DNA from: a virus
Lineage: Duplodnaviria; Caudoviricetes
Length of the DNA: 64,000 bases
IMG/VR virus record: IMGVR_UViG_3300017780_003662
Location: 880 to 64,879 of that record
Reading direction: 5' to 3' (one strand)
The translations under genes were made by a program, and so were the position numbers. Positions 1 to 64,000 of the stretch are shown here, in pieces; the stretch's first letter is position 1, and every line of letters begins with the position of its first letter. A model generated the notes under the pieces. It was not told the origin of the DNA. It made no database searches and saw nothing but the letters and a program-made list of their open reading frames with translations.

Positions 1-3
1 AGA

Positions 4-456
4 TTGACCTTCAGAAAAACCCTGTTGATGCGGCGCTCCCGCCGCCCTGGCTTTGACGTGGACGACACACCAAAGGTCGAGGACCAGATCAAGCTGATCG
101 AGGCGCAGGCGTCTGCTAAAGAGGTCGCCAGCAAATTCATCGGCAAGTATGGGATCTTGCTTATTGTGTTTTTGGTGTGTGTTGGCGTGTTTGCAGCAAC
201 TATTTTGCCGGCTGAGGCGCTGACGCCGGTTGTGGGGTTGGTATCCACAGCCGCGATGGCGCTGATCGGCATACTCACTGGCATTACGGGCACCGCAGCC
301 AAGCAGGAAAAGCCGGAGTTTCAGGTGATCCAAAACCTGATTGACCGGCTGGACCAGAAAGAGCCGATGCGGGTAGATGTGACTGAAGGCAAGATTACGG
401 TCACTAAAGGGGTCGACACTATTGACCTAGTAAAATCTGAGCAGAAGGATAAGTAA
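4..456 (+). CDS. Membrane protein with two predicted TM helices next to the lysis genes (true start uncertain)
   Basis: Hydrophobic GILLIVFLVCVGVFAATIL and VVGLVSTAAMALIGILTGI; stop abuts the next ATG at 457. Confidence 0.55.
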   Translation: MTFRKTLLMRRSRRPGFDVDDTPKVEDQIKLIEAQASAKEVASKFIGKYGILLIVFLVCVGVFAATILPAEALTPVVGLVSTAAMALIGILTGITGTAAKQEKPEFQVIQNLIDRLDQKEPMRVDVTEGKITVTKGVDTIDLVKSEQKDK

Positions 457-612
457 ATGATTAAAATTGAACTACCTGTGCAGGACGTGAACGTGATTTT
501 GGTCGCGCTGTCCAAGCTGCCGTACGAAGCGGTAGCCGACCTCATTCAGACCGTCCGCGCGCAAGCCGCTCCGCAAGTCGAAGCCGCCCCCGCGGAACCT
601 TTGACGGAGTGA
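457..612 (+). CDS. Small hypothetical protein (51 aa, MIKIELPVQDVNVILVALSKLPYEAVADLI...)
   Basis: Translated by hand; ATG follows the previous TAA directly; AAGGA upstream. Confidence 0.6.
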   Translation: MIKIELPVQDVNVILVALSKLPYEAVADLIQTVRAQAAPQVEAAPAEPLTE

Positions 613-629
613 CGACTAAGGGGTTAGGT

Positions 630-1052
630 ATGATTGGCGTGGAAGCCCTGCTGACTATCGGCGCAAAACTGCTTGATAGAGTCATACCTGACCCCGAAGC
701 CAAGGCGCAAGCTCATGCCGAGCTCACTCGCCTTGCGCAAGAAGGCGAACTGGCTAAGTTAGCCGCAAGCACCAAGCTCGACGAAGCGGAGATTACCGGC
801 GTCTCCGACCGATGGAAGGCAGACATGGGTAGCGATTCTTGGCTATCTAAAAACGTGCGGCCAATGACGCTCGTGTACCTGCTATCCGCGTATTTGTTGT
901 TGGCCGTGCTCGATGGATTAGGGTTTAAAGTTTCCGAGAACTACGTCACCCTTCTGGGACAGTGGGGTATGCTCGTAATGAGCGCGTACTTCGGGGGCAG
1001 GACCTTAGAAAAAATCCTTTCGGCACGGACGACCAATGAAAGAAAACTTTGA
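630..1052 (+). CDS. Holin, 3-TM (gene-transfer-agent-release type)
   Basis: DRVIPDPEAKA, W-ADMGSDSWLSKNVRP and YFGGRTLEK motifs; overlaps the endolysin start. Confidence 0.75.
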   Translation: MIGVEALLTIGAKLLDRVIPDPEAKAQAHAELTRLAQEGELAKLAASTKLDEAEITGVSDRWKADMGSDSWLSKNVRPMTLVYLLSAYLLLAVLDGLGFKVSENYVTLLGQWGMLVMSAYFGGRTLEKILSARTTNERKL

Positions 1053-1548
1053 CGCGGCGCTAAGCAAGCTCCTGCACCACGAAGGCGGGTTTGTGAACCA
1101 TCCTTCGGATCCTGGCGGGATGACTAATCTTGGGGTGACTAAAGCCGTCTGGGAAGAGTGGACTGGCCATTCGGTTGACGAGGCCGCTATGCGCCGCCTT
1201 ACGCCGGCTGACGTTGCTCCGTTGTACAAGCGAAAGTATTGGGACAAAGTCTGCGGGGATGCGCTCCCTGCAGGGGTAGATTACTGCGTGTTTGATGCCG
1301 CGGTAAATAGCGGCCCCGGGCGGGCAGCCAAATGGCTGCAAGAGGCTGTCGGGGTTGTTGCTGATGGGGCCATCGGGCCTAAAACTTTGGCCGCGGTAGC
1401 GGCTGCTGACGATCAAGAAACCATCGATAAGTTTAATGCGGCCCGGCTCAAATTTTTGCAAGCGCTAGCTACGTGGGATACGTTCGGCCGCGGATGGGGC
1501 AGGCGGGTCGCAGAAGTTACAAAGGCGGCCGCAACCATGACTGCGTGA
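1036..1548 (+). CDS. Endolysin, glycoside hydrolase family 108 with peptidoglycan-binding domain
   Basis: HEGGFVNHPSDPGGMTNLGVT catalytic motif, FDAAVNSGPGRA, DGAIGPKT, FGRGW. Confidence 0.9.
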   Translation: MKENFDAALSKLLHHEGGFVNHPSDPGGMTNLGVTKAVWEEWTGHSVDEAAMRRLTPADVAPLYKRKYWDKVCGDALPAGVDYCVFDAAVNSGPGRAAKWLQEAVGVVADGAIGPKTLAAVAAADDQETIDKFNAARLKFLQALATWDTFGRGWGRRVAEVTKAAATMTA

Positions 1549-1555
1549 GGACGGT

Positions 1556-3424
1556 ATGCCCCTACGAAAAATACTGCCCAAAAGCGGCGTAAATAAAGAG
1601 AACACCCGCTACACCACGGAAGGTGGGTGGTGGTCTTGCGACAAGATTCGGTTTCGCCAAGGCACGCCCGAGAAGATCGGAGGGTGGGAACGGATTTCGT
1701 CCGCGACTTTTCTGGGCTACGCTCGGTCCTTGTGGAACTGGATTACGCTGGCCGGGCTGAATCTGCTCGGCATCGGCACCAACAAAAAGTTCTACATCGA
1801 AAACGGTGCGCAGTATTACGACGTCACCCCGATTCGAGACACGGTAACGCTCAATAACCCGTTCACCGCGACTAACGGCTCCGCGGTTATTACCGTTGCG
1901 GATGTGGCCCACGGCTGTATCACAGGCGACTACGTTACGTTTTCGGGGGCGGTCGGCTTAGGCGGGAACATCTCGGCTGCGGTGCTTAACCAAGAGTACG
2001 AGATTACCGTCCTCACGACGGATACTTACACGTTCACGGCGACGGCCACTGCCAATGCGACTGACGCCGCGGGCTCCCCTGGAGGCGGCGCCGCGGTGGC
2101 TGCTGCGTACCAGATCAATACGGGGCCTGAGTTTTCTGTTCCTTTGGTCGGGTGGGGTGCTGGGCCGTGGGGCGGAGGCTCTTGGGGCAGTACATCTGCC
2201 ACCGACAGTTTGCGCTTGTGGAGCCAAAGCAATTTTGGCGAGGATCTGATATTTAACCCGCGTGGCGGGGGCATCTACTACTGGGACGCTAGCGCCGGGC
2301 TCACTACTCGCGCGGTGAATATCAGCACGCTCCCGGGGGCGTCCAACCCGCCCACTCAAGCTAACTTCATCTTTGTGTCCGATCAGAGTCGGTTTGTTTT
2401 TGCCTTCGGCACGACGGATATCGATACGGCCGCGTTTGACCCCATGTTGATCCGGTGGTCTGACCAAGAGGATGCAGGCAACTGGACGCCCTCCGCGCTG
2501 TCGCAGGCTGGCAGCTTGCGGCTGTCTCACGGGTCTACGATTATTGGCGCGCTGCAGTCCAGACAAGAGATTCTGGTTTGGACAGACAGCGCCATGTACT
2601 CCCTGCAGTATCTGGGCGCCCCAGAGGTGTGGGGGGCGCAGCTGCTAGGCGACAATATCTCTATCTGCTCGCAGAATGCTCCGGCCTTGGCGTCGGGGGT
2701 TGTGTACTGGATGGGGGTGGACAAGTTTTATAGGTACGACGGACGCGTAACTACTCTACGATGCGACCTGCGGCAACACGTTTACCAGGACATCAACACG
2801 TCTCAGTACGGCCAGATTTTCGCCGGCACAAGCGAAGGGTTCAACGAGGCGTGGTGGTTTTACTGCACTGCCGGGTCCACCGAGATTGATAGCTACGTGA
2901 TATACAACTACGGAGAGGACGTGTGGTATTACGGCACGATGGCGAGGACCGCCTGGCTCGACAGCGGCCTGCGGCCCTACCCGTTTGCGGCTACCTATAG
3001 CCGCAATATCGTCTCCCACGAAGTTGGTACGGACGACAAAGAGACTGGCACCCCTGCGGCTATCAGTGCCTACGTCGAGTCGTCTGAGTTTGACATCGAT
3101 GATGGTCACAACTTCTCGTTCATCTACCGCGTGCTGCCGGATATCACGTTTAGAGGGTCTGAAGCCGCATCCCCCAAGGTCACGATGTACCTAAAACCGC
3201 TTAGAAACTCGGGGTCCGGATACAACGATCCTGAGTCGGTTGGGGGGTCGAGTAGCGCGCAAGTGACGCGGACTGCGGCTATTCCGGTGGAGCAGTTTAC
3301 CGGGCAGGTCTACACTCGAGTGCGGGGCCGGCAGCTGGCACTGAAAGTTGAAAGCACTGAGCTCGGCGTAGCGTGGCAGCTTGGCGCTCCTCGTATCGAT
3401 ATTCGTCCTGATGGCCGTCGTTGA
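1556..3424 (+). CDS. Tail tubular protein B / nozzle-like protein
   Basis: 622 aa beta-rich; IRWSDQED, ILVWTD, FNEAWWFY, RTAWLD repeats; position before internal virion genes. Confidence 0.75.
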   Translation: MPLRKILPKSGVNKENTRYTTEGGWWSCDKIRFRQGTPEKIGGWERISSATFLGYARSLWNWITLAGLNLLGIGTNKKFYIENGAQYYDVTPIRDTVTLNNPFTATNGSAVITVADVAHGCITGDYVTFSGAVGLGGNISAAVLNQEYEITVLTTDTYTFTATATANATDAAGSPGGGAAVAAAYQINTGPEFSVPLVGWGAGPWGGGSWGSTSATDSLRLWSQSNFGEDLIFNPRGGGIYYWDASAGLTTRAVNISTLPGASNPPTQANFIFVSDQSRFVFAFGTTDIDTAAFDPMLIRWSDQEDAGNWTPSALSQAGSLRLSHGSTIIGALQSRQEILVWTDSAMYSLQYLGAPEVWGAQLLGDNISICSQNAPALASGVVYWMGVDKFYRYDGRVTTLRCDLRQHVYQDINTSQYGQIFAGTSEGFNEAWWFYCTAGSTEIDSYVIYNYGEDVWYYGTMARTAWLDSGLRPYPFAATYSRNIVSHEVGTDDKETGTPAAISAYVESSEFDIDDGHNFSFIYRVLPDITFRGSEAASPKVTMYLKPLRNSGSGYNDPESVGGSSSAQVTRTAAIPVEQFTGQVYTRVRGRQLALKVESTELGVAWQLGAPRIDIRPDGRR

Positions 3425-3427
3425 TTT

Positions 3428-4798
3428 ATGGCACTTGTAGAAGCTCAACTTCCTGCGGTTCCCAGGCTGCCCAACGGCCCGACTGAGTACAATGCGGAGT
3501 GGATGGCGCAGTACTCGAACGTGCTTCGGCTGTACTTCAATCAACTTAATTACGTAGTGGGGCAACTCGTGGCGAACCAAGGCCCATACGAAGTTTATTT
3601 TAGTGGTAGCAGCATCGATGCGTTTGGTCGCCTGCGAGTTGGCACCCCCTTCACGTTGTTTGACAGCCAGAATCGCTACGTGGCGGATAACCAGTTTGAT
3701 ACATCGACAGCCACAGGCGGCACAACAACTTATCTGAGTAACGAGAGTTCCGTATCGCTTAACACCACCACGAGCTCCGGCAGTGAAGTTGTACGTCAGA
3801 CCTATCGCGTGTTTCCGTATCAACCTGGTAAGGGGCTGACGTTCCTCGCCACCTTTGTTATGGCGGCGCCGCAGACCAACCTGCGGCAGCGGGTGGGCTA
3901 CTTTAATACGCAAAACGGGGTGTTTCTTCAACAAAACGGCACCACAATTTCGTTTGTTTTGCGTTCAAACTCCCTGCCGACGCCAGGGACGCCCAGCGAT
4001 ATTCGCACAGTCAATCAAGCCGATTGGAACGTGGACCGCATGGATGGGACAGGCCCGAGCGGGCGCGTGCTGGATTTGACCAAGAACCAGATTCTGTACA
4101 TAGATTTTGAGTGGCTTGGTACAGGCGACGTTCGTTGCGGATTTTATGCTGACGGCAAACCGCAAATTTGCCACATCTTCCACAATGACAATACGCAAAC
4201 TGCAGTGTATATGCAGACGGCCATCCTGCCGGTGCGGTATGAAATCACCAATACAGGAGCGACAGCGTCTGCGTCGTCGATGAAACAGGTCTGTTCGACA
4301 GTGATCGTTGAGGGCGGGTACGAACAAGCCGTGGCTCCTCAGATTGCCCGACGCACATCGGTTTTGCCTACCATCGGCACCACGTTTTTGCCCTTGGTAT
4401 CGATCAGACTTAACAGCGCGGCATTGGGCGCGGTCGTCCTGCCTCAGCAGGTCAATGTATTCCCAACAACAATCCAGAACTACGAAATCGCGTTGGTTAA
4501 AAACTCAACGCTGACAGGCGCATCGTGGGTAGCGGGCACGTTTCAAAACGTCGATTATGATGTCACCGCCACCGCAATGACGGTAACACCTACGAATATC
4601 GTGCAGACTTTTTACCTCACAGCCTCGAGCCAAGCGGTGACGCCAACCAACCAAGTCAACATATACAACTTTGATTTGCAGTTGGGCGTGTCGTTGGCCG
4701 GAGTCAGCGATATCTACACGGTGGCAATCCGCACGGTCTCAGGTGCGACGACGGGCGATGCTGTGGGCTCGCTGTCTTTCTACGATCTGACGCAGTGA
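3428..4798 (+). CDS. Tail-associated structural protein
   Basis: N-terminal PRLP..PTEYN...NVLRLYFNQL segment fused to a DAFGRLRV.P.TLFD beta-sandwich-like domain; follows the nozzle. Confidence 0.55.
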   Translation: MALVEAQLPAVPRLPNGPTEYNAEWMAQYSNVLRLYFNQLNYVVGQLVANQGPYEVYFSGSSIDAFGRLRVGTPFTLFDSQNRYVADNQFDTSTATGGTTTYLSNESSVSLNTTTSSGSEVVRQTYRVFPYQPGKGLTFLATFVMAAPQTNLRQRVGYFNTQNGVFLQQNGTTISFVLRSNSLPTPGTPSDIRTVNQADWNVDRMDGTGPSGRVLDLTKNQILYIDFEWLGTGDVRCGFYADGKPQICHIFHNDNTQTAVYMQTAILPVRYEITNTGATASASSMKQVCSTVIVEGGYEQAVAPQIARRTSVLPTIGTTFLPLVSIRLNSAALGAVVLPQQVNVFPTTIQNYEIALVKNSTLTGASWVAGTFQNVDYDVTATAMTVTPTNIVQTFYLTASSQAVTPTNQVNIYNFDLQLGVSLAGVSDIYTVAIRTVSGATTGDAVGSLSFYDLTQ

Positions 4799-4805
4799 GG
4801 TAAGC

Positions 4806-7787
4806 ATGGCAACAGACGCACTGCCCACGACGCTCTACCCTGGCCAGACAAACGATCCGGTGTGGGAAGGCATCCTGAACCGGATCTGGCAACAGCACGT
4901 GCAGCGATTCGGGGTGGGCTGGGACACCGGCCGCACGACCGACGCAGAGCGCGCGGCAGTGCTCAAGCAGATGCAGACCGAGTACGCCGCTGCCAAAACG
5001 CCAGGCACATTACAAAATTTATCAGAAGCCGACGCCTACAATTACAAGCATTACCAAGGTAATTGGGCAAACCAAAACGCCGGTAAGTTGCTGGGCTACA
5101 TCTACGACAATACCGCCTCTAAGCAGTACGGCACCGACGTGCAGCCGGTGTGGAACGAAACCGGAGAGGGTGGGTTTTACAGCTACCAACCTACCGCCCC
5201 TGCCAAAACGACCTATCAGGCATTCAGCGACAGTAAGCCGATTCCGGTTTATGAGCCGCCGATAGATTTTGAACTGAATGACCGCCGGCTGACGGACAAG
5301 GAAAAGTTTGAGCTGGCCGCAGGACTCGCGGGCGCCGAGGACGTATCACGTTACGGCAAGATCAGCGCCGGCACGCTCGACTCAAACTACGTACCGCTCG
5401 GGCTGCGTAGTGCGGTTGGGTTGCCGATGTCCTTTGACATGCTGCGCAACATTGACCCGTCTCGGCCTGACTGGAACCTGCAAAAAGCGGCGGTTTACAA
5501 CCCTACATCCAAAGGCTTTTTTGGCGATATCCTTTCAGATATTGCCGGGATGGGGCCGATTGTTCCGATTGCCTTGATGGCTGCGGGGGTTCCCCCAGTC
5601 TATGCCGGGGCAACAATGGGCGGCCTGGGGGCTGCAGCGGGGGACGGCAATATCCTGGAGGGTATCGCCAAGGGAGCGGCCACAGCTGCACTCGGGCAGG
5701 GGTTGAGTACCGCCCTGCCTACGGGCGGGATTGCCAGCCTGGTTGAGCAGGCCACCGGCCTGAGCGGCCTGCCCACGGCGATGATTGAGAATGCGGCCAA
5801 AGGCGCCGCCACGGCTGTGCTCAAAGGCGGAGACGCACTCGAAGGCGCTCTGATGGGCGCCGCATCTTCGGGCATATCGGGGATTGCCAGCGGGCTTGAA
5901 GGGTTCGCTGACCTAGACCCCGCGTTGCAAAAAACACTGACGTCTGTTGCCACGGGCGCGGCCAAGGCGCTTGTAACCGGCGGGAACCCGCTAGAAGGCG
6001 CCGTGCAGAACGGTATCGCTGCATTGGTGTCGGCTGCGCCGCAGATAGCGGCAGGCTTGGAGTCGGCGGTGTCGGCGCCCGCACAAGGGGAAGAGCCTTC
6101 GTTTGACGAGATGGTTGCGGCTATGGGCGAGCAAGATGCCCAGCAGGCGGCCTTTGAGTCCGCCCTGCAAGCTTATGAGCCCACTGCGCTTGAGTCCGCA
6201 ATCGATGCAGGCTATTTGGGCCAGGAACCTGTTGGACTTGAGCAACTGCTCGCCGCACAGAAAGAAGCTCCGGCCATTACGCTGCCGGAGGCTGCGCCTA
6301 GCGCGCCGCTCGCTCCGGCTGATGTGGCTACCGCAGCACAGGAAGCGGGCGTTAGCCTTACGCCCGAGCAGACCGCTAGCTTGGCTACGTCCGAAACCGA
6401 GGACACCCTGCTTGATACCCTCAAGCAGATGGCCGAGTCTGCGGTGGGGGCGGTAGTGCCGTCTGCTGAGGCCGCTGGGCAAGACAAGCTCGTGTTGTCC
6501 ACGCCTGAAGCTACGCAAGGGGCACAGCCTAAAGATTACCAGGCGTTCTTCGATGTTATGCGGAGCGACGACCCGCAACTGGCCTACAGCAACTTGCCAG
6601 CAGAAGAGCGCGCTGCCGTAGACCGAGCCGGGCAAGAGTTTCAAGCCAGCTCCGAAGAGCGGCAATCGGAGCTCTATACGCAGTACCGCGTAGGCGGGCT
6701 CGAAGATACCCTGCCCCTGCCTGCGTCTGAAGAAGATATTTTTGCTGGGCTTGCCCAACAAGAAGCTGACCAGGCGCAGATGCAGCAGGCGTTGGAAACA
6801 GCAATTCCGGATCAGCCGCAGCCGGCCGAAGTGGATCGAATCCTCGACCAGATCGCCACGACAACTGACCAGGATACTGCAGACATTCAATCGTTGTTCC
6901 AGCAACAGCTTGCAGACGCAAAGGCTGAAGGCAAAACGTCGGATGAAGCCTTGCAGGCAGCGTTGGACCAAGTCAGCCAGCAGGCTACTCAAGCGCAACA
7001 ATCTACCACCGCACAGTTTGAGCAGTTGGGCACCGGGCTCTCTGATTTAGGACAACAACTGCAAACTCAGGCTCAACAAGAGGCCGCTGACCGGGCCGCG
7101 CTTGAGGCCGCCTTACGCGGAGAGTATCAGACTGGGTTCGGCTCACTGTCTGAACAGATGCAGACTCAGGCTCAACAAGAGGCCGCTGACCGGGCCGCGC
7201 TTGAGGCCGCCTTACGCGGAGAGTATCAGACTGGGTTCGGCTCGTTAGAGCAGCAGATCCTTAGCGAGTCTGAAAAACAAGCGGCTGCTCAGCAGGCAAT
7301 GCAGGAAGCCTTGCAGCAACAGTTTGGCGCTGGCGTATCCGACCTTGAGCAGCAGATCATTGCACAAGCCGCAGCAGATGAGGCTGAGCGCGCTAAGCTG
7401 GAGGCGGCGCTACGCGAGCTTGGGACCAGTACTTCTCAGCAGATTGGCCAGGTGCAGACCGGCTTAGGACAGCAGCTAGGCCAGCTAGGGTCCGTGCTCG
7501 GACAAAAGATCACGGGGTTAGGTCAGCAGCAAGCCGCGGCGCAGTCGGCGCTAGGGCAGCAGGTTCAAGCTGCGCAACAACAGGCTAACTTAGGCATGCT
7601 GTTTAACTTGCTCGGCGGCATGGGCCAGCAACAACCTCAGCCGGTTGTGCAAAAAAGTACCCCCGCGGAGATTAAGTACTTTTACGATATCGGCGGAAAG
7701 AGCATTTTTGCGCCGACGTTTTCAGGCAGTACCCCCTACGCGGAAGGCGGCACCGTGCAGGATTTGATGCGGATTATGAGAGGCTAA
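4806..7787 (+). CDS. Putative internal virion / ejection protein (993 aa, A/Q/G-rich, coiled coil)
   Basis: Gly/Ala hydrophobic stretch, Gln-rich C-terminal half, C-terminal YAEGG motif; synteny. Confidence 0.55.
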   Translation: MATDALPTTLYPGQTNDPVWEGILNRIWQQHVQRFGVGWDTGRTTDAERAAVLKQMQTEYAAAKTPGTLQNLSEADAYNYKHYQGNWANQNAGKLLGYIYDNTASKQYGTDVQPVWNETGEGGFYSYQPTAPAKTTYQAFSDSKPIPVYEPPIDFELNDRRLTDKEKFELAAGLAGAEDVSRYGKISAGTLDSNYVPLGLRSAVGLPMSFDMLRNIDPSRPDWNLQKAAVYNPTSKGFFGDILSDIAGMGPIVPIALMAAGVPPVYAGATMGGLGAAAGDGNILEGIAKGAATAALGQGLSTALPTGGIASLVEQATGLSGLPTAMIENAAKGAATAVLKGGDALEGALMGAASSGISGIASGLEGFADLDPALQKTLTSVATGAAKALVTGGNPLEGAVQNGIAALVSAAPQIAAGLESAVSAPAQGEEPSFDEMVAAMGEQDAQQAAFESALQAYEPTALESAIDAGYLGQEPVGLEQLLAAQKEAPAITLPEAAPSAPLAPADVATAAQEAGVSLTPEQTASLATSETEDTLLDTLKQMAESAVGAVVPSAEAAGQDKLVLSTPEATQGAQPKDYQAFFDVMRSDDPQLAYSNLPAEERAAVDRAGQEFQASSEERQSELYTQYRVGGLEDTLPLPASEEDIFAGLAQQEADQAQMQQALETAIPDQPQPAEVDRILDQIATTTDQDTADIQSLFQQQLADAKAEGKTSDEALQAALDQVSQQATQAQQSTTAQFEQLGTGLSDLGQQLQTQAQQEAADRAALEAALRGEYQTGFGSLSEQMQTQAQQEAADRAALEAALRGEYQTGFGSLEQQILSESEKQAAAQQAMQEALQQQFGAGVSDLEQQIIAQAAADEAERAKLEAALRELGTSTSQQIGQVQTGLGQQLGQLGSVLGQKITGLGQQQAAAQSALGQQVQAAQQQANLGMLFNLLGGMGQQQPQPVVQKSTPAEIKYFYDIGGKSIFAPTFSGSTPYAEGGTVQDLMRIMRG
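7065..7243 (+). repeat. 80-bp exact direct repeat (7065-7144, 7164-7243), 99-bp period, in frame
   Basis: Encodes TQAQQEAADRAALEAALRGEYQTGFGS twice. Confidence 0.9.
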
Positions 7788-7788
7788 T

Positions 7789-8637
7789 ATGGCATTTGAA
7801 GATTGGGTTGACGCCGGGGGGTTGATGAGTTCGCCCGTTTATCAGACCGCGGAAGATTGGATTGACGCCGGCGGGCTCGGGTACTCACCGTATTCGCCTG
7901 TGTATTGGACAAGCGAAGATTGGATTGGGTCCGGGGGCCTGTCTCCAGACTTCAATACTGCAACCCCAACTGAGGCTGCTATCGACGTCGGCGCTCTTGG
8001 CGGCGGCACCCCTAGCGGCCTGCTTAATCTGCTGAAAACTGCCGGTTCAAAGCTGTTGTTTGATAAGAATGACGACCTAGATTTTAAAAAGCTGGCTACG
8101 ATTGGTGGTGGGCTTGCCGGGTTGATGGGGACTAAGTCGTCCCAACCTGAACGAGTCGGGTACCAAGGCACTATCCCTGCACTGACCGCGGTGCGTGAGC
8201 GCGTAGCCCAGGCTCCGCTCAGCCGGCCTGGCGCGGGCGGGCGCCGGTACTTTTCTGATGTTCAGTATGTCTCGCCGGAACAAGCCCCCGCTGCTCAACA
8301 AGCCGCTGCACAGCAAGCCGCTGGGCTCGCGCAGCTTAATGCTGCAAGGCCCGCTCCGGCGTACGCTGAAGGTGGGATCGCAGGGGGGTATTATTTAGGG
8401 GGTGCCACTGACGGTATGGCGGATGAAGTGCCCGCTAATATTGATGGCAAGCAGCCGGCTAAACTCAGTGACGGCGAATTTGTGGTGCCTGCGGATGTCG
8501 TCAGCCATCTCGGAAATGGCAACTCGGAAGCTGGCGCTCAGCGGCTTTATGAAATGATGGATCGCATCCGTAAAGCACGAACCGGCACGGCAAAGCAGGG
8601 CAAGCAGATCAACCCCAAAAAATTCCTCCCTAAGTGA
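7789..8637 (+). CDS. Putative internal virion protein
   Basis: N-terminal EDWIDAGG repeats; C-terminal YAEGG...DGMADEVPANIDG.QPAKLSDGEFVVPADVV domain. Confidence 0.55.
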   Translation: MAFEDWVDAGGLMSSPVYQTAEDWIDAGGLGYSPYSPVYWTSEDWIGSGGLSPDFNTATPTEAAIDVGALGGGTPSGLLNLLKTAGSKLLFDKNDDLDFKKLATIGGGLAGLMGTKSSQPERVGYQGTIPALTAVRERVAQAPLSRPGAGGRRYFSDVQYVSPEQAPAAQQAAAQQAAGLAQLNAARPAPAYAEGGIAGGYYLGGATDGMADEVPANIDGKQPAKLSDGEFVVPADVVSHLGNGNSEAGAQRLYEMMDRIRKARTGTAKQGKQINPKKFLPK

Positions 8638-8644
8638 GTTAAGA

Positions 8645-9661
8645 ATGGCTACGACTTCGACTGGCACTACCGGCACCACGGGCACTACCGGCACCACGGG
8701 CACCTCGACGCAACTGCCGGTGGGCACGGAATCTTCGCTTTCAAACTGGGCGGGACCTTATGTGACGGGCATGCTTGCTAAAGGCCAAGCGCTAGCGAGC
8801 ACGCCGTATCAAGCCTACGAAGGTCCGCTGACTGCGGGCCCCAGCGCGCTCCAGCAGCAAGCGTTCCAGGGCTTAGCGGGGCTGGCAGTACCTGCCGGAG
8901 CCGAGCAAGCTGCCGGGATGACCGGACAACTGGCGCAACGCGCGGCGAACCTAGGGTATACCCCAGGTACGTTCACCTCGGACATGTTTACGTCGCAGGC
9001 GGCACAGCAGTACATGAACCCGTACCTGCAGACTTCGCTGGATCCCCAGATTGCCGAAGCTCGGCGGCAGGCAGAAATTCAGCGCATCCAAGATGCGTCC
9101 CGGCTAACGCGCGCAGGGGCTTACGGCGGAAGCCGTCAGGCTGTCATGGAAGCTGAAGGCCGGCGTAACCTGGCGCAGAATCTTGCGAACATCACGGGGC
9201 AGGGGTACAACACCGCGTACCAACAAGCCGCGGCGCAGTTTAATGCCGATCAGGCGCGTAAGCAGGCTGCACAGCAATCCGCAGAAAGCTCCAGACAGTT
9301 CGGCGCCGGCTACGGACTGCAAGGACTGCAAACCGCGCTTGGGGCGTCGCAGCAGCAAGCAGGGCTTGCTAACCTGCAGCAACAGATGAACCTGGCTAAC
9401 CTCTCGGCGCAGATGGGCGCGGGCCAGACGCAGCGTGGCATTACCAGCGAAGGACTTGCCGCGGAGAGAGCCGCGTTTGAAGAAGAGCGGGATTACCCGT
9501 ATAAGCAGGTGCAGTACCAACAGTCGCTGCTCCAAGGGCTGCCGCTTGCTGCGCAGACCACAACGTATCAACAGCCAAGCGCACTGGCTGAAGTACTACA
9601 GAGTGCTGGTGGGGTACGCCAGCTGTACGACCTGCTCTTTGGCACGCAAGCCGCTAAGTAA
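8645..9661 (+). CDS. Putative DNA-ejection (pilot) protein
   Basis: Q/A/G-rich, YMNPY and GAYGGSRQAV motifs, TGT repeats at the N-terminus; in the internal-protein block. Confidence 0.55.
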   Translation: MATTSTGTTGTTGTTGTTGTSTQLPVGTESSLSNWAGPYVTGMLAKGQALASTPYQAYEGPLTAGPSALQQQAFQGLAGLAVPAGAEQAAGMTGQLAQRAANLGYTPGTFTSDMFTSQAAQQYMNPYLQTSLDPQIAEARRQAEIQRIQDASRLTRAGAYGGSRQAVMEAEGRRNLAQNLANITGQGYNTAYQQAAAQFNADQARKQAAQQSAESSRQFGAGYGLQGLQTALGASQQQAGLANLQQQMNLANLSAQMGAGQTQRGITSEGLAAERAAFEEERDYPYKQVQYQQSLLQGLPLAAQTTTYQQPSALAEVLQSAGGVRQLYDLLFGTQAAK

Positions 9662-9671
9662 GGACTAAGCT

Positions 9672-11225
9672 ATGCTCGATCAAGAAATCCAATCCCGTAT
9701 GGATGCCTACCGGGGCAACCCTCAAGCGTTGATGCAACGGTACGCGCAGTCGCAGCAGCTAATCGACTTGTTGGCTTTGCAGAAGCTTAAGTCTGAAAAA
9801 GAAGCCGCTGCACGGCAGATGCAGATGAACGCGCCGGGGCAGATGCCGACCGTAGCCCAACAGCGCGAACAGCAGGTCATGGACATGACCAAGCAGGAAG
9901 TCGCGCAGCGCGTCGGGCAAGTCGCTCAGCAGCAAGCCAAGCAGCAGCAAGATAACCTCCAGCGGGCTGCGCAGAGCGGTATTGCTCAAGCCCCCGCACC
10001 TAACATGATGCCTGCACAGGCGATGGCGTCGGGCGGGATCGTGGCGTTTGCCGAAGGCGGCACCACGGGCGAGGAGCCAAGCTGGATTCAAGACGCTCCG
10101 AATTGGCTCAAGTCGGCATGGCGCGAAGCCGATGCACGCGGCGATGCCCGGGCGTTGCAGGCAATCAAGCAGAGGGCCGATCAGCTAAAACAAGCTCCCG
10201 TTGCGGCGCCCGTAAAAGCCCCCGCACCCCAGGCACCTGCCGGCGTACCTCCTGCACGCATGACCGAAGGCCCCTTGCCCCCTCCCGGTGCGGCGGGGCT
10301 TGGGTCTATCGCCCTGCCTACTGTGCGGACTGGAGCGATGCCCTCGGGCGCACCGGCTGAAGCTGCACCACCTGCAGCCCCCACTAAAGGGCAGGCTCCG
10401 TCTGGGCTGCAGCAGGCGTACGAATCCGCGGAACTTGGGCGACTCAATGTAGACCCGGAAGCGGTCGCTGCGAGCCGTCGCGCCGCCTACGAAAAAGAGT
10501 TTAGTCCGCTTTACGCAGAACAACAGGCGGCAAAACAACAAGGGCTGGCTGCGCTCGAGGAGCGCAAGAAACAACAGCAAGCCGCGCAAGATCCGCTTAC
10601 GGCGTTCTTGCTCGGAGCCCGAGGCCGCAGCGTAGGCGAAGTGCTCGGGTCGGCAGGGCGTGCAGCGGGTGCGTACGGCGCGGAGCAATTGGCCGCGCAG
10701 GCAGCACTCGATGACCAGCTGCAAAAGCTTCGGGAAGCTCAGGCTGGGGCTAAGATTTCTCAAACTGAAGCCGCATACGGCAAGGGCGAAGGGGGCCGCA
10801 AAGAGGCCATTGAAGAGCGCGCTAAAGCTGTGCAGAGCGCCGGTCCCTACCTTACCGGGATGGCTGCCGCAGATGCCCGCCGTGATATTGCTGAACGCGA
10901 TGCGAATATCCGAGAGTTGAATCGGGCATTAGGGTTGGATGAAAAAACATCCAATATGATTCGAACGCGGGTCAGCGAGGCGACAAAGATTATTAACCAG
11001 GCGTACGCCGATAAGCTGAAAAAACCCGAGGCTATGTATAACGCCAAAGTTGCCGCAGATATAGAAAAAGCGCGTGCTGCGGAGGTTCTCAAAAGTACCC
11101 GTGAGATTTACGCTGAGTTCGGAAAGCAAATGCCGGAAGTGCTTGAAACCGCCGCCCCTGCCGCGGGACCTGCGGCTGGCCAAAAAGTAGTTAAGCTAGC
11201 TGACTTGCCTAAGCTTGGGAAATGA
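9672..11225 (+). CDS. Putative internal virion protein
   Basis: Q/A/P-rich helical protein with MASGGIVAFAEGG. Confidence 0.55.
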   Translation: MLDQEIQSRMDAYRGNPQALMQRYAQSQQLIDLLALQKLKSEKEAAARQMQMNAPGQMPTVAQQREQQVMDMTKQEVAQRVGQVAQQQAKQQQDNLQRAAQSGIAQAPAPNMMPAQAMASGGIVAFAEGGTTGEEPSWIQDAPNWLKSAWREADARGDARALQAIKQRADQLKQAPVAAPVKAPAPQAPAGVPPARMTEGPLPPPGAAGLGSIALPTVRTGAMPSGAPAEAAPPAAPTKGQAPSGLQQAYESAELGRLNVDPEAVAASRRAAYEKEFSPLYAEQQAAKQQGLAALEERKKQQQAAQDPLTAFLLGARGRSVGEVLGSAGRAAGAYGAEQLAAQAALDDQLQKLREAQAGAKISQTEAAYGKGEGGRKEAIEERAKAVQSAGPYLTGMAAADARRDIAERDANIRELNRALGLDEKTSNMIRTRVSEATKIINQAYADKLKKPEAMYNAKVAADIEKARAAEVLKSTREIYAEFGKQMPEVLETAAPAAGPAAGQKVVKLADLPKLGK

Positions 11226-11228
11226 CCA

Positions 11229-14200
11229 ATGCCCTACTCCGTTGAGCTGCCTGATGGCACCCTAGTTTCGGACATCCCTGATGACATGCCCCCTGCGGAG
11301 GTGCAGCAGCGTATTTACGCTGCATACCCGCAGTTCGCGCCTAAACAATCCACCGTTCTAGGCGAGCTCAAGCGGGGCGCCAAACAGTTCGTATCGTCCA
11401 CACAAACCGGGTTGGAAGCCATCACTTCCCCTGAAGAGGCGGCCAAGGCGGGTGTTGAGCGCGCGCAGCGAATCGCGGAGGAAGCGGGCCAGGGCGTATC
11501 GTTTGAGCCAGTCAAGGAAGCGTACCAACGGGAAGGGCTGCTGGCTGCACTGGGCGAGGCGGCGTCACAAGTGCCGCGAGCGGTGGCAGGCATGGCGCCC
11601 GCTGCGGCGGCAACGATTGCCGGGGGTAAGGCTGGGGCGATGGCGGGCACGGCAGCGGCGCCGGCGCTTGGGCCGTTTGCTCCAGCGGGGCCGATTGTGG
11701 GTGGTTTGCTGGGCGCAGGGGCTGCGCTATATGGGTCGATGGCGGGCTCGAACATCGAGCGCCAAGCGCAAGAACAGTTAGAGGCGGGTAAGCCCGTCAG
11801 CATCGACCGACCGGCGGCCTATGGAGCGGCGGCAGGGCAAACTGCGCTGGAAGCTGTGGGCACGGGCGCGGTGCTAGGCAAACGCTTAGTTAAAAGTGTC
11901 CTAGGGATTGCGGATGATGCCGTGCTAGCCACAGCGCAAGCCCGGCAGACGTTGGTGAAGGAAGCCCAGCGGTCCTTGCTGGGAGCCACAGGCATGGGCG
12001 CCGTGCGGGGTACTGCCGAGATCCCGGTTGAGATTGCCCAAGCTGTGCTGGAGCGGGCGCAAGCCGGGCTCGATGTGCTGTCTCCGGAAGCATACGCCGA
12101 GTACGGCGACACTGCATATCAAGCAGCGCTGGGCGGTATGGGTTTGGGCGCAATCACAGGTGTGCCCTCTCGTGGGCAAGCTCGGGCGGAGCTGGCACAG
12201 GTTCAACCCCCACCTGCTCAGGCAGCGCAACAAGAAGCTCAGCAACGCATCCTCGCCGCGCGAGAGCAAGAGCGCGTTAAGGCCGAGGCGGAAACACCCT
12301 TTGGGGTGATGGGGCCGTATGCTCAGGAACAGTATGGGCAGCTGGAGCAGGAGAAGCAGCAGCTGCTGGAGCTGCCGCAGGCGCCGAATGTTCAGGAGCG
12401 TGTTGCCGAGATTATCGCGCAGCAGAAACAGCTGAATGTTGCGGAGGTCACTCGCCTCCGCGAAGAGAAAGCGCAACAGGAAGGCGAAGCGGCGAAAGCT
12501 GCTCAAAGTGCGTTTGCCCAGCCGGAAGTGCGCGAGACGCCTGAAGGTCAGGGCTTGTTGTTCTCGCAGTTCGAAGCGCCTGAAGCCCGCGTACAGCCTG
12601 AGACTGTGCCTGCGCCCACTGCGCCAGAGCCGCAACCGCTAGCTCCGAGCACGATGGAGAAAGAAGGCCAGCGGCGCCTGGGCTTGCGCGGTGGTAAAGC
12701 CGGCAAGGGCTTGTATAGAGAAGAGCCCCTGCAGATTGAAACCGGCCCGGCAGCGGAAGCCCTGCCTCCAGTAACCGAGCCTGTGCCCGAGCCTACGCTT
12801 GCGCCCAAGCGCGTGATGCCGCCGGAACTCCAGCCCGTAGTCGACAAACTTAGCGCGGCGGGTGTGCGCCCTGAAGTGCAGACGTGGGCAGAAAACGCCC
12901 GCAATCGTCCGTTTTTGCGTAAGCTGATGGGCATGGCCGACATGGCGCCGCAGGCTATCCCTGAAGCGCGCAAAGCGCTCAAATTCAAAGAAGGTTCTGA
13001 AAAAGCGGAGATATTCGATGCGCTCTTCCCGACTCCCGGAGTTCCTGCCTTTGAACCTGCCGCCGGAGCAGGTGAGTCTCGCTTGGGCTTACTTGGCCAG
13101 CTTGGAATCACTCCATCCGAGGCCCCTGCCCCCCGAGCTGGAGAGCCTGTCGGACGTGGAGTGGTACCTGCTGGACGAGCTGCTTCAGCACCAGCTAAAC
13201 CTGAAGGCCGGCCAGCTCCTGCACTAGCCCCTGCTGCCTACCCGTCGCTCTCTCGTGCCGAGCAGTATTGGAACGAAATTGCTGATGCTATCGGCGGCAA
13301 GACAAAACCTTTCTCCGAGCTGACCCCTGCGCAACGCGGGGCGTGGCGGGAGGCTGTGCAAACCGATCTGGCGCAAACTCTCCGTGACGAGTACACGCGG
13401 CTAGTAGCAGAAAAACCCGAAGCGCCGAAATATAGCGCCGAGGAAATCAAAGCCGCACGGAAAAAGGCCGTGGAAGCGGAAGTGCTGGAGAATCGGCGCG
13501 CAGAGCGTCGTGCTAAGGAAGAAGGAAAAGAAAAACCCAGCCTCGGCGGCGAGCGCACGCAGCAGGCGCAGGATTTCGAGCAGACGCTGCGCACAGCGCT
13601 CAACAAGTTCGGCCTGAAAGACGTTGGCCTGAAGCTGGTCAAGGGGATGCAGGACGAGGGGTCTTACGCACAGCAGCTTATCAAGATCGCTGCCGACTCG
13701 GCCAACCCGATCCGCACGATGCGGCATGAGGCTATCCACGCGTTGCGCGAGCTGGGGTTCTTCACCGATGCGCAGTGGCAGTCGCTGTCCAAGATGGCCA
13801 AGGACGAGTGGATCGACCAATACCTCAAGCAGCGCAACGTGGACGGCAAGCCGCTGAAGGCTGGTGAGGAGTCGCGCTACGACGCCTACCTGCGCGAGTA
13901 TGACGGCAACATGGAGAAGATCACCGAAGAAGCAGTGGCCGATGCCTTTGCCGACTTCGATGCGACCAAGCCGCCAGCCGGGATGGTTGCCTCACTCATT
14001 GCCAAGCTGCGCAACCTGTTCCAAGCAATCAAGTCTGCGCTGACCAAGGTGGAATCGCCCGAGCAAATCTTCGGCAAGGTTGAGAAGGGTGAGCTGAAAG
14101 AAGGTGCGCAAGAAGAAGGCGGCGAGAAGAAAAGCCTGCGGGATAAGGCCACTGCCAATTTCCTTCGGTGGTTTAGCGACAGCAAAGTGGTAGATAAAGA

Positions 14201-17200
14201 CGGGGAGCCGCTAGTCCTTTACCGGGGTATTGTTGGTTACGGCGAGCTGTCAGAAAAAGCTTTAAGTGCGGAGCCGCGTGAAGGCTATGCAACATTTGCA
14301 AGTGACAACCCGGCTATTAGTAGTACCTACGCTAATCCTGATTGGACTTACGGAGGCGCAAAAGAAACTGGGGCGATTGTTCCTGTCTTTGTAAAAGCCG
14401 ACAAACTGATTGAGTTTCCCGTTAAAACAGACGCGAGTGGGCGAAGAACCTTTGACAAGGTTGAATTTGATCGTCGTGCGAAAGGACTTGCCCCCGGCGA
14501 AGTTCTTGTAGCCCGCGGTGTAACGGACACTGGCCCCCGCGCTAGCCTTAAAGCGGACCCAGAAAGACGCTGGTCCTACCCATCCGACATATACGCATGG
14601 AACTCGGGCACCTCGGTCAAATCCGCCACCGGAAACAACGGCGAGTACAGCCTCACGGATGCCGACATCCGCAAAAGCCTGCGCGCGCCCAGCCCCACCG
14701 AAGGCATCGCCGCGCAAAGCGAGCTGATGAAGGACGCGCCGAAGTCGTTAGTTAAAACGCTGGGCGATGCGGTGCGCATCTTCATGGAAAAGGACGATGT
14801 GCCTTTTATCACGCGGTTCCGCACGGAAGCGGCGGATGTGGCAGCGTCAGTGGTTAACCGGCTGAACATCTTGTTTGATGGCAAGGTGCGGGATGAGCTC
14901 ACCGGCCTGACTAATCCTGAGCTGCTGATCCGTCAGGCGCAAGCGTCTGAGGCTTTGTTTAGCGGGTTTTTGGCGTCGGGCGGGATCGAGAAAGACGCCA
15001 CCACGGGGCAGTATGTTGTAACCGACAAGGCTGGGCCCGGTGGGTCTGTGGCTGACATGCTGACGGCAATCAAGAATTGGAGCGATGCCAAGGGCATGGA
15101 CTTCAAGCTGGGGTACGCCGAGGCCAGCAAGATGCTCGAAGCGCGTCGTCTGGACGCGATGCGGCAAGCTAACGTGGAACGGAAGCAAAAGGGCCAGGAC
15201 TTGTTCCCCATCCACAAGCTGGCGATAGAAGATAAGGCCCGTACCGCGGATGAGCAGATCGACGCAGCCCTGCGTGGGTTGAAGGCCAACCCGGAGATTG
15301 CCGAAGTTGCCGACAACATGGACAAGCAGCGCGGCTACATGATCGACAAGATGGTGGCGGTCGGGCGCATTTCGAAAGACACTGCACAAGAGTGGAAAGA
15401 CGCAGCGGGGTACGTGCCCTTTGACCGCGTCGAGGACTTCTTTGACAAGTACATCCCCAAGCGCACCTCGGGCCGCGGGCTGGCTCAGCTAGGCTCGCTA
15501 CCGCAGTTTGTGGGCACCACGCAGCGTGAAGTGGGCAACGTGTTTGATAACCACACGAAGCTGATGGGGTGGATGCTCAAGCAGACGCTCAAACAGGATG
15601 CCACAGCCACAACGCTTAATGTGCTCGCAGATATCGGGCAGGCAAAACGTTTGGGGGGCAACAAGGCCGCGGCCTCTAACCCCAACAACGTCGTCAAGTC
15701 GTACAAAAACGGTAAGGAAGAATACTTCGAGGTGCGCTCACATTGGGACGCGGTAGCGTTCCGTGATGCGCCGGAAGTGAAGGGCACGCTCGTCAAACTG
15801 TTTGCTCAAGTCTCGAACATCCTGCGCAAGATCGTGACGGTGATGCCGCCCTTCGTGGCCAAGCAGGTAACGGACGATATCCAGCGAGCGTTTATTACGT
15901 CCGGCGTAAGGAGCCCGTCGCGGTTGGTTGTGCCTGCGATCACAAACTTCCTGCGGATTGCTGGGCATGAGGTGGTGTTCGGTAAGAGCCACCCATTCAC
16001 CAAAGAGTTTGCCAAGAAGGGCTTGGTGGGCGACATCGACTACAACGCCAGCAACCCGGCGGAGACGGTGCTGTTCAACATGGGCTACTCCAAGCGCGGG
16101 TGGCTCAGCGAGCTGCACCATCGGCTGGAGTCGATCACCCGGGCGTCGGACTTGGCCATGCGGAAGGCAATCTACGACCGCACGATGGCGGAAGAGAACG
16201 AGGATGTGGGCCTAGCCACTGCACGGGCACGTGAGTTCATCAACTTCCGCAGGCGCGGCGCCAGCAAGACGGTGGGTACCGCGATTGCCACGATCCCGTT
16301 CTTTAACGCGTATCTGCAGTCGAACGACCTCCTGTACCGCAGCATGATCGGACGGGGCTCCAGCATCACCGAGCGGGCGGTGGCCAAGCGGTTGTTCTGG
16401 ACGCAGGCTGCCAAGATGACAACGTTCGCGTTGATTTACGCCCTGGCCAACAGCGACGACGAGGAATACGACAAGCTGTCATTCGAAGAAAAAGCCAACA
16501 ACTGGGTGGTGGACGGCAAGAAACTGCCCGCGCCAGGCGACATGGCTGCGCTGTTCAAGGTGCCGGTGGAAGCGCTGGTGCACTACATGAGCCGGCAAGG
16601 TACCGAGGAAGAGCAGCTGACCAATGAAGTGGTGAAGCAGGTGCTGGGCTACACCTACGAGCAGTTTGTGGGGCGGGTAACGCCCGTGCCGCAGGCGATC
16701 CGCCCTGTGGCGGAAGCGCTGACAAACTACTCGTTCCTTACGATGCGCCCGCTGGTGGGCACCTACCAGAGAGGGTTGCCGGAAGAGTTTCAGACTGTCA
16801 GCACGACCAGCGAGCTGGCCAAGGCGATTGCCAAGTTCTCGCACAACAACATCGTTGATCCGCTCACGGACACGCCGCTGGATCTGTCGCCCATCGTCAT
16901 CGACAACACACTGCGCGGGTACTTGGGCGGGGTGGTGCCGCTGATGAACATGCTGATCGACCAGATGGTGAACCCGAACAAGACCGACAGGCCGCTGAGC
17001 AAGTACTGGTTTGTTGGGCAGTACCTCACACCCGAGGTGCCGAGCGGGCCGAAGGATGAGTTTTATGATCTGGTGAACAAGGTGATGCCGGTCAAGCGCG
17101 CGCTGGACAAGCTGGCAAGCACCGACATCGACGCGGCGATGAAGTATTACGAGAAGAACGCGGACAAGCTGAAGATGGCGGAGATGGTGAACTCGGCCCT

Positions 17201-17378
17201 GCAAATTGTCCGGCAGACTCGGCAGTACATCAACTGGCTCGACAGCGAGAATGGCGCCAAAGAAATTGAAAGCGGTGCCGAACGCCTGAAGCTGAAGCAG
17301 GAGGCTGAGCGGTACCTGAATGAGCAGTTGTCATGGGTGCGCGCCGCCAAGGCGCGGATTTTTGGCAAAGCTGAGTAA
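11229..17378 (+). CDS. Giant internal virion polyvalent protein: HExxH peptidase-like + ADP-ribosyltransferase-like + LPD38-like domains
   Basis: RHEAIHA (13725-13739) with downstream EEAVAD; NFLRWFSDSKVVDKDGEPLVLYRG...VKSATGNNGEYS resembles ART-PolyVal; AREFINFRRRG...IPFFNAYLQ...RGYLGG resembles LPD38. Confidence 0.72.
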   Translation: MPYSVELPDGTLVSDIPDDMPPAEVQQRIYAAYPQFAPKQSTVLGELKRGAKQFVSSTQTGLEAITSPEEAAKAGVERAQRIAEEAGQGVSFEPVKEAYQREGLLAALGEAASQVPRAVAGMAPAAAATIAGGKAGAMAGTAAAPALGPFAPAGPIVGGLLGAGAALYGSMAGSNIERQAQEQLEAGKPVSIDRPAAYGAAAGQTALEAVGTGAVLGKRLVKSVLGIADDAVLATAQARQTLVKEAQRSLLGATGMGAVRGTAEIPVEIAQAVLERAQAGLDVLSPEAYAEYGDTAYQAALGGMGLGAITGVPSRGQARAELAQVQPPPAQAAQQEAQQRILAAREQERVKAEAETPFGVMGPYAQEQYGQLEQEKQQLLELPQAPNVQERVAEIIAQQKQLNVAEVTRLREEKAQQEGEAAKAAQSAFAQPEVRETPEGQGLLFSQFEAPEARVQPETVPAPTAPEPQPLAPSTMEKEGQRRLGLRGGKAGKGLYREEPLQIETGPAAEALPPVTEPVPEPTLAPKRVMPPELQPVVDKLSAAGVRPEVQTWAENARNRPFLRKLMGMADMAPQAIPEARKALKFKEGSEKAEIFDALFPTPGVPAFEPAAGAGESRLGLLGQLGITPSEAPAPRAGEPVGRGVVPAGRAASAPAKPEGRPAPALAPAAYPSLSRAEQYWNEIADAIGGKTKPFSELTPAQRGAWREAVQTDLAQTLRDEYTRLVAEKPEAPKYSAEEIKAARKKAVEAEVLENRRAERRAKEEGKEKPSLGGERTQQAQDFEQTLRTALNKFGLKDVGLKLVKGMQDEGSYAQQLIKIAADSANPIRTMRHEAIHALRELGFFTDAQWQSLSKMAKDEWIDQYLKQRNVDGKPLKAGEESRYDAYLREYDGNMEKITEEAVADAFADFDATKPPAGMVASLIAKLRNLFQAIKSALTKVESPEQIFGKVEKGELKEGAQEEGGEKKSLRDKATANFLRWFSDSKVVDKDGEPLVLYRGIVGYGELSEKALSAEPREGYATFASDNPAISSTYANPDWTYGGAKETGAIVPVFVKADKLIEFPVKTDASGRRTFDKVEFDRRAKGLAPGEVLVARGVTDTGPRASLKADPERRWSYPSDIYAWNSGTSVKSATGNNGEYSLTDADIRKSLRAPSPTEGIAAQSELMKDAPKSLVKTLGDAVRIFMEKDDVPFITRFRTEAADVAASVVNRLNILFDGKVRDELTGLTNPELLIRQAQASEALFSGFLASGGIEKDATTGQYVVTDKAGPGGSVADMLTAIKNWSDAKGMDFKLGYAEASKMLEARRLDAMRQANVERKQKGQDLFPIHKLAIEDKARTADEQIDAALRGLKANPEIAEVADNMDKQRGYMIDKMVAVGRISKDTAQEWKDAAGYVPFDRVEDFFDKYIPKRTSGRGLAQLGSLPQFVGTTQREVGNVFDNHTKLMGWMLKQTLKQDATATTLNVLADIGQAKRLGGNKAAASNPNNVVKSYKNGKEEYFEVRSHWDAVAFRDAPEVKGTLVKLFAQVSNILRKIVTVMPPFVAKQVTDDIQRAFITSGVRSPSRLVVPAITNFLRIAGHEVVFGKSHPFTKEFAKKGLVGDIDYNASNPAETVLFNMGYSKRGWLSELHHRLESITRASDLAMRKAIYDRTMAEENEDVGLATARAREFINFRRRGASKTVGTAIATIPFFNAYLQSNDLLYRSMIGRGSSITERAVAKRLFWTQAAKMTTFALIYALANSDDEEYDKLSFEEKANNWVVDGKKLPAPGDMAALFKVPVEALVHYMSRQGTEEEQLTNEVVKQVLGYTYEQFVGRVTPVPQAIRPVAEALTNYSFLTMRPLVGTYQRGLPEEFQTVSTTSELAKAIAKFSHNNIVDPLTDTPLDLSPIVIDNTLRGYLGGVVPLMNMLIDQMVNPNKTDRPLSKYWFVGQYLTPEVPSGPKDEFYDLVNKVMPVKRALDKLASTDIDAAMKYYEKNADKLKMAEMVNSALQIVRQTRQYINWLDSENGAKEIESGAERLKLKQEAERYLNEQLSWVRAAKARIFGKAE
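13018..13227 (+). CDS. Nested +1-frame ORF (69 aa) inside the giant virion gene
   Basis: GGAG at 13007-13010, 7 nt before the ATG; protein-like helical sequence; host frame is a low-complexity linker here. Confidence 0.5.
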   Translation: MRSSRLPEFLPLNLPPEQVSLAWAYLASLESLHPRPLPPELESLSDVEWYLLDELLQHQLNLKAGQLLH

Positions 17379-17624
17379 CTACACTGTGCGCCAGATACGG
17401 ACGCCGTAGCGTCCGTATTCACAGCGGTTAGCCACTGCAAAGTGCCAGCCGAGGTACGCCTCGATTGGGCCAAGCAGGTCGGCTACCTGCCTGGCGGTGG
17501 CGGTGGTGGGCAAGAAGCACGAGCACCCGCGGCGCATCTCTTCCCAGGGCATCCAGTACTCTGCGCCGAATATCTTAAAGACGCGGATATTATCCGGCAG
17601 CTTCTGGGGCTTGTGAAACTGCAT
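17379..17624 (-). CDS. Hypothetical protein (PWEEMRRG.S.F.P...YGVRIWR)
   Basis: Last gene of the - strand operon; same motif type as 42776..43120. Confidence 0.65.
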   Translation of the reverse strand: MQFHKPQKLPDNIRVFKIFGAEYWMPWEEMRRGCSCFLPTTATARQVADLLGPIEAYLGWHFAVANRCEYGRYGVRIWRTV

Positions 17625-20457
17625 CTGTCATACCCACAGCGTCGCTGTCAAAACAGTAACAGCGTACGGGAGCCGCACTCATGCTGCCTAGTGCCCCGGC
17701 CCCGATGCGCTTGTTGCTCGCCCGGCCGCCCTGCTTGAGCATGCCGTTCTTAGTCATAATCGCTAGGCTCTGCTTCACATCCACCTGCCTCTCGACGAAG
17801 TAGGTGCGGAGCTCGTGCACAGGGATCCAGAGCTCCTTGCTGTCGGGCTCATACCGCATCTTGAGTGAGCCTTTGGGCGCGATGATCGGCGCAGCGGGCA
17901 CGCCGTTTTTGGGGCTATCGATGATGAGAGCGTTCTGCAGGTGCTCGTTGATGTAGCGGCCCAACGTCTCTACTGCGATCTGCGCACTGGACCCGAGGGA
18001 CGATACCCGCGCAGCGCGCAGGCCAAGCACCTCATGCAGCATGTAGCGGTACACGCGGCCGATGTCGATATCGATCAGCCCCAGCTTGCGGGCAAAGTAA
18101 GCGCCGGTGAAGGCACAGGCCAGCAAGCCCGAGTAAAAGCGATCTGACTTATCGAGCTGGAGCTCTTCGTCGATCTTGGCCTGCATCTTGTGCAGGGTGT
18201 CGATCACCAGCTGCTTGTTGTTCAGAACGTAGCTTATGAAGATAGGCCCGGCAATGCCGTAGTTGGTCGAGAGCTTGCGGAATACCTCGTCAGCTTCCTG
18301 CTTGCTGACCTCTGGGACTGCCCCTACGTGCAGGTCTAGCAAGCGTGCTTGCTCCCCGCCAGAGGTCGACTTGATGCTGCTGATGGCGTCCGAGAACACC
18401 GAGTTGCTGGTGGTGACGACAATGCTGCTCCACGTGGTGTTGTTGTTTCGCAGCTTGTTGGCTTGCGAGTCCATCCGGTGCCGGGCCCGACCGCGCGTAA
18501 CGGAGTAGATGAAGTCTGAGAGCTCATCCGGCTTCGTGTTGGTCATCTCGTCGAATGACGGGCTGATGTTGTTCAGCATGCCGATGTGCTGAAACTTGGC
18601 CAGATACGTGTCGTCTGCCGACCCGAGCAAACGGAATGGGTTGCCAAAGATAGAGTCCTTGACCATCACCGCAGTGGTTTTGCCGGTGCCAGACTCGTTG
18701 GACACCAGATTGACCACGGCGCCCTTCACATCGAACCCGCCCAGTAGCGGCATGAGTGGCGAGCCAAAGCCGCAGAACAGCGTGAAGGCGTGCGTCTCCA
18801 TGCCCTTGCGGGAATAGAAGTTGGCGACCTTTTTCCACTCTTCCAGACTGCCAGCTGGCTGGAATGCGGGGGCCATCTGCCGGGTGCTGCTGGCAGGCGG
18901 GGCCAGCTTGGGCCCGCTTTCGGTGTACTCAATCTCGCCCACAACAAACCCTAACTCATCTGGGGTCCACCCCATCTGGTTGCGAGTTTTGTAGGCGCTC
19001 GCGTCTTTCTGCAGCTTGCGGATAGAAGAAGCAAAGTAAGCCATGATGCCGTCCCATTGTTTGCCATACGCCACCACCCCGTGCTTTAGCAGTATGGACT
19101 GCAATTTCTCCTTATTAAGTAGCGAAGTAGCCGGAGCGTAGAACGTGCGCACCCCGTCATTGGGCAAGTGCAGGCACACTCCTAGCAGCTCGCCTTCGCC
19201 ATCGCCGTGATCGTCGGAGTCGTAGAATCGTCCTGTTAGATAGAGATCCTGTGCATAGATTTCTACAGGGTTTTTCTCACCATCCGGCGACTCTTCGTCT
19301 CGGTAGACACCCCCACGTTCCCCCCGGTAATAAGGGAAGGGAAACACAGGGATCGACACCGCCACGGACTGCTGCGTGCCGGAGACCGTAGCAACCGTGT
19401 GCTCTACAACGTACACCTCCGCGCCATCTTCAATGACAGTGGGGGTGGGTTTGATGGTACGCCCGAGCTGGATAGGGCTGGTGATTTTCTGTGGACAACC
19501 TGTGCACAACTCAGGATTATTGTCGCGAAACCACTGGCAGGTGTGCGGCTTTTGCGTAAGCCGCTCGGCCTTGGCCAGCGTGGAGTGATACGAATACTCT
19601 GGGTGGTTCTGAGAGATGTCGTGAATCGCCGTGCGCGCATCTGAGCAGTTCCACGCGATAGACAACACGGCCCGCCACATAGGCTCGGGCACCGCGGCTT
19701 GGTTCTCGTAGGCCCACTTAATCTGCGCGCAGCCGTGCCCTCGAGTACTTTTGTCCAGAACAGTCGCAAACTCGCTCGGAGGCAAGTCGCTGCTATGCGC
19801 GATGTCACGGGTCAGCTCGTTTGTGCCGAACGCCGTAGCGGCCGTTAAGTCCGCCGGCGGCGCAGGTAACAGCGCACACAAGTCCTCGAACCGAGTCGGC
19901 GCGCCAAGCCGGACCAGGCTGGCGAGCGACGGCGAAGGGGTGTTGTAGTTAAGCGTGCCCGGCAGCCGCATAACCCGCGCGGCATCGGCTGACACCTGCG
20001 CGTCTATCTTGAGCCCATGCTCAAAGCAAAAGTGCTTAAACGCTCTGGCATACGGCAGCCAGCGAGCGATGGGCACCTCCTCGGTAAACGCCCAGTACGC
20101 ATGCACCCCGCCACCCGAGGCCACGATTGTGGGTATGGGCAGCTTGGTTTTGGTGACAAACTGCTTTAAGGCTAACCCAGCATCGGCTGCGCTAGCGTAA
20201 GGATGTCCATTTTTGCTGTCCAGGTCAACAAAGAAACATTTGATGGCGCGGGCATTAACGGCTTCACGAGCCTCTGCATTGAACGCCGCGACGGCAACAT
20301 ACACATTCCAGGGCTCCTCATTAAGCCCGGCCGTCAGCTGCGCAATTTCAAGTTTAGATTTACAAAATCGCTGCTCTATAGCTTTTTTGTTTTTGATCCT
20401 CGTAACACAGTAGATGCCTGCAGACGGCAGAATAGCGTCTAAGAAAGCTGTGCTCAC
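17590..20457 (-). CDS. Primase-helicase (AEP-type primase + Cys cluster + DUF927-like P-loop ATPase)
   Basis: FFVDLD, ASGGGVHAYW, ARVMRLPGTLN; CQWF...CTGC; Walker A SNESGTGKTT; FDEMT. Confidence 0.85.
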   Translation of the reverse strand: MSTAFLDAILPSAGIYCVTRIKNKKAIEQRFCKSKLEIAQLTAGLNEEPWNVYVAVAAFNAEAREAVNARAIKCFFVDLDSKNGHPYASAADAGLALKQFVTKTKLPIPTIVASGGGVHAYWAFTEEVPIARWLPYARAFKHFCFEHGLKIDAQVSADAARVMRLPGTLNYNTPSPSLASLVRLGAPTRFEDLCALLPAPPADLTAATAFGTNELTRDIAHSSDLPPSEFATVLDKSTRGHGCAQIKWAYENQAAVPEPMWRAVLSIAWNCSDARTAIHDISQNHPEYSYHSTLAKAERLTQKPHTCQWFRDNNPELCTGCPQKITSPIQLGRTIKPTPTVIEDGAEVYVVEHTVATVSGTQQSVAVSIPVFPFPYYRGERGGVYRDEESPDGEKNPVEIYAQDLYLTGRFYDSDDHGDGEGELLGVCLHLPNDGVRTFYAPATSLLNKEKLQSILLKHGVVAYGKQWDGIMAYFASSIRKLQKDASAYKTRNQMGWTPDELGFVVGEIEYTESGPKLAPPASSTRQMAPAFQPAGSLEEWKKVANFYSRKGMETHAFTLFCGFGSPLMPLLGGFDVKGAVVNLVSNESGTGKTTAVMVKDSIFGNPFRLLGSADDTYLAKFQHIGMLNNISPSFDEMTNTKPDELSDFIYSVTRGRARHRMDSQANKLRNNNTTWSSIVVTTSNSVFSDAISSIKSTSGGEQARLLDLHVGAVPEVSKQEADEVFRKLSTNYGIAGPIFISYVLNNKQLVIDTLHKMQAKIDEELQLDKSDRFYSGLLACAFTGAYFARKLGLIDIDIGRVYRYMLHEVLGLRAARVSSLGSSAQIAVETLGRYINEHLQNALIIDSPKNGVPAAPIIAPKGSLKMRYEPDSKELWIPVHELRTYFVERQVDVKQSLAIMTKNGMLKQGGRASNKRIGAGALGSMSAAPVRCYCFDSDAVGMTDAVSQAPEAAG

Positions 20458-20563
20458 GTAGCCTCACACGGGGGTTGTTGTTATGTGCGGGGAAAAGGTG
20501 AGGCGGCGGCCCCGTGTTCCGCCTCGTCGCTACGGGATCAGCGCAGCCTAGCCTCGGGACAGA

Positions 20564-20806
20564 TTATGCACGTTCAAGTTCAGAAATCAGCTCAAAGATA
20601 CGCTCTAAATGTCTAGAGCGGGGGGTTACTCTACCGCAGAACCACTTGTAGATTGTTATCCGCGATACGCCCAGCCTTGCCGATGCCTCCCACACGGATA
20701 TGTTGTGGGTAATGCACAGCTTAGCCAGGCGCACAGACGGAAGGTCGGGGTTAGCCGCACTGACCTCCCTAATCAGCGACGCGCTGTACCCCCGGCGGTC
20801 ATTCAT
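20564..20806 (-). CDS. Helix-turn-helix DNA-binding protein
   Basis: SVWEASARLGVSRITIYKWFCG. Confidence 0.75.
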   Translation of the reverse strand: MNDRRGYSASLIREVSAANPDLPSVRLAKLCITHNISVWEASARLGVSRITIYKWFCGRVTPRSRHLERIFELISELERA

Positions 20807-21710
20807 CGTCGTCAGAACTCCAGTCGCTCAGAATCGCCGCTACGCTGGGCTTTTCTACTACCGTCTCCGGCGTTGCTACTTTCTTGGCTCTTTTAACAGG
20901 TTCTACTAATTCTTCAGTAGAAGTTGCTATAGCTGCTGCGGGCTTCTCTGTGAAAGCGGCGGGCAGTGCAGGGGCCGCGGCAGCTGGACGATCTGCCTTA
21001 ACAACCAGCTTGAACTCAATAGCGCGGCGGGCATCTTCCGATTGGCCCTGAGCCTTAGCGATCTCCCACTCTTCGCGAGTCAGCGGACGGATGGCCTTAA
21101 AGCGCAGCACAGGCACAGCCTCAGTCGTGTCAAACCGCGCCTCAGTAACCAGACCGTTGATAGGCACGCCGTGGCCAGCGAGGTAGTTGGCGTACGCTTG
21201 CAGGCTCATCTTGCCATCAACCGGCTTGCCGAAGATAGACTTGGCGGGGAGCTGCAGACGGAAAATATCGCCACCGACATCGTTCTCGAGAACCACAGCC
21301 AAGCGGCGGCTGAACCGGCACGCACGCGACTTGCCCTCGCCCGAGCCCTCGATGTTCTGTGGGCAGCTGGCGCAGACAGCACTCTGCCTGCTATCTGCGG
21401 GGACTTCTTCGTTGGGCTTGACGCCATCCGCCGACCAGCAGGTGGGGCCGACATCTTTGCCCTCTTCGTATTTTCCAATGAAGAATGTACGGGAGTTGGT
21501 CTTGGCAGCGGCAACGATAACCATGTTGAGGGCACGATCTTCGTTCTTGGCGATCTCTTCGCCGCCCGACATCATGCGCCACACACCGCCTTTGATAGAG
21601 ATAGATTTAGATGAACTCTGGCCAGCCAAAGATTTCGTTACGTCATCGTCGGGGTTGCGCAGGTAGTCGGGGACTAAAGATCCATTATTAAACAAGGTCA
21701 GATTGCTCAT
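20799..21710 (-). CDS. Putative single-stranded DNA-binding protein
   Basis: Replication-module position; CWSADG..CASC..ACR cysteines; acidic tail WSSDDDE. Confidence 0.62.
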   Translation of the reverse strand: MSNLTLFNNGSLVPDYLRNPDDDVTKSLAGQSSSKSISIKGGVWRMMSGGEEIAKNEDRALNMVIVAAAKTNSRTFFIGKYEEGKDVGPTCWSADGVKPNEEVPADSRQSAVCASCPQNIEGSGEGKSRACRFSRRLAVVLENDVGGDIFRLQLPAKSIFGKPVDGKMSLQAYANYLAGHGVPINGLVTEARFDTTEAVPVLRFKAIRPLTREEWEIAKAQGQSEDARRAIEFKLVVKADRPAAAAPALPAAFTEKPAAAIATSTEELVEPVKRAKKVATPETVVEKPSVAAILSDWSSDDDE

Positions 21711-21719
21711 GGTGCTTCC

Positions 21720-21893
21720 TTACTGATAGTTAGTGACTGGCACGACACACTGATATCCCCGACGCACGCGTGCCAACACGCCGGAGGCTTCTTTGCATTT
21801 CGCTTCTGCAGCATCGACCGCTTCAATAGATTCTTTGCTGTCTACAATCAACGCGCCCATCAGCAACAGCGACGCAAGGGCAACCCATCTCAT
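21720..21893 (-). CDS. Small exported protein (57 aa, signal peptide, two Cys)
   Basis: Hand translation MRWVALASLLLMGALIVDS...KC...YQCVV; ATGA overlap with the upstream gene. Confidence 0.5.
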   Translation of the reverse strand: MRWVALASLLLMGALIVDSKESIEAVDAAEAKCKEASGVLARVRRGYQCVVPVTNYQ

Positions 21894-22276
21894 TTAGCTC
21901 TCCGCACTGTAATGGAGTAGCGAGAATCTACATTCAGTCCTTCAGGAAGCACGCCCGGGTGTGCTTCCATAAACTCTTTAAAGTTGCCTTGGTGTATACG
22001 ACGCTCGAGTAGCTGAGGTAAGTCTCGGTCTCTGATAAAGCGATACATGCTATCCCAATCGTTTGTCCAATAGCGAGTCTTGACTGTTTTCGTAAAACTG
22101 CCGTATGGGGTCTTGCCCCCGTCTTGTCCTGTGGCTTTGCATATCTCGATGAGCTCTTGTTCTATCGCTTCCATCTGGGCAGTAACTGCGGCTATCTTTG
22201 CTTCGTGTTCTCGAACCATTGCATCTTTTGTATCTCGCATCTTTATGTAAACCTGCACAAGCTTCGCGGCGTCCAT
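21890..22276 (-). CDS. Conserved phage replication-module protein (coiled coil + DW..F..FI domain)
   Basis: 128 aa; RYWTNDWDSMYRFI, LLERRIHQGN. Confidence 0.65.
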   Translation of the reverse strand: MDAAKLVQVYIKMRDTKDAMVREHEAKIAAVTAQMEAIEQELIEICKATGQDGGKTPYGSFTKTVKTRYWTNDWDSMYRFIRDRDLPQLLERRIHQGNFKEFMEAHPGVLPEGLNVDSRYSITVRRAK

Positions 22277-22304
22277 AGAAGTTTCCTTAGTCGTTTAAGA
22301 GGTC

Positions 22305-22333
22305 AGATTAAGCGTAGCAGTATACTCTGTCAA
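22305..22333 (-). promoter_or_regulatory. Probable sigma70 promoter
   Basis: TTGACA-17 bp-TAATCT upstream of 22276. Confidence 0.5.
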
Positions 22334-23874
22334 TTTATTTCTTGTTTATACAGCTCAACAAGCGATTGGTGCAAGTCGATCTTGTTCTGAAGCATCGAGT
22401 ACATGCGCTTCTCGACGGGGCTGCCCTGTAAGTGCGTGACGGTTACGTTGCGCGTCTGGCCCTGGCGGTGCGCACGGGCGTTGGCTTGCAGATACATCTC
22501 GGTGGAGGACACGGGCCCCCACCACACAATCTGATCGGCGCGCGTCAGCGTGATGCCGTGCGCCGTAGCCTGCGGCACAAGCAGCAGAACCCGAGGGTTG
22601 TCCTGGGTCTGGAAGCGCTTGATGATCTCAGCCCGGGCGCCCGCAACGATGCCGCCGTGGATGGTGTCCACGGTGTAGTCTTTCAGCTCATCGCGCAGCA
22701 TCTCGATCACGTGCCTGAACGGCACGAACACCAGCGCCTTGCGGTCAGTCTGCTCGATGATGCTGATAAGCTCAGCCACGCGGTTCTTGATGTCGAACTG
22801 CACAACTTCCTTGGCATCAGTGTAAACACACCCTGCGCTGATCTGCAGGAGCTTGTTGAGCATGCCTGCTGCGTTGGCCGCGGTGATCTCCTCGCCCGCT
22901 GCGCGGGTGATCATCTCTTGCTTGATGGCGTTGTAGTACTTTTGCTGCTGCGGTGTAATGGGCACTTCCCGGGTCGCATATAGCAGATCGGGCAGGTCCA
23001 GACACTCTTCTTTTGTGTACCGAATAGCCGGCTGTAACGCGTCATGCACAATAGTCTGCGAGTCATTGCGTGGCACCCATTTGTACTGCGTGATCTTGGT
23101 CATTACCTTGTCCCGCCACGCGCCGAAGAACCGCGGCACACCGTCCGGGTTGACCAGCTTGGCAAGGCCGTAGGCGTCCAGCGGGGACTGAGACGCCGGC
23201 GTGCCGGTCATCATCCACAGCCGGGTATCGGCCCGGACAAGCGAGGCCAGTGCCTTCCAGCGGTCGGTCGATACGCTTTTTACTGCATTGGCTTCGTCGA
23301 CGATGATAAGATCAAACCCGCCAGCCGCGAGTGCAGGAGTGACCACCTTTACGCCGTCGAAATTGATAATGACGAACTCGTAGTTGCCGGCAATCACAGC
23401 TTCGCGCTTTTTTCGGTCGCCTGTGGCGATGCCCACCGTCCGGTGCATCACGGTTTTGAACAAGTCTGACCGCCACGCAGTGTCCATAATCGACACCGGG
23501 CACACCACCAACACCCGCGACACCCGGCCCTGATTCATGAGGTAGTCAGCAGCCCACGCTGCGGCAGAGGTCTTGCCTGTGCCGGGCTCGTTAAAGCAGA
23601 AACACCGTGGGTGCGTGGCCAGGAACGCGGCCGTGGTGCGCTGGTGCTCGAACGGCGTGTACACCCCCGGCCACTCGTAAGTGCCCAGTATGGGATGCGG
23701 CGGGGCTTTGATCTTGAGGTTACGCAGTATCTGCACCTCGTCCGGGCCCCAGTTGACGAGGATTTTAGCGAGCGCGCCCTTGCGCTCGAGAATATGAGAC
23801 TTCGGGATCAGGGCTTTAATCTGATCCGCTTTGCGCGTGACAAACAGCAGCGCGCGGTTCTCCACGATCTGCAT
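22330..23874 (-). CDS. SNF2-like superfamily 2 helicase
   Basis: EPGTGKT, IIVDEA, MMTGTP, HGITLT, QANARAHRQGQ. Confidence 0.9.
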   Translation of the reverse strand: MQIVENRALLFVTRKADQIKALIPKSHILERKGALAKILVNWGPDEVQILRNLKIKAPPHPILGTYEWPGVYTPFEHQRTTAAFLATHPRCFCFNEPGTGKTSAAAWAADYLMNQGRVSRVLVVCPVSIMDTAWRSDLFKTVMHRTVGIATGDRKKREAVIAGNYEFVIINFDGVKVVTPALAAGGFDLIIVDEANAVKSVSTDRWKALASLVRADTRLWMMTGTPASQSPLDAYGLAKLVNPDGVPRFFGAWRDKVMTKITQYKWVPRNDSQTIVHDALQPAIRYTKEECLDLPDLLYATREVPITPQQQKYYNAIKQEMITRAAGEEITAANAAGMLNKLLQISAGCVYTDAKEVVQFDIKNRVAELISIIEQTDRKALVFVPFRHVIEMLRDELKDYTVDTIHGGIVAGARAEIIKRFQTQDNPRVLLLVPQATAHGITLTRADQIVWWGPVSSTEMYLQANARAHRQGQTRNVTVTHLQGSPVEKRMYSMLQNKIDLHQSLVELYKQEIN

Positions 23875-23899
23875 GCAACTTCCCTAATTGTGACCGACG

Positions 23900-24157
23900 T
23901 TATTTAACTTTGTTCGTACGGGTACGTGCAAAGCTGCGATTTTTCGACTTGGGCACAGCCCGTAGATTGCTGAGTTTGCTAGTGCCGCCCTTGCTCAAGG
24001 GCTTCACGTGATCGACATCCATACTGTCCGGCAACGTACCATGCGCCTTCTCGTACGCGCGGCGAGCCTTGTGCCGCTCGGATTGCTTCTTAAGCTGCTC
24101 CGGCGTGCCCTGGTAGAGCTGGTACTCGCGCTTGTAGTTGCGTGGTTTTGTAGCCAT
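23900..24157 (-). CDS. HNH endonuclease (small)
   Basis: DVDHVKPLSKGG...NLRAVPKSKNRS. Confidence 0.8.
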   Translation of the reverse strand: MATKPRNYKREYQLYQGTPEQLKKQSERHKARRAYEKAHGTLPDSMDVDHVKPLSKGGTSKLSNLRAVPKSKNRSFARTRTNKVK

Positions 24158-24291
24158 CACGGCTCCAGTGTGTTGGTCCCCCAGAACGCTGGGGGCCGGA
24201 TGTATCAACAGGGGGAGACGTCTGTTTGCGAGACTGGCCTGCCTACATCTGCCGCTGTTTTACCCCACCTGCGGCTGGGGGCCACTAACAC

Positions 24292-24948
24292 TTATCGGTG
24301 TTCGCACCCTTCATGAGTCACCGGACAGAAACGACATAAGGGAGAAGGCTTGGCACCCCACGCTTCGTTCGTTACCGCTGACTCAATCATGCTAGCGCGT
24401 CCGGCCCACTTTGACCAGATGGTAGGCAACATATCACGCGAAAATTCTGTCTTTACTACATCCCGCGCCACAACAAATAACAGCAGTCCGGAGACGCGCG
24501 TTATCTCAGGGTAGTGCGCCATCACCATAGCCGCCATGAGCTCGAGCTGGTCGGGATCTGCAAACCGAGCAGACTTGCCGGTTTTGTAATCCGCGACTCT
24601 TGCACGACTCTTGTGGAGCGCCAAGAAGTCAGGCACGCCCCGAAACCATACGTCGGCATCAAAGAAATCGCATGGGCTGAAGTCCTTGCGGATGCCAAGT
24701 TTTTGCTCGCACAGCAGCGTGCCCTTAATAGACTTAAGCGGCGCGACGTACGGCTCGAACGCTTGGAACTGCTCGGGCAGGGGCTTGCCGTCCCGGATGT
24801 ATTCTTCGAAAGCTTTGTGCACGGCTGTGCCGTACAGCGTGGCCTCGGTGTCTTGAGATTTAAACTTCTTGAGGATGCGCACCTCGTGATAACGCCGCGG
24901 GCACCCCTCGAAATCTTTAACTGCTGAGTAAGAATGAGCGAGCTTCAT
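24292..24948 (-). CDS. PD-(D/E)XK exonuclease (RecB/Cas4-like)
   Basis: HSYS...CPRRY, GTAVH, PDF..., DYKTGK, QLELMA, C..CP...C. Confidence 0.85.
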   Translation of the reverse strand: MKLAHSYSAVKDFEGCPRRYHEVRILKKFKSQDTEATLYGTAVHKAFEEYIRDGKPLPEQFQAFEPYVAPLKSIKGTLLCEQKLGIRKDFSPCDFFDADVWFRGVPDFLALHKSRARVADYKTGKSARFADPDQLELMAAMVMAHYPEITRVSGLLLFVVARDVVKTEFSRDMLPTIWSKWAGRASMIESAVTNEAWGAKPSPLCRFCPVTHEGCEHR

Positions 24949-24979
24949 GTGGGTTCCTTAGTATGGAGCCCAGTTTAAC

Positions 24980-26857
24980 CTAACAATCCCCGTAAGACCC
25001 ACCATAACCCGCTTCGCATGACAGCGGCAACCCGACTGCCCACTTCGGGTTCCACGACATAGACTCGATGACATACGCCATCGCTTGCTCAGCCTCGGCC
25101 TCCGGGGCCACACACGCTACGGAGTCATGTACAGTCAACACCGTTGGATAGCGCCGGTTGATACGCAGCATCTGCTCAGCCACGATACACCGGGCGACAG
25201 CCTGGCAAAAATTCTCAACACACAGGCCGCCGTACACGCGGGACGGCAGCCCCTTGGAGGTGTAGCGCCACTCGGGCTTGCCCTCGTCGTTGTACTCGCG
25301 CCGCAGCTCAGAGTACTGTAGGTGCAGGCCGTTAGGCAGGGTGAGCCCCCGGCCCGGCACAACACGCACAAGCCCCGGCACATCGACGACCATCTCTTGC
25401 CCCGCATACAGCGCCTCGATAGCCCGGCTGGCAGAGTCCCAGAGGTACGGGATGCGGGCGTAGGTTGTGCGGTATGCGTTGATGATGCGCTTGGCCTCGG
25501 CCTCAGATACCTCGACACCGGCCATGGACTTGAGAAACGCTTTAAGCTTGCCGTGGCCAACGCCGTAGCCTGCCCCCAGAACTACTACTTTACCTACTTG
25601 ACGCTGAGCCTTGTCGATCTGGTCGGCGGCCACGCCATAGATGTGGCTGGCCATGATCTTGTACACGTCCTGCTTGTCTCGGAAAGCTTGCACGAGATCG
25701 TCCTGGCCGGCGAGCCACGCCAGGGTGCGGGCCTCGATCTGGGCGGAGTCGCAGTCGATCACGATGTGGCCAGGGGGCGCCTTGATAGCACGCTTGAGTG
25801 CCTTGGCGTACGGCCCGCGGGAGGGCAGGTTCTGCAGGTTCACCGAGTCCTGCCCGCTGAACCGGCCAGTGTGGGCGCCGTAGTACCGCAGGGGCACAGG
25901 GAACGCGCCGCGTGTGGCCATGCCGATGAACCGCTCGGTGCGAGTCTCCTCGAGCGTGGTCTTGTTGCCAAGGCGCGCGGCGACCAGTGCCTGCACGCGC
26001 ACGTCGGGGTGTTCCTCAAGAGCCTTGAAGCCCTCATCAGTCTTGGCAAAGGCATACGCTTGCTTGCCGGTGGTGGGGCTGACCTTCATGGGAGGCTCGA
26101 CGCCCAGCTCGCGCAGCAGGGTGGCGAACTTGTCGTTAGACATGAGGAGCTTCTTGATGTCGGCGGAGCAGATAAGCGCAGCGTTGTCGGGGTCTGCCAT
26201 GACAAGCTGATCGCGCACGGCATCGAGCAGCTGCTGTTTGTGCTCACGCACTGCCTGGAGGTGCCGCACCAGCAGATCACTGTCGAGCACCAACCGCGGC
26301 TCGACGAACATACGCAGGGTGAGGTCGATAAGCTTGAGCTCCTGCTTAGGGAAGCCCATGCCCAGATAGCGCATGAACAGCGTGTAGGTGAGCTCGACGT
26401 CGTTGATGCAGTACTCGGCGTACCGCGCGAGCTCATCAGCCGAGAAATCGTCATAGTGCTTGCCCAGCGCGTTAAGCACTTCAGTGCCCTTGGCCCCGAT
26501 GCCGTAGCGCGTAGCTTGTGCCGACAGGCTGTGCGACTTCTCGTGCGGGGCGAGCGCGCGGGACATGCCTAGCGTGTCCGCCCAGGCCAGCGGCCGCACG
26601 CCGTAGTGCCACGCCAGTATGGCAGCATCGAACGCGGTGTTCTGGCACACCACGATCTTGTCCGACCAGTCTATGTTGGCCAGCGCCGCGGCTACCTCGG
26701 GCTTGGGGTACCACTGGGTCACAGCGTCATTAAGCTTGATGGCTATACCGATGACTTCGAACCGAGGGTCGCGCACGTACGCTTCGGTCGTAAGCTTGGT
26801 TAAGCTGAACTCCCGGTCATAATAAGACTCTAGGTCAAGCGTCAGGATCTTCGGCAT
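24980..26857 (-). CDS. polA: DNA polymerase, family A, with 3'-5' exonuclease
   Basis: TLDLES, QNTAFD, DSAQIEARTLAW (motif A), RQVGKVVVLGAGYG (motif B), TVHDS (motif C). Confidence 0.95.
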   Translation of the reverse strand: MPKILTLDLESYYDREFSLTKLTTEAYVRDPRFEVIGIAIKLNDAVTQWYPKPEVAAALANIDWSDKIVVCQNTAFDAAILAWHYGVRPLAWADTLGMSRALAPHEKSHSLSAQATRYGIGAKGTEVLNALGKHYDDFSADELARYAEYCINDVELTYTLFMRYLGMGFPKQELKLIDLTLRMFVEPRLVLDSDLLVRHLQAVREHKQQLLDAVRDQLVMADPDNAALICSADIKKLLMSNDKFATLLRELGVEPPMKVSPTTGKQAYAFAKTDEGFKALEEHPDVRVQALVAARLGNKTTLEETRTERFIGMATRGAFPVPLRYYGAHTGRFSGQDSVNLQNLPSRGPYAKALKRAIKAPPGHIVIDCDSAQIEARTLAWLAGQDDLVQAFRDKQDVYKIMASHIYGVAADQIDKAQRQVGKVVVLGAGYGVGHGKLKAFLKSMAGVEVSEAEAKRIINAYRTTYARIPYLWDSASRAIEALYAGQEMVVDVPGLVRVVPGRGLTLPNGLHLQYSELRREYNDEGKPEWRYTSKGLPSRVYGGLCVENFCQAVARCIVAEQMLRINRRYPTVLTVHDSVACVAPEAEAEQAMAYVIESMSWNPKWAVGLPLSCEAGYGGSYGDC

Positions 26858-26871
26858 TTTGGTTTCTAACG

Positions 26872-27219
26872 TTAGAAGTCGTCGGGGGTATCGGCATCAG
26901 CCAGCGGGCGCCCAAACTCTCGCCAGTTCGACTGGACAGTGTCTAAATTGTCCAGCAAGTCTAAATTAGACTCGTTGATGACAAGTGCCAGCCCGCCGGC
27001 AACCTCGATCTTCTCAAGGTTGCGCAGCTGGAGCTGAGTGGGTTTGTTCTTGCCCGCCTTGCACTCTATCCCAACAAACCGGCTGCGGTAGCAGGCCAGA
27101 ATGTCAGGAGTGCCGTTATTAGCAAACTGGCCGCCAATGTAATTGACCGCATACGCGTTGGCTTTCTTGAGTTTGGCATGGACTTTAGCCTTGACCTTAC
27201 TCTCTGGCGTGGTTGCCAT
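26872..27219 (-). CDS. VRR-NUC family nuclease (Holliday-junction resolvase-like)
   Basis: ESKVK, GTPDILAC, IECKAGKNKPTQLQ. Confidence 0.85.
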   Translation of the reverse strand: MATTPESKVKAKVHAKLKKANAYAVNYIGGQFANNGTPDILACYRSRFVGIECKAGKNKPTQLQLRNLEKIEVAGGLALVINESNLDLLDNLDTVQSNWREFGRPLADADTPDDF

Positions 27220-27583
27220 TCTCGATCTCGATTAGTTTGTCCAGATAGTGCCGGGCTTTCTCCAGGTCCTGCACCCCGCCCTTCTCACGAAAGCGCATGA
27301 TGTACGCCAGCGCGCTACCATCAAAGAACCCCATGCCGTTACGCTCGATGATCTCCCAGGGCTGGATGGCAAGCCGCGTGTAGTGATCTCCGCCAACCTG
27401 CCGGGTGTCGACTGAAGGTAGTGTGGGTGCGGGTGTGGGCGCGTCCGGCACCGTGTCTTGCGCCAGCGCGCGCTTCGCGGCGTAGACCGTTACTCGCGAT
27501 ATCTTAAGCTTCTGTGCCAGCTTGGCCACGGACAAGTCGGGGTTCTTTTCTAGCGCTTGTCTGACGCGGTCTTTAGCATTCAT
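27197..27583 (-). CDS. HTH fused to a DUF3310-like domain
   Basis: LSVAKLAQKLKISRVTVY; RQVGGDHY...IQPW...GSALAYIMR...DLEKARHYLDKLIE. Confidence 0.72.
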   Translation of the reverse strand: MNAKDRVRQALEKNPDLSVAKLAQKLKISRVTVYAAKRALAQDTVPDAPTPAPTLPSVDTRQVGGDHYTRLAIQPWEIIERNGMGFFDGSALAYIMRFREKGGVQDLEKARHYLDKLIEIENGNHARE

Positions 27584-27600
27584 GTACTACTCCTGTAACG

Positions 27601-28062
27601 TTAAACTAAATCTTTAGTGCGGCCTGCGGCACGCTCGCGTTCCACTAGCTTGATCGCACGTTCCAAGTCTTTGACGGTGATGACTTCCAGCTGCGCATCG
27701 TGCAGCTCCATGAGCAAGTTAAGCGCCTGCAGTTCGTCGGCTTTCAGCACAAACTTACCCAGCTTGTGCTGCCGTTGAGCCACTTCAATAAGCGCAGCTT
27801 GCCCAGCGTCCATCTCGGCTTTGTACTCAGTACCAAATCCCATCAAGTACAAAGCCTCGACAACGTTGGCTGCCGATATCAGCCGGTTGAAGTCCTCTTT
27901 AGTTGCTTGCCCCTGCGCCAACGAAACCATGGACGCATGGGTTTTTATCTTCAACGTAAGAACGTGCGGGTTATGGCTAGCTAGCGGAGTTACGCTTTCA
28001 ACTACATACCCGATTGGATCTACAAGTACGGGTCTTGGTTTATATCGGCTTCGTTTGCGCAT
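27601..28062 (-). CDS. Hypothetical protein
   Basis: 153 aa in operon context; stop lies in a degenerate palindrome copy. Confidence 0.65.
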   Translation of the reverse strand: MRKRSRYKPRPVLVDPIGYVVESVTPLASHNPHVLTLKIKTHASMVSLAQGQATKEDFNRLISAANVVEALYLMGFGTEYKAEMDAGQAALIEVAQRQHKLGKFVLKADELQALNLLMELHDAQLEVITVKDLERAIKLVERERAAGRTKDLV

Positions 28063-28071
28063 CTCAAATAA

Positions 28072-28749
28072 TTATTGGACCTTACCACTCAGCCAGAACA
28101 AACCGATAGACAGTGCAACGGCCCCGCCAGCAAGTGCCAGCCCGGCCGGGCCAAGCCCTACCATAGACACTATCCCTAACGGCACGCCGAACATAAAGCA
28201 CAGCGCCGAAGCTGTAGAAAGAAACCGCTTGAGCTTACTGGCTGGAGGCGCCGCGGGCTCCTCTATCCGAGGGGGCCGCACAACTCGCGGGCGGGTGCGC
28301 GGCGCGGGCACTACGCTGTACGGAGTTATTACACTCGACGCTGCTATCGCCTCACGCACGTTGGCTGGCGGATGGGCAGTATACACATCATTAGCGGCCC
28401 ACTGCTCCGGAGCATTTACCGAGCGCGCGGTGCCAGGGGTAGACGGGGTCATGGAAGTCCGAGGGGTTACAAAGGTTCCAGTGGACTCGGGCGGATAGAT
28501 ATTCACGGGTGCGGTACCTCTCTCTATAGTCGATTCAAGTCGAGCAATCTTGCGCTCAAGAAAACGGATATGCTCGATTGCCTGTTGCACGATGGGCTTG
28601 TCAGAAACCTCTGACGGGGGATGATGCTTATAAAACGTCTTAACTGGATTGAGATCGCTAAAGCTGACCTGCTTTTTAGGCGACTCATCCAGCGGCACTA
28701 TCAACAGCTGGCGGTACAGGGACGGCGGAAGGGTCGGGCGCAGTGACAT
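28072..28749 (-). CDS. Hypothetical protein with C-terminal TM hairpin
   Basis: Coiled coil, Pro-rich linker, two hydrophobic C-terminal helices. Confidence 0.55.
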   Translation of the reverse strand: MSLRPTLPPSLYRQLLIVPLDESPKKQVSFSDLNPVKTFYKHHPPSEVSDKPIVQQAIEHIRFLERKIARLESTIERGTAPVNIYPPESTGTFVTPRTSMTPSTPGTARSVNAPEQWAANDVYTAHPPANVREAIAASSVITPYSVVPAPRTRPRVVRPPRIEEPAAPPASKLKRFLSTASALCFMFGVPLGIVSMVGLGPAGLALAGGAVALSIGLFWLSGKVQ

Positions 28750-28782
28750 TGGAGCCTCCAGGCAAAATCGGGCCGTACTTTT

Positions 28783-29145
28783 TTATTTCTTATCCCCTTC
28801 CCCCAAGGTAACGGCGTGGTGGAAGCACATCTTCGTGGCGAGCTGGTCATATGCCCTCGGACCCTCCCACACCCACTGATAAGTCGAAGTCCCGCGGGCG
28901 GACTTGATCTCGACGTTGCCGAAGGTCTGCCTGCAGCCTTTAGCAGTCACCTGCCACCTGTCGCTAAACTCGTCTGACCCAACCTCCCACAACGCACTGA
29001 GCACCGCGGGGCCTTTTGGCACGGTGTTGTGCAGAGTGGCGGGCAGCATGACGTATCCGGTCTTGTTAATCGTGAACGCCCACTCTGAAGGGTCGGCCGA
29101 CGCCACAGCGGGCAGAAAGAGCATTAGTGGTAACAACTTCTTCAT
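28783..29145 (-). CDS. Secreted/periplasmic protein
   Basis: Signal peptide MKKLLPLMLFLPAVASA; two Cys. Confidence 0.6.
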   Translation of the reverse strand: MKKLLPLMLFLPAVASADPSEWAFTINKTGYVMLPATLHNTVPKGPAVLSALWEVGSDEFSDRWQVTAKGCRQTFGNVEIKSARGTSTYQWVWEGPRAYDQLATKMCFHHAVTLGEGDKK

Positions 29146-29164
29146 GGTTCATCTCCTGGTTTAG

Positions 29165-29362
29165 TTACTTATTACGGGCTTCAATCATGGCGTCGGCGTA
29201 ACGGTACGCCAGCGTGGCAACACGGGCCTGCGCAGTCTTGCCCAGCGCCTCATCCAGACGGGTCTGCATGAACAGCTCAGGGTTACTCAGAATCGCTTGC
29301 ATCGCCTGGGTAGCGATCTGGTCGCGCGGCAGTAAAACGGCAGTAGTCATCTCGTCCCCCAC
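29165..29362 (-). CDS. Hypothetical protein (RD.IA..AMQAI...AY.YADAMI.AR)
   Basis: Motif typical of small phage early proteins. Confidence 0.55.
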   Translation of the reverse strand: MGDEMTTAVLLPRDQIATQAMQAILSNPELFMQTRLDEALGKTAQARVATLAYRYADAMIEARNK

Positions 29363-29462
29363 AAAAATTTATCAATAATCTCACCCAGCAACAGCACCCA
29401 AACGGTAAGCCCGGTTATGGTGCATAGGTGCAAGATCCACTGCATCCAATGCGGTAGCTTGT

Positions 29463-29654
29463 TCATTTCTCTTTACTCCTCTGCTTCTCATCACGCCGGC
29501 CTGCCTCAAAACCTTTCAGCCAAGCATCAGCAAGCATCCACTGAAGCGTAAATCCAGGCTCACCGCGCTCGCGCTGCGTGTAGTTGGTACGCTCCCATAG
29601 CTGCGCCAGTTTCTCGCCCATATCGCGGGCATGTGTTCGCTTTGGTGTTTTCAT
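29463..29654 (-). CDS. Hypothetical protein
   Basis: ATGA-coupled to the upstream gene. Confidence 0.5.
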   Translation of the reverse strand: MKTPKRTHARDMGEKLAQLWERTNYTQRERGEPGFTLQWMLADAWLKGFEAGRRDEKQRSKEK

Positions 29655-29830
29655 TTTTTCCTAAGATCCTCAGCGCACTTTAACCAGCCTTCTTCTTCAA
29701 GCCACTGAACACACGCCTCGCGCTCGGCAGCGGCGACAAGGGCGGCGAAACGGCGCAGCGATCCGTTGTCTCCATCAAAGCCAACAAATCCAGCCTCCCG
29801 CGCCATGCGGGTAATGTCGTCACGGTTCAT
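29651..29830 (-). CDS. MNRDDI.RMAREAG...AEREAC family small protein
   Basis: Paralog of 30120..30422. Confidence 0.6.
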   Translation of the reverse strand: MNRDDITRMAREAGFVGFDGDNGSLRRFAALVAAAEREACVQWLEEEGWLKCAEDLRKK

Positions 29831-30123
29831 TTCTCTTCCCTTGCTGGGATAGCGCTGGCGCAACTTGATGTTACGGCCGTGTTCGGAAGGCTCCAGCATC
29901 GCTTAGCGTTTAGTTGCGTTTGCTTGTCCAACCGCAAGTCGTACACCTCCATGATGCGTTGCATATCCCCCGGAGCCTTGACCATGGTAATGCAGTCCTG
30001 ATCCGTGTCCGTGAACACCGGGTAGTCCTCATGGTCGAACGTGTCGCACACGATGACCATGTGCCGCTTGCTTTGCTCTACGCCACTGTCAAACCATCTC
30101 TCAATCATTTCTCTCGTGGTCAT
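29827..30123 (-). CDS. Hypothetical protein (IVCDTFDHEDYPV)
   Basis: ATGA overlaps at both ends. Confidence 0.6.
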   Translation of the reverse strand: MTTREMIERWFDSGVEQSKRHMVIVCDTFDHEDYPVFTDTDQDCITMVKAPGDMQRIMEVYDLRLDKQTQLNAKRCWSLPNTAVTSSCASAIPAREEK

Positions 30124-30422
30124 TTCGCTCCCCTTGCGCGGATGGCGGCTGCTACGCCCGCTTTGTTTCGTCCTGGCTCGGTAGCCAACTTCAGACACTC
30201 CTCGCGCTCGGCCTTTACGCCGCCATCCCACCCGCACCGATAACATTCGGCAATTTCAAACGCCCTGTGCTCGCGCTCGGCAGCAGCGCCAGCGGCAAAG
30301 GCTAGTTCAGCAAACTTCTCAAACCCAGTCTCAGCCAACGCCAGCATCCACACTTCGTCATTGATGCAGCTTCGTTCTGCGCCGGCTTGTCGGGCCATGC
30401 GAATAATTTCATCGCGCTTCAT
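30120..30422 (-). CDS. MKRDEIIRMARQAG...AERE...AAAIRARG family small protein
   Basis: Paralog of 29651..29830; internal AERE duplication. Confidence 0.62.
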   Translation of the reverse strand: MKRDEIIRMARQAGAERSCINDEVWMLALAETGFEKFAELAFAAGAAAEREHRAFEIAECYRCGWDGGVKAEREECLKLATEPGRNKAGVAAAIRARGAK

Positions 30423-30595
30423 TTCTCTCCCCTCAGCCGCTCATACTCAGGCAACAGCGCTTTTGCTTCCTCTGGCATAACCATAATCCACACGATCATC
30501 TTGTGAAGGTCTAGCGGCAGCGTCCCGTGTTCAATCTCAATGCTGCTCTTGCCTGGGATGCTGGCTTTGTATTTGGTTTTGATGGTTTCGCTCAC
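30419..30595 (-). CDS. Hypothetical protein (58 aa)
   Basis: Hand translation MSETIKTKYK...RGEK; 4-nt overlaps at both ends. Confidence 0.55.
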   Translation of the reverse strand: MSETIKTKYKASIPGKSSIEIEHGTLPLDLHKMIVWIMVMPEEAKALLPEYERLRGEK

Positions 30596-30750
30596 GAGTT
30601 CTTCTCCTTCAACGGCTCACTCACAATCCGCCCGCACCACCGGCAATCACGATGGTAATAGCCGTCGTAAATCCATGCCGCACGCGGGAATGGGTGGTTG
30701 ATCTTCTTGCATAGCCACACGCCAAAACGGTACAGAATCGGCTCATCCAA
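30592..30750 (-). CDS. Small C/H/CxxC putative Zn-binding protein ending LKEKNS
   Basis: TTG start after GGAG; WLC...H...CRWCG; DUF1660-like spacing. Confidence 0.55.
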   Translation of the reverse strand: MDEPILYRFGVWLCKKINHPFPRAAWIYDGYYHRDCRWCGRIVSEPLKEKNS

Positions 30751-30844
30751 CGTTTTTCTCCCATTTCAATATCGCCCAGCTAATCAGCCCACCGAACAAA
30801 CCAACTCCGACTATTGCCAGCAACTCAAAACAATCACTTGTCAT
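30743..30844 (-). CDS. 33-aa single-TM peptide
   Basis: MTSDCFELLAIVGVGLFGGLISWAILKWEKNVG; AAGGAG upstream. Confidence 0.45.
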   Translation of the reverse strand: MTSDCFELLAIVGVGLFGGLISWAILKWEKNVG

Positions 30845-31268
30845 CGTTCTTCTCCTTCAACTTGACTTCGATGGCGCGGGCAAATTCATGCAACTGGCTC
30901 ATGCTGAATCCATCAAAGTACAGGTCTTCAATCTCCTCATCCGTCAGCCCAATCCACTCGCGGGAGGGTGCGGCGGCCATGTCAAGCAAACTGCGAGCGT
31001 GGTCGCGCTCATAAGGCGCATGGCACCATCCAAACCAAACCGCCATTGGATGCGACATAAGAGATCGGGCATCGTCTGGCGTAACGTTGCGATAAACCAC
31101 AGTCATCGTCCGATCATTCGCCACCGGCTCCTGCTTCTCTGCCTCAGCTATCGCAGAGCGGAGGGTGACAATGACTTCTGAATGTGCGTCCAAGTCCTTA
31201 TCTGAGTTGGAATAAGGATGCGATTTGTTCAACGCCTCAAGCGCCTGTTTCATCGCTTCAATACTCAC
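30834..31268 (-). CDS. Framework-array protein (MSIEAMKQALEAL...KLKEKN)
   Basis: All four conserved blocks present. Confidence 0.75.
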   Translation of the reverse strand: MSIEAMKQALEALNKSHPYSNSDKDLDAHSEVIVTLRSAIAEAEKQEPVANDRTMTVVYRNVTPDDARSLMSHPMAVWFGWCHAPYERDHARSLLDMAAAPSREWIGLTDEEIEDLYFDGFSMSQLHEFARAIEVKLKEKNDDK

Positions 31269-31696
31269 GCGTTCTTCTCCTTCAACTTGGCTTCGATGAT
31301 GTCGCGCAACTTCAACAATGAGTCGTCACACACCTCGCCATCTGGCGTCCACCAGTGCATTTCCTTTGGGTCGTCGTCGTTGTCGTAATCCTCGTGAATG
31401 TCAAACCCAGCCTGATACGCAGCGACCATTACATCCTCATCCGTCAGTCCAGCCCACTCGCGGCGGGGTGGCACGAGAATCGTCTGTATCTGGCTGTCGG
31501 CACTACGCTGCCCGCGGTAGACGTTGCCGTCGCCGTAGCAGTCCATCTCCTGCTGCACATCCTGTCCGGATGCCTCAGCTATCGCAGCGCGGAGGGCGTT
31601 AAAAGCGCGATATTGAAGTACGCGCCATTCAGCTTTGGACATATCATGCTTGCTGTCCAACGCCTCAAGCGCCATCTTCATTGCTTCTATACTCAC
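31265..31696 (-). CDS. Framework-array protein
   Basis: GTG start in a GTGA overlap; four conserved blocks. Confidence 0.75.
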   Translation of the reverse strand: MSIEAMKMALEALDSKHDMSKAEWRVLQYRAFNALRAAIAEASGQDVQQEMDCYGDGNVYRGQRSADSQIQTILVPPRREWAGLTDEDVMVAAYQAGFDIHEDYDNDDDPKEMHWWTPDGEVCDDSLLKLRDIIEAKLKEKNA

Positions 31697-32136
31697 GAGT
31701 TCTTCTCCTTCAACTTGGCTTCGATCTGGTCGAACAGCTTGCGGGTGTAGCCTTTGATGGGCGTATCGCCCCACGGCCCGATGATTTCTTTTATCTCCTC
31801 ATCCGTCAGCCCAGCCCACTCGCGGCGGGGTGGGACAACTTCCCATATCTTTTCTGGAAACGGCTCCTTGTATATCGACGCAGGATCAATCCGTTTCCCG
31901 CCTAGTGTGATGCCCATGCCGTAGATGGCTTGATCCGCCACAGCAGTCTCAATCGCTTGCTGCACATCCGTAAGCTGCTGCATGGCAGCCTCAGTTATCG
32001 CGGCGCGGAGGGCTGCGCGCACAGGGCCGTTGCGATCAACGTAGTCATCGCAGTGCGAACAACGATGGCCGGGGTCGTCGTGCTCGTCCGAGCAAGTCAG
32101 CGCCTCAAGCGCTTGCTTCATTGCTTCTATACTCAC
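31693..32136 (-). CDS. Framework-array protein
   Basis: Four conserved blocks; Cys/His-rich first variable segment. Confidence 0.75.
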   Translation of the reverse strand: MSIEAMKQALEALTCSDEHDDPGHRCSHCDDYVDRNGPVRAALRAAITEAAMQQLTDVQQAIETAVADQAIYGMGITLGGKRIDPASIYKEPFPEKIWEVVPPRREWAGLTDEEIKEIIGPWGDTPIKGYTRKLFDQIEAKLKEKNS

Positions 32137-32357
32137 GCGTTCTTCTCCTTCATCAAATCACCGAGGGTGTTAGCAAACCGAGTCAATTGGTAAATCACAA
32201 CCTCATGCGACATACCAAGATGAAAACTCATGCCAGACTCTCGCATCGCTTTGATAACGTCGTTCTTTGCCAGCCCAACCCACGGCTTTTCCAGACACGA
32301 CACACAATAAAGCGCCCATCCGTCCTGCTTGCTTTTGCCACACTCATCGCACGTCAT
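32133..32357 (-). CDS. Partial framework-array protein with CxxC-CxxC N-terminus
   Basis: CDEC...CVSC, PWVGL, KEKNA. Confidence 0.6.
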   Translation of the reverse strand: MTCDECGKSKQDGWALYCVSCLEKPWVGLAKNDVIKAMRESGMSFHLGMSHEVVIYQLTRFANTLGDLMKEKNA

Positions 32358-32566
32358 GCTTCCACCTGAAGTAGTCTGAGCTTCATGCGCTCAAGCAACC
32401 AGAGAACCGTCCCACCATCTGCGTAAGATGACGCGAAATATTCTTCGCCATCAGGTGTCCAACCCATAATCGCCACGCCTTCCAGTTGCCCGATAGCTGA
32501 CTCAAGAATTGCATCTGGCGGCAAATCAAGTTTGGTAATGCCGGTAAATGGAATGACTTTACTCAC
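32354..32566 (-). CDS. Hypothetical protein (70 aa)
   Basis: GW..DGEEYFASS..DGGTVLWLLER; coupled overlaps. Confidence 0.65.
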   Translation of the reverse strand: MSKVIPFTGITKLDLPPDAILESAIGQLEGVAIMGWTPDGEEYFASSYADGGTVLWLLERMKLRLLQVEA

Positions 32567-32928
32567 GAGTTCTTCTCCTTCAGCTTGGCTTCGATGGCTT
32601 GCGGATTCCGTTTGATCGTGAATTGAAGCGTCCCATTGTTGTAGGACTGGAAAGCATCAATCCTCATGTCACTTGGCAGCATCATGCGGCACGACTCATT
32701 CCACCATTCGACCCGCCAATTCTTTCCGTTTTTTGGCTCACGCAGGTCGTCTGCCGTCAGCCCAACCCACTCAAGATTTGGACGCAACGGCAGGAGTAGC
32801 TTTGATACGTAAACCGAAATGTCGTCGCACCCCGGTTGCCATCTCTGTGCTGCCGTTTCAATGTTGTCCCAGTGATAGGTTGTGGTGCCATCTGCGTTAA
32901 TGCGACAAATCTCACTGTTTTCTGTCAT
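32563..32928 (-). CDS. Partial framework-array protein (blocks 3 and 4 only)
   Basis: EWVGLT...AIEAKLKEKNS. Confidence 0.65.
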   Translation of the reverse strand: MTENSEICRINADGTTTYHWDNIETAAQRWQPGCDDISVYVSKLLLPLRPNLEWVGLTADDLREPKNGKNWRVEWWNESCRMMLPSDMRIDAFQSYNNGTLQFTIKRNPQAIEAKLKEKNS

Positions 32929-33113
32929 GTGTTGCGCTCCTTAAGCTTTGCAGCAATGTCTCTTTCAATCATCAGCCGCTCTGTTTGTGCATCAACAGGT
33001 ACACCCCACCTGCCGCATTCGCGGCATTGCCAGTTGATGCGCCCGTAGCAATCCCGTTTTATGTCCCCGCCGTGGAACCAACTGCACCACTTATCCATTA
33101 GCCAACTAATCAC
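32925..33113 (-). CDS. Small C/H/CxxC protein ending KLKERNT
   Basis: WC.WFH...CRECG; paralog-like to 30592..30750. Confidence 0.6.
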   Translation of the reverse strand: MISWLMDKWCSWFHGGDIKRDCYGRINWQCRECGRWGVPVDAQTERLMIERDIAAKLKERNT

Positions 33114-33481
33114 GGGTTCTTCTCCTTTAACTTGGCTTCAATGGCGCGGGCAAAGTCGTAGACTCCGCTGGTTTCGTAGCTTTCAATCTGGCAAGCCAGC
33201 ATTGCGTCAGCCGTTTTCGCAATCTCCTCATCCGTCAGCCCAACCCACTCGCGGCGGGGTGGGTGGGTGTATAACGCCATGCCAGTAGGCAGCACAACGT
33301 GCTCTATCGGCCTCACGACGAGATGCCCGTCGTAGTAGCCTGTTACGTAGGCGACCGGCTCCTGTTTTTCTGCCTCAGCTATCGCGGCACGGAGGGCGGT
33401 GACGGCGTCACGTTGTTTTTGCATGCGGTCAGCGGTTAATTCCAGCGCCTCCAATGCCATCTTCATAGCTTCGATGCTCAC
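33110..33481 (-). CDS. Framework-array protein
   Basis: Four conserved blocks. Confidence 0.75.
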   Translation of the reverse strand: MSIEAMKMALEALELTADRMQKQRDAVTALRAAIAEAEKQEPVAYVTGYYDGHLVVRPIEHVVLPTGMALYTHPPRREWVGLTDEEIAKTADAMLACQIESYETSGVYDFARAIEAKLKEKNP

Positions 33482-33855
33482 GAGTTTTGCTCCTTCAGAT
33501 GCGCGTCCACCGCCCGCAATACGCCCTTGCCTAACTCGTCCAAGCCAAGCTCCTCAGACCAAAAGTTCAGGTCGTCTTCAGTTAGCCCAACCCACTCGCG
33601 GCGAGGGGGGTGGGTGTAGTACGGAATTTCTTCCAGCCCAAGCTCGCGCGCTTCTTCTGGATAAATGGCTGGCCTCTGCTCCATCTCCTGCTGCACATCC
33701 GTAAGCCGCTGCATCGCTGCCTCAGCTATCGCGGCGCGGAGGGCATCAATGGCTTTGTGTTGTTGGTGCAGTTGGGCTTTGACTCCGTAATCCTCAATAA
33801 CCGGCAAATTCCATTCCAACGCCGCAAGTGCTTGCTTCATGGCATCAAGACTCAT
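33478..33855 (-). CDS. Framework-array protein
   Basis: Four conserved blocks (slightly diverged). Confidence 0.75.
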   Translation of the reverse strand: MSLDAMKQALAALEWNLPVIEDYGVKAQLHQQHKAIDALRAAIAEAAMQRLTDVQQEMEQRPAIYPEEARELGLEEIPYYTHPPRREWVGLTEDDLNFWSEELGLDELGKGVLRAVDAHLKEQNS

Positions 33856-34145
33856 ATCAATCCCGCCATCCGTTGTTGAACAAGGCTCTCAGCTTCCGCC
33901 ACTGCTGACTTTCCTTCCTTGGCTTCCAGGATCCGCTTGTAGTGCTGCCATTTGGACGCCTCCCACTGAAGATGGGCCATCGTCGGTTGCTGGTTGATGA
34001 TGACGGCGTGCTGATAATCGACGGTGCCTTGCAGGTTAGTTACTCGGGCCTGAAGGCTTTCGTTTTCTTGTTTCAGCTCGCCATAGGTCAAACGCTTAAT
34101 TTGTTCAGATGGCAATGTGGCTTGTTGATTAGGTTGCACGTTCAT
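33852..34145 (-). CDS. Hypothetical coiled-coil protein
   Basis: ATGA overlaps at both ends. Confidence 0.55.
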   Translation of the reverse strand: MNVQPNQQATLPSEQIKRLTYGELKQENESLQARVTNLQGTVDYQHAVIINQQPTMAHLQWEASKWQHYKRILEAKEGKSAVAEAESLVQQRMAGLI

Positions 34146-34318
34146 GCTTGCTCCTTGGGTGGGGGTGTGAACTGACTAAGTGCGGCTTTGACAAGCTCGC
34201 GGGCGTGGCTGGCATCTTCTCTCCCGGCTGCGGTCTGTAAGTGGGCTCCGGAATGCACAGCGATACCGAGGATACTGTCAGCTGCCTTTAGTGCCTTCAT
34301 CACCAACTCCAGATTCAT
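34142..34318 (-). CDS. Hypothetical protein (58 aa)
   Basis: Hand translation MNLELVMKALKAADSILG...KEQA. Confidence 0.5.
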   Translation of the reverse strand: MNLELVMKALKAADSILGIAVHSGAHLQTAAGREDASHARELVKAALSQFTPPPKEQA

Positions 34319-34469
34319 CTTGAGTCCTTTCAGGTTGATAAGCCCCGCTTCGAGCCTTTACTCGAGCGGTACAAAGGGCGCACCGCCATCGCCTGCCGGC
34401 GGCAGTCTTTACCCAGTCCCCGCTGTCTATGGGCCGGGTTTTCATACAGTTGCTACAAAACTTTGTCAT
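34278..34469 (-). CDS. Zn-ribbon small protein
   Basis: CSNC...CALC. Confidence 0.55.
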   Translation of the reverse strand: MTKFCSNCMKTRPIDSGDWVKTAAGRRWRCALCTARVKARSGAYQPERTQDESGVGDEGTKGS

Positions 34470-34717
34470 CTATCCTGGTGCACGACAAATTTCACCAAGC
34501 TGCAGTTCTCGTCGATACTGAACCACAGCACCCGTTCGGGGGGAGGATCCGACACCATCAGGAAATACTCCCCAACGGTCGCGATAGTAACAATATTTGT
34601 CAGCCAGTCAGGGCGCTCTGGCACTGCCGCTTCATGGTCATCTACTGCACACGGGCCGTAGGCGGTAAACCAGTAGCGCCCGGCGTTCTCTGCATACCGG
34701 CACTCAACTGGCTCCAT
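34466..34717 (-). CDS. Hypothetical protein
   Basis: MEPVECRYAEN...; operon context. Confidence 0.5.
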   Translation of the reverse strand: MEPVECRYAENAGRYWFTAYGPCAVDDHEAAVPERPDWLTNIVTIATVGEYFLMVSDPPPERVLWFSIDENCSLVKFVVHQDR

Positions 34718-34970
34718 TCTTCTCGTCCTCCAGCTTGGTGACGAGCGATAGCGCGCCGTACTCATCGTCGGTAACGCACTGCGCACGCAGCAGGTCCCCT
34801 GGGAGGTACGGACGGATAAGCCTGACGTAGTTGGACTTGTTGGGCCCAGACCGGTCCCCAACCCATTTCTCTTCGACGCGCTCGCTGCCTGACAACGCTT
34901 GCGCAAGCAGATCCAGCTGCTCGTACGACAGAATGACGTTCGTACCACTTATCTCTACTTTAAATTTCAT
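34704..34970 (-). CDS. Hypothetical protein
   Basis: 88 aa in operon context. Confidence 0.6.
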   Translation of the reverse strand: MKFKVEISGTNVILSYEQLDLLAQALSGSERVEEKWVGDRSGPNKSNYVRLIRPYLPGDLLRAQCVTDDEYGALSLVTKLEDEKNGAS

Positions 34971-35550
34971 CGTCGTCTACCTCGAAAGTTACTTCGTTAG
35001 CGTCACAAGAGTCCATGAACTGTTCTTCAGATGTTTCCCACTCGTAGGCTTCCTCAAGTTGACGTGCTAGATCACTACACAGGTCACGTATGAATGGCTT
35101 AGCGGCTTCGTAAGGGTCGTGCTGCACCCACATCTCCTTCAACATCTCGACCCAATCATCTAGCGGCATGTCCGCAAACACACCGAGCGGATTGGTGTAA
35201 AGCGTGCTTTCCTGTAGCTCGAAGTCTATGTTCCCGCGGTGCGTTGTACTGAGCGACGCGTAGCTGCCGTCCTCGACCACGGCCAGATACAACGGATAGC
35301 ACTTCTCGTGCAGCCCAAGCCGCTCCATGATCGGCGCCAAGCTCGCACGCCCGGCGAACGCCGCTTGCGTGTGCGCTAGATTAAAAGTTGGCTTGTTGAG
35401 TCTGTGCAGCCCAAGAATCTTAGTTTCGTCTACGAATGTGTCCCACACTGGGTACCACCAATCATCCGGTATGTAACTGGTCCATTTCCAGTACTCCTCA
35501 AGGTAGCGTTTGTAGTCATGCTCCTTCAGCTCGTGTACTGTCATCTCCAT
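34960..35550 (-). CDS. Acidic, Trp-rich early protein
   Basis: 196 aa; AYEWETSEEQFMDSCDANEVTF C-terminus. Confidence 0.6.
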   Translation of the reverse strand: MEMTVHELKEHDYKRYLEEYWKWTSYIPDDWWYPVWDTFVDETKILGLHRLNKPTFNLAHTQAAFAGRASLAPIMERLGLHEKCYPLYLAVVEDGSYASLSTTHRGNIDFELQESTLYTNPLGVFADMPLDDWVEMLKEMWVQHDPYEAAKPFIRDLCSDLARQLEEAYEWETSEEQFMDSCDANEVTFEVDDDEI

Positions 35551-35923
35551 CGTCGGCTCCTTGGTTAAATTCGCGTGATACCTCGTACATCAATGACGCA
35601 GCGGGGATGTCCAGCTCTGCCATTAACTTCACGGCGTCAGGCGGAGTGTCCATCATGTACCCCACGTCGTCCCACGCCAGGAGCGTGGTCGCCGCTGTGG
35701 CCAGGGCCGGGTGGCTAGACCGCAGCCGCCTCGCTATCCGCCACACCTCCTCCAGCGCCGTGTCTCGGTGCAGCTCATGTATCAGTCGCAGCGTCTCCGC
35801 CCACTCAAGGTTCGGCGGGAACATAAACCGCCACCGTTGCGGGTTATCCCGAGCATGCTGGAACAGCCGCTGGATATACTCCGAGTTAGGCAGTGGGCGC
35901 CACGCTCGCTCCCAGCTCAGCAT
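35516..35923 (-). CDS. Tandem paralog 3 (W..LPN..YI.R...WDD..Y..DTPP.AV.L)
   Basis: Shares terminal motifs with the two upstream paralogs. Confidence 0.65.
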   Translation of the reverse strand: MLSWERAWRPLPNSEYIQRLFQHARDNPQRWRFMFPPNLEWAETLRLIHELHRDTALEEVWRIARRLRSSHPALATAATTLLAWDDVGYMMDTPPDAVKLMAELDIPAASLMYEVSREFNQGADDGDDSTRAEGA

Positions 35924-35924
35924 G

Positions 35925-36320
35925 TCAGTCCCCTTCGTACATAGCGATAACGGCTGGCAACAGCAGAACAGCTGCGTTGTTGCCCGTAGCTGCCAGCAGT
36001 CGCACGACGGTCGGCGGCGTGTCGAGCATGTAGGCACAGTCGTCGTCCGCGGCCAGTGCGGTGACCGCCGTTCTAACAAACTCTTTCACCGCGAGACGAT
36101 CTGAAGGCAGCCACTCCGTAGCGGCGCCTCGGGCAGCGTCGCACTGATCTACTCGCTCGGAATCAAACAACTGATCGCGAAAGTCATTCAGTGCATTCGC
36201 TCGCACCTCCACGGGTACGTTGTACGCCGCCCGCTGCCACTTGTTAAGGTGCGCTTGAGCGTGTGCCAGCACCCGGTCAATATGCTTGGCGTTGGGCAAG
36301 TCGTCCCATGCGTTGTCCAT
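35925..36320 (-). CDS. Tandem paralog 2 (MDNAWDDLPNAKHIDRVLA...LLLPAVIAMYEGD)
   Basis: Termini identical to 36322..36705. Confidence 0.7.
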   Translation of the reverse strand: MDNAWDDLPNAKHIDRVLAHAQAHLNKWQRAAYNVPVEVRANALNDFRDQLFDSERVDQCDAARGAATEWLPSDRLAVKEFVRTAVTALAADDDCAYMLDTPPTVVRLLAATGNNAAVLLLPAVIAMYEGD

Positions 36321-36321
36321 G

Positions 36322-36705
36322 TCAGTCCCCTTCGTACATAGCGATAACGGCTGGCAGTAGCAGGACTGCGGCGGGATTGCCAACGGCCTTCAGCAGGCGA
36401 ACCGCGTCTGGATGCAGGTCAAGGATGTAAGCACAGTCATCCCATGAGACTAGCGCCACGGCTCCCATACCAACACCTCTCGAGCCATGCCAAACCGCAT
36501 CCCAAATGTCGCCGCGAGATATACCGTGAGCCGCATCCCAAGAAGCCCCAGAAGCCGCATCCCAAGAAGCCTCCCAAGCTGCGCCCCACTCAGGCGTCCG
36601 AGCAGCCAGCCGCATAGCGGCCCACTCTGCCGGTTTAGCTCGTCCGCGTGCCAGCACCCGGTCAATATGCTTGGCGTTGGGCAAGTCGTCCCATGCGTTG
36701 TCCAT
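36322..36705 (-). CDS. Tandem paralog 1 (MDNAWDDLPNAKHIDRVLA...; WDAA-repeat middle)
   Basis: Termini identical to 35925..36320. Confidence 0.7.
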   Translation of the reverse strand: MDNAWDDLPNAKHIDRVLARGRAKPAEWAAMRLAARTPEWGAAWEASWDAASGASWDAAHGISRGDIWDAVWHGSRGVGMGAVALVSWDDCAYILDLHPDAVRLLKAVGNPAAVLLLPAVIAMYEGD

Positions 36706-36706
36706 G

Positions 36707-37867
36707 TCAGTCTCCGATGTACACCGTCGTGCCGTGAGGGCTTCTAACGTTAGAAGTTACGGCCCACAGCACAGGGTAGCCAGGGGGCTGGCCGAACGGA
36801 GTCTCGCCGTCAGTCAGCACTACACAGGCGTCGGGCTTGATCTGGTGCTTGAGCAGGTAATCGAACGCTACAGGCAGGTCGGTGCCTCCGCCTCCGCGGG
36901 GCTTGAGCTCGGCCACGGCAAACTGCCCGTTCTCGAATGTCTGGTGGGAGGCCACCTGGGTGTCCACGTACAGCACGTCAATAGTAGCGGGGTTAACCTG
37001 CTCGATAATGGCAGCCAGCTCCGAGACGAACCGCGTCGCTTCAGTCGAGTTAAAGCACGAGCCGCTCGTGTCCAGCACGACAGCCAAGCGCGTCATAGTA
37101 GTGCCCTGCATGGACGGCATATAGATGTCATGCGCCAAGTACCGTCTGCTAGGCCGACGCCACGTAGACTCGTCGGTGCCTGCGCAGTGCTCGCTCACGA
37201 ACTCACGCAGTGCCCTGCGCCAGTCGACCTTGGGGTGCAGCAAGCCGTCGAACCCCAGGTCCGCAGTCAGCCCGAGGGCCTGCGCCCGGCGCTTGGCAAG
37301 TATCTCACCTTGGCGTAGCGCCTGGTCTATCTGCCGCAGCCGGACCTGGTCGAGCTCCTGCTGGGCTTGAGCGTCGGACGGGTCGCCGTCCACAGCCTCC
37401 CAGTCGTGGTCATCGAGCCCACCGGCATCGGGCGGGGGGTTCTCCTTGAGGTGCTTGTATATCTGGATCACTGACCAGCCGTGGTACTGCGGGTCGGGCT
37501 GCACGCCGACAGCTGGCATGGACAGAAACCCCTCGCCGTTGTCCATCTCGATCAGCGATAGATTCACGAAGTGGTCGGCGGCGATGTTAGCCAGCCGCGA
37601 GTCCTCTCTCCACAGTGTGCGCCACACCACGTTGTGCCGGTACGCCTTGTGCTGCTGCTCGTGCAGGATGAGCAGGCGCAGCTGAGGGTCCGTGAAATCT
37701 TTGAAAAACTCCGGGTTAAAGTACGTGTTCCACCCGTCCGTGCAGGCTGTCCGCACGTCGGTGGTCAGCTTGGTGGTCCCGCATGCCATGACCCCGCTGT
37801 ACCGGCAGAACCTCGGGTGCCGCATGATAGAGATACGCGCCTTGTTGAACCTGTCCGTTGTATTCAT
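36707..37867 (-). CDS. HExxH metallopeptidase-like + VWA domain protein (DUF2201-like)
   Basis: ACTDG, LHEQQH, NIAADHFVN; MIDAS DTSGS, GGGTD, VLTDG. Confidence 0.85.
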   Translation of the reverse strand: MNTTDRFNKARISIMRHPRFCRYSGVMACGTTKLTTDVRTACTDGWNTYFNPEFFKDFTDPQLRLLILHEQQHKAYRHNVVWRTLWREDSRLANIAADHFVNLSLIEMDNGEGFLSMPAVGVQPDPQYHGWSVIQIYKHLKENPPPDAGGLDDHDWEAVDGDPSDAQAQQELDQVRLRQIDQALRQGEILAKRRAQALGLTADLGFDGLLHPKVDWRRALREFVSEHCAGTDESTWRRPSRRYLAHDIYMPSMQGTTMTRLAVVLDTSGSCFNSTEATRFVSELAAIIEQVNPATIDVLYVDTQVASHQTFENGQFAVAELKPRGGGGTDLPVAFDYLLKHQIKPDACVVLTDGETPFGQPPGYPVLWAVTSNVRSPHGTTVYIGD

Positions 37868-37909
37868 CGTCGTTCCTTCCTGTTAAGGGTGGCTTAGTGG
37901 TGTCTAACG

Positions 37910-38305
37910 TTAGAATCGGTAGTACCAGTCCTCACCTGCTATCTCGATGATGCTGTAGTCGCTGGCTACGTTCTTGGCGGTCTGCTCCCAGTCCACCACG
38001 ACGTACCAGGGCAAGTTACTAGGTATGTCGCCGCAGTCCTCAAGCATCTGCTGCACGTAGTCCTCCCAGTGCCCGCCTGCAACGAGGTAGTCCGCGTCGC
38101 CTATCTCCTCGACGATGTCCAGCAGCATGCGCAGCTCGATACCCTCGGGCTGGTTCTTCTCCCATACCTCGATGGCCTCCTCCCATGCGTCGGAGTCCTC
38201 GATCTCATCGAGCCCAGTCTCCGCCATAAACGAGTCGCGCTCGTCAGCCAGCTCGTCGATCCGGGCATTTATCTCATCCTTGGTGACAGTGTCTTGGTTA
38301 AACAC
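37910..38305 (-). CDS. Highly acidic protein, possible DNA mimic / antirestriction protein
   Basis: About 36 D/E vs 7 K/R in 131 aa (hand count); LPWYVVVDWEQTAKNVASDY resembles the ArdA C-terminus. Confidence 0.5.
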   Translation of the reverse strand: MFNQDTVTKDEINARIDELADERDSFMAETGLDEIEDSDAWEEAIEVWEKNQPEGIELRMLLDIVEEIGDADYLVAGGHWEDYVQQMLEDCGDIPSNLPWYVVVDWEQTAKNVASDYSIIEIAGEDWYYRF

Positions 38306-38468
38306 GTTTCTTACCCCGCAGTAGTGCCCTCTGAATGGCGTAGTAGTCGTAGGTCCGCACTGGCGCAGGTGGCTTGGGTGTATACCCCCGCCCGAGCCAC
38401 GCCGGGTTCCAATCCTTGAAAAACTTAACGCACGTCCGTCCGTTCTCGATCCCTAGCATTAGCATCAT
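38298..38468 (-). CDS. Hypothetical protein (56 aa)
   Basis: Hand translation ...GRGYTPKPP...AIQRALLRGKKRV; ATGA overlap. Confidence 0.55.
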   Translation of the reverse strand: MMLMLGIENGRTCVKFFKDWNPAWLGRGYTPKPPAPVRTYDYYAIQRALLRGKKRV

Positions 38469-38710
38469 TGCCTCCGTGAAGTAGCTTTGTTGATAGCAGC
38501 GCGAGCCTTGATGAACACATCCTGCGCAGTGTCCTCGTGTCCTCTGAACATCTCCTCCATCAGTAGTAGTGCAGCCAACAAGTCCGGCGCAGCGTCAGTC
38601 AACCGCCGACGTCTGGCCGACTCAAGAAAGTTCGGGCACGGCTGTACGGTACCTCTGTCTATACCGGGGTCGTCTCCGCAGTAACACAGGCAATCGCAAG
38701 CAGTGAGCAT
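38465..38710 (-). CDS. Hypothetical protein (Cys-rich head + AAPDLLAAL...ARAAINKA)
   Basis: Motif common in small phage proteins. Confidence 0.6.
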   Translation of the reverse strand: MLTACDCLCYCGDDPGIDRGTVQPCPNFLESARRRRLTDAAPDLLAALLLMEEMFRGHEDTAQDVFIKARAAINKATSRRQ

Positions 38711-38728
38711 GGTGTATCTCCTTTCGCC

Positions 38729-38926
38729 CTATACAGGGGGGTTTTGACGGGCTACGTACTGCTCCAACATCTCAATGAGCAGCTTCCTACGGTCTGGCTG
38801 GTGCCGCGGGTCCTTGAGATGCTGCAGGATCAATATCAGTAACTCTCTGAACGTCTCATCCCGCGCCCGGTAAGAGCCCACCAGGTCATTCACATTCTTA
38901 ACCAGCTCGGATACTTTAGCGTCCAT
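38729..38926 (-). CDS. Hypothetical protein
   Basis: MDAKVSELV...; overlaps the upstream stop. Confidence 0.5.
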   Translation of the reverse strand: MDAKVSELVKNVNDLVGSYRARDETFRELLILILQHLKDPRHQPDRRKLLIEMLEQYVARQNPPV

Positions 38927-39236
38927 CAGCAAGGCCCTCCGGTAGTTCAACTTCGTCACCCAGTTTGCTGGCGACGTAGCAGCGCATTGCTGCGATTAGG
39001 GGGGTGGGTCCGTATTCATGTTCTCTGTTGCTCATTGCAGCAAGTGCTTTCCAACGGCATGAATCGTCGTAAAGCAGTGAAGGCTCATAAATCACTGCAA
39101 TCTTTTCCTGTTCGATGATCGGCCCGCCTTGTGCCCAGTCGGTCGAATATCTAGGCACTGCGGTGGGTTTGTACTCGCCGATTGCTTTCGCCACCGCCCA
39201 ATCAAGGGCGGCGCCTGTCAGTTCACTTGTTCTCAT
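38916..39236 (-). CDS. DUF2591 / NinX-like protein
   Basis: SELTGAALDWAVAKA, YSTDWAQGGPIIE, GPTPLIAAMRCYVASKLGDEV. Confidence 0.8.
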   Translation of the reverse strand: MRTSELTGAALDWAVAKAIGEYKPTAVPRYSTDWAQGGPIIEQEKIAVIYEPSLLYDDSCRWKALAAMSNREHEYGPTPLIAAMRCYVASKLGDEVELPEGLADGR

Positions 39237-39475
39237 ATACCCTCCGCTCTGCGTATCGCCTCACGGGCGATGTTTTCGAAAGTCTGCCAAGCCACTGGCA
39301 TAACGTCGAAGTGCTGTTGATACGCGTCAGTCATGCTCTTAAGTGCAGCGAGCAGGGTGTGCAGGTCGGCGGCCGCGCGCTCCAGCTCCGGCACCTTGTA
39401 GTACGGCCACTGCTCCTCGGGATACTCGCCTTTGATAGTGTCGATGGCGAACAGAAACAACTTGTGTATGTGCAT
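39233..39475 (-). CDS. Hypothetical protein
   Basis: GGAG RBS; ...LLAALK...AREAIRRAEG. Confidence 0.55.
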   Translation of the reverse strand: MHIHKLFLFAIDTIKGEYPEEQWPYYKVPELERAAADLHTLLAALKSMTDAYQQHFDVMPVAWQTFENIAREAIRRAEGI

Positions 39476-39485
39476 GTCAGTCTCC

Positions 39486-40541
39486 TCAGAATAGTTTGCC
39501 AAGCTCAGCGGCTTTCTTGCGGAACGCCGCGTTGGCGCAGCCCATGGGGGCCTTGGTGCGGTCACCTGCTAGTGACGTGACGAACACAGCCGTTGCCTCG
39601 AACGCGTCCCACCTGTTGACGTAGGCCATGATGGCGTCCAGGGTGTCCGCCCGCGCCTCCGCCACTAACTGAAACGCCAAGATAAAGTAACCCGCTGTGT
39701 CCTTGGGCAGTGGCGCAAGCGCAGGACTGTCCAGGATAGTGCGCACCGGCGGCAGCTTGTCGGACACACGCAGCAGGGCGTCCATGTCCCGAGCGGCGCT
39801 CTCACCCAAGGTGCCGATGAGCGCAGGTAGTGTCGCCTCACCTAGCGCATGGCGGTGCCGGACGATGTGAGAGGCATGGGCCAGGCTGCGAGGGCTACAG
39901 AACGCACGCACGTTGCCAGTGCGAGGGTTAAATATGTACGGGTTCTTGGTGTCGGGGTTGTTTGCGTAACACTCGAACACCTGAGAGTACTGCTCCGCGA
40001 ACGCGCAGACCTCCGCAGCCACGTTGTTGTCCTGAGCCCACTGCAGCCACTCGCCTGACGTCGGGTTGGCCAGCGGTATAACTGTCATGCGGTTGTACAC
40101 GTGGGCAGGTATGTTGTCCCCCACCCCGTCAGTGTCCAGGTTAGTCGTAGCGAACACGATACTGCCAACGGGCAGGAGGTGGTCGCCCAACCGACGCTCA
40201 AGGATGACAGGCAGCAACATGTTGAGCACAGGCCGTGGCGCCTTACCCAGCTCATCTAACATTAGAAGCACAGGCCGTGGCTGGTGCACACCAAACCGAG
40301 TGCTTGGCGCGTATGACGTAGTGGGCGTGGCGGTGTCCCGGTTAATCACAGGCAGGCCCAGGTCGCCCAGGTCCAGGTTAGCGCAGTCGACATAGCACGG
40401 GTGATAGTCCGGCATGTGCCGGGCAAGGGTGTGCAGGATGCTCGACTTGCCGATGCCAGGCTGGCCCCGCAGGAGGATAGTATTAGTGTGCCCGCAGGTC
40501 CGGATAAGGGTCACCGCTTGGGCAAGGTTGATAGCAGTCAT
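39486..40541 (-). CDS. MoxR-like AAA+ ATPase
   Basis: Walker A GQPGIGKS, Walker B MLDE, sensor-I ATTN, R-finger NRM, SPRS. Confidence 0.85.
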   Translation of the reverse strand: MTAINLAQAVTLIRTCGHTNTILLRGQPGIGKSSILHTLARHMPDYHPCYVDCANLDLGDLGLPVINRDTATPTTSYAPSTRFGVHQPRPVLLMLDELGKAPRPVLNMLLPVILERRLGDHLLPVGSIVFATTNLDTDGVGDNIPAHVYNRMTVIPLANPTSGEWLQWAQDNNVAAEVCAFAEQYSQVFECYANNPDTKNPYIFNPRTGNVRAFCSPRSLAHASHIVRHRHALGEATLPALIGTLGESAARDMDALLRVSDKLPPVRTILDSPALAPLPKDTAGYFILAFQLVAEARADTLDAIMAYVNRWDAFEATAVFVTSLAGDRTKAPMGCANAAFRKKAAELGKLF

Positions 40542-40556
40542 GATGGGCCTCTAACG

Positions 40557-41351
40557 TTAGATAGTGGTAGTGTGGGCTGGGGCGGCACGGGGGAGGACCG
40601 GCGGCAGCGTGACGTAGTCCGTGTCGATGGTCTCGTACATGTCCCCCTTGGCAGACGTGCGTATGTCTCGGGCAACGGTGCGCGGGTCGTCAATCTTGTG
40701 GCTCAGCTGCCATTTCTGGTGATACCCGAACACCTCCACGATGAGCGGCCAGTTGACCGGGTCCTGCAGGGCTTCGCGCAGGCTGCCGGCATACAACGAA
40801 TAGCCTCGCGACAGGTGCACCGGCCTACTATCCGGCAACGCTGCGTGCAGGACAGGCAGGGTATGGAAAAACTCCTTGATCGTGGGATCCTTAGAAAAGG
40901 CAGAGGACCGCTCGCGGTTGATAGCCCGCCGCTTGAAAGGCACAGGCTCCAGCGGTGTGCCGCTGGCTGCTACCTGCACCCCATCATAAAAACAGAACGT
41001 GCCGGCGCTCGTGTACAGCACCCACTGCGACACCCCCCGATGAGTCGTAGCCCCGACCGAGAGTCGGAAAGTGGCGTGCTGGGTGCGGGCATACATGTGC
41101 AGAGCAACGCTGAGCGCGTCGCGAGTCACCTGCGTAGACCAGCCCCGGTTAAACAGCCGAAACGTGCCGTCACGTGCAGCTGACACCAGCACCGACCGAT
41201 AGACATACACCTCCATCGTGTCGTCCCTTGAGTTGTACCGGACACGCTTGTGAGTGGCGCCGCGGCGCTCAAGCGGCGCGTCCCCCTCGAACCGGCCGCG
41301 CTTGTACTTGTGAGTTTGCAGATGCTTATACAGAGTCTCGAAGAAAGTCAT
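40557..41351 (-). CDS. Hypothetical early protein (264 aa)
   Basis: Flanked by palindrome copies; AGAGG RBS. Confidence 0.65.
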   Translation of the reverse strand: MTFFETLYKHLQTHKYKRGRFEGDAPLERRGATHKRVRYNSRDDTMEVYVYRSVLVSAARDGTFRLFNRGWSTQVTRDALSVALHMYARTQHATFRLSVGATTHRGVSQWVLYTSAGTFCFYDGVQVAASGTPLEPVPFKRRAINRERSSAFSKDPTIKEFFHTLPVLHAALPDSRPVHLSRGYSLYAGSLREALQDPVNWPLIVEVFGYHQKWQLSHKIDDPRTVARDIRTSAKGDMYETIDTDYVTLPPVLPRAAPAHTTTI

Positions 41352-41373
41352 GATTGGCCTCTAACGTTAGAAA

Positions 41374-41637
41374 CTAAACGCGCAACTCTTTTGCCAAGTA
41401 GCGCAGAGCTGTGTCGATATGGGCGTCGTTCAGGTAGGCGTACAGCGTGGAGCAGGCGAACAGATGCAGCTGTGCCCCGTTGAATAAATCCCACATCAGT
41501 CGTTTATCCACATTTTTTACGGCGGGGTTTTGTCGCAAGCGGTCTTTGTAGGCGGCAATACGCTCCCGCCCAGTTTGGGCAATCACACGTTCCAATTCGG
41601 CGCGTAGATGGGCAAGATGCTCAGGTGTAATTTTCAC
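41374..41637 (-). CDS. Hypothetical early protein
   Basis: YLNDAHIDTALR; operon context. Confidence 0.6.
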   Translation of the reverse strand: MKITPEHLAHLRAELERVIAQTGRERIAAYKDRLRQNPAVKNVDKRLMWDLFNGAQLHLFACSTLYAYLNDAHIDTALRYLAKELRV

Positions 41638-41639
41638 AA

Positions 41640-41849
41640 TTAGCTCCTCTTGGGGTTTAGTTGGCAGAGCATGGCGGGGTCCGTGATCAATACATAATTA
41701 GACTTAGATAGAGGGGCAATCGTGTGCTTGCGGGCACGGGCAGCACGCTCACCGCAGGACATACACACGGTGTATCCGAGATTGGCACGAGCATGTTGAA
41801 GGCGATTGATACCGCAGTCAGTGCAGATGGGGTTTCGCGTAGGTAGCAT
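41640..41849 (-). CDS. Zn-finger small protein
   Basis: CTDC...CMSC...HTIAPLSKSNY..ITD. Confidence 0.65.
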   Translation of the reverse strand: MLPTRNPICTDCGINRLQHARANLGYTVCMSCGERAARARKHTIAPLSKSNYVLITDPAMLCQLNPKRS

Positions 41850-41907
41850 GGTGGGCCTCTAACGTTAGAAGGGGGGCTAGCTGGAGGTGAGTTACCAGCG
41901 TATATAC

Positions 41908-41936
41908 ATTATAGCATATATTTTACTCTTTGTCAA
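41908..41936 (-). promoter_or_regulatory. Consensus sigma70 promoter
   Basis: TTGACA-17 bp-TATAAT with extended -10 TG. Confidence 0.9.
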
Positions 41937-42222
41937 GCTCAGCCTCTCGCAACAGCTGGTGGACCCGCTGCCGAGAAATACCAAACTGCGCACCTGCTTC
42001 GGCGTATGTCATACCGCCGACCGTTGTTAAATGCCGGAGTTGTGCAGTTCTATCGGGGGCTGCGGGCGGTCGCTTGTACCGACCCTCACGAATAGCCTCT
42101 ATAGCATCTAATAGAGGCATGAGTTTGTTGGGCATACGTACATAGCGCACACCATTTATATATAGGATAGGCAAGGGCACGCCATTGCGGCTCGGAAATA
42201 CTTCTAATATTAGATTGTCCAT
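41923..42222 (-). CDS. HTH protein (sigma region 4-like)
   Basis: MTYAEAGAQFGISRQRVHQLL. Confidence 0.72.
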   Translation of the reverse strand: MDNLILEVFPSRNGVPLPILYINGVRYVRMPNKLMPLLDAIEAIREGRYKRPPAAPDRTAQLRHLTTVGGMTYAEAGAQFGISRQRVHQLLREAELDKE

Positions 42223-42257
42223 ATGTAAAAAACCTTAGAGTGTATATACAAGCATAT

Positions 42258-42286
42258 AGTATAACACAGACAATACGGGTTGTCAA
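42258..42286 (-). promoter_or_regulatory. Sigma70 promoter
   Basis: TTGACA-17 bp-TATACT with extended -10 TG. Confidence 0.85.
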
Positions 42287-42340
42287 GAGTGTATAAATGG
42301 GCGGAAAATGCAGAGGAGGGGAAAAAACGAAAAAGTGAAA

Positions 42341-42780
42341 ACGTAACAAACTATCGGCCTTAAATCAACGGCTTGCGAGGGAGAAATGGTATAGCATATG
42401 GATGAAACACGTAACAGAAAAGTCGTTCTGGATCAACGCTTGTTACGTTTGTATAAATTGACGTAACAGAAAAGTCCTTTAAAATCAAAGGGTGTGGTGT
42501 GTTATGCGTTATTTAAAAAGAGAGAGAGCGAAAAAGACCTTTTGAGCAAGAATACGCGCAGGCGCCTTCCCTAACCCCCCTTAAGGCTTTTCGGCTTTCA
42601 TAAAAACTGACGTAACAACATAACATAACTATAATGTTTTATTTATTTATAGAACTTTTCTTACTATTCCCCCTGCCGAATCAGCCACTTAGCAGGGGGG
42701 TATTAAATAGCATACTAAGTTATTTCGAGCTCGTACCCTTCTATTATGATTTGCGTAACATCGTAACGCGCCGCGTTACG
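42341..42780. repeat. AT-rich non-coding region with ACGTAACA repeats and an IHF-consensus site
   Basis: ACGTAACA at 42341, 42409, 42461, 42610 and inverted at 42441; AATCAAcggcTTG at 42363. Confidence 0.55.
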
Positions 42781-43120
42781 GAGCGTCCTGCTCGACGCGC
42801 GCTATTAGTGTTACATAGTCGCCTGTGCGCTCGACCCTGAACGGCTTTGCGAGCATAGGTGCAATCTCGCGTATGCGGGCCTTGGTGAAGTTGTGAGCCA
42901 GCAGCTCGAACTCCTCTAACGTTAGAATCAGCTCCACGCCCTTGCGGTCTGTGCGCGTCACCACGAGCGAGCCGTCCGGCTGCGTCTTGCATGAGAATCG
43001 CTTGCGCGTCTGCGTGCCGTACGTGTGCACGTACGTGCGCGCCTTGGCTGCGAGGTCTGCCGGGATGGTGCAGGACTGGCCAACGTCCAGGTGCTTAAAC
43101 GGCCACGACTTGTTGCGCAT
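42776..43120 (-). CDS. Hypothetical protein (WPF..L.VGQS..IP)
   Basis: Same motif type as 17379..17624; contains a palindrome copy. Confidence 0.65.
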   Translation of the reverse strand: MRNKSWPFKHLDVGQSCTIPADLAAKARTYVHTYGTQTRKRFSCKTQPDGSLVVTRTDRKGVELILTLEEFELLAHNFTKARIREIAPMLAKPFRVERTGDYVTLIARVEQDAP

Positions 43121-43259
43121 GTGCGCCTCCTATACTGAATGAATACGTAGCATAGCACATTCTAACGTTAGACTCCTCCCCCGCCCGCTCGCAACCACTA
43201 TGACGCGCCCACAGCTCGCTCGCTCGCTTAAAACCACTATGACGTTTCGCCCGATGGGC

Positions 43260-43287
43260 GAAAAAAAGCCCCGGCGATTGCCGGGGC
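43260..43287 (-). terminator. Intrinsic terminator
   Basis: GCCCCGGC-aatc-GCCGGGGC followed by 7 T on the - strand. Confidence 0.85.
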
Positions 43288-43291
43288 GGGG

Positions 43292-43378
43292 TTACCATTC
43301 TAGGAATAGGCCGACTAAGCACACAACCACAAAGCCCGCCAGAATCAAGATTCCTAATTCCTGTCCGATTGTTAGCAT
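43292..43378 (-). CDS. 28-aa single-TM peptide
   Basis: MLTIGQELGILILAGFVVVCLVGLFLEW; GAGG RBS. Confidence 0.5.
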   Translation of the reverse strand: MLTIGQELGILILAGFVVVCLVGLFLEW

Positions 43379-43539
43379 TCTGGGTCCTCATTCAGGAATT
43401 CCCGCTCTAGTACGTGGCGCATAAGCCCGTCACAACCGCGCAGTATGTCTTGCACGGTAAGGTCTATGCGCACCTGCAGCGCCGGATCCAGATTGCCGCT
43501 TTCGCGGCACTCGATTAAAAGACTTAGAATTTCAATCAT
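43372..43539 (-). CDS. Hypothetical protein (55 aa)
   Basis: MIEILSLLIEC...; AGGGG RBS. Confidence 0.5.
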   Translation of the reverse strand: MIEILSLLIECRESGNLDPALQVRIDLTVQDILRGCDGLMRHVLEREFLNEDPEC

Positions 43540-43567
43540 GTTATGCCCCCTTGTGTATTGTGTAGGA

Positions 43568-44149
43568 TTAGTTGACCGCTTTCGGAATGGCCCACAGGTT
43601 ATAGTCTTGCAAGACTCCGCGTATTTCCTCTGCAGCGTCTGTTTCCCCGACTTGTGTTAGAGCGTGCACCAGCGCGGCCGCTTGGCCTACTACGCTCGCG
43701 CGGGTGAGGGTTTGCACGGGCTTAGGCTTTTTGCCGGCCTTGGTATCCGCTGCGAGACCTTCGCCCACTTCAAGGGATTCGGTTTCGGCCTTGGGCTTTT
43801 GCTTGCGATACTTGGGATCATTAAACAAGCCCGCGCGAAACGGAACACCGTAGTCAAAAGCAATCCCTAATGACGTTTTATAATTGCGCAGGGCAGATTC
43901 ACCCAATTCGGGGAACGCGCCCCCATCGCGTGCGGGCAGAAAGACTTTTGACCACACGTCCTCGATGAAGGGTTTGCGCCCGATACCCGCGGTGCGGGCA
44001 TGATCGAGCAGGGGCTGGATAACGGCCGCGCGTGATACGTGGGCTTTTTCAATTGTCTTTCCAATTTGCTCACCGATTTTGACCAGCTTTGCGCGTGAGG
44101 ATTCAAGCATCGATTCGGGAAGCGTCTTGATGATGTCATTGGTTTTCAT
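43568..44149 (-). CDS. First gene of the early arm, hypothetical (193 aa)
   Basis: Directly downstream of the 44218-44246 promoter; AAGG RBS. Confidence 0.65.
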   Translation of the reverse strand: MKTNDIIKTLPESMLESSRAKLVKIGEQIGKTIEKAHVSRAAVIQPLLDHARTAGIGRKPFIEDVWSKVFLPARDGGAFPELGESALRNYKTSLGIAFDYGVPFRAGLFNDPKYRKQKPKAETESLEVGEGLAADTKAGKKPKPVQTLTRASVVGQAAALVHALTQVGETDAAEEIRGVLQDYNLWAIPKAVN

Positions 44150-44217
44150 GGTCTGACCTTTGCAATATCTTGGGGATCCGCCCCGTGTCGGACACGCTGT
44201 TATCAGCGCATGAACGA

Positions 44218-44246
44218 ATCATACGCTACCCTTGACGCTTTGTCAA
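44218..44246 (-). promoter_or_regulatory. Sigma70 promoter
   Basis: TTGACA-17 bp-TATGAT; -35 lies in the inverted repeat TTGAC-gcttt-GTCAA. Confidence 0.85.
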
Positions 44247-44379
44247 ACCGGGCGCGCTCTAACGTTAGAATCGGCCCCGGCCGGACCCCACCCTACCCGG
44301 TACCCCCCAAGGGCTGTTTGGGTCCGCCGGCTCGCTATGTGCTGAGTTTTATATCCACTAAACCCACTTAGCCAAGCTA

Positions 44380-44580
44380 GTTTACTCAGTACCTCTTAGT
44401 ACAATTCAGGACAAGCTAGTTTACTTAGTACAATTCAGGACAAGCCAGTTTACTTAGTACAATCCGAGTCAGGCCAGTTTACTTAGTACAATTCAGGACA
44501 AGCCAGTTTACTTAGTACAATTCGGAATGTGCCGACGGTTTACTCAGTACAATTTTACCCACGCTAGTTTACTCAGTACA
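44380..44580. repeat. Seven copies of GTTTACTYAGTAC, mostly at 29-bp period
   Basis: Starts at 44380, 44419, 44448, 44477, 44506, 44538, 44567, plus a partial copy near 44395. Confidence 0.9.
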
Positions 44581-44656
44581 TACTTCGCTCAGGATTTATT
44601 TGACGTTGTTATGTCCGTACGTTACATTCAAGCCATCACCCTGCCTTGGGTTGCCC

Positions 44657-45220
44657 ATGTATACACCCGTAGTGGATACTCACATTGAGTTTGCCGAGTA
44701 CGAGCCAACGTTTGAGACGTTGCAGGCTCGAGTCGATGCTGCCTTTTCTGCGCTGACTGATTTAGAAGCGGATGTGCAGGTTAGCGAAACGGACATCGTT
44801 AAGGCCCGGTCGGTGTTCATGGGGACGGAGACGGCAAACGAGGTGGACCTGTCCAGCCCTGGAACGGTCGTGCACCTTAAGGCGCTACTATCTGAATATG
44901 ATAAGCAAGTAATAGAATCTGCCAGTCAGCTGCGTACATACATTACTAATAAGTTAATCTACGAGACGTCCAGCTCTGACCCCCGGGTCCGGATCAAGGC
45001 CCTGGAGCTTTTAGGCAAGATCAGTGATGTCGGCCTGTTCACAGAGAAAGCCGAGATTACGCTAAGGCATCGGCCGACCGAGGAGCTGGAGCAGATGCTC
45101 CGTGAGCGGCTGTCTAAAGTGGTAGATGGCGAGACCCTGCCTATGCCGCACCCTGCACATCTCCGTAACGAGCCCATAGAAACGGTGTTTGATGGATCTA
45201 TCGACGCTGAATCCGTCTGA
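44657..45220 (+). CDS. terS: Probable terminase small subunit
   Basis: Precedes TerL; DPRVRIKALELLGKISDVGLFTE. Confidence 0.65.
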   Translation: MYTPVVDTHIEFAEYEPTFETLQARVDAAFSALTDLEADVQVSETDIVKARSVFMGTETANEVDLSSPGTVVHLKALLSEYDKQVIESASQLRTYITNKLIYETSSSDPRVRIKALELLGKISDVGLFTEKAEITLRHRPTEELEQMLRERLSKVVDGETLPMPHPAHLRNEPIETVFDGSIDAESV

Positions 45221-46700
45221 AAAAGCAGAGCTCCTTGCCCTGCTGGAAGAGCTAGAGGGCCGGAAACGGATGTCTCTATGCCAGAATGACTTTCTAGCGT
45301 TTATCGGCGCTGTCGATCTTAACTATAAGTTCGGCACCCACCTCAAGCGCCTCGGCAGTCTGCTGATGGATGTCGATAAAGGGCAAAAAGACCGGATTGC
45401 CGTGAGCATGGCGCCGCGTATGGGTAAGTCTCAGATGATTTCCATCTACTACCCTGCATGGTACTTGGGTCGCCACCCCGATCATAAGGTCATTGTGACC
45501 TCCCACACTGCCGATTTGGCTGTGGATATGGCGCGCAAAGTGCGCAATTTGATGCAAACCGCCGAATATCGGGCTATTTTCCCAGAAGTTTCTATCGCAT
45601 CCGACGCAAAAGCCGCGGGGAAATGGAATACTGCCCAAGGGGGCGAGTACTTTGCCTGCGGTACGGGCGGCGCCTTGGCTGGACGAGGTGCCCACCTCAT
45701 CATTGTCGACGATCCGCTGTCTGAACAAGCGCTAAAAACAGGCAATTTTGACGCTTTAGATTCTTTGTACGAGTGGTTTAGTGCAGGTTTGCGCACGCGA
45801 CTCATGCCTAACGGCAAAATCTGCATTCTGCACACTCGTTGGCACCAGCGGGACCTCATCGGGCGGCTAATTAAGGACGCCGCGCTTAATCCAGAGGGCG
45901 ATCAGTACGAGGTTTTTGAGTTTCCTGCCATTCTTAACGCAGATAATCCTGTAGATCACCCGACCGACCCGCCGAAATCGTTGTGGCCTGAGCAATGGAG
46001 CCTTGATTCGCTCCTGCGCACCAAAGCGTCGATGGCCCACGTGCTGTGGCAGTGGAATGCGCAGTATATGCAGAACCCGACTGCGTCGGAGTCTGCCATT
46101 ATCAAGCGGGAGTGGATCCAGTGGTGGACTGCAGACAACCCGCCGTCTGTATCTTTCATTGTCCAATCCTACGATACGGCCTTGACGACCAAGGATCGGT
46201 CGGACTACTCCGTGTGTCACACGTGGGGCGTGTTCTTCAATGAGGAGGACAACTCCACCAATGTTATTTTGCTCAACCGCGTTAAAGGCAAGTGGGAGTT
46301 CCCTGAACTCAAGCAGATGGCCCTGCAGCAGTTCCAAGATTGGGAGCCTGACAGCGTCATTGTCGAGGCCAAGGCCAGCGGCCAGCCGCTGATTGACGAG
46401 ATGCGCCGCAGCGGCATCTTTGTGCAGGACTTCAGCCCGGGCAAGGGACAGGACAAGATCGCCCGGCTAAACGCCGTTGCGGATATGTTTGCCTCCGGCC
46501 ATGTTTGGTTCCCGGAGACGCCGTGGGCCCAGGCAACTGTGGAGGAAATTATCTCCTTCCCTGCCGGAGAGCACGACGACGAGGTTGACGCCTGCACGCT
46601 TGCCCTTGCGCGGGTGCGAAAAGGCGGACTTCTCCCACTGCGGACCGATAACGAGGACAATGACCCGGTATTTTATCGTCGACGCGGGGGGTATTACTGA
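45192..46700 (+). CDS. terL: Terminase large subunit
   Basis: APRMGKS, ALAGRGAHLIIVDDP, RWHQRDL, QSYDTA, HDDEVDA. Confidence 0.95.
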   Translation: MDLSTLNPSEKAELLALLEELEGRKRMSLCQNDFLAFIGAVDLNYKFGTHLKRLGSLLMDVDKGQKDRIAVSMAPRMGKSQMISIYYPAWYLGRHPDHKVIVTSHTADLAVDMARKVRNLMQTAEYRAIFPEVSIASDAKAAGKWNTAQGGEYFACGTGGALAGRGAHLIIVDDPLSEQALKTGNFDALDSLYEWFSAGLRTRLMPNGKICILHTRWHQRDLIGRLIKDAALNPEGDQYEVFEFPAILNADNPVDHPTDPPKSLWPEQWSLDSLLRTKASMAHVLWQWNAQYMQNPTASESAIIKREWIQWWTADNPPSVSFIVQSYDTALTTKDRSDYSVCHTWGVFFNEEDNSTNVILLNRVKGKWEFPELKQMALQQFQDWEPDSVIVEAKASGQPLIDEMRRSGIFVQDFSPGKGQDKIARLNAVADMFASGHVWFPETPWAQATVEEIISFPAGEHDDEVDACTLALARVRKGGLLPLRTDNEDNDPVFYRRRGGYY

Positions 46701-46730
46701 TGTCCCGCATTCACCTGCAAGGATTAAATC

Positions 46731-49196
46731 ATGGCTACAAACGTAGATAAGGCGCTCACGCCCTCCCCGCTCGACCTGATTGGCTCCGGCATCGCGATTG
46801 AGATTGAGACGGAGCCTGCGGAGGTTGTTGAGCTCGAGGACGGGTCGGTTGAGATCGACCTCTCCCCCGTCTCGAGCGGCGGCTCGGATATGGAGGAGAT
46901 TCCCTTCGATGCCAATATTGCCGAACACCTCGATGAAGGTACCTTGTCCTCTCTTGCCTCGGATCTGCTCGATGAGATCGAGGCGGACATCAACAGCCGC
47001 AAGGAGTGGGTTGAGACGTACGTAAAAGGGCTGGAGGTGCTGGGCTTCAAGTATGAGGAGCGGATGGAGCCCTGGGAGGACGCCTGCGGCGTCTATAGCG
47101 CCGTCTTGTCGGAAGCCGCCATTCGGTTCCAGGCTGAGACCATGCAGGAGACGTTCCCTGCTGCCGGTCCGGTTAAAACGCTCATCCTTGGCGAGATCAC
47201 GCCCGAGAAGGAGAAAGCTGCCGAACGCGTGCGCGACGATATGAACTATCAGTTGACCGACGTGATGGTGGAGTACCGCACCGAGCACGAGCGGGCGCTG
47301 TTTAATCTTGCGCTGGCGGGCAGCGTGTTTAAGAAGGTCTACTTTGACCCCACCCTTGCCCGGCAGGTCAGTATCACGGTCCCGGCTGAGGACATTATTG
47401 TGCCGTACGGGGCGACCGCGTTGGAAACCGCGGAGCGGGTTACGCATGTGCTGCGTAAGACCAAGATGGAGATGCAGAAGCTCCAGGCGTCGGGGTTCTA
47501 TCGGGACGTGGACCTGGGCGAGCCCCGTACGTTCCACAGCGACCTCGAGAAGAAAAAGGCCGAGGGTTCGGGCTACTCACTCACCGACGACAATCGGTAC
47601 GCGCTGTTTGAGGGGCATGCGGACCTTATCATCCCCGGCCTGGACAACGCAGACAATGATCTGCCCTCCCCGTACGTGGTCACGGTCGACAAGTCCACGC
47701 AAACCGTCCTGTCTATCCGGCGTAACTGGGAGCCCCACCTACCCTCTACCTCCACGCCAACAGGCACAGCGACCGCCGCCCCCACCCCCAGCCCGCTCAA
47801 GCGTCAGCACTTCGTACACTACCCGTACGTGATTGGGTTTGGGTTCTACGGCTTGGGACTCCTCCACATCATCGGCGGCTACGCGCGAGCGGGCACTTCG
47901 ATCATCCGTCAGCTGGTCGACGCAGGCACTCTTAGTAACCTGCCCGGGGGGATGAAGGCACGCGGGCTGCGTATCAAGGGCGACGACACGCCTATCGCAC
48001 CCGGAGAGTTCAGGGACGTGGATATCCCCTCGGGGTCTATCCGCGACAACATCATGCCCCTGCCGTACAAAGAGCCCAGCCAGACCCTGCTGGCCCTGCT
48101 CAACCAGATCACCGAAGAAGGCCGACGTTTAGGTGCGATCAGCGATCTTAAGGTAAGTGACATGTCGGCTAACGCGCCGGTGGGCACGACGCTGGCGATC
48201 CTTGAGCGCACGTTGAAGCCCATGGCTGCCGTGCAGGCGCGCGTGCACTTCGCGATGAAGCAGGAGTTTAAGCTGCTCAAGGCGATCATCGCTGAGTACG
48301 CCCCGTCGTCCTACGACTACTCGCCCAACAAGGCGCCGAGGCGCGCGCGGCGCGAGGACTACGCGACCACTGAGGTCATCCCGGTCAGCGATCCTAACAG
48401 CTCGACCATGGCCCAGCGGGTGGTGCAGTATCAAGCTGCGCTCCAGATGGCCCAGCAGGCTCCGCAGATATACGACCAGCAGTACCTGCACAGGCAGATG
48501 CTCGAGGTGTTGGGCATCAAGAACGCGGACAAGATCGTGCCTATGCCCGAGGACCAGACGCCGCGGGACCCCATCAGCGAGAACATGTCGGTGCTCGTGG
48601 GCAAGCCGGTCAAAGCGTTTATCTACCAGGACCACGACGCGCACATCGCCGCCCACATGACATTCGTACAGGACCCCATGGTCGGCGCCACTATCGGGCA
48701 GAACCCCATGGCCCAGCAGATGCAGGCTGCCATGATGGCCCACGTCGCTGAGCACTTAGGGTTCAGCTACCGCAAGCAGATCGAGGAGCGCCTGGGTGTG
48801 CCCCTGCCGCCGCCTGACCAGCCCATGCCGCCTGAGATGGAGGTGCAGCTCTCCCGCCTCGTGGCCGACGCAGCTCAGCAGCTCCAGCAGATCCACCAGC
48901 AACAGCAGGCCCAGCAGCAGGCCCAGCAGCAGGCACAAGATCCCCTGTTGCAGCTGCAGCAGCAAGAGCTGCAGATCAAGCAGGCTGACGTCCAGCGTAA
49001 GGCTCAGAAAGACGCCCTCGACGCACAGCAGGCAGCGCAGCGGCTGGCGCTCGAGCAGCAGAAGGTCGCGCTTGAGCAGCGCAAGGAGGGCGCGCGCCTA
49101 CAGGCCCAGGACAAGCAGAACACAGACAGGCTCAAGATGGACATGTTAAAGACGGTCGTACAACAAGGGAGAAAACGTGGCAAAGACGGTGTTTGA
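46731..49196 (+). CDS. Portal protein
   Basis: 821 aa after TerL; helical, Gln-rich C-terminal barrel. Confidence 0.85.
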   Translation: MATNVDKALTPSPLDLIGSGIAIEIETEPAEVVELEDGSVEIDLSPVSSGGSDMEEIPFDANIAEHLDEGTLSSLASDLLDEIEADINSRKEWVETYVKGLEVLGFKYEERMEPWEDACGVYSAVLSEAAIRFQAETMQETFPAAGPVKTLILGEITPEKEKAAERVRDDMNYQLTDVMVEYRTEHERALFNLALAGSVFKKVYFDPTLARQVSITVPAEDIIVPYGATALETAERVTHVLRKTKMEMQKLQASGFYRDVDLGEPRTFHSDLEKKKAEGSGYSLTDDNRYALFEGHADLIIPGLDNADNDLPSPYVVTVDKSTQTVLSIRRNWEPHLPSTSTPTGTATAAPTPSPLKRQHFVHYPYVIGFGFYGLGLLHIIGGYARAGTSIIRQLVDAGTLSNLPGGMKARGLRIKGDDTPIAPGEFRDVDIPSGSIRDNIMPLPYKEPSQTLLALLNQITEEGRRLGAISDLKVSDMSANAPVGTTLAILERTLKPMAAVQARVHFAMKQEFKLLKAIIAEYAPSSYDYSPNKAPRRARREDYATTEVIPVSDPNSSTMAQRVVQYQAALQMAQQAPQIYDQQYLHRQMLEVLGIKNADKIVPMPEDQTPRDPISENMSVLVGKPVKAFIYQDHDAHIAAHMTFVQDPMVGATIGQNPMAQQMQAAMMAHVAEHLGFSYRKQIEERLGVPLPPPDQPMPPEMEVQLSRLVADAAQQLQQIHQQQQAQQQAQQQAQDPLLQLQQQELQIKQADVQRKAQKDALDAQQAAQRLALEQQKVALEQRKEGARLQAQDKQNTDRLKMDMLKTVVQQGRKRGKDGV

Positions 49197-49374
49197 AGTC
49201 CTCCGCACTACGCTGGGGGACGAGATTACGCGCGTGCGTGCACACCTCGCAGAAGGTAATGCGAAGGACTACGCGACGTATAAAGAGCTGTGTGGGGTCC
49301 TCCGAGGTCTGACCCATGCAGTCGTTGTTGTCTCAGACCTCGAGCACAACTACTTGGACAACGAGAATGACTGA
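49177..49374 (+). CDS. Small head-module protein
   Basis: AKDYATYKELCGVLRGL; coupled between portal and GroES-like gene. Confidence 0.65.
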   Translation: MAKTVFEVLRTTLGDEITRVRAHLAEGNAKDYATYKELCGVLRGLTHAVVVVSDLEHNYLDNEND

Positions 49375-49735
49375 AGAAACCACATTGACCGACGCAGAGT
49401 TTGAGGACCAGCTGCCCAAACCGGTCGGGTATATGTTGCTGATTGCGCTCCCGCAGGTTGAGGAGGAGTACGAGTCGGGCATCATCAAGGATGCCAAGAC
49501 GGTCTACCACGAGAAGATATTGTCGACCATCGGGTTGGTGATGGACATGGGCTCGCAGGCATACACGGACACCGATAGGTTCCCGCACGGCCCGTGGTGC
49601 GCCAAAGGGGACTACGTCATGTTCCGCGGCAACAGCGGCACACGGTTCACGTTCCGGGGGGTGGAGTATCGCCTCATGTCTGACGACAGCATCGAGGCGG
49701 TTGTCGCTGATCCACGCGGCATCAGCCGACCGTAA
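49367..49735 (+). CDS. groES: GroES-like co-chaperonin
   Basis: LPKPVGYMLLI, SGII, G.V..MG..AY, PWCAKGDYV.F, YRLMSDDSIEAVV. Confidence 0.75.
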   Translation: MTEETTLTDAEFEDQLPKPVGYMLLIALPQVEEEYESGIIKDAKTVYHEKILSTIGLVMDMGSQAYTDTDRFPHGPWCAKGDYVMFRGNSGTRFTFRGVEYRLMSDDSIEAVVADPRGISRP

Positions 49736-49744
49736 GGAGAGACC

Positions 49745-50689
49745 ATGGAGCAAGTTGAGTTTGAATTTCCGGATCCCGACAAGGAAGAAGCCAAGGCCCC
49801 CGCGGCTGAGTCGGCGGATACCGAGTTTGAAGTCGAGGTCGTAGACGATACCCCGCCAAAAGACCAAGGGCGCAAGCCTGCGGACCCTCCGTCGGAGGTC
49901 ACTGACGATGAGTTGGAAGGCTATTCCGAGAAGGTTAAGAAGCGTATCCAGCACTTTACTCGCGGCTATCACGACGAACGTAGAGCCAAGGAAACAGCCC
50001 TACGGGAGCGCGAGGAAGCACTACGCCTTGCACAAAGCATCATTGAGGAAAATAAGAAGCTTAAGCAGACCGTCAACCAGAACCAGGAAGCACTACTCGA
50101 GCAGGCTAAACGTGCCGCGACTGTTGAGCTTGAGCAGGCTAAGGCGCAATTCCGCGCTGCATACGAGGAGGGCGATCCTGATAAGGTTACGGCTGCACAG
50201 GAGTCGCTCACTTCTGCAAAGCTTCGCGCAGATAGAGTAGCTAATTTTAAGCTGCCCCCTTTACAAGCCGAAACGCCTGATGTAGAAAGTAAATACACCG
50301 CTCCGGCACCGCCTCCGGCACCGTCTGTCGATCCACGAGTCACTGCGTGGCATCAAAACAATCCGTGGTTCGGATCCGACGACGAGATGACGAGCTTTGC
50401 TCTGGGGCTGCATCAAAAGCTTGTTAAGCAGGGTGTCGACCCTCAATCCAACGAGTACTACGACAGCATCAACCGTCGTATGCGCCAGGTGTTCCCCGAC
50501 CAGTTCGAGGACGTCGAACCGGAAGAAAAACCCAGGTCTAAACCTGTGGTAGCTCCAGCGACTCGTACCACTGCGCCCAAAAAAATCGTGCTTACCAAGT
50601 CGCAACAGGCCATAGCTAAACGGCTAGGGCTAACTCTGGAGCAGTATGCCAGGCAGGTTGCTGAAGATATGAGGAAACAAAATGGCTGA
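49745..50689 (+). CDS. Scaffolding protein
   Basis: Acidic N-terminus, long coiled coil, W...NPWFG, AKRLGLTLEQYA C-terminus. Confidence 0.7.
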   Translation: MEQVEFEFPDPDKEEAKAPAAESADTEFEVEVVDDTPPKDQGRKPADPPSEVTDDELEGYSEKVKKRIQHFTRGYHDERRAKETALREREEALRLAQSIIEENKKLKQTVNQNQEALLEQAKRAATVELEQAKAQFRAAYEEGDPDKVTAAQESLTSAKLRADRVANFKLPPLQAETPDVESKYTAPAPPPAPSVDPRVTAWHQNNPWFGSDDEMTSFALGLHQKLVKQGVDPQSNEYYDSINRRMRQVFPDQFEDVEPEEKPRSKPVVAPATRTTAPKKIVLTKSQQAIAKRLGLTLEQYARQVAEDMRKQNG

Positions 50690-51116
50690 AAACCGAACTC
50701 CGCGTGAAGCTACCACTCGTAAACGCCGCTGGGCGCCCGCGTCCCTGCTGCCTGACCCCAATCCGGAACCGGGGTATACGTTTCGATGGGTACGCATGTC
50801 TACGTTGAACCAGGCCGACCCCATGAACGTTTCCGCAAAACTTCGCGAAGGCTGGGAACCGGTCAAAGCTTCGCAGCATCCAGAGATTCAACTGGCGGCT
50901 GTGGAGAGCGACAAGCATCGTGACAGCGTCGTGATTGGCGGGCTGATGCTTTGCAAGATCCCGACTGAGATGGCTGAAGAGCGTGACGCGTTCTATCGCG
51001 GACAAGCTGAAAGCCAGATGCGTTCAGTCGACAACAATCTTATGCGCGAAAGTGATCCGCGGATGCCGCTCTTCCATGAGCGTAAATCCAAGGTAACTTT
51101 TGGTTCAGGTACCTAA
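50682..51116 (+). CDS. Conserved head-module protein
   Basis: PGYTFRWVR, KLREGWEPV, GGLMLCKIP. Confidence 0.65.
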   Translation: MAENRTPREATTRKRRWAPASLLPDPNPEPGYTFRWVRMSTLNQADPMNVSAKLREGWEPVKASQHPEIQLAAVESDKHRDSVVIGGLMLCKIPTEMAEERDAFYRGQAESQMRSVDNNLMRESDPRMPLFHERKSKVTFGSGT

Positions 51117-51131
51117 ATTTAGGAGTCTTAA

Positions 51132-51764
51132 ATGGCTTATCCTACAGTTGACGCGCCTTACGGTCTGCGGCCGGTCAATCTGATCGGCGGCTTGCCGTTC
51201 GCCGGCGCTACCCGGCAGGTCCCCATTGCTTCGAACTACGGCACGGCCATTTATAGTGGCGACGTTGTGCAGTACAAGAACGATGGCACGATCATCATCA
51301 CCACCCTGCAGAACCAGACCAGCCCTGTTGCTGGCGTGCTTGGCGTGTTCCTCGGTTGCTCGTACACGAACCCGGCCACCAAGCAGAAGCTGTACTCCCA
51401 GTACTACCCCGGCAGCATTGTGGCTGACGACATCCAGGCTTACGTGTGCGATGACCCCAACACCTTGTTCAAGGTTGTGAACGTCACCAGCGCCGTTGCT
51501 GACGATGCCGCTGGCGGCCTGCTCCCCGCTTACATCAGCCGTGGCAATGCCATCGCCTGTAACGCTGAGCTCGTGCTGAACACGGGTGTCGCTGCGACTG
51601 GCAACAGCCGCATGGGCGTGTTTATCAATAACGTGACGACGATTCTGCCGATCCGCGTGGTTGATGTGGTGCCGGAAACCAAGAACACCTCCGGAAACTT
51701 CGTTGAATTTATCGTTAAGTTCAACGCTACCTACCACACATACAACGCTACTGCTGGCGTCTAA
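51132..51764 (+). CDS. Capsid decoration/cement-like protein
   Basis: Beta-rich 210 aa immediately before the MCP; APYGLRPV. Confidence 0.55.
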   Translation: MAYPTVDAPYGLRPVNLIGGLPFAGATRQVPIASNYGTAIYSGDVVQYKNDGTIIITTLQNQTSPVAGVLGVFLGCSYTNPATKQKLYSQYYPGSIVADDIQAYVCDDPNTLFKVVNVTSAVADDAAGGLLPAYISRGNAIACNAELVLNTGVAATGNSRMGVFINNVTTILPIRVVDVVPETKNTSGNFVEFIVKFNATYHTYNATAGV

Positions 51765-51776
51765 GGAGAGTAAATC

Positions 51777-52688
51777 ATGGCAATTTCTCGTGCCCAGCTA
51801 CTCAAAGAACTCCTGCCCGGCCTGAATGCGTTGTTCGGTCTGGAGTACAAGCGCTACGGCGAAGAACACAAGGAAATTTTCGAAACCGAAACTTCCGAGC
51901 GTTCGTTCGAAGAAGAAACCAAGCTGTCCGGTTTCTCCGCAGCTCCGGTGAAAAACGAAGGTTCTGCAATTGCGTATGACAATGCGCAAGAAGCCTGGAC
52001 CGCTCGTTACAACCACGAAACCATCGCCATGGGCTTCTCAATCACCGAAGAGGCGATTGAAGATAACCTGTACGACAGCCTGTCGTCGCGTTACACCAAG
52101 GCGCTGGCTCGTGCCATGGCTTACACCAAGCAAGTCAAGGCTGCCTCCATCCTGAACCAAGCCTTTACGGGCGGCCCCACCTACGGTGACGGCAAGGTTC
52201 TGTGCGCCACGGATCACCCCCTGATCTCTGGTGGCACCAACAGCAACCGTCCCACGACGGGTGCCGACCTGAATGAGACCTCGCTTGAGGCCGCTGTCAT
52301 TCAGATCGCTGGCTGGACGGATGAGCGTGGTCTGCTGATCGCTGCCAAGCCCCGCAAGCTGGTTGTTCCTCCCGCACTGATGTTCGTTGCAACTCGTCTC
52401 CTCGAGACCGAGCTGCGTGTTGGCACCGCCGACAACGACATCAACGCGCTGAAGAACAACGGTTCGATCCCCGAAGGTTACACCGTCAACCACTGGCTGA
52501 CGGACACCAACGCGTGGTTCCTGCTGACGGATGTTCCGAATGGTCTGAAGCACTTCGTCCGTACTCCGATGCAAACCGGAATGGATGGTGATTTTGACAC
52601 GGGAAACACCCGCTACAAGGCCCGCGAGCGTTACTCGTTCGGCGTGAGCGATCCTCTGGGCATCTTCGGTTCGCCCGGCGCAAGCTGA
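51777..52688 (+). CDS. Major capsid protein
   Basis: MAISRAQLLKELLPGLNALFG, FSITEEAIEDNLY, KPRKLVVPPAL, RYKARERYSFG; followed by a terminator. Confidence 0.9.
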   Translation: MAISRAQLLKELLPGLNALFGLEYKRYGEEHKEIFETETSERSFEEETKLSGFSAAPVKNEGSAIAYDNAQEAWTARYNHETIAMGFSITEEAIEDNLYDSLSSRYTKALARAMAYTKQVKAASILNQAFTGGPTYGDGKVLCATDHPLISGGTNSNRPTTGADLNETSLEAAVIQIAGWTDERGLLIAAKPRKLVVPPALMFVATRLLETELRVGTADNDINALKNNGSIPEGYTVNHWLTDTNAWFLLTDVPNGLKHFVRTPMQTGMDGDFDTGNTRYKARERYSFGVSDPLGIFGSPGAS

Positions 52689-52716
52689 TGTAAATCAAGC
52701 ACTTACGAGTGTTTGG

Positions 52717-52740
52717 AAGGGGCCCTGCGGCCCCTTTTTT
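52717..52740 (+). terminator. Intrinsic terminator after the MCP
   Basis: AAGGGGCC-ctgc-GGCCCCTT-TTTT. Confidence 0.85.
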
Positions 52741-52804
52741 GCGTGCTTTGAATACACAAATGCTTCTGTGATACATTACCTGTGTCGTAACCCAGGAGCT
52801 AAAA

Positions 52805-53446
52805 ATGGACACTTCAAACCTACCCAAGACCCGCGCCGAAGCAAAGGCAGCCGGAGCCAAGTATTACTTCACAGGAGAGCCGTGCAAACATGGCCACATC
52901 GCCCCCCGCAAAACCAAAGGCGCGTGTGTGGAGTGCTTGAAAGACGAATGGAAGCGCGGGGCGGTTACTCGGGCGGACTACTTTGCGGAGTGGAACCGAT
53001 CAGAAGCAGGCAAAGAATCTAAAGCCAAATACTACGAGCGCAACCGTGCCGCCGTTATAGCTCGGGCAAACGCGCGCCCGAATGAAGAAAAGCAAGCCTA
53101 CCGTCGAGTTTGGAAAATTGCCAATAATCTACAGGTTTTAGCGGATACAAAAGTTCGTCGCCGCAAGCATCGCCAAGCTACTCCGCCATGGATTACGCGC
53201 AAGCAAAAATCAGAAATGCGGGCGCTCTATCAGATAGCGATAACCATGTCTAAAACGACGGGGGAAGCCTACGTTGTGGATCATATTTACCCCCTGCGGT
53301 CGGAATTTGTTTGCGGTTTGCACGTGCCGTGGAATTTGCGGGTTATCACGCGCGAGGAGAACCTACGCAAGTCAAACGGCCTGCCGGATGATTCGGAAGC
53401 GTTAGCGTCTCCAAATGTCCTTGACCCCACCTCAGCCACCTGTTAA
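52805..53446 (+). CDS. Free-standing HNH homing endonuclease
   Basis: YFTGEPCKHGH...CVEC; VDHIYPLR...CGLHVPWNL.VI...EN..KSN. Confidence 0.85.
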   Translation: MDTSNLPKTRAEAKAAGAKYYFTGEPCKHGHIAPRKTKGACVECLKDEWKRGAVTRADYFAEWNRSEAGKESKAKYYERNRAAVIARANARPNEEKQAYRRVWKIANNLQVLADTKVRRRKHRQATPPWITRKQKSEMRALYQIAITMSKTTGEAYVVDHIYPLRSEFVCGLHVPWNLRVITREENLRKSNGLPDDSEALASPNVLDPTSATC

Positions 53447-53449
53447 AAC
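53421..53449 (+). promoter_or_regulatory. Probable promoter restarting late transcription
   Basis: TTGACC-17 bp-TAAAAC with extended -10 TG. Confidence 0.5.
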
Positions 53450-53457
53450 GTAGGTAT

Positions 53458-53528
53458 CCGGGAGTACCCGGTATATGCGACAGACCCGGCTGACGTCATG
53501 CAGACGCATATACCTAACCGCATGAGGA
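53458..53528 (+). ncRNA. Candidate structured 5' leader RNA
   Basis: 10-bp helix GGTATATGCG/CGCATATACC, CCGGG/CCCGG crossing helix, CATGC/GCATG pairing next to RBS GAGGA. Confidence 0.45.
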
Positions 53529-53535
53529 ACAATCT

Positions 53536-54069
53536 ATGGCTACCACGACCTTCCAAGGTCCGGTTCGCTCCTTGAACGGCTTCTACGCCCAAGGCCCCGG
53601 GACCATCGTAAACGTCGCTAACGGCACCAACACACTCTCCCTGACCGTTGCCGCTCACGCTGGCAAGGTGATCCGTACCAACGACGCAACGCTGATCCTG
53701 ACGCTGCCCGCAATCATTGCCACTGCCGATCCGGCGACCTCCGGCCCCGGCTCTGACCCCAACACGCTGAACAACGTCGGCACGACTTACACCATCGTGA
53801 TCGATACCGCAGCGACGGCTGTGGCCATCAAGACTGATGGCACCGATAAGTTCGTTGGCTCAGTGCTGATGGTCGACACGGACTCGTCTGGCGCGACTTT
53901 TGGCTATGCTCCCGCGGCATCGAATGACGTTATCAACCTGAACGGCACCACGACGGGCGGTATCGCCGGAACGATCATCACCATTACCGCGTTGGCCTCG
54001 CTCGAATATCTCGTGCAAGGCGTCCTGCTTGGCTCTGGTGCGGTTGCTACCCCGTTCGCTGACGCCTAA
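53536..54069 (+). CDS. Virion structural protein (head fibre/decoration-like)
   Basis: Thr/Gly/Ala-rich beta protein; TTFQGPVRS, TLTLPAI, TPFADA. Confidence 0.6.
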   Translation: MATTTFQGPVRSLNGFYAQGPGTIVNVANGTNTLSLTVAAHAGKVIRTNDATLILTLPAIIATADPATSGPGSDPNTLNNVGTTYTIVIDTAATAVAIKTDGTDKFVGSVLMVDTDSSGATFGYAPAASNDVINLNGTTTGGIAGTIITITALASLEYLVQGVLLGSGAVATPFADA

Positions 54070-54092
54070 TTTGACCCACTAAAGGGGGCTAT

Positions 54093-54419
54093 ATGCGTCC
54101 AGTAGTCTATACATTGAGCGGAGGCGCTAGCACGTCGAATGTGTGCCCACTCGACCATTACATCTCACCGTTTAATATCGCGTTGGGAGTGACGGTCACG
54201 GGGACAGTTAACTACACCGTCCAGTACACATTCGACGACGTGTTCGCCCTAACTTACGCCCCTGCGTCTGGCAACTGGGTGAATCACCCCAGTTTGACCA
54301 GCCAGACCGCGACGTTGGACTCCAACATTGCGTACCCTGTTCGTGGGGTACGGTTGGTGATGAACTCCGGTACAGGGACCGTCCGATTGACTATCGTGCA
54401 GGCAGGTGGCATCGAATGA
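54093..54419 (+). CDS. Small beta-sandwich virion protein
   Basis: NYTVQYTFDD, WVNHP, PVRGVRL. Confidence 0.6.
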   Translation: MRPVVYTLSGGASTSNVCPLDHYISPFNIALGVTVTGTVNYTVQYTFDDVFALTYAPASGNWVNHPSLTSQTATLDSNIAYPVRGVRLVMNSGTGTVRLTIVQAGGIE

Positions 54420-54985
54420 GCATTGCGACGAATATTGACGGAAGTGCGGCGGGCAGTGGCGCGAATCAGGTCTTTAGCCTGCTGACGGTTGTTACGGACC
54501 CTCAAGCGTATGCAGAGAAACTGCAGACCTTGCTGGCGGCTATCGAAGAGAACAAGAAGTATCTCGCTTTGGTAGGCCCAGCTGCGGAGATCCTTAAGAT
54601 CCGCGAGCAGGTCGAGCAGGACAAGGCTGCCGCCGCTTCTCAGTTGGCCGCGGCTAAGGCTCAAGTGCGTGCGATGCAGGCCGAGGCACAAGCTGTCGCT
54701 GACTCTGTTGCAGCGAGCGCGCGGGCCGCTGCTGACGTGCTGGTGGCAGATGCTCAGAAAGCCTTGGCCGCTGCCGAAAGCAAGCTGAAGTCAGCCGCGC
54801 AGGCCGAACAAGCCGTGCTGGCTAAATCAGCTGCGCTGGACGCGAAAGCCAGTGCGCTGGATGCCGCGCAGGCTAAAGCCGAGCAGGCCCTGGCTGAGTA
54901 CGAGCTGCTTAAGCAAGAGCAGATCCAGATTAAGGAAGCCCTGATTGATATGCACAAGCAGCATATCGCGGAGCTTTCTGTATGA
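54416..54985 (+). CDS. Ala-rich coiled-coil protein
   Basis: Long heptad pattern; ATGA overlaps. Confidence 0.6.
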   Translation: MSIATNIDGSAAGSGANQVFSLLTVVTDPQAYAEKLQTLLAAIEENKKYLALVGPAAEILKIREQVEQDKAAAASQLAAAKAQVRAMQAEAQAVADSVAASARAAADVLVADAQKALAAAESKLKSAAQAEQAVLAKSAALDAKASALDAAQAKAEQALAEYELLKQEQIQIKEALIDMHKQHIAELSV

Positions 54986-55527
54986 CGGGAATCGTCGATT
55001 TTCGGACATCCCTGCTGGATGATAACGGCGATCCAATTACGTCGTTAAATCCACTACCCACAACGGGCGGCGGGGGCGGCGGCGCGGCCCTTTCCGACGT
55101 TGTGTTTGTGGACTCCACAGGACAGCTGTTCGTTTATCGAGACACCGGGTCCGGCGTACCTACTGCGTACGAAGTGCCCGGCTGGACGTCATATTCTCCT
55201 GTAGCGCCTATTTCCGCAGCGCCAGTCGATGCAACGCTGGTTGGGGTGGATGACGCCGCTCCGCTTCCAGTCAAAGACACCGACCTGGAGTTTTTGCTTG
55301 TTCGCGTGCTCAACGCGCTCAATGCCCCGCAAGGATACGATAAGTCCCTCCAGCGGCAGCGCGGCACGGTGGTGTTGGAGTCTGGCACCGTCACCACGGT
55401 GACAACGGTCACAACCGTCACAACCGTAACCAACTTATCTACCATCGATACTTTGCAAGGCAGAATCCAGGTTTATGGGGCAAACCTGTCTGCTTGGGCT
55501 GATTGCGTGCGGTCGCGTATTACTTGA
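54982..55527 (+). CDS. Fibre-like structural protein with TVT repeats
   Basis: GTVTTVTTVTTVTTVTN; YDKSLQRQR. Confidence 0.6.
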   Translation: MTGIVDFRTSLLDDNGDPITSLNPLPTTGGGGGGAALSDVVFVDSTGQLFVYRDTGSGVPTAYEVPGWTSYSPVAPISAAPVDATLVGVDDAAPLPVKDTDLEFLLVRVLNALNAPQGYDKSLQRQRGTVVLESGTVTTVTTVTTVTTVTNLSTIDTLQGRIQVYGANLSAWADCVRSRIT

Positions 55528-55536
55528 GGCATATAA

Positions 55537-57153
55537 ATGGCAAATACGTTCAAAAAAGTAATTGACCGGTTAATGTGGGCTCAAGTAGCGCCGGCGCCTA
55601 ACGCTCACGCGGCTGGCGCATGCTTGGCATCGGATATGCGCTCAGATGTGTCTCGCAATCCGTTTGTTTATCAGCTTGTTTCCGCGGCAGTTTTGAACCG
55701 GTACAACATAGTCACAAAAGGCTGGAATCTTGTTCAGTCTCCGGCTTTGTCGGGTACGTTTGGCGCGGGCGCGGCCATGGCTTTTGCGCCTTCGCTTGGT
55801 TTGGTCGGCACGATTGCCGCAGGCGCTACCACTACGAGCGTGACGCTTTCAACGGCGTTACCCACGGCAGTTGGTACGAACATGCTGGCCAACCGTGGCG
55901 GATCCGGTGAATACGGGTTCAAGCTGCGGATTATTGATACCGTGGCGGGCAAGACTGAAGAGCGGTATATCGTTGGGAATACGTCCGGCACGACGCCCGC
56001 CATTACGGTGCTATCTGCATTTACGTTTACGCCTGCGACCGGCGCACGATACGAAATCGTTGCCGGCCGCGTGTTCATGCTTAATGCAGGCACCTTAGCA
56101 TCGAATATTTGGCGTTCGTTTGAAGTTGCCAGCAACACGCTGTCCACTGGTTTGTCCACGACAGGATTGCCGGCAACGATTGGTACTGATTCGTCGATTC
56201 TTGTTCTAGACGAACAATACACACCATACGACTGCTCGCCTGGCGATGGAATGATTAAGGGCGCGTTTAACTACGACACTGGAGTAGTTGCTCGTTACGC
56301 TTTGGCCGCTACTGCTGCCGGAGCATCGTCATTGACGGGCCAAGCTGCTAATGGCGACTCCGTTGTTGCAGCCAACGAGTATCGCAACTTTCAGATTCGA
56401 ATTGTTCAGGATACGGTTAACCCGACGGCTGTTGGTCAGCGTCGTATCATTGCCAGTCACACTGCTGGCCCGTCGCCCGTTTATACGCTTGGAACGGCGT
56501 GGGCTGTTACGCCTTCAACGTCTGCCAAATACGTTATCGAGTTGCCAAACTTGATGTTGGTTCGTTCGAGCGCAACGACTACTGTCTATACGTACAACTA
56601 CGGCGACGCGACGATCAACAACGGCACCAACAGCATTGCTGCTAACGCGTGGTCCACGACTTACTTTGGTGTTGCTCCTGGCGTAAACGCGTCAGGCGGC
56701 ATGTGGGCTCCGTCTTATGGTATTCAGCCTGATGCTGCTCGTAATGCTCGCCAGTCGTTCTGTTACTTCTTCCGTGGAACAGGAAGTTCAACACTAGACG
56801 TATTAGATATTGCAGGCAGCATCACTGGAACTTGGACTTCCACTATCACTTATGATGGGGCCGTTCTTTTAACGGTCGGCACGAGCGGAACGTATTCGCC
56901 GTACGAAAATGAAGGCCGGATGTTCTACATGAACATTTACGTGGCTGCGGCTGTCAACCAAATGTATAGATTTGACGTCAAAAACCGAGTGCTTTCGCCG
57001 TTTACCCCGACTGACTTTTTGCAGTCAGGTACGTCAGTCGCCGGGCAACGAATGGCGTCTTATGCGGCAATTGATGGCACTGACACGTATGATGTGATTT
57101 TGTTGCAATCTCACACTTCAACGGTGGCACAAGAAATGGTGGTGTTGGTATGA
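55537..57153 (+). CDS. Putative receptor-binding / tail-associated protein (538 aa)
   Basis: Beta-rich, internal duplication (IRI..DT...G..R.I..HT.G..P..T...AF..TP...AKY.I). Confidence 0.55.
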   Translation: MANTFKKVIDRLMWAQVAPAPNAHAAGACLASDMRSDVSRNPFVYQLVSAAVLNRYNIVTKGWNLVQSPALSGTFGAGAAMAFAPSLGLVGTIAAGATTTSVTLSTALPTAVGTNMLANRGGSGEYGFKLRIIDTVAGKTEERYIVGNTSGTTPAITVLSAFTFTPATGARYEIVAGRVFMLNAGTLASNIWRSFEVASNTLSTGLSTTGLPATIGTDSSILVLDEQYTPYDCSPGDGMIKGAFNYDTGVVARYALAATAAGASSLTGQAANGDSVVAANEYRNFQIRIVQDTVNPTAVGQRRIIASHTAGPSPVYTLGTAWAVTPSTSAKYVIELPNLMLVRSSATTTVYTYNYGDATINNGTNSIAANAWSTTYFGVAPGVNASGGMWAPSYGIQPDAARNARQSFCYFFRGTGSSTLDVLDIAGSITGTWTSTITYDGAVLLTVGTSGTYSPYENEGRMFYMNIYVAAAVNQMYRFDVKNRVLSPFTPTDFLQSGTSVAGQRMASYAAIDGTDTYDVILLQSHTSTVAQEMVVLV

Positions 57154-57320
57154 CCCTCGTTGAGATGCTTGATATAGCTAAAAACCGGCTGTCGTATCTC
57201 TCGTTTTTGCGGGAGTCCGCAGTCCGCACGGGGGATGCCGCGGCGTTGGCGGCCACCGAGGCGGACCTGGCGACGACACAGCAGACAATAAACCAGCTGG
57301 AGTCGCTTCTTCATGGCTAA
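57150..57320 (+). CDS. Small coiled-coil protein (56 aa)
   Basis: Hand translation MTLVEMLDIAKNRLSYL...LHG; ATGA overlap. Confidence 0.6.
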   Translation: MTLVEMLDIAKNRLSYLSFLRESAVRTGDAAALAATEADLATTQQTINQLESLLHG

Positions 57321-57585
57321 GAAGGGCGTATCGTTGGCTGTGGGCCGTGGCGAAAAGCTTCCTGTGTCACAAGGTGCGGGGCTTACTGCCAAGGGGCGCG
57401 CTCGTTATAACGCGGCCACAGGGTCAAACCTGAAGGCCCCGGCGCCGAACCCGAAAACTAAAGCAGACGCTGGCCGTAAAAAATCGTTTTGTGCGCGCAT
57501 GAGTGGGATGCCCGGACCGATGAAAGATGAGAAAGGGCGCCCAACACGCAAGGCTGCTAGTCTTAAACGGTGGGGTTGTAAATGA
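57313..57585 (+). CDS. Small basic protein
   Basis: GAGLTAKGRA.YN, RKKSFCARM, SLKRWGC. Confidence 0.65.
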   Translation: MAKKGVSLAVGRGEKLPVSQGAGLTAKGRARYNAATGSNLKAPAPNPKTKADAGRKKSFCARMSGMPGPMKDEKGRPTRKAASLKRWGCK

Positions 57586-57776
57586 GCGAACATGCTAATG
57601 ATGTCGCCAAACAGGTAGGCGACGCGGCGTCCATAGTCACGGTGATCGGGACAGTTGTGGATTATTTACCGGCAATCGCTGCTTTGTTTTCTATCGTGTG
57701 GACCCTGATCCGTATTTACGAAACGCCTACGGTTCAAAGCTGGCTGACTGGTAGAAGGGAAGAAAATGCCGAGTAA
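57582..57776 (+). CDS. Small membrane protein
   Basis: LPAIAALFSIVWTLIRIYET. Confidence 0.6.
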   Translation: MSEHANDVAKQVGDAASIVTVIGTVVDYLPAIAALFSIVWTLIRIYETPTVQSWLTGRREENAE

Positions 57777-58134
57777 ATCTCTGAAACAGCATAATCTGAT
57801 GGCCATGGTGGCCAATAACCCGGCGGCGGCCAAACGTGTTGGAGTTCCGCAGTCGGTTGGAAAAGAGTTCGTCAAGGCCGACAAGGGCCGTAAATTTAGC
57901 GAGGGTGGTGACATGAAAGAGTCCAAAGGAATGATGAAGAAAGAACTGGCCTTTATGAAAGCTAAAGGCGCCCCCAAAGCTATGGTCAAGCATGAACAGG
58001 CTGAAGCTAAAGGCATGAAAAAAGGCGGCAAGTGCTATGCTGCTGGAGGCTTCACCAAGGCGGCTGACGGCATTGCCAAGAAAGGCAAAACCAAGGCCAA
58101 ACAGATCGTGATGAAATCCGGCGGGAAGTGCTAA
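57766..58134 (+). CDS. Lys-rich protein with four xxxGG motifs
   Basis: FSEGG, MKKGG, YAAGG, MKSGG; AADGIAKKGKTK. Confidence 0.65.
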   Translation: MPSKSLKQHNLMAMVANNPAAAKRVGVPQSVGKEFVKADKGRKFSEGGDMKESKGMMKKELAFMKAKGAPKAMVKHEQAEAKGMKKGGKCYAAGGFTKAADGIAKKGKTKAKQIVMKSGGKC

Positions 58135-58143
58135 GGAGCAAGC

Positions 58144-58503
58144 ATGGATAATGAGGCCAAAATTTTAGAAGACTACCGAGCTAGGCCTTCTTATTATGGC
58201 GGGGAAGATACCGGCCCGTCTGGAGTTGCTGCTCGTAAAGCATATGCAGAAGAAGAACAAGCAGCGCGTGGCCGTGGCGAAAAGTATGTAAAGCCAGAGG
58301 GCGGCCCTAGATATATGCCTTCCGCTGCAAAAAAAGCGCAAGCCGCGCAAAGAGAAGCGGCGGCGGAAATGTATCGAGAAACCCGTGGCAAAGCTGGCGG
58401 TCCTAAATCTGGTAATTTTGCCAAAGGCGGCTCTGTGAGTTCCGCTTCCCGGCGTGCGGACGGCATCGCTAGCAAAGGCAAAACCAAAGGCAGGATGATC
58501 TGA
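58144..58503 (+). CDS. Basic protein with FAKGG...RRADGIASKGKTKGRMI tail
   Basis: Variable N-terminus, conserved-looking tail. Confidence 0.65.
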   Translation: MDNEAKILEDYRARPSYYGGEDTGPSGVAARKAYAEEEQAARGRGEKYVKPEGGPRYMPSAAKKAQAAQREAAAEMYRETRGKAGGPKSGNFAKGGSVSSASRRADGIASKGKTKGRMI

Positions 58504-58745
58504 TGAGACCGAGCCGCGGCATGGGGGCCATCAACCCCAAAAAGATGCCCAAAGCCAAAAAGATTGTCCGAAAGGACCATCCGCAGAACGTGGACATGTA
58601 TGCCGCGGGCGGGCTCTACGAGAACATCAACGCCAAGCGCAAACGCATTGCCGCGGGCTCAGGCGAGAAGATGCGCAAGCCGGGCGCCAAAGGCGCCCCG
58701 ACTGCGGCGGCATTTAAGCAGTCGGCTAAGACTGCAAAAAGGTAA
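58503..58745 (+). CDS. Lys-rich small protein
   Basis: MRPSRGMGAINPKK...YAAGGLYENINAKRKRI. Confidence 0.65.
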   Translation: MRPSRGMGAINPKKMPKAKKIVRKDHPQNVDMYAAGGLYENINAKRKRIAAGSGEKMRKPGAKGAPTAAAFKQSAKTAKR

Positions 58746-58747
58746 TT

Positions 58748-59434
58748 ATGACCACATCCGGCACAACCGCGTTCAATCTGGATTTCACTGAAATCGCTGA
58801 AGAGGCGTGGGAGCGTGCTGGGCGCGAGATGCGTTCGGGGTATGACCTGCGAACCGCTCGGCGGTCGATGAACCTGCTGACGATTGAGTGGCAGAACCGC
58901 GGTATCAACATGTGGACCATCGAGCAGGGCACCCAGGTGCTCACGCCCGGTACGGCCACATACACGCTCCCTGCAGACACTATCGACTTGCTCGATCATG
59001 TCATTCGTACGGGCAGCTCGACTACGCAAGCGGACCTGGCTATCTCGCGGATTAGCGTGTCTACGTACGCGACCATCCCCAACAAGAACGTTCAGGGACG
59101 GCCGATTCAGTTGTATGTCCAGCGCCTTCGAGCCGCACCCGAAGTGACCGTGTGGCCAGTGCCGGACACCACCCAGACCTACACGCTTGTGTACTGGCGT
59201 ATGCGGCGGATTCAAGATGCTGGCAACGGCGTTGAGACGCCTGATGTTCAGTTCCGCTTCTTGCCGTGCCTTGTGGCTGGGCTGGCTTACTACTTGGCGC
59301 AGAAAGATCCCGCCCTGGCAGATCGGCTTCAGATGTTGAAGTCCGCTTACGACGAGCAGTTTGATCTTGCTGCTGGTGAGGACCGGGAGAAGGCTTCAGT
59401 TCGCTTCGTGCCGCGAATGTTCCGGTCGAGGTAG
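58748..59434 (+). CDS. Head-tail adaptor / tail tubular protein A-like
   Basis: EEAWERAG, ARRSMNLL..EWQNRG, VWPVPD, FLPCLVAGLAYYL. Confidence 0.7.
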   Translation: MTTSGTTAFNLDFTEIAEEAWERAGREMRSGYDLRTARRSMNLLTIEWQNRGINMWTIEQGTQVLTPGTATYTLPADTIDLLDHVIRTGSSTTQADLAISRISVSTYATIPNKNVQGRPIQLYVQRLRAAPEVTVWPVPDTTQTYTLVYWRMRRIQDAGNGVETPDVQFRFLPCLVAGLAYYLAQKDPALADRLQMLKSAYDEQFDLAAGEDREKASVRFVPRMFRSR

Positions 59435-59436
59435 CC

Positions 59437-59805
59437 ATGGGCAATCGGTTTGCAGCGGGCAAAAAAGCGTTCGGATTCTGCGATGTTTGCGGGTTCCGGT
59501 ACGCCCTGCCGCAGCTTAAAGAACTGATTGTTCGCACCAAGAAAACAAACGTGCTGGCCTGCACAGAGTGCTGGAGTGTGGACCATCCGCAGAACATGCA
59601 GGGCATGTACCCTGTCGATGATCCGCAGGCCCTGCGTAGGCCCCGGCCGGATCAGTCGTTGGTGTATACCTCGGCCCAAAACGGGTCGCGGGATATTCAG
59701 TGGGGGTGGGCACCTGTTGGTGGGGCCTCCGCTAATGCTACCGGGCTCGTGCTCAATGATTTACACGCGGTGGGCACGGTTGGGCAGGTTACAGTTACGG
59801 TCTAG
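59437..59805 (+). CDS. Zn-binding virion-module protein
   Basis: CDVCG...CTECW..DHPQ. Confidence 0.65.
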   Translation: MGNRFAAGKKAFGFCDVCGFRYALPQLKELIVRTKKTNVLACTECWSVDHPQNMQGMYPVDDPQALRRPRPDQSLVYTSAQNGSRDIQWGWAPVGGASANATGLVLNDLHAVGTVGQVTVTV

Positions 59806-59815
59806 GAGAATTAAA

Positions 59816-60013
59816 ATGGGTATGAAAGAAGTTGCCAAGGGCGAAGCAAAAAAGGCTGTGAAGGCTCACGAGAAGTCCATGCACGGGGCTAAAGGATACG
59901 CCAAAGGTGGCGTCACGAGCCTTCAGCGTAAGCAGTTGGGCCGGGGCTTGGCTAAAGTTGCCAACCAGAAAAAATCGTCTTTTGCCTACAAAGGCCAGAA
60001 AACGAATGTCTAA
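59816..60013 (+). CDS. Lys-rich small protein (YAKGG)
   Basis: AGGAG RBS; AVKAHEKSMH...YAKGG. Confidence 0.6.
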   Translation: MGMKEVAKGEAKKAVKAHEKSMHGAKGYAKGGVTSLQRKQLGRGLAKVANQKKSSFAYKGQKTNV

Positions 60014-60263
60014 GTACAGCCACAAGCTGATGGGAAAAGAGGTCGGTGCGGCCTCAACCTACGCGGAGCCACATACCATGCAAGGCAAAAAAGTTACGCC
60101 CGTTAAGGCTGGCAAGGAAGTGCCGTTTGAGCAAAAGAAGAATTGGACCCCCACTGATGGGCTGTCCATGACTTCGAATGACGGCGTTAAGACGTCCGGC
60201 ATTAAGATCCGTGGTACAGGTGCAGCGACTAAAGGCGTGACTGCTCGCGGCCCTATGGCTTGA
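60006..60263 (+). CDS. Lys-rich small protein
   Basis: KTSGIKIRGTGAATKG..ARGPMA. Confidence 0.6.
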   Translation: MSKYSHKLMGKEVGAASTYAEPHTMQGKKVTPVKAGKEVPFEQKKNWTPTDGLSMTSNDGVKTSGIKIRGTGAATKGVTARGPMA

Positions 60264-60270
60264 GGTCGGC

Positions 60271-60900
60271 ATGAACTACGTGACGCTTTGTACCAACATT
60301 CAGGACATCTGTGAAAACACTTTCACAGCGGATCAGCTCGCCATGTTTGCTGAACAGGCCGAGCAAAAAATCTACAACTCTGTCCAGATCCCGGCGTTGC
60401 GTAAAAATGTGACGGGCAGCCTGACCGCAGACAATAAGTACCTTACTACCCCTGCCGACTTCTTGTATGCCTACTCGCTGGCGGTTGTTGACGGGGATGG
60501 GGCGTATCACTTTCTGCTGAACAAAGACGTGAATTTCATGCGGGAGGCATACCCTGTGCCCACTAGCACCGGGTTGCCCAAGCACTACGCGTATTTCGAT
60601 GCGGACACGTTCATCCTTGGGCCAACTCCAGACGACAGCTACGCTACTGAGCTCCACTACGGCTACTACCCCGAGTCTATTGTTACCGCGGGGACGACGT
60701 GGCTTGGGGATGAGTTTGACTCAGCCCTGCTTAACGGAGCGTTGGTAGAGGCGATTCGCTTTATGAAAGGCGAGCCTGACATGGTGCAGCTCTACACCAC
60801 CATGTATGTTCAAGCTATCGGGCTGTTGAAGAATCTGGGCGATGGCAAACTTCGTCAGGATGCTTATCGTTCTGGCCAATTTCGTGAAAAGGTAAGCTGA
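60271..60900 (+). CDS. Phage adaptor/connector-like protein
   Basis: QAEQKIYN, LLNKDVNFMREAYP, LGPTPD, LLNGALVEA. Confidence 0.65.
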   Translation: MNYVTLCTNIQDICENTFTADQLAMFAEQAEQKIYNSVQIPALRKNVTGSLTADNKYLTTPADFLYAYSLAVVDGDGAYHFLLNKDVNFMREAYPVPTSTGLPKHYAYFDADTFILGPTPDDSYATELHYGYYPESIVTAGTTWLGDEFDSALLNGALVEAIRFMKGEPDMVQLYTTMYVQAIGLLKNLGDGKLRQDAYRSGQFREKVS

Positions 60901-60901
60901 G

Positions 60902-61321
60902 ATGGCGATATCTCAAACAATGTGTTCTTCGTTCAAGCAGCAGATCCTGCTGGCCGAACACGATCTGGATACGGACGTCATCAAGATCGCGCTGTATACC
61001 AGCGCTGCTACGCTTAGCGCCGCCACCACGGCGTACACCACGAGCGGAGAAGTGGTTGGCGTTGGGTACGTTGCGGGCGGCGAGACCCTTACGGGCGCGG
61101 TAGTCTCCCTGGACGGCATCGCAGCAATCGTAGATTTCAACGACGTGAGCTGGGCGGCGTCTACCATCACCGCTCGCGGCGCGTTAATCTACAACAGCAG
61201 CAAGAGTAATAAGGCTATTGCGGTGTTGGATTTTGGGGCAGACAAGACGACGACTGCCGCTACATTCACGATCAATTTCCCCGCGGCTGCGGCGGGGTCG
61301 GCGGTGATTCAAATCAGTTAG
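60902..61321 (+). CDS. Virion structural protein
   Basis: SFKQQIL, KIALYTS, GYVAGG, ITARGALIYN, LDFGADKT. Confidence 0.65.
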   Translation: MAISQTMCSSFKQQILLAEHDLDTDVIKIALYTSAATLSAATTAYTTSGEVVGVGYVAGGETLTGAVVSLDGIAAIVDFNDVSWAASTITARGALIYNSSKSNKAIAVLDFGADKTTTAATFTINFPAAAAGSAVIQIS

Positions 61322-61356
61322 CCTGTATGATAAAAGCGCTGTCCGCCAGGCACATT

Positions 61357-61388
61357 AAGGACAGTTTGCGACTGTCCTTTTTGTTTTT
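61357..61388 (+). terminator. Intrinsic terminator-like hairpin within the late operon
   Basis: AAGGACAGT-ttgcg-ACTGTCCTT followed by TTTGTTTTT. Confidence 0.7.
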
Positions 61389-61400
61389 GAAGGAAACGTT

Positions 61401-61511
61401 ATGGACGTGCAGGTAACAGGAGTGTCTGCCACAGGCTCCGTGAGCACCGTGAATGTGTGGGTCGTCGTGATCGACACCCAAACTCCTAATTGGCAGCAGA
61501 TTGCGACGTAA
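61401..61511 (+). CDS. 36-aa ORF, possibly a truncated fibre gene
   Basis: AAGGA RBS; MDVQVTGVSATGSV...IDTQTPNWQQIAT. Confidence 0.45.
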   Translation: MDVQVTGVSATGSVSTVNVWVVVIDTQTPNWQQIAT

Positions 61512-61520
61512 GGATACGAC

Positions 61521-64000
61521 ATGGCGACTTCATACACATCTCTTCTCGGGTTGGCATTGCCGGTTACCGGCGAGCTAGGTGGCACTTGGGGGGATACGGT
61601 AAACAACTCTATTACGTCCCTGCTGGATACCGCTATCGCAGGCACTACCACGCTCTCCACTGACGCGGACGTAACCCTCAGCACCACGACCGGCGCCTCT
61701 AACCAGGCCCGCCAGGCTATCCTGCTCTGCTCAGGCGCGCGCACCGCACTGCGCACCATCACCGCACCCGCGCAGTCTAAGATTTACGCCGTGGTAAACA
61801 ACACCTCCGGGGGCTACGCGGTCAAGATTGTTGGTGCGGGGCCTACGACGGGCGTAACGGTCGCCAACGGCAAGACGGCTATCGTCATTTGGAATGGCTC
61901 AGACTTTGTCGAAGTGGCGCCCGCTACCGCTACCAACCTCTCAGGCGGCGCTGCTGGCTCGGTGCCGTATCAGTCTGGGGCAAACACGACGACGTTCCTC
62001 AGTATTGGCACTGCCGCCCAAGTGTTGCAAGTCAATGCTGGTGCGACTGCACCGGAGTGGGTGTCGAGCACGGGCACAGGCAACGTAGTGCGTGCGGCAA
62101 GCCCCACGCTTACGGGAACGGTGGCAGGGGCGTCGTTGCAGTTGTCGTCTTTGACGTCGGGCCGGGTGACGTATGCAGGTGCATCTGGCCTGTTGCAAGA
62201 CAGCGCAAACTTGCTTTATAGCGGCACTGACTTAACAGTTTATGGAGTAACTGTTGGCCGTGGGGCTGGTGCCGTAGTATCCAATACTGCTGTTGGTGCT
62301 AGTGCGTTGGCGGCAAACACGACGGGCACTTTAAACACAGCGGTCGGGGCGAGTGCCCTTGCCGCTGTCAGCACCGCAGCAAACAATACAGCGGTCGGTT
62401 ATCAAGCCGCAACCCTAACCAATGCCAACTCAAATACGGCAATTGGGCATCAAACTTTGTGGGCCAACACAAGCGGCGCGGTTAACGTGGCGGTCGGCTC
62501 TCAGGCCATGTATTCCAACATCGACGGCGGAAATAACACCGCGGTGGGGGCCCTTGCGTTGTATAGCAACACCAGCGGCACTAACATGGTGGCCATTGGT
62601 CGACAGGCGCTCTATTCAAACACCACCACGGGCGTAAGCACGGCGGTTGGCTACCAGTCTCAGTTTTACCAAACGGGCGGTGGCAATGAGTCTTTAGGGC
62701 TTAATTCCCTGCGTGGGGCGTCAGGACTATCTACCGGAACGCTAAGCGTGGCGATTGGTAGAGAGTCGCTTTACTCCAGTACATCCGGGTATCAGAACAC
62801 AGCGCTTGGTTATCAAGCTGGCTATGCGGTCACATCGGGCGGAATCAACACGTTCCTTGGGTATAGCTCAGGCAGCGCGGTCACATCGGGCGCCTACAAT
62901 GTCATCCTCGGCGCCTACACCGGCAACTCTGGCGGTTTGGATATTCGCACAGCCAGCAACAACATCGTGCTGTCTGACGGACAGGCAAACATTCGGCAGT
63001 ATTACCTCGGGGCAAGCAATGCCTGGGTGTGGCTAACCGGCGCATCAGAGCGTATGCGGATTGACTCGTCCGGCAACGTCGGCATCGGCACATCGTCTCC
63101 AGCGTCGTCGCTTGATGTTGCTGGAGCAGGCCGGTTTACATCTGACGGGTCAAGTGTAGGGGTATATCTAACAGGCGCACTACGACATACCGGAACTGGC
63201 GGATTTTATATTGACGCCAACACTGGCGGCGCAGCCAGCACCATCAACTTTCGCAATGGAAGTGGGTTTACCGCCCAAATGACCATTGATGCTTCCGGCA
63301 ACGTCGGCATCGGCACGTCGTCGCCCGACTATCAGTTGCATCTGGGGGGCCAAACGGTAGCGGCAGTAAATGGGTCTTTGGGCTTAGGCGACATTTCTGG
63401 CAAACCCTCGGCGCTAATTCAAGGGTACAGAGAAGCGGGGGACTTTAGCGGGGCGCTGCTGCTTAGTACGACCACTGATGCGGGCACGGTTACCGAGAGG
63501 CTGAGGATCACCTCCGCAGGAAACGTCGGCATTGGGACGAGTTCGCCGGGGGCAACGCTGGACGTCACTGGCACCGCTCGGATCAGCAGCAATCTGACTT
63601 TGACTGGCGGCACAGCTAATGGCGTAGCTTACCTCAACGCAAGCAAGGTCGTAACCGCGGGAACGACGCTGACGTTTGACGGGACCGATTTACAGAACAA
63701 AGGAAAAGTGATTTCTGGTGGTGTTAGCGTTGGCAACGGTTATTTTCAGCTCAATCGCACTGACGCAACCAATCTGGGGTCAATCCAGTGGATTACGAGT
63801 GGCGACGAAATGCGCTACTCCAATAACAATGGCGGCATCCATACTTGGTATGTTGGCTCCGAACGCATGCGGATCACCGCCGCAGGGAACGTCGGCATTG
63901 GGACAACTTCGCCCGTAACGTCGTTGGTAGTGTCTAATGCCGGTGCGGAAGGGATGGAGGTTTCTGCCACAGGGGGCCTCGCGCAAATAACGGCGGTTAA
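61521..64000 (+). CDS. Tail fibre protein (runs off the window end)
   Basis: Open frame from ATG 61521 to the end; NTAVG..AL repeats (YadA-head-like) and four RI.S.GNVGIGT.SP repeats. Confidence 0.85.
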   Translation, partial: MATSYTSLLGLALPVTGELGGTWGDTVNNSITSLLDTAIAGTTTLSTDADVTLSTTTGASNQARQAILLCSGARTALRTITAPAQSKIYAVVNNTSGGYAVKIVGAGPTTGVTVANGKTAIVIWNGSDFVEVAPATATNLSGGAAGSVPYQSGANTTTFLSIGTAAQVLQVNAGATAPEWVSSTGTGNVVRAASPTLTGTVAGASLQLSSLTSGRVTYAGASGLLQDSANLLYSGTDLTVYGVTVGRGAGAVVSNTAVGASALAANTTGTLNTAVGASALAAVSTAANNTAVGYQAATLTNANSNTAIGHQTLWANTSGAVNVAVGSQAMYSNIDGGNNTAVGALALYSNTSGTNMVAIGRQALYSNTTTGVSTAVGYQSQFYQTGGGNESLGLNSLRGASGLSTGTLSVAIGRESLYSSTSGYQNTALGYQAGYAVTSGGINTFLGYSSGSAVTSGAYNVILGAYTGNSGGLDIRTASNNIVLSDGQANIRQYYLGASNAWVWLTGASERMRIDSSGNVGIGTSSPASSLDVAGAGRFTSDGSSVGVYLTGALRHTGTGGFYIDANTGGAASTINFRNGSGFTAQMTIDASGNVGIGTSSPDYQLHLGGQTVAAVNGSLGLGDISGKPSALIQGYREAGDFSGALLLSTTTDAGTVTERLRITSAGNVGIGTSSPGATLDVTGTARISSNLTLTGGTANGVAYLNASKVVTAGTTLTFDGTDLQNKGKVISGGVSVGNGYFQLNRTDATNLGSIQWITSGDEMRYSNNNGGIHTWYVGSERMRITAAGNVGIGTTSPVTSLVVSNAGAEGMEVSATGGLAQITAV

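Follow-up and report, generated by a model that had tools for sequence, protein, structure and literature searches.

What does a perfect 12-bp palindrome do at nine places in a phage genome, and why do all of them lie in the same arm? The 64-kb stretch of DNA that we analysed (the window) comes from a complete phage genome of 64.9 kb with terminal repeats. TCTAACGTTAGA occurs in it nine times, compared with no copy in 100 dinucleotide-preserving shuffles, and the exact search returned the very coordinates that a preliminary description of this DNA had listed. Allowing up to two mismatches added three near-copies at 40255, 42203 and 27594. All 12 sites are found between 26.8 and 44.3 kb, the structural arm has no copy, and the whole 64,879-bp record holds no further copy outside the window. 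The earlier statements that the motif is confined to the early/middle arm and that its copies thin with distance from the divergence point at 44.3 kb were both borne out. The sites, which have no strand, are given below with the features that place them.

44258-44269: exact site with its centre at about -52, ending 11 bp 5' of the -35 in the first early promoter
44218-44246, minus strand: first early sigma-70-type promoter, TTGACA-17-TATGAT
43268-43287, minus strand: intrinsic-terminator-like hairpin that ends the first early unit
43161-43172: exact site, 6 nt 5' of an extended -10 (TGcTATGCT)
42915-42926: exact site within the 114-aa gene, read LTLE; orthologous site in the relative G001
42203-42214: variant site with centre AT, located in the sigma-r4-like HTH gene at codons 3-7
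41923-42222, minus strand: 99-aa protein with a sigma-70 region-4-type HTH (Pfam Sigma70_r4, 29 bits)
41858-41869: exact site, 8 nt 5' of the zinc-ribbon gene ATG
41360-41371: exact site at the junction of two genes, 8 nt 5' of the 264-aa gene ATG
40550-40561: exact site at a junction, with a TAA that serves the 264-aa gene as stop codon; the ATPase ATG lies 8 nt on
40255-40266: variant site with centre TG (sense strand), within the ATPase gene, encoding L-M-L-D
37903-37914: exact site at a junction, where the upstream gene stops at the TAA of the site; the DUF2201/VWA gene lies 35 nt on
36743-36754: exact site near the end of the DUF2201/VWA gene, within its last 16 codons
27594-27605: degenerate copy with two mismatches, before gene 27583-27197
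26865-26876: exact site that contains the stop of the Hjc-like endonuclease gene and is followed, 7 nt downstream, by the ATG of the DNA polymerase gene

Most of what had been said about individual copies holds. The TAA within the motif is the stop codon of the preceding gene at 26865, 37903 and 40550; the genes starting at 41849, 41351 and 40541 have a common head consisting of the motif, GGCC, four variable bases and ATG; and the copies at 36743 and 42915 lie within coding sequence, where they are translated as SNVR and LTLE. The copy at 44258 does lie 5' of the first -35, but the gap is 11 bp and not the 12 bp that had been claimed.

The motif search in related genomes, which the preliminary description had proposed, places these sites in a wider family. 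In more than 100 related uncultured phage contigs from IMG/VR, the same arm holds 7-19 copies of the contig's own inverted repeat, in forms that include TCTAA-N2-TTAGA with other centres, TCTAA-N3-TTAGA, and TTATAA, TCTTAA and TTTTAA cores, while distant members have unrelated 21-bp palindromes instead. In a set of 15 genomes, 4-17 copies of the genome's own inverted repeat were counted in each (at least seven in all but one, and 9-17 in most), always restricted to one arm of 10-20 kb. Across these 15 genomes, intergenic positions account for 154 of 185 sites (83%, where chance would give 16%). Of 152 sites, 82 lie no more than 30 nt before a called start; a typical site is found at or just past a stop codon, 7-30 nt ahead of the next start. 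Judged by these comparisons, TCTAACGTTAGA is this lineage's own form of a putative clade-wide cis element, which consists of two inverted half-sites of 5-6 bp (TCTAA / TTAGA) around a centre of 2-3 bp and spans about 22 bp in many relatives. The nucleotide search gave no match in cultured phages, and the literature search gave none for the exact motif. By protein, the closest cultured relatives are Rhizobium phage RHph_TM3_14A and Pseudomonas phage KPP25 (34-37%), and cultured members come no closer to the clade than about 36% polymerase identity.

The sites are conserved in position and diversified between lineages. The relative G001 has nine exact copies and two near-copies, of which 9 of 11 are orthologous in place to sites of the window, and the site at 26865 has orthologous copies in both G001 and G005. 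At the place orthologous to the 36743 site, G001, G005 and L185 each have their own version, and orthologous sites within coding sequence have the centre of the respective genome. The variant site at 40255 is the same in G001 and L276. It falls in an LLMLD stretch that we read as the probable Walker B motif of the ATPase, and its leucine codons are CTA and TTA, compared with CTG, CTC or CTT for the same residues in other lineages.

Is the element read as RNA or as DNA? Predicted RNA hairpins have stabilities of -0.9 to -5.3 kcal/mol for seven of the nine copies (z from -1.8 to +0.5) and are not more stable than those of shuffled sequence. In genomes with mixed forms, hybrid sites that combine a TTCTAA half with a TTATAA half occur as often as symmetric sites, so that the two halves are constrained independently and not by pairing. 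Both results disfavour the earlier suggestion of self-complementary RNA sites that pair with each other, as does the presence of at least one copy upstream of the first promoter. A related possibility is an RNA-level element on the polycistronic early mRNA, a small hairpin or a sequence immediately ahead of ribosome-binding sites, with a translational repressor or an endoribonuclease as its reader. The position of most sites 7-30 nt ahead of start codons would fit such an element, as would the bias of centres and hybrid sites relative to the sense strand: with respect to transcription, non-palindromic centres occur as CCA 14 v TGG 1, CCG 12 v CGG 2, GCC 9 v GGC 0 and TC 25 v GA 4, and hybrid sites at 25:2 for one orientation in a tally of the listed sites, counts that include related loci. 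But the hairpins are at the level of the shuffled controls, the hybrid half-sites break the pairing, inverted symmetry of sequence is meaningless to a reader of single-stranded RNA, between one and four copies are located 5' of the first promoter or between units, and there is no Rfam match, which makes this explanation very unlikely. (The search for Rfam families and tRNAs found neither.) The sites are independent of base pairing, and weak hairpins together with hybrid half-sites free of a pairing constraint point to double-stranded DNA with a protein reader. We infer that this reader is encoded by the phage and is symmetric, probably a dimer. The orientation bias counts against a purely symmetric operator, from which no such polarity would be expected; moreover, the best-conserved positions are the inner ones beside the centre, which is unusual for classic HTH dimers.

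The surroundings of the sites suggest what such a protein could do. The leftward arm opens with consensus sigma-70 promoters, and a promoter-like site adjoins 4 of the 12 sites in the window. At the head of the arm the site is centred at -46 to -57 from the start point in the window and in G001, G005, G009 and G015, the genomes counted being those with a promoter-like site there that matches at least 10/12. The 43161 site, being 6 nt before an extended -10, fills the spacer/-35 zone of the promoter-like site of the 114-aa gene. At later promoters the site is at about +37 to +57 or at about +100: the 42203 variant is at about +40 from the promoter at 42286-42258, with the exact form at the same place in G001, and the 41858 site is at about +37 from the promoter at 41936-41908 (12/12 consensus). 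In G013, four sites are clustered within 140 bp, like a multiple operator. We hypothesize, with a probability of roughly 45%, that the site is an operator for a phage DNA-binding protein that gates early transcription. A protein bound next to the -35 of the first promoter and within the second promoter's spacer would either block initiation or modulate it. Bound at the other sites, which follow two further promoters at a distance of 35-50 nt or precede ribosome-binding sites at gene junctions, it might act as a roadblock to the elongating polymerase along the early/middle arm, in the manner of stoperators or KorB operators. Initiation block and roadblocks together would shut off or gate the early and middle genes jointly.

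Could the sites instead be promoters themselves, possibly N4-type hairpins, that serve either a phage RNA polymerase not recognised as such or a host polymerase modified by the phage, with one promoter ahead of each middle gene? There is about one site per gene, just 5' of the start, and in the N3 classes a stem of 5 bp with a loop of 3 nt would have a central template-strand purine in about 46 of 65 cases, which resembles the early promoters of N4. We nevertheless regard this as highly improbable: a palindrome would fire in both directions, the distance from site to start codon varies from 7 to 40 nt, some sites are within genes and one is upstream of a sigma-70 promoter, and the form in the window has a 2-nt centre. 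Neither PF00940 nor the rest of the Pfam search detected an RNA polymerase gene in the genome, although the PF00940 control also matched nowhere and is uninformative; the domains seen in the large virion proteins are limited to LPD38 and ART-like ones. For transcription, the phage seems to depend on the RNA polymerase of its host.

The operator reading has two close parallels. KorB acts at 12 OB operators on the IncP plasmid RK2, which are palindromes of 12-13 bp. As in that system, a palindrome is repeated about a dozen times, with some copies beside promoters and others far off or at gene ends; the operators of KorB make up one global regulon, and we draw the likeness to the present sites. 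The half-site is different, one element belongs to a plasmid and the other to a phage, and the ParB/KorB N-terminal domain (PF02195) has no match in the genome, while the control matched in 11 genomes. The second parallel is with the stoperators of Cluster A mycobacteriophages, sites of about 13 bp in many near-identical copies that are bound by the L5 gp71-type immunity repressor (PMC9283540, PMC6550527). In both cases one short site recurs many times, at promoters and in short intergenic spaces where it often touches stop or start codons, and the consensus varies between related phages. The orientation of stoperators correlates with transcription; in the present sites, whose half-sites are symmetric, the non-palindromic centres and the hybrids have an orientation bias. 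Stoperators, however, are asymmetric and are bound by a two-domain monomer, whereas the present sites are inverted repeats. Stoperators are also spread over both arms of temperate phages and function in lysogenic immunity, compared with only the early/middle arm here; no integrase or ParB was detected in the present phage, a homologue of the stoperator repressor was not found, and no repressor gene was identified in it.

Which protein might bind? An operator for an HTH dimer had been suggested earlier, with three proteins named; the general idea of an operator for a dimeric protein fits best, but the three candidates do not. We sorted alignments of the sigma-r4 HTH, zinc-ribbon, first early, 80-aa HTH and DUF3310 protein families by site class and looked for co-variation. 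The proteins at 20564-20806 and 27197-27583 do not co-vary with the site. Some features speak for the 99-aa sigma-region-4-like HTH protein (41923-42222) as an autoregulated dimeric repressor: its Pfam score exceeds the cut-off, its gene lies behind a strong promoter with the variant site (exact in G001) in its first codons, and residue six of the helix varies among the broad site groups (H, G, N, V/T, K/Q). Yet the same recognition helix is found with different half-sites and spacings, one helix recurring in the TCTTAA, TTATAA and TTCTAA classes, RHH-fused relatives included, and the SRQRVKQI helix being identical with N2 and N3 spacing; furthermore, the N-terminal domain is swapped within one site class (L248 v L236), and a homologue is undetectable in G010, G013, G015 and G016, which are complete and have 7-15 sites. 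We therefore consider this protein quite unlikely to be the binder.

Site class is not tracked by the zinc-ribbon, first early, 264-aa, 80-aa HTH or DUF3310 proteins either. The first early protein family came top in a nearest-neighbour class test (0.74 vs an ATPase baseline of 0.60), a difference that is not decisive; the partial correlation between protein distance and site distance exceeded 0.3 in no family, and class-specific columns were present in none. A phylogenetic-incongruence test on the N3 spacing of G005 picked out only a patchy small protein and a capsid-adjacent gene. The 114-aa protein family has a patchy distribution, and profile searches found the HTH domain and the N-domain of the 114-aa protein to be patchy as well. 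There are no stand-alone RHH proteins in the window. When the 264-aa protein and the first early protein were modelled with AlphaFold (pLDDT 92 and 84, respectively), neither model had a fold match in the PDB, and the atlas look-ups of this search gave no named relatives. The binding protein was not found among the candidates compared with site class. It is conceivable, if rather unlikely, that the clade, a large group of uncultured lytic phages, uses a fast-diversifying, polar "gene-junction code" made of palindromes, in which a DNA-binding reader of a new kind gates transcription of the early arm by the host polymerase and the joints for exchange or inversion of early-gene cassettes are defined as well, and a change of code isolates the lineage in regulation as well as in recombination; none of the recognisable HTH, RHH, zinc-ribbon and ParB candidates fits as the reader of such a code.

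The position at gene borders also brings recombination into view. The sites may be joints at cassette borders, used as microhomology or as targets of phage nucleases, through which related phages infecting the same cell could exchange, lose or invert early genes, in the way of the PeSLs of T4-type phages. In blastn comparisons of related loci (376 ordered pairs), 19% of the homology end points are no more than 10 nt from a site, and for random positions the figure is 3.8%. The enrichment is partly an artefact, since conserved islands beside divergent genes end alignments anyway. Junctions with a site have 3.2 end points, compared with 1.33 for other junctions; alignments of L250 and L241 break at sites, and the G013 homologue of the 114-aa gene is inverted between two sites. 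The arm is highly mosaic, and the phage has genes for an Hjc-like endonuclease, a PD-(D/E)XK nuclease and an HNH protein. On the other hand, 12-22 bp is short for homologous exchange, the flanking half-sites match in type for only 5 of 8 L246 segments in our tally, the sites in conserved genes and in promoter-upstream clusters are not cassette borders, and recombination alone does not explain the sameness of all copies within a genome. PeSLs comprise a sigma-70 promoter and a terminator hairpin and are long enough for homologous exchange (PMC2839356). Like the present sites, they are repeats that border small early genes in a hyperplastic region, and homology breakpoints accumulate at them, but most of the present sites lack both a promoter and a stable hairpin and measure no more than 12-22 bp. 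We think it unlikely that the sites are such joints, a role that may coexist with a regulatory one.

A collapsed integron attC, recombined by an integron-type integrase, had been put forward as a special case. TCTAAC/GTTAGA indeed matches RYYYAAC/GTTRRR, with a stop codon and a ribosome-binding site at the flanks as in attC. The architecture is different: L boxes, unpaired bases and the imperfect repeat of 55-140 bp are missing, and the site is a perfect palindrome without conserved flanks. The complete genome has no PF00589 (tyrosine) integrase, while the control matched in 14 of 14 genomes, and the cores of relatives (TTATAA, TCTTAA, TTTTAA, CACAC and others) do not fit the attC letters. The absence of both integrase and attC architecture refutes membership in this class, and we give the idea next to no chance.

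If the sites are operators, the early programme of the clade would be run by a single global regulator, and the drift of specificity between close relatives would offer a natural system for the joint change of a protein and a dozen sites. Such a regulator, seemingly outside the recognised families, could lead to a further DNA-binding fold or to a new type of polar roadblock; if the sites were recombination joints as well, the extreme mosaicism of the early arm would be explained. The motif also provides an annotation rule for gene starts and for the boundaries between early and late arms in these metagenomic phages. Two annotations in the arm may be noted in addition: the plus-strand ORF 42634-42840 is not protein-like, and the product of 36707-37867, which PHROG wrongly labels "HNH endonuclease", is DUF2201 metallopeptidase-like and VWA-like.

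The preliminary description of the window counted nine exact copies of the palindrome TCTAACGTTAGA; our scan recovered the same nine at the same positions, and no copy arose in any of 100 shuffles. Near-copies with up to two mismatches lie at 40255, 42203 and 27594, none falls beyond 26.8-44.3 kb, and the remainder of the 64,879-bp IMG/VR virus record, which carries direct terminal repeats and of which the window covers bases 880-64879, holds no further TCTAACGTTAGA copy. The finer points of that description also stand: in three copies the motif's TAA ends the preceding gene, in front of three genes the motif runs on into GGCC, four bases and the ATG, and two copies are located in coding sequence. 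The copy before the first -35 ends 11 bp from it, where 12 bp had been given.

Between 44.15 and 17.4 kb the genes are on the minus strand. Leftward, small early genes are followed by a MoxR-like AAA ATPase with its DUF2201/VWA partner, many small genes and a replication module (DNA polymerase, PD-(D/E)XK nuclease, SNF2 helicase and DUF927 primase-helicase). From 44.6 kb on, the terminase, portal and virion genes are oriented rightward. Promoters of the sigma-70 type open the leftward arm.

Transcription signals and a conserved early protein in the window
44246-44218, leftward: sigma-70-type promoter, TTGACA-17-TATGAT
43287-43268: one strong terminator-like hairpin
just 3' of site 43161, leftward arm: extended -10
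42286-42258, leftward: sigma-70-type promoter, TTGACA-17-TATACT
41936-41908, leftward: 12/12 consensus promoter
41640-41849: 69-aa C4 zinc-ribbon protein, conserved in 50 related loci

Tyrosine integrase and ParB were sought in the phage genome with no match, and a search for a phage RNA polymerase, whose control was uninformative, likewise gave none; the phage looks lytic and reliant on the host polymerase. The early proteins include a 99-aa sigma-region-4-type HTH. By our own reading, made without a database match, the Cys spacing of the zinc ribbon appears to resemble that of TraR/DksA-type RNA-polymerase binders. Mid early arm, the DUF2201 protein (36707-37867, metallopeptidase-like plus VWA-like) and the ATPase (39486-40541) form a conserved pair; PHROG labels the former “HNH endonuclease”, which is misleading. 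Adjoining the ATPase is a 264-aa protein (40557-41351), conserved in 65 loci and without a Pfam or PHROG family.

We confirm the observation, and it applies to a whole clade. A scan of viral contigs returned a second 64.9-kb genome with nine exact copies, G001, in which 9 of 11 exact or near copies are orthologous to sites of the window. Among loci of relatives collected by anchoring on the polymerase and on the ATPase, almost every one shows an over-represented inverted repeat of its own, in 7-19 copies and in the same arm.

Forms of the element in relatives
TCTAA-N2-TTAGA (2-bp centre): centres GC, TA, TC or CC
TCTAA-N3-TTAGA (3-bp centre)
Cores TTATAA, TCTTAA, TTTTAA or TTATAT: within a ~22-bp element with AAAC...TTT flanks
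Unrelated 21-bp palindromes on CACAC, CTGTC, CTACA, TAACA or TGCGA: members at only ~39% ATPase identity

Each of the 15 genomes retrieved completely or mostly has all its copies within one 10-20-kb stretch, and the same place in conserved genes carries each genome's own version of the site. At the DUF2201 gene's 3' end, for instance, the window and G001 have a CG centre, the related genome G005 has a 13-bp form, and the related locus L185 has an AT centre. The element is clade-wide. In three loci (L241 11054-11075, L246 5797-5818 and L253 2275-2296), the end of the ATPase gene carries three tandem half-sites with 8-bp spacing, a met-box-like arrangement that would hint at a reader of the RHH type.

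The position of the sites follows rules. In the 15 genomes, 154 of 185 sites (83%) lie between genes or touch no coding sequence beyond a stop codon, compared to 16% of random positions in the same span, and at 38 sites a stop codon lies inside the motif. At most 30 nt separate 82 of the 152 intergenic sites from a called start downstream, an underestimate because the gene caller misses small genes. At promoter-like sites (at least 10/12 matches) heading the arm in the window's phage, G001, G005, G009 and G015, a site is centred at -46 to -57 from the start point; later consensus promoters have their site at +37 to +57 or around +100, immediately ahead of the ribosome-binding site. In G013, four sites are packed in 140 bp after the first gene.

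Pairing of the sites as RNA had also been proposed. The predicted folds of seven of the nine copies reach just -0.9 to -5.3 kcal/mol, and none of the nine is clearly better than shuffles (z -1.8 to +0.5). Seven relatives (L246, L247, L268, L251, L252, L261 and L243) have hybrid sites in which a TTCTAA half faces a TTATAA half, and such hybrids are as frequent there as symmetric sites; the halves thus lack the covariation expected of a stem. An inverted repeat that shows no pairing constraint, and of which some copies precede the first promoter, would point to double-stranded DNA and a symmetric protein reader. In the window (57% GC) and G001 (54% GC), the L-M-L-D encoded by the ATPase site has CTA and TTA codons, where other lineages use CTG/CTC/CTT; this suggests, from few lineages, selection at the DNA level.

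We consider an operator/roadblock network for a putative phage DNA-binding protein the best reading, with a probability of about 0.45. The KorB operators of RK2 are symmetric and mix promoter-proximal with distal positions, and in these two respects they are the closest known system; unlike that system, the present phage encodes no ParB-type protein. In layout and lineage-specific consensus the closest are the stoperators of Cluster A mycobacteriophages, which differ in being asymmetric and monomer-bound, in occurring in both arms and in their link to lysogeny (PMC9283540). A purely symmetric operator would not account for one feature. Centres that are not palindromic, counted with related loci included, have a C-rich sense strand (CCA 14 versus TGG 1, CCG 12 versus CGG 2, GCC 9 versus GGC 0, TC 25 versus GA 4), hybrid sites run 25:2 in one orientation by our tally of the same scope, and GG and CC centres (72 versus 60, related loci included) show no orientation bias. 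Since the bias recurs across site classes, the element appears to be polar relative to transcription.

Could the sites be joints of early-gene cassettes, possibly alongside regulation? We regard this main rival as improbable. Of the blastn homology end points from 376 ordered locus pairs at 70-92% identity, 19% fall within 10 nt of a site, compared to 3.8% for random positions, and junctions with a site average 3.2 end points versus 1.33 for other junctions, in keeping with cassette joints; a conserved island beside divergent genes, however, also ends alignments by itself. A homologue of the early 114-aa gene is inverted between two sites in G013, but in L246 the flanking half-site types agree in just 5 of 8 segments by our tally. 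PeSLs are likewise linked with mosaic breakpoints, but their promoter-plus-terminator anatomy is not shared by the present sites (PMC2839356). The interpretation as integron attC fails on integrase, architecture and conservation, and every reading other than the cassette joint and the operator/roadblock network is less probable still.

Which protein would read the operator/roadblock sites? The sigma-region-4-like HTH family, which in many relatives carries a fused RHH-like domain, is not supported: its recognition helix is unchanged across three different half-sites and identical with N2 and N3 spacing, and phages sharing a site class can have its N-domain swapped. The complete genomes G010, G013, G015 and G016 have no detectable homologue. 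The zinc ribbon, first early protein, 264-aa protein, 80-aa HTH beside the primase and DUF3310 protein have no class-specific residues, and two zinc-ribbon alleles reassort independently of site class. Among the plus-strand ORF families tested in ATPase-anchored loci, none has class-specific columns or a partial correlation with site distance above 0.3. The 114-aa family is patchily distributed. AlphaFold models of the first early protein and of the 264-aa protein (pLDDT 92; searched with Foldseek against the PDB) match no solved fold. Because no compared candidate tracked site class, the putative binder either changes specificity through a few scattered residues, is a set of non-orthologous early proteins, or is encoded outside the regions compared.

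Other repeats lie nearby. Between the small-terminase-like gene and the first early promoter lies a 29-bp unit in 4.4 tandem copies (44395-44523, with weaker copies to about 44620), possibly an array for packaging or terminase binding, or an origin. An AT-rich stretch of ~490 bp without a convincing ORF (42290-42776) contains two plus-strand promoter-like sites and, in both orientations, five of the window's 6 copies of TGTTACGT (1.35 expected in the window); it may serve as an origin or as a further set of operators. G013 has a similar AT-rich stretch with GTTACG words. Directly upstream of the pre-polymerase site, on the opposite strand, is what looks like a partial tRNA in G001 (44170-44200) and G005 (about 19995-20024); the window itself has no tRNA. 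In the virion arm, a 2049-aa protein (11229-17378) carries an LPD38 domain and a weak ART-PolyVal match.

Follow-up and report, generated by a model that had tools for sequence, protein, structure and literature searches.

Recombination at conserved helical blocks probably shaped a tandem cluster of translationally coupled small genes in a freshwater-type phage

What does a run of small phage genes represent when short constant blocks alternate with unrelated segments, and how did it arise? The question is raised by the interval 30592-33855 (minus strand) of a 64,000-nt stretch of DNA (hereafter, the window) from a complete 64.9-kb genome with direct terminal repeats, that of a freshwater-type phage. 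A preliminary description had proposed that four constant blocks (C1 to C4) separated by variable segments (V1 to V3) act as recombination handles in a reverse-transcriptase-free combinatorial library of early effectors. The interval contains 11 small, tightly overlapping genes (g1 to g11, Table 1), namely five full C1-C4 members, two genes with the C-terminal module (g4 and g6), two genes plus a 33-aa peptide with the tail only (g3, g11 and g10), and one unrelated gene. The five full members and four of the partial ones (g3, g4, g6 and g11) were found as first described, all full members lying on the minus strand; g10, an ORF ending in EKN, is a partial member additional to these. The array lies in a leftward, presumably early operon, upstream of the replication genes. 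Pattern matching revealed sigma-70-like sites upstream of the array, and a scan of its interior found neither promoter-like nor credible terminator-like sites at the junctions. The absence of promoter-like sites inside the array, as judged by pattern matching, suggests it to be part of a long leftward polycistronic early transcript; the promoter-like sites and the gene order are consistent with early expression. An Rfam scan of the window returned no RNA family. A gene resembling ardA, with a match below the Pfam cut-off, adjoins the early region of the array.

Table 1. Features of the array and its surroundings (window coordinates; promoter-like sites are pattern matches only)
Feature	Position	Strand	Description
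g1	33478..33855	-	Full member; N hairpin C1+C2, DVQQ-type tail, C module
g2	33110..33481	-	Full canonical member; N hairpin, EKQEPVA + beta-hairpin middle, C module
g3	32925..33113	-	Cys-rich, 62 aa; shares only C4 tail (KLKERN) and junction
g4	32563..32928	-	C module (C3+C4) on unrelated N-terminal part
g5	32354..32566	-	Unrelated inserted gene, phrog_11040; ortholog at same position in locus L007
g6	32133..32357	-	CxxC-x11-CxxC N-terminus, then degenerate C module (C3+C4), tail MKEKN
g7	31693..32136	-	Full member; C module of widespread type
g8	31265..31696	-	Full member; start GTG at 31696 overlaps g7 stop
g9	30834..31268	-	Full member; EKQEPVA tail; extends 3 codons beyond next gene's start
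g10	30743..30844	-	Hydrophobic 33-aa peptide, end EKNVG
g11	30592..30750	-	Cys/His-rich, 52 aa; LKEKN tail only
57-nt junction cassette, reference copy	31656..31712	-	C4 end, Shine-Dalgarno, GTGA stop/start overlap, C1
Other 57-nt junction copies	31228-31284, 32096-32152, 33441-33497, 33815-33871		
Exact AAGGAGAAGAAC boxes	30598, 30846, 31271, 31699, 32139, 32569, 33116	-	Each 1-2 nt before next start codon
Sigma-70-like promoter	41908..41936	-	Consensus 12/12; upstream of array
Further similar sigma-70-like sites	42258-42286 and 44218-44246		

The constant blocks proved to be shared at the DNA level as well, forming repeats of 21-106 nt; a repeat search detected nine direct-repeat families in the array, with the 57-nt junction present in five copies, the C3 block in five to seven, the C4 block in six or seven and the C2 block in four. 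The V1, V2 and V3 segments gave no alignment above shuffled controls, except for two types of C2 tail and a FARA stretch that precedes C4 in two copies. AlphaFold models of two proteins (pLDDT 75.7 and 75.3) showed helices at C1, C2, C3 and C4, with low confidence between them. The predicted layout is one of two hairpins: C1 and C2 would be the two helices of an N-terminal alpha-hairpin, followed by a variable linker, while in the C-terminal alpha-hairpin C3 would cap and begin helix 3 and C4 would form helix 4, the variable parts being loops or linkers. Since the four predicted helices fall on the constant blocks, these are likely to form a helical framework, in agreement with the scaffold proposed earlier. 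Foldseek searches of the PDB yielded nothing at E≤0.001 and only generic helical hairpins, the latter also being the best result (Z 5.3) of a VIA wide fold search. Searching the PDB by sequence returned designed helical repeats only (E>0.03), Foldseek on BFVD matched only uncharacterised proteins of uncultured phages, and the ESM Atlas contained only unnamed viral clusters. The C module of the type found in g7 (45 aa) shows ∼90% residue identity overall, with synonymous change free, and a dN/dS of 0.05 was obtained for one pair. Judging from the sequences, such conservation of the module at the protein level points to a protein function. The conserved hairpins might serve as oligomerisation or docking modules that display variable loops or payload domains, and the proteins might be dispensable early accessory factors, possibly anti-defence; both suggestions are made with low confidence.

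The boundaries between the genes showed a further regularity. The ORFs tile with 4-nt overlaps, and a junction consensus is visible at eight of the 12 boundaries. The dodecamer AAGGAGAAGAAC has seven exact copies in the window, always on the minus strand and within 30598-33127, against 0.23 occurrences expected. Read in frame it is the C4 tail LKEKN; read as nucleotides it is a Shine-Dalgarno box (AAGGAG) located 7-8 nt before a GTG or ATG that overlaps the upstream stop, a double role absent from the preliminary description. The last five residues are dictated by the nucleotides, which supply the following gene with its Shine-Dalgarno box and spacer. As the next start also overlaps the stop, adjoining genes meet in a single conserved junction of ∼60 nt that comprises the end of the first and the opening of the second. 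The same arrangement was observed in other phages: the next start lay 1-2 nt after the Asn codon in 169 of 207 such tails, a distance that held whatever the number of residues remaining before the stop, and 124 of 162 C-module ends had an NTGA-type overlap. The most conserved peptide motif of the family, KLKEKN, is thus the consequence of a Shine-Dalgarno signal fixed in one frame across thousands of homologs. Genes g3, g10 and g11, otherwise unrelated, have the tail alone in common. The start following g10 is a TTG, with a GGGAG box at the same distance as in the other junctions, and the tail of g1, the most divergent full copy, is LKEQN. For g8, the GTG at 31696, overlapping the upstream stop, is most likely the start, rather than 31774. 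The spacing of g7, g8 and g9 is regular (428-440 nt), with a shared junction region of 106 nt. An unrelated phage contig (45% GC) with a three-gene array of its own also contains the junction DNA, 84-89% identical over 54-70 nt.

The ordered architecture had been singled out as the striking point of this array; it turned out to be general within a phage family of very large size, whose genes often occur in tandem. Homologs of g2 amounted to 3457 metagenomic proteins at E≤1e-3, none of them named, and those of g7 to 1082 at E≤1e-6. A family HMM recognised g1, g2, g7, g8 and g9 at 1e-26 to 1e-56, and g4 at 8.5e-5. Scans of all array members against Pfam, PHROGs and NCBIfam gave no meaningful family, g5 alone being matched (phrog_11040); a search of the literature for the motif found nothing relevant, and megablast against isolated phages produced no match. 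The relatives detected by tblastn were five uncultured ‘Manatee Spring’ phages. When 161 sources were scanned (160 other loci plus the window), one copy per locus was present in 62, two in 35, three in 12, four in four, five in one and six in one, the window, whose array is the largest; tandem loci with two to five copies accounted for 52 of 114 other loci. Denoting the N hairpin as N, the middle segment as M and the C module as C, the architectures were NC (80), C (73), MC (17) and N (10). N and C modules are freely combined across the family, with payload domains sandwiched between the two hairpins, and the C module is also present in many proteins outside arrays. The g7-type C module, always C-terminal, was found in at least 234 distinct protein clusters (E≤1e-10), its partners including Lar, R67 DHFR, DUF551, HTH_3 and WDGH domains. 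In the metagenomic relative P0324, a Lar zinc ribbon (PF14354; 38.8 bits, cut-off 28.6) is fused to such a module, an organization resembling that of g6, where a CxxC...CxxC N-terminus precedes the C module. However, Lar is only one among several payloads of the family, and the Lar_restr_allev model (PF14354) matched no protein of the window, g6, g3 and g11 giving no hit at E≤1. The relation between family GC and host-locus GC (slope 0.41), considered as a sign of horizontal flux, was set aside because conserved residues alone damp GC variation.

Crossover between copies had been proposed on the grounds that C1 variants (Q or M) occur with both C2 tails (DVQQ and EKQEPVA). All four combinations are indeed present, and reassortment as such is borne out; nevertheless, the four combinations also exist in other phages, so the exchange need not have taken place in this array. 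In a four-gamete test 14 of 21 informative site pairs failed, although the strictly shared blocks contain only nine informative sites and homoplasy could therefore account for part of this signal. Segment characters also conflict with one another, the Q/M codon, the tail type, YTHPP and FARA being mutually incompatible multi-nucleotide characters. Distances between N modules were nearly uncorrelated with those between C modules (Mantel r 0.11), and the closest relatives of the N and C modules of the window reside in different phages; the C module of g7 has its nearest relative in that of g8, and vice versa. Orthologs of single modules were found joined to partners that differ from those in the array: the N module of g8 in L010 (87% nt identity), its C module in L100 (84%) and the C module of g7 in L120 (86%). 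Phages with a polymerase 78-82% identical keep the flanks but differ in array content, and the ordered gene set of this array is not shared by its relatives. Matches at the DNA level to 178 other loci were concentrated on the blocks, with none in the V segments, and the longer ones (30592-30761, 31573-31714 and 32746-32951) end at junctions or blocks. Gene g11 is 92% identical over 170 nt to a copy in L009, the match being bounded by junctions and the neighbours differing between both phages. At sites with the same residue, codon identity was 0.73-0.75 within the array, versus the 0.39 that codon usage would predict, and 0.54-0.61 between loci. Array copies differ at synonymous positions by 0.45-0.53, the sole use made of whole-module pN/pS, which cannot serve to test selection, as unrelated V1/V3 residues enter the HMM columns. 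Copies this old suggest evolutionary mosaicism rather than an active library generator. The DNA identity of the blocks is largely predicted by their identical amino acids, so the blocks need not be selected recombination sites. Searches of the genome for RecT, ERF and Sak4-type annealing proteins gave nothing above cut-off, a PD-(D/E)XK nuclease being the only detection, and no reverse transcriptase (PF00078) was matched in the complete 64.9-kb genome, as had been anticipated.

The reassorted variants, the differing relatives and the patches ending at blocks support a role for recombination, in the form of mosaicism of old paralogs over evolutionary time. The locus is therefore probably a tandem group of small genes coupled in translation, five of them full paralogs, made mosaic by recombination at the conserved blocks. 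Selection acting on the protein would keep the helices and, as a by-product, their DNA would form short islands of high identity (20-70 nt, 85-100%) within DNA that otherwise cannot be aligned. Through homologous recombination at such islands, both among copies and among co-infecting phages, modules and whole genes would be swapped in register, leading to reassorted block variants and to arrays that differ among relatives; recombination at the blocks would thus be the cause of the reticulate pattern. Plain tandem duplication and divergence, with helices under purifying selection, loops drifting and no recombination between copies or phages, could explain the regular spacing of g7-g8-g9 with its 106-nt shared region and the mutual proximity of the g7 and g8 C modules, and loops of small helical proteins do evolve fast. 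It is nonetheless very improbable in view of the mutually incompatible characters, the orthologous modules with other partners in L010, L100 and L120, the low Mantel correlation and the occurrence of one C module on hundreds of unrelated N-terminal parts. That metagenome assembly joined genes of several phages through their repeats is scarcely credible: the viral genome does come from metagenome assembly and there are repeats in the array, but these are imperfect and at most 106 nt long, and arrays of a similar kind occupy the same place in the genomes of relatives. Moreover, exact copies of the g1, g2, g4, g8 and g9 proteins are encoded on independent short Logan contigs (those of g8 and g9 each on a contig of 1476 nt), which makes misassembly unlikely.

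The dedicated combinatorial library originally envisaged, with blocks selected as recombination handles and new effector variants arising at an appreciable rate during infection cycles, would account for the reassorted block variants, the high-identity islands flanking unrelated segments, the size of the array and the codon identity being higher within genomes than between them. It would also fit a genome devoid of reverse transcriptase and a location in the early region, beside the ArdA-like gene (below the Pfam cut-off). This reading is very unlikely, however, since the copies are old, the same combinations occur in other phages, the N and C modules are closer to those of other phages than to the array's own, the handles are short and imperfect, the searches for a recombinase found no dedicated one, and the blocks are conserved as protein while synonymous change is free. 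Another explanation holds that the gene ends (the 3′ C module with its Shine-Dalgarno box and the 5′ C1) are primarily a portable junction, through which any small ORF could enter early operons of unrelated phages or be traded there in register, the hairpins being tolerated caps and not the part that functions. The junction DNA in the unrelated 45% GC contig, the g11 match to L009, the tail carried alone by unrelated genes, the position of the C module at the extreme C-terminus and the payload domains between N and C hairpins all speak for it. We consider it unlikely, given that the low dN/dS and high residue identity of the C module point to a protein function, that many C-module proteins lie outside arrays and that DNA identity is close to that predicted from identical residues.

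The mosaic cluster shares features with several known systems. PeSL cassettes, described in the hyperplastic regions of T4-type phages, are non-coding units of a promoter plus a stem-loop terminator, for which mini-circles have been shown (Arbiol et al. 2010, PMC2839356; Comeau et al. 2014, PMC4122927). As with PeSLs, short conserved motifs bound small, presumably non-essential, mostly uncharacterised early genes, close relatives differ by insertion, deletion or replacement of the genes between motifs, and recombination between motifs is the proposed cause. A conserved junction motif flanking small ORFs that vary among close relatives is present here, but a sigma-70 early promoter and stem-loop terminator at each junction are not; the array junction is instead coding (protein termini) and includes a Shine-Dalgarno/start unit. 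Diversity-generating retroelements likewise yield phage accessory proteins in which variation is confined to particular segments of a constant scaffold. In contrast to them, the genome lacks a reverse transcriptase, the array contains no template/variable repeat pair or adenine-specific pattern, its repeats being the constant blocks, and variation occurs by replacement of whole unrelated segments, unalignable and of unequal length. Translational coupling through overlapping stop/start codons (ATGA, GTGA), in which the upstream gene itself contains the Shine-Dalgarno, is found for example at trp operon junctions. The array resembles this in having AAGGAG 7-8 nt ahead of start codons that overlap the preceding stop; it differs in that the signal is fixed in a single reading frame across thousands of homologs. 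Susskind and Botstein reportedly put forward in 1978 a modular theory of phage evolution in which boundary linkers direct the homologous exchange of modules, and short conserved gene-boundary sequences as proposed guides of inter-phage exchange would be in line with it. Such linkers reportedly were mostly not found in lambdoid phages (HK97/HK022/HK620); the array boundary, unlike these, is a recognisable 57-nt repeat that recurs in unrelated phages.

The family of phage early proteins defined by these findings is very large, uncharacterised and outside the Pfam, PHROG and NCBIfam models. Its most conserved peptide motif is a nucleotide signal, an in-frame ribosome-binding site, which calls for caution in motif-based prediction of function. 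The array also offers a clear natural example of how short conserved coding blocks mark the places where phage accessory genes are reshuffled. A further possibility, though a rather doubtful one, is that the conserved gene ends, with their 3′ module closing on an in-frame Shine-Dalgarno box, their stop/start overlap and their conserved 5′ helix, form a portable, self-contained junction that serves as a recombination linker across unrelated phages. Insertion, duplication and exchange of small payload ORFs or domains could then proceed in register within early operons and would need no integrase. Such a junction, if real, would amount to a counterpart, built from coding sequence, of PeSL or integron cassettes and would give the linkers of modular theory a concrete instance. 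Were it a preferred crossover site, it would explain the in-register gain and exchange of small genes in hyperplastic early regions, and would help to locate accessory genes in uncultured phages, some of them perhaps anti-defence.

The array of small genes with constant and variable segments singled out in the preliminary description proved to be real and orderly: 11 ORFs (g1–g11) cover 33855–30592 of the minus strand, most of them overlapping the next by 4 nt. Their constant blocks (C1–C4) are separated by variable segments (V1–V3). At the DNA level, C3 was repeated in 5–7 copies, C4 in 6–7 and C2 in four; a 66-nt repeat spanning C2 and its tail showed 89% identity, and a 57-nt junction repeat was present in five copies, four of them 84–100% identical. 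Local alignments against shuffled controls revealed no similarity between the V1 segments of any pair of copies, and similarity in V2 and V3 was limited to copies with a common tail type. The proteins of g3 and g11 were marginally similar to each other (E 0.012). Five array proteins recur exactly on independent short assemblies. Cys/His-rich stretches with CxxC pairs were seen at 31990–32090 (V1 of g7), 32290–32357 (g6), 32925–33113 (g3) and 30592–30750 (g11), which suggests that these variable segments and tail-only genes may be small zinc-binding inserts.

Genes of the array and selected neighbouring features
Feature	Position	Strand	Remarks
g1, g2, g7, g8, g9		minus	all four blocks, C1, C2, C3 and C4
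g3, g11		minus	C4 tail only
g4		minus	C3 and C4
g5		minus	unrelated gene, phrog_11040
g6		minus	degenerate C3 and C4
g10	30743–30844	minus	33-aa hydrophobic, single-helix-like peptide; ends in EKNVG
PD-(D/E)XK nuclease	24292–24948		downstream of array, adjoins polymerase
Family-A DNA polymerase	24980–26857		downstream of array
DUF2201 VWA-like/metallopeptidase protein and MoxR-type AAA_5 ATPase	36707–37867 and 39486–40541		upstream of array
Weak ArdA antirestriction match	37910–38305		131 aa; E 4e-5; 24.7 bits against a cut-off of 27; upstream of array

Searches with g2 and g7 retrieved 3457 (E ≤ 1e-3) and 1082 (E ≤ 1e-6) metagenomic proteins, respectively, essentially none of these homologs carrying a meaningful name or a Pfam domain. 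In the family consensus, these four blocks recur together with a middle element resembling EKQEPVA... LYT.PP. AlphaFold models based on the family alignment placed the helices of g2 at residues 3–16 (C1), 21–38 (C2), 84–97 (after C3) and 105–121 (C4), with a weak beta-hairpin between the helix pairs (pLDDT 75.7, pTM 0.38), and those of g7 at 3–18, 37–72 (C2 plus its DVQQ tail), 112–119 and 132–146 (pLDDT 75.3). The constant blocks are thus predicted to form two alpha-hairpins, the variable parts being loops and linkers; structure searches with the family models returned no specific fold match. A scan with HMMs for the modules N (the C1 + C2 hairpin), M (the middle segment) and C (C3 + C4) covered 161 sources, namely the window and 160 other phage loci. 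Hits were found in 115, of which 62 had one copy, 35 two, 12 three, four had four, one had five and one, the window itself, had six, the largest number seen. The architectures recorded were NC (80), C (73), MC (17), N (10), NMC (8) and NM (5). On its own, the C module of g7 (48 aa) matched 415 representative clusters at E ≤ 1e-3 (234 at E ≤ 1e-10). Among the matches listed, this type of module was typically 75–95% identical and formed the very C-terminal end of proteins 61–288 aa long, behind partners as different as Lar restriction-alleviation zinc ribbons, R67-type DHFR, DUF551, Cro/C1 HTH and WDGH; the payload domain was sometimes flanked on both sides, by an N hairpin and a C module. The occurrence of the C module on many different N-terminal parts in other phages argues that the framework-plus-variable design belongs to the family and is not peculiar to the array.

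The C4 tail, Leu/Met-Lys-Glu-Lys/Arg/Gln-Asn followed by one residue and the stop, closes the upstream gene at eight of 12 junctions. Its DNA runs from AAGGAG to AAGAAC and, after 1–2 bases, to a GTG or ATG start overlapping the TGA stop, so that the end of C4 and the C1 of the next gene constitute a single junction. The sequence AAGGAGAAGAAC occurs exactly seven times, in the array only, against 0.23 expected. Although g9 extends three codons beyond the start of g10, the g10 ATG still lies at the same distance from the box; similarly, a GGGAG box stands at the standard distance before the TTG start of g11, which is why the unrelated g10 ends in Glu-Lys-Asn. Of 162 distinct C-module ends in other phages, 124 had the NTGA overlap with the next start. 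Among 207 distinct tails, 169 were followed, exactly 1–2 nt past the Asn codon, by the start codon of an ORF at least 30 aa long, irrespective of whether one residue or six remained before the stop; 100 of the 207 used the identical dodecamer. The invariant part of the tail is therefore a nucleotide unit composed of a Shine-Dalgarno box, a spacer and a start codon.

The proposal that the constant blocks serve as recombination handles was borne out to the extent that several marks of exchange coincide with them. Within the array, mutually incompatible groupings were obtained from the C1 Q/M codon (alleles differing by 2–3 nucleotide changes), the C2-tail type (DVQQ or EKQEPVA), YTHPP before C3 and FARA before C4. 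The strictly shared blocks amount to 126 nt with only nine informative sites; 14 of 21 biallelic informative site pairs there failed the four-gamete test. Distances between N modules and between C modules were almost uncorrelated among 85 distinct NC proteins (Mantel r 0.11), and the nearest relatives of the window's modules were mostly in other phages, different ones for N and C. At degenerate block positions with the same residue, codon identity in the array was 0.75, against 0.39 expected from phage codon usage, and the rare ATA Ile codon was present in all five C2 copies. Over HMM columns, codon identity reached 0.73 for copies in the window and 0.72 for paralog pairs elsewhere, compared with 0.54–0.61 between loci. 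Relatives with a 78–82% identical polymerase kept the flanking gene order and differed between the homologs of 34142–34318 and 27197–27583: L009 has four to five family members, L008 and L007 one each (preceded in L007 by g5 and g6 homologs), and L081 and L010 only N-type ORFs. One L009 member, of 253 aa (4462–5223), carries the C3-type motif three times, i.e. the start of the C module is repeated within one protein. While core genes of the relatives were 66–76% identical in DNA, the blocks reached 90–100% over 31–66 nt in many-to-many matches. The longer matches stop at blocks. That of g11 to L009 (92% over 170 nt) ends at its two junctions, with different neighbours; a match of 142 nt (87%) in the g8 N module starts at the junction and stops where C2 ends, and one of 206 nt (80%) covers the N-terminal half of g4 between the junction and C3. 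When 178 loci were compared, matches with 80% identity or more clustered on the blocks, where a bin held as many as 49, and were absent from the V segments. Junction DNA was also 84–89% identical over 54–70 nt in an unrelated phage contig (IMGVR_UViG_3300048694_000106; 45% GC) that encodes a T7-like primase-helicase and polymerase. On its reverse strand (3039–4107), this contig has an array of its own with three tandem family genes, one of which resembles g6 in joining a zinc ribbon to a C module.

These marks have to be weighed against the age of the copies and the protein-level conservation of the blocks. All four combinations of Q/M and tail type occur outside the window (26, 4, 3 and 2 cases), so reassortment may predate the array, and a synonymous difference of 0.45–0.53 between window copies identifies them as old paralogs. 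For one pair of g7-type C modules, dN/dS was 0.05 with a dS of 0.66, so that conservation of the blocks is at the protein level and accounts for much of their DNA identity. No reverse transcriptase, RecT, ERF or Sak4-type annealing protein was detectable in the genome, the PD-(D/E)XK nuclease being the only recombination-related function detected.

The IMG/VR record (64,879 bp), of which the window comprises bases 880–64879, has direct terminal repeats and a completeness rated at 100%. The genes lying between about 41.3 and 17.6 kb are on the minus strand; pattern matching found three strong sigma-70-like sites upstream of the array (41.9, 42.3 and 44.2 kb) and none inside it, which places the array in a long polycistronic arm, presumably of early or middle timing. 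A NinX-like protein is encoded upstream, and an SNF2 helicase and a primase downstream. The PHROGs label 'HNH endonuclease' for the DUF2201 protein found no support in the Pfam result. A second small tandem set at 35516–36723 has near-identical junctions and shares the design of the array, conserved ends with different middles; its repeats measure 86 nt (36253–36338 and 36638–36723, 91%) and 124 nt (35921–36044 and 36318–36441, 76%). Downstream of the array, a small paralog pair (30120–30422 and 29651–29899) has in common an AERE.C stretch and the first 14 residues (71% identity), with homologs in L007, L008, L009, L010 and L081. Matches in genome collections were few, all in metagenome bins and mostly in freshwater Burkholderiales (Rhodoferax, Polynucleobacter, Polaromonas, Comamonadaceae), which are thus the likely hosts of phages with this family and probably include the host of this phage.

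Among described systems, the PeSL-mediated shuffling of T4-type phages (PMC2839356) comes closest, but its cassettes consist of promoter and terminator, whereas the junction of the array is coding. That the array is a programmed library, or has the anti-defence role considered in the preliminary description, is speculative. The array is best read as a cluster of paralogs, belonging to a modular family that is widespread and located in a hyperplastic stretch of the early operon, in which the conserved helices and a standardised translational-coupling junction would, over evolutionary time, also have served as sites of crossover.
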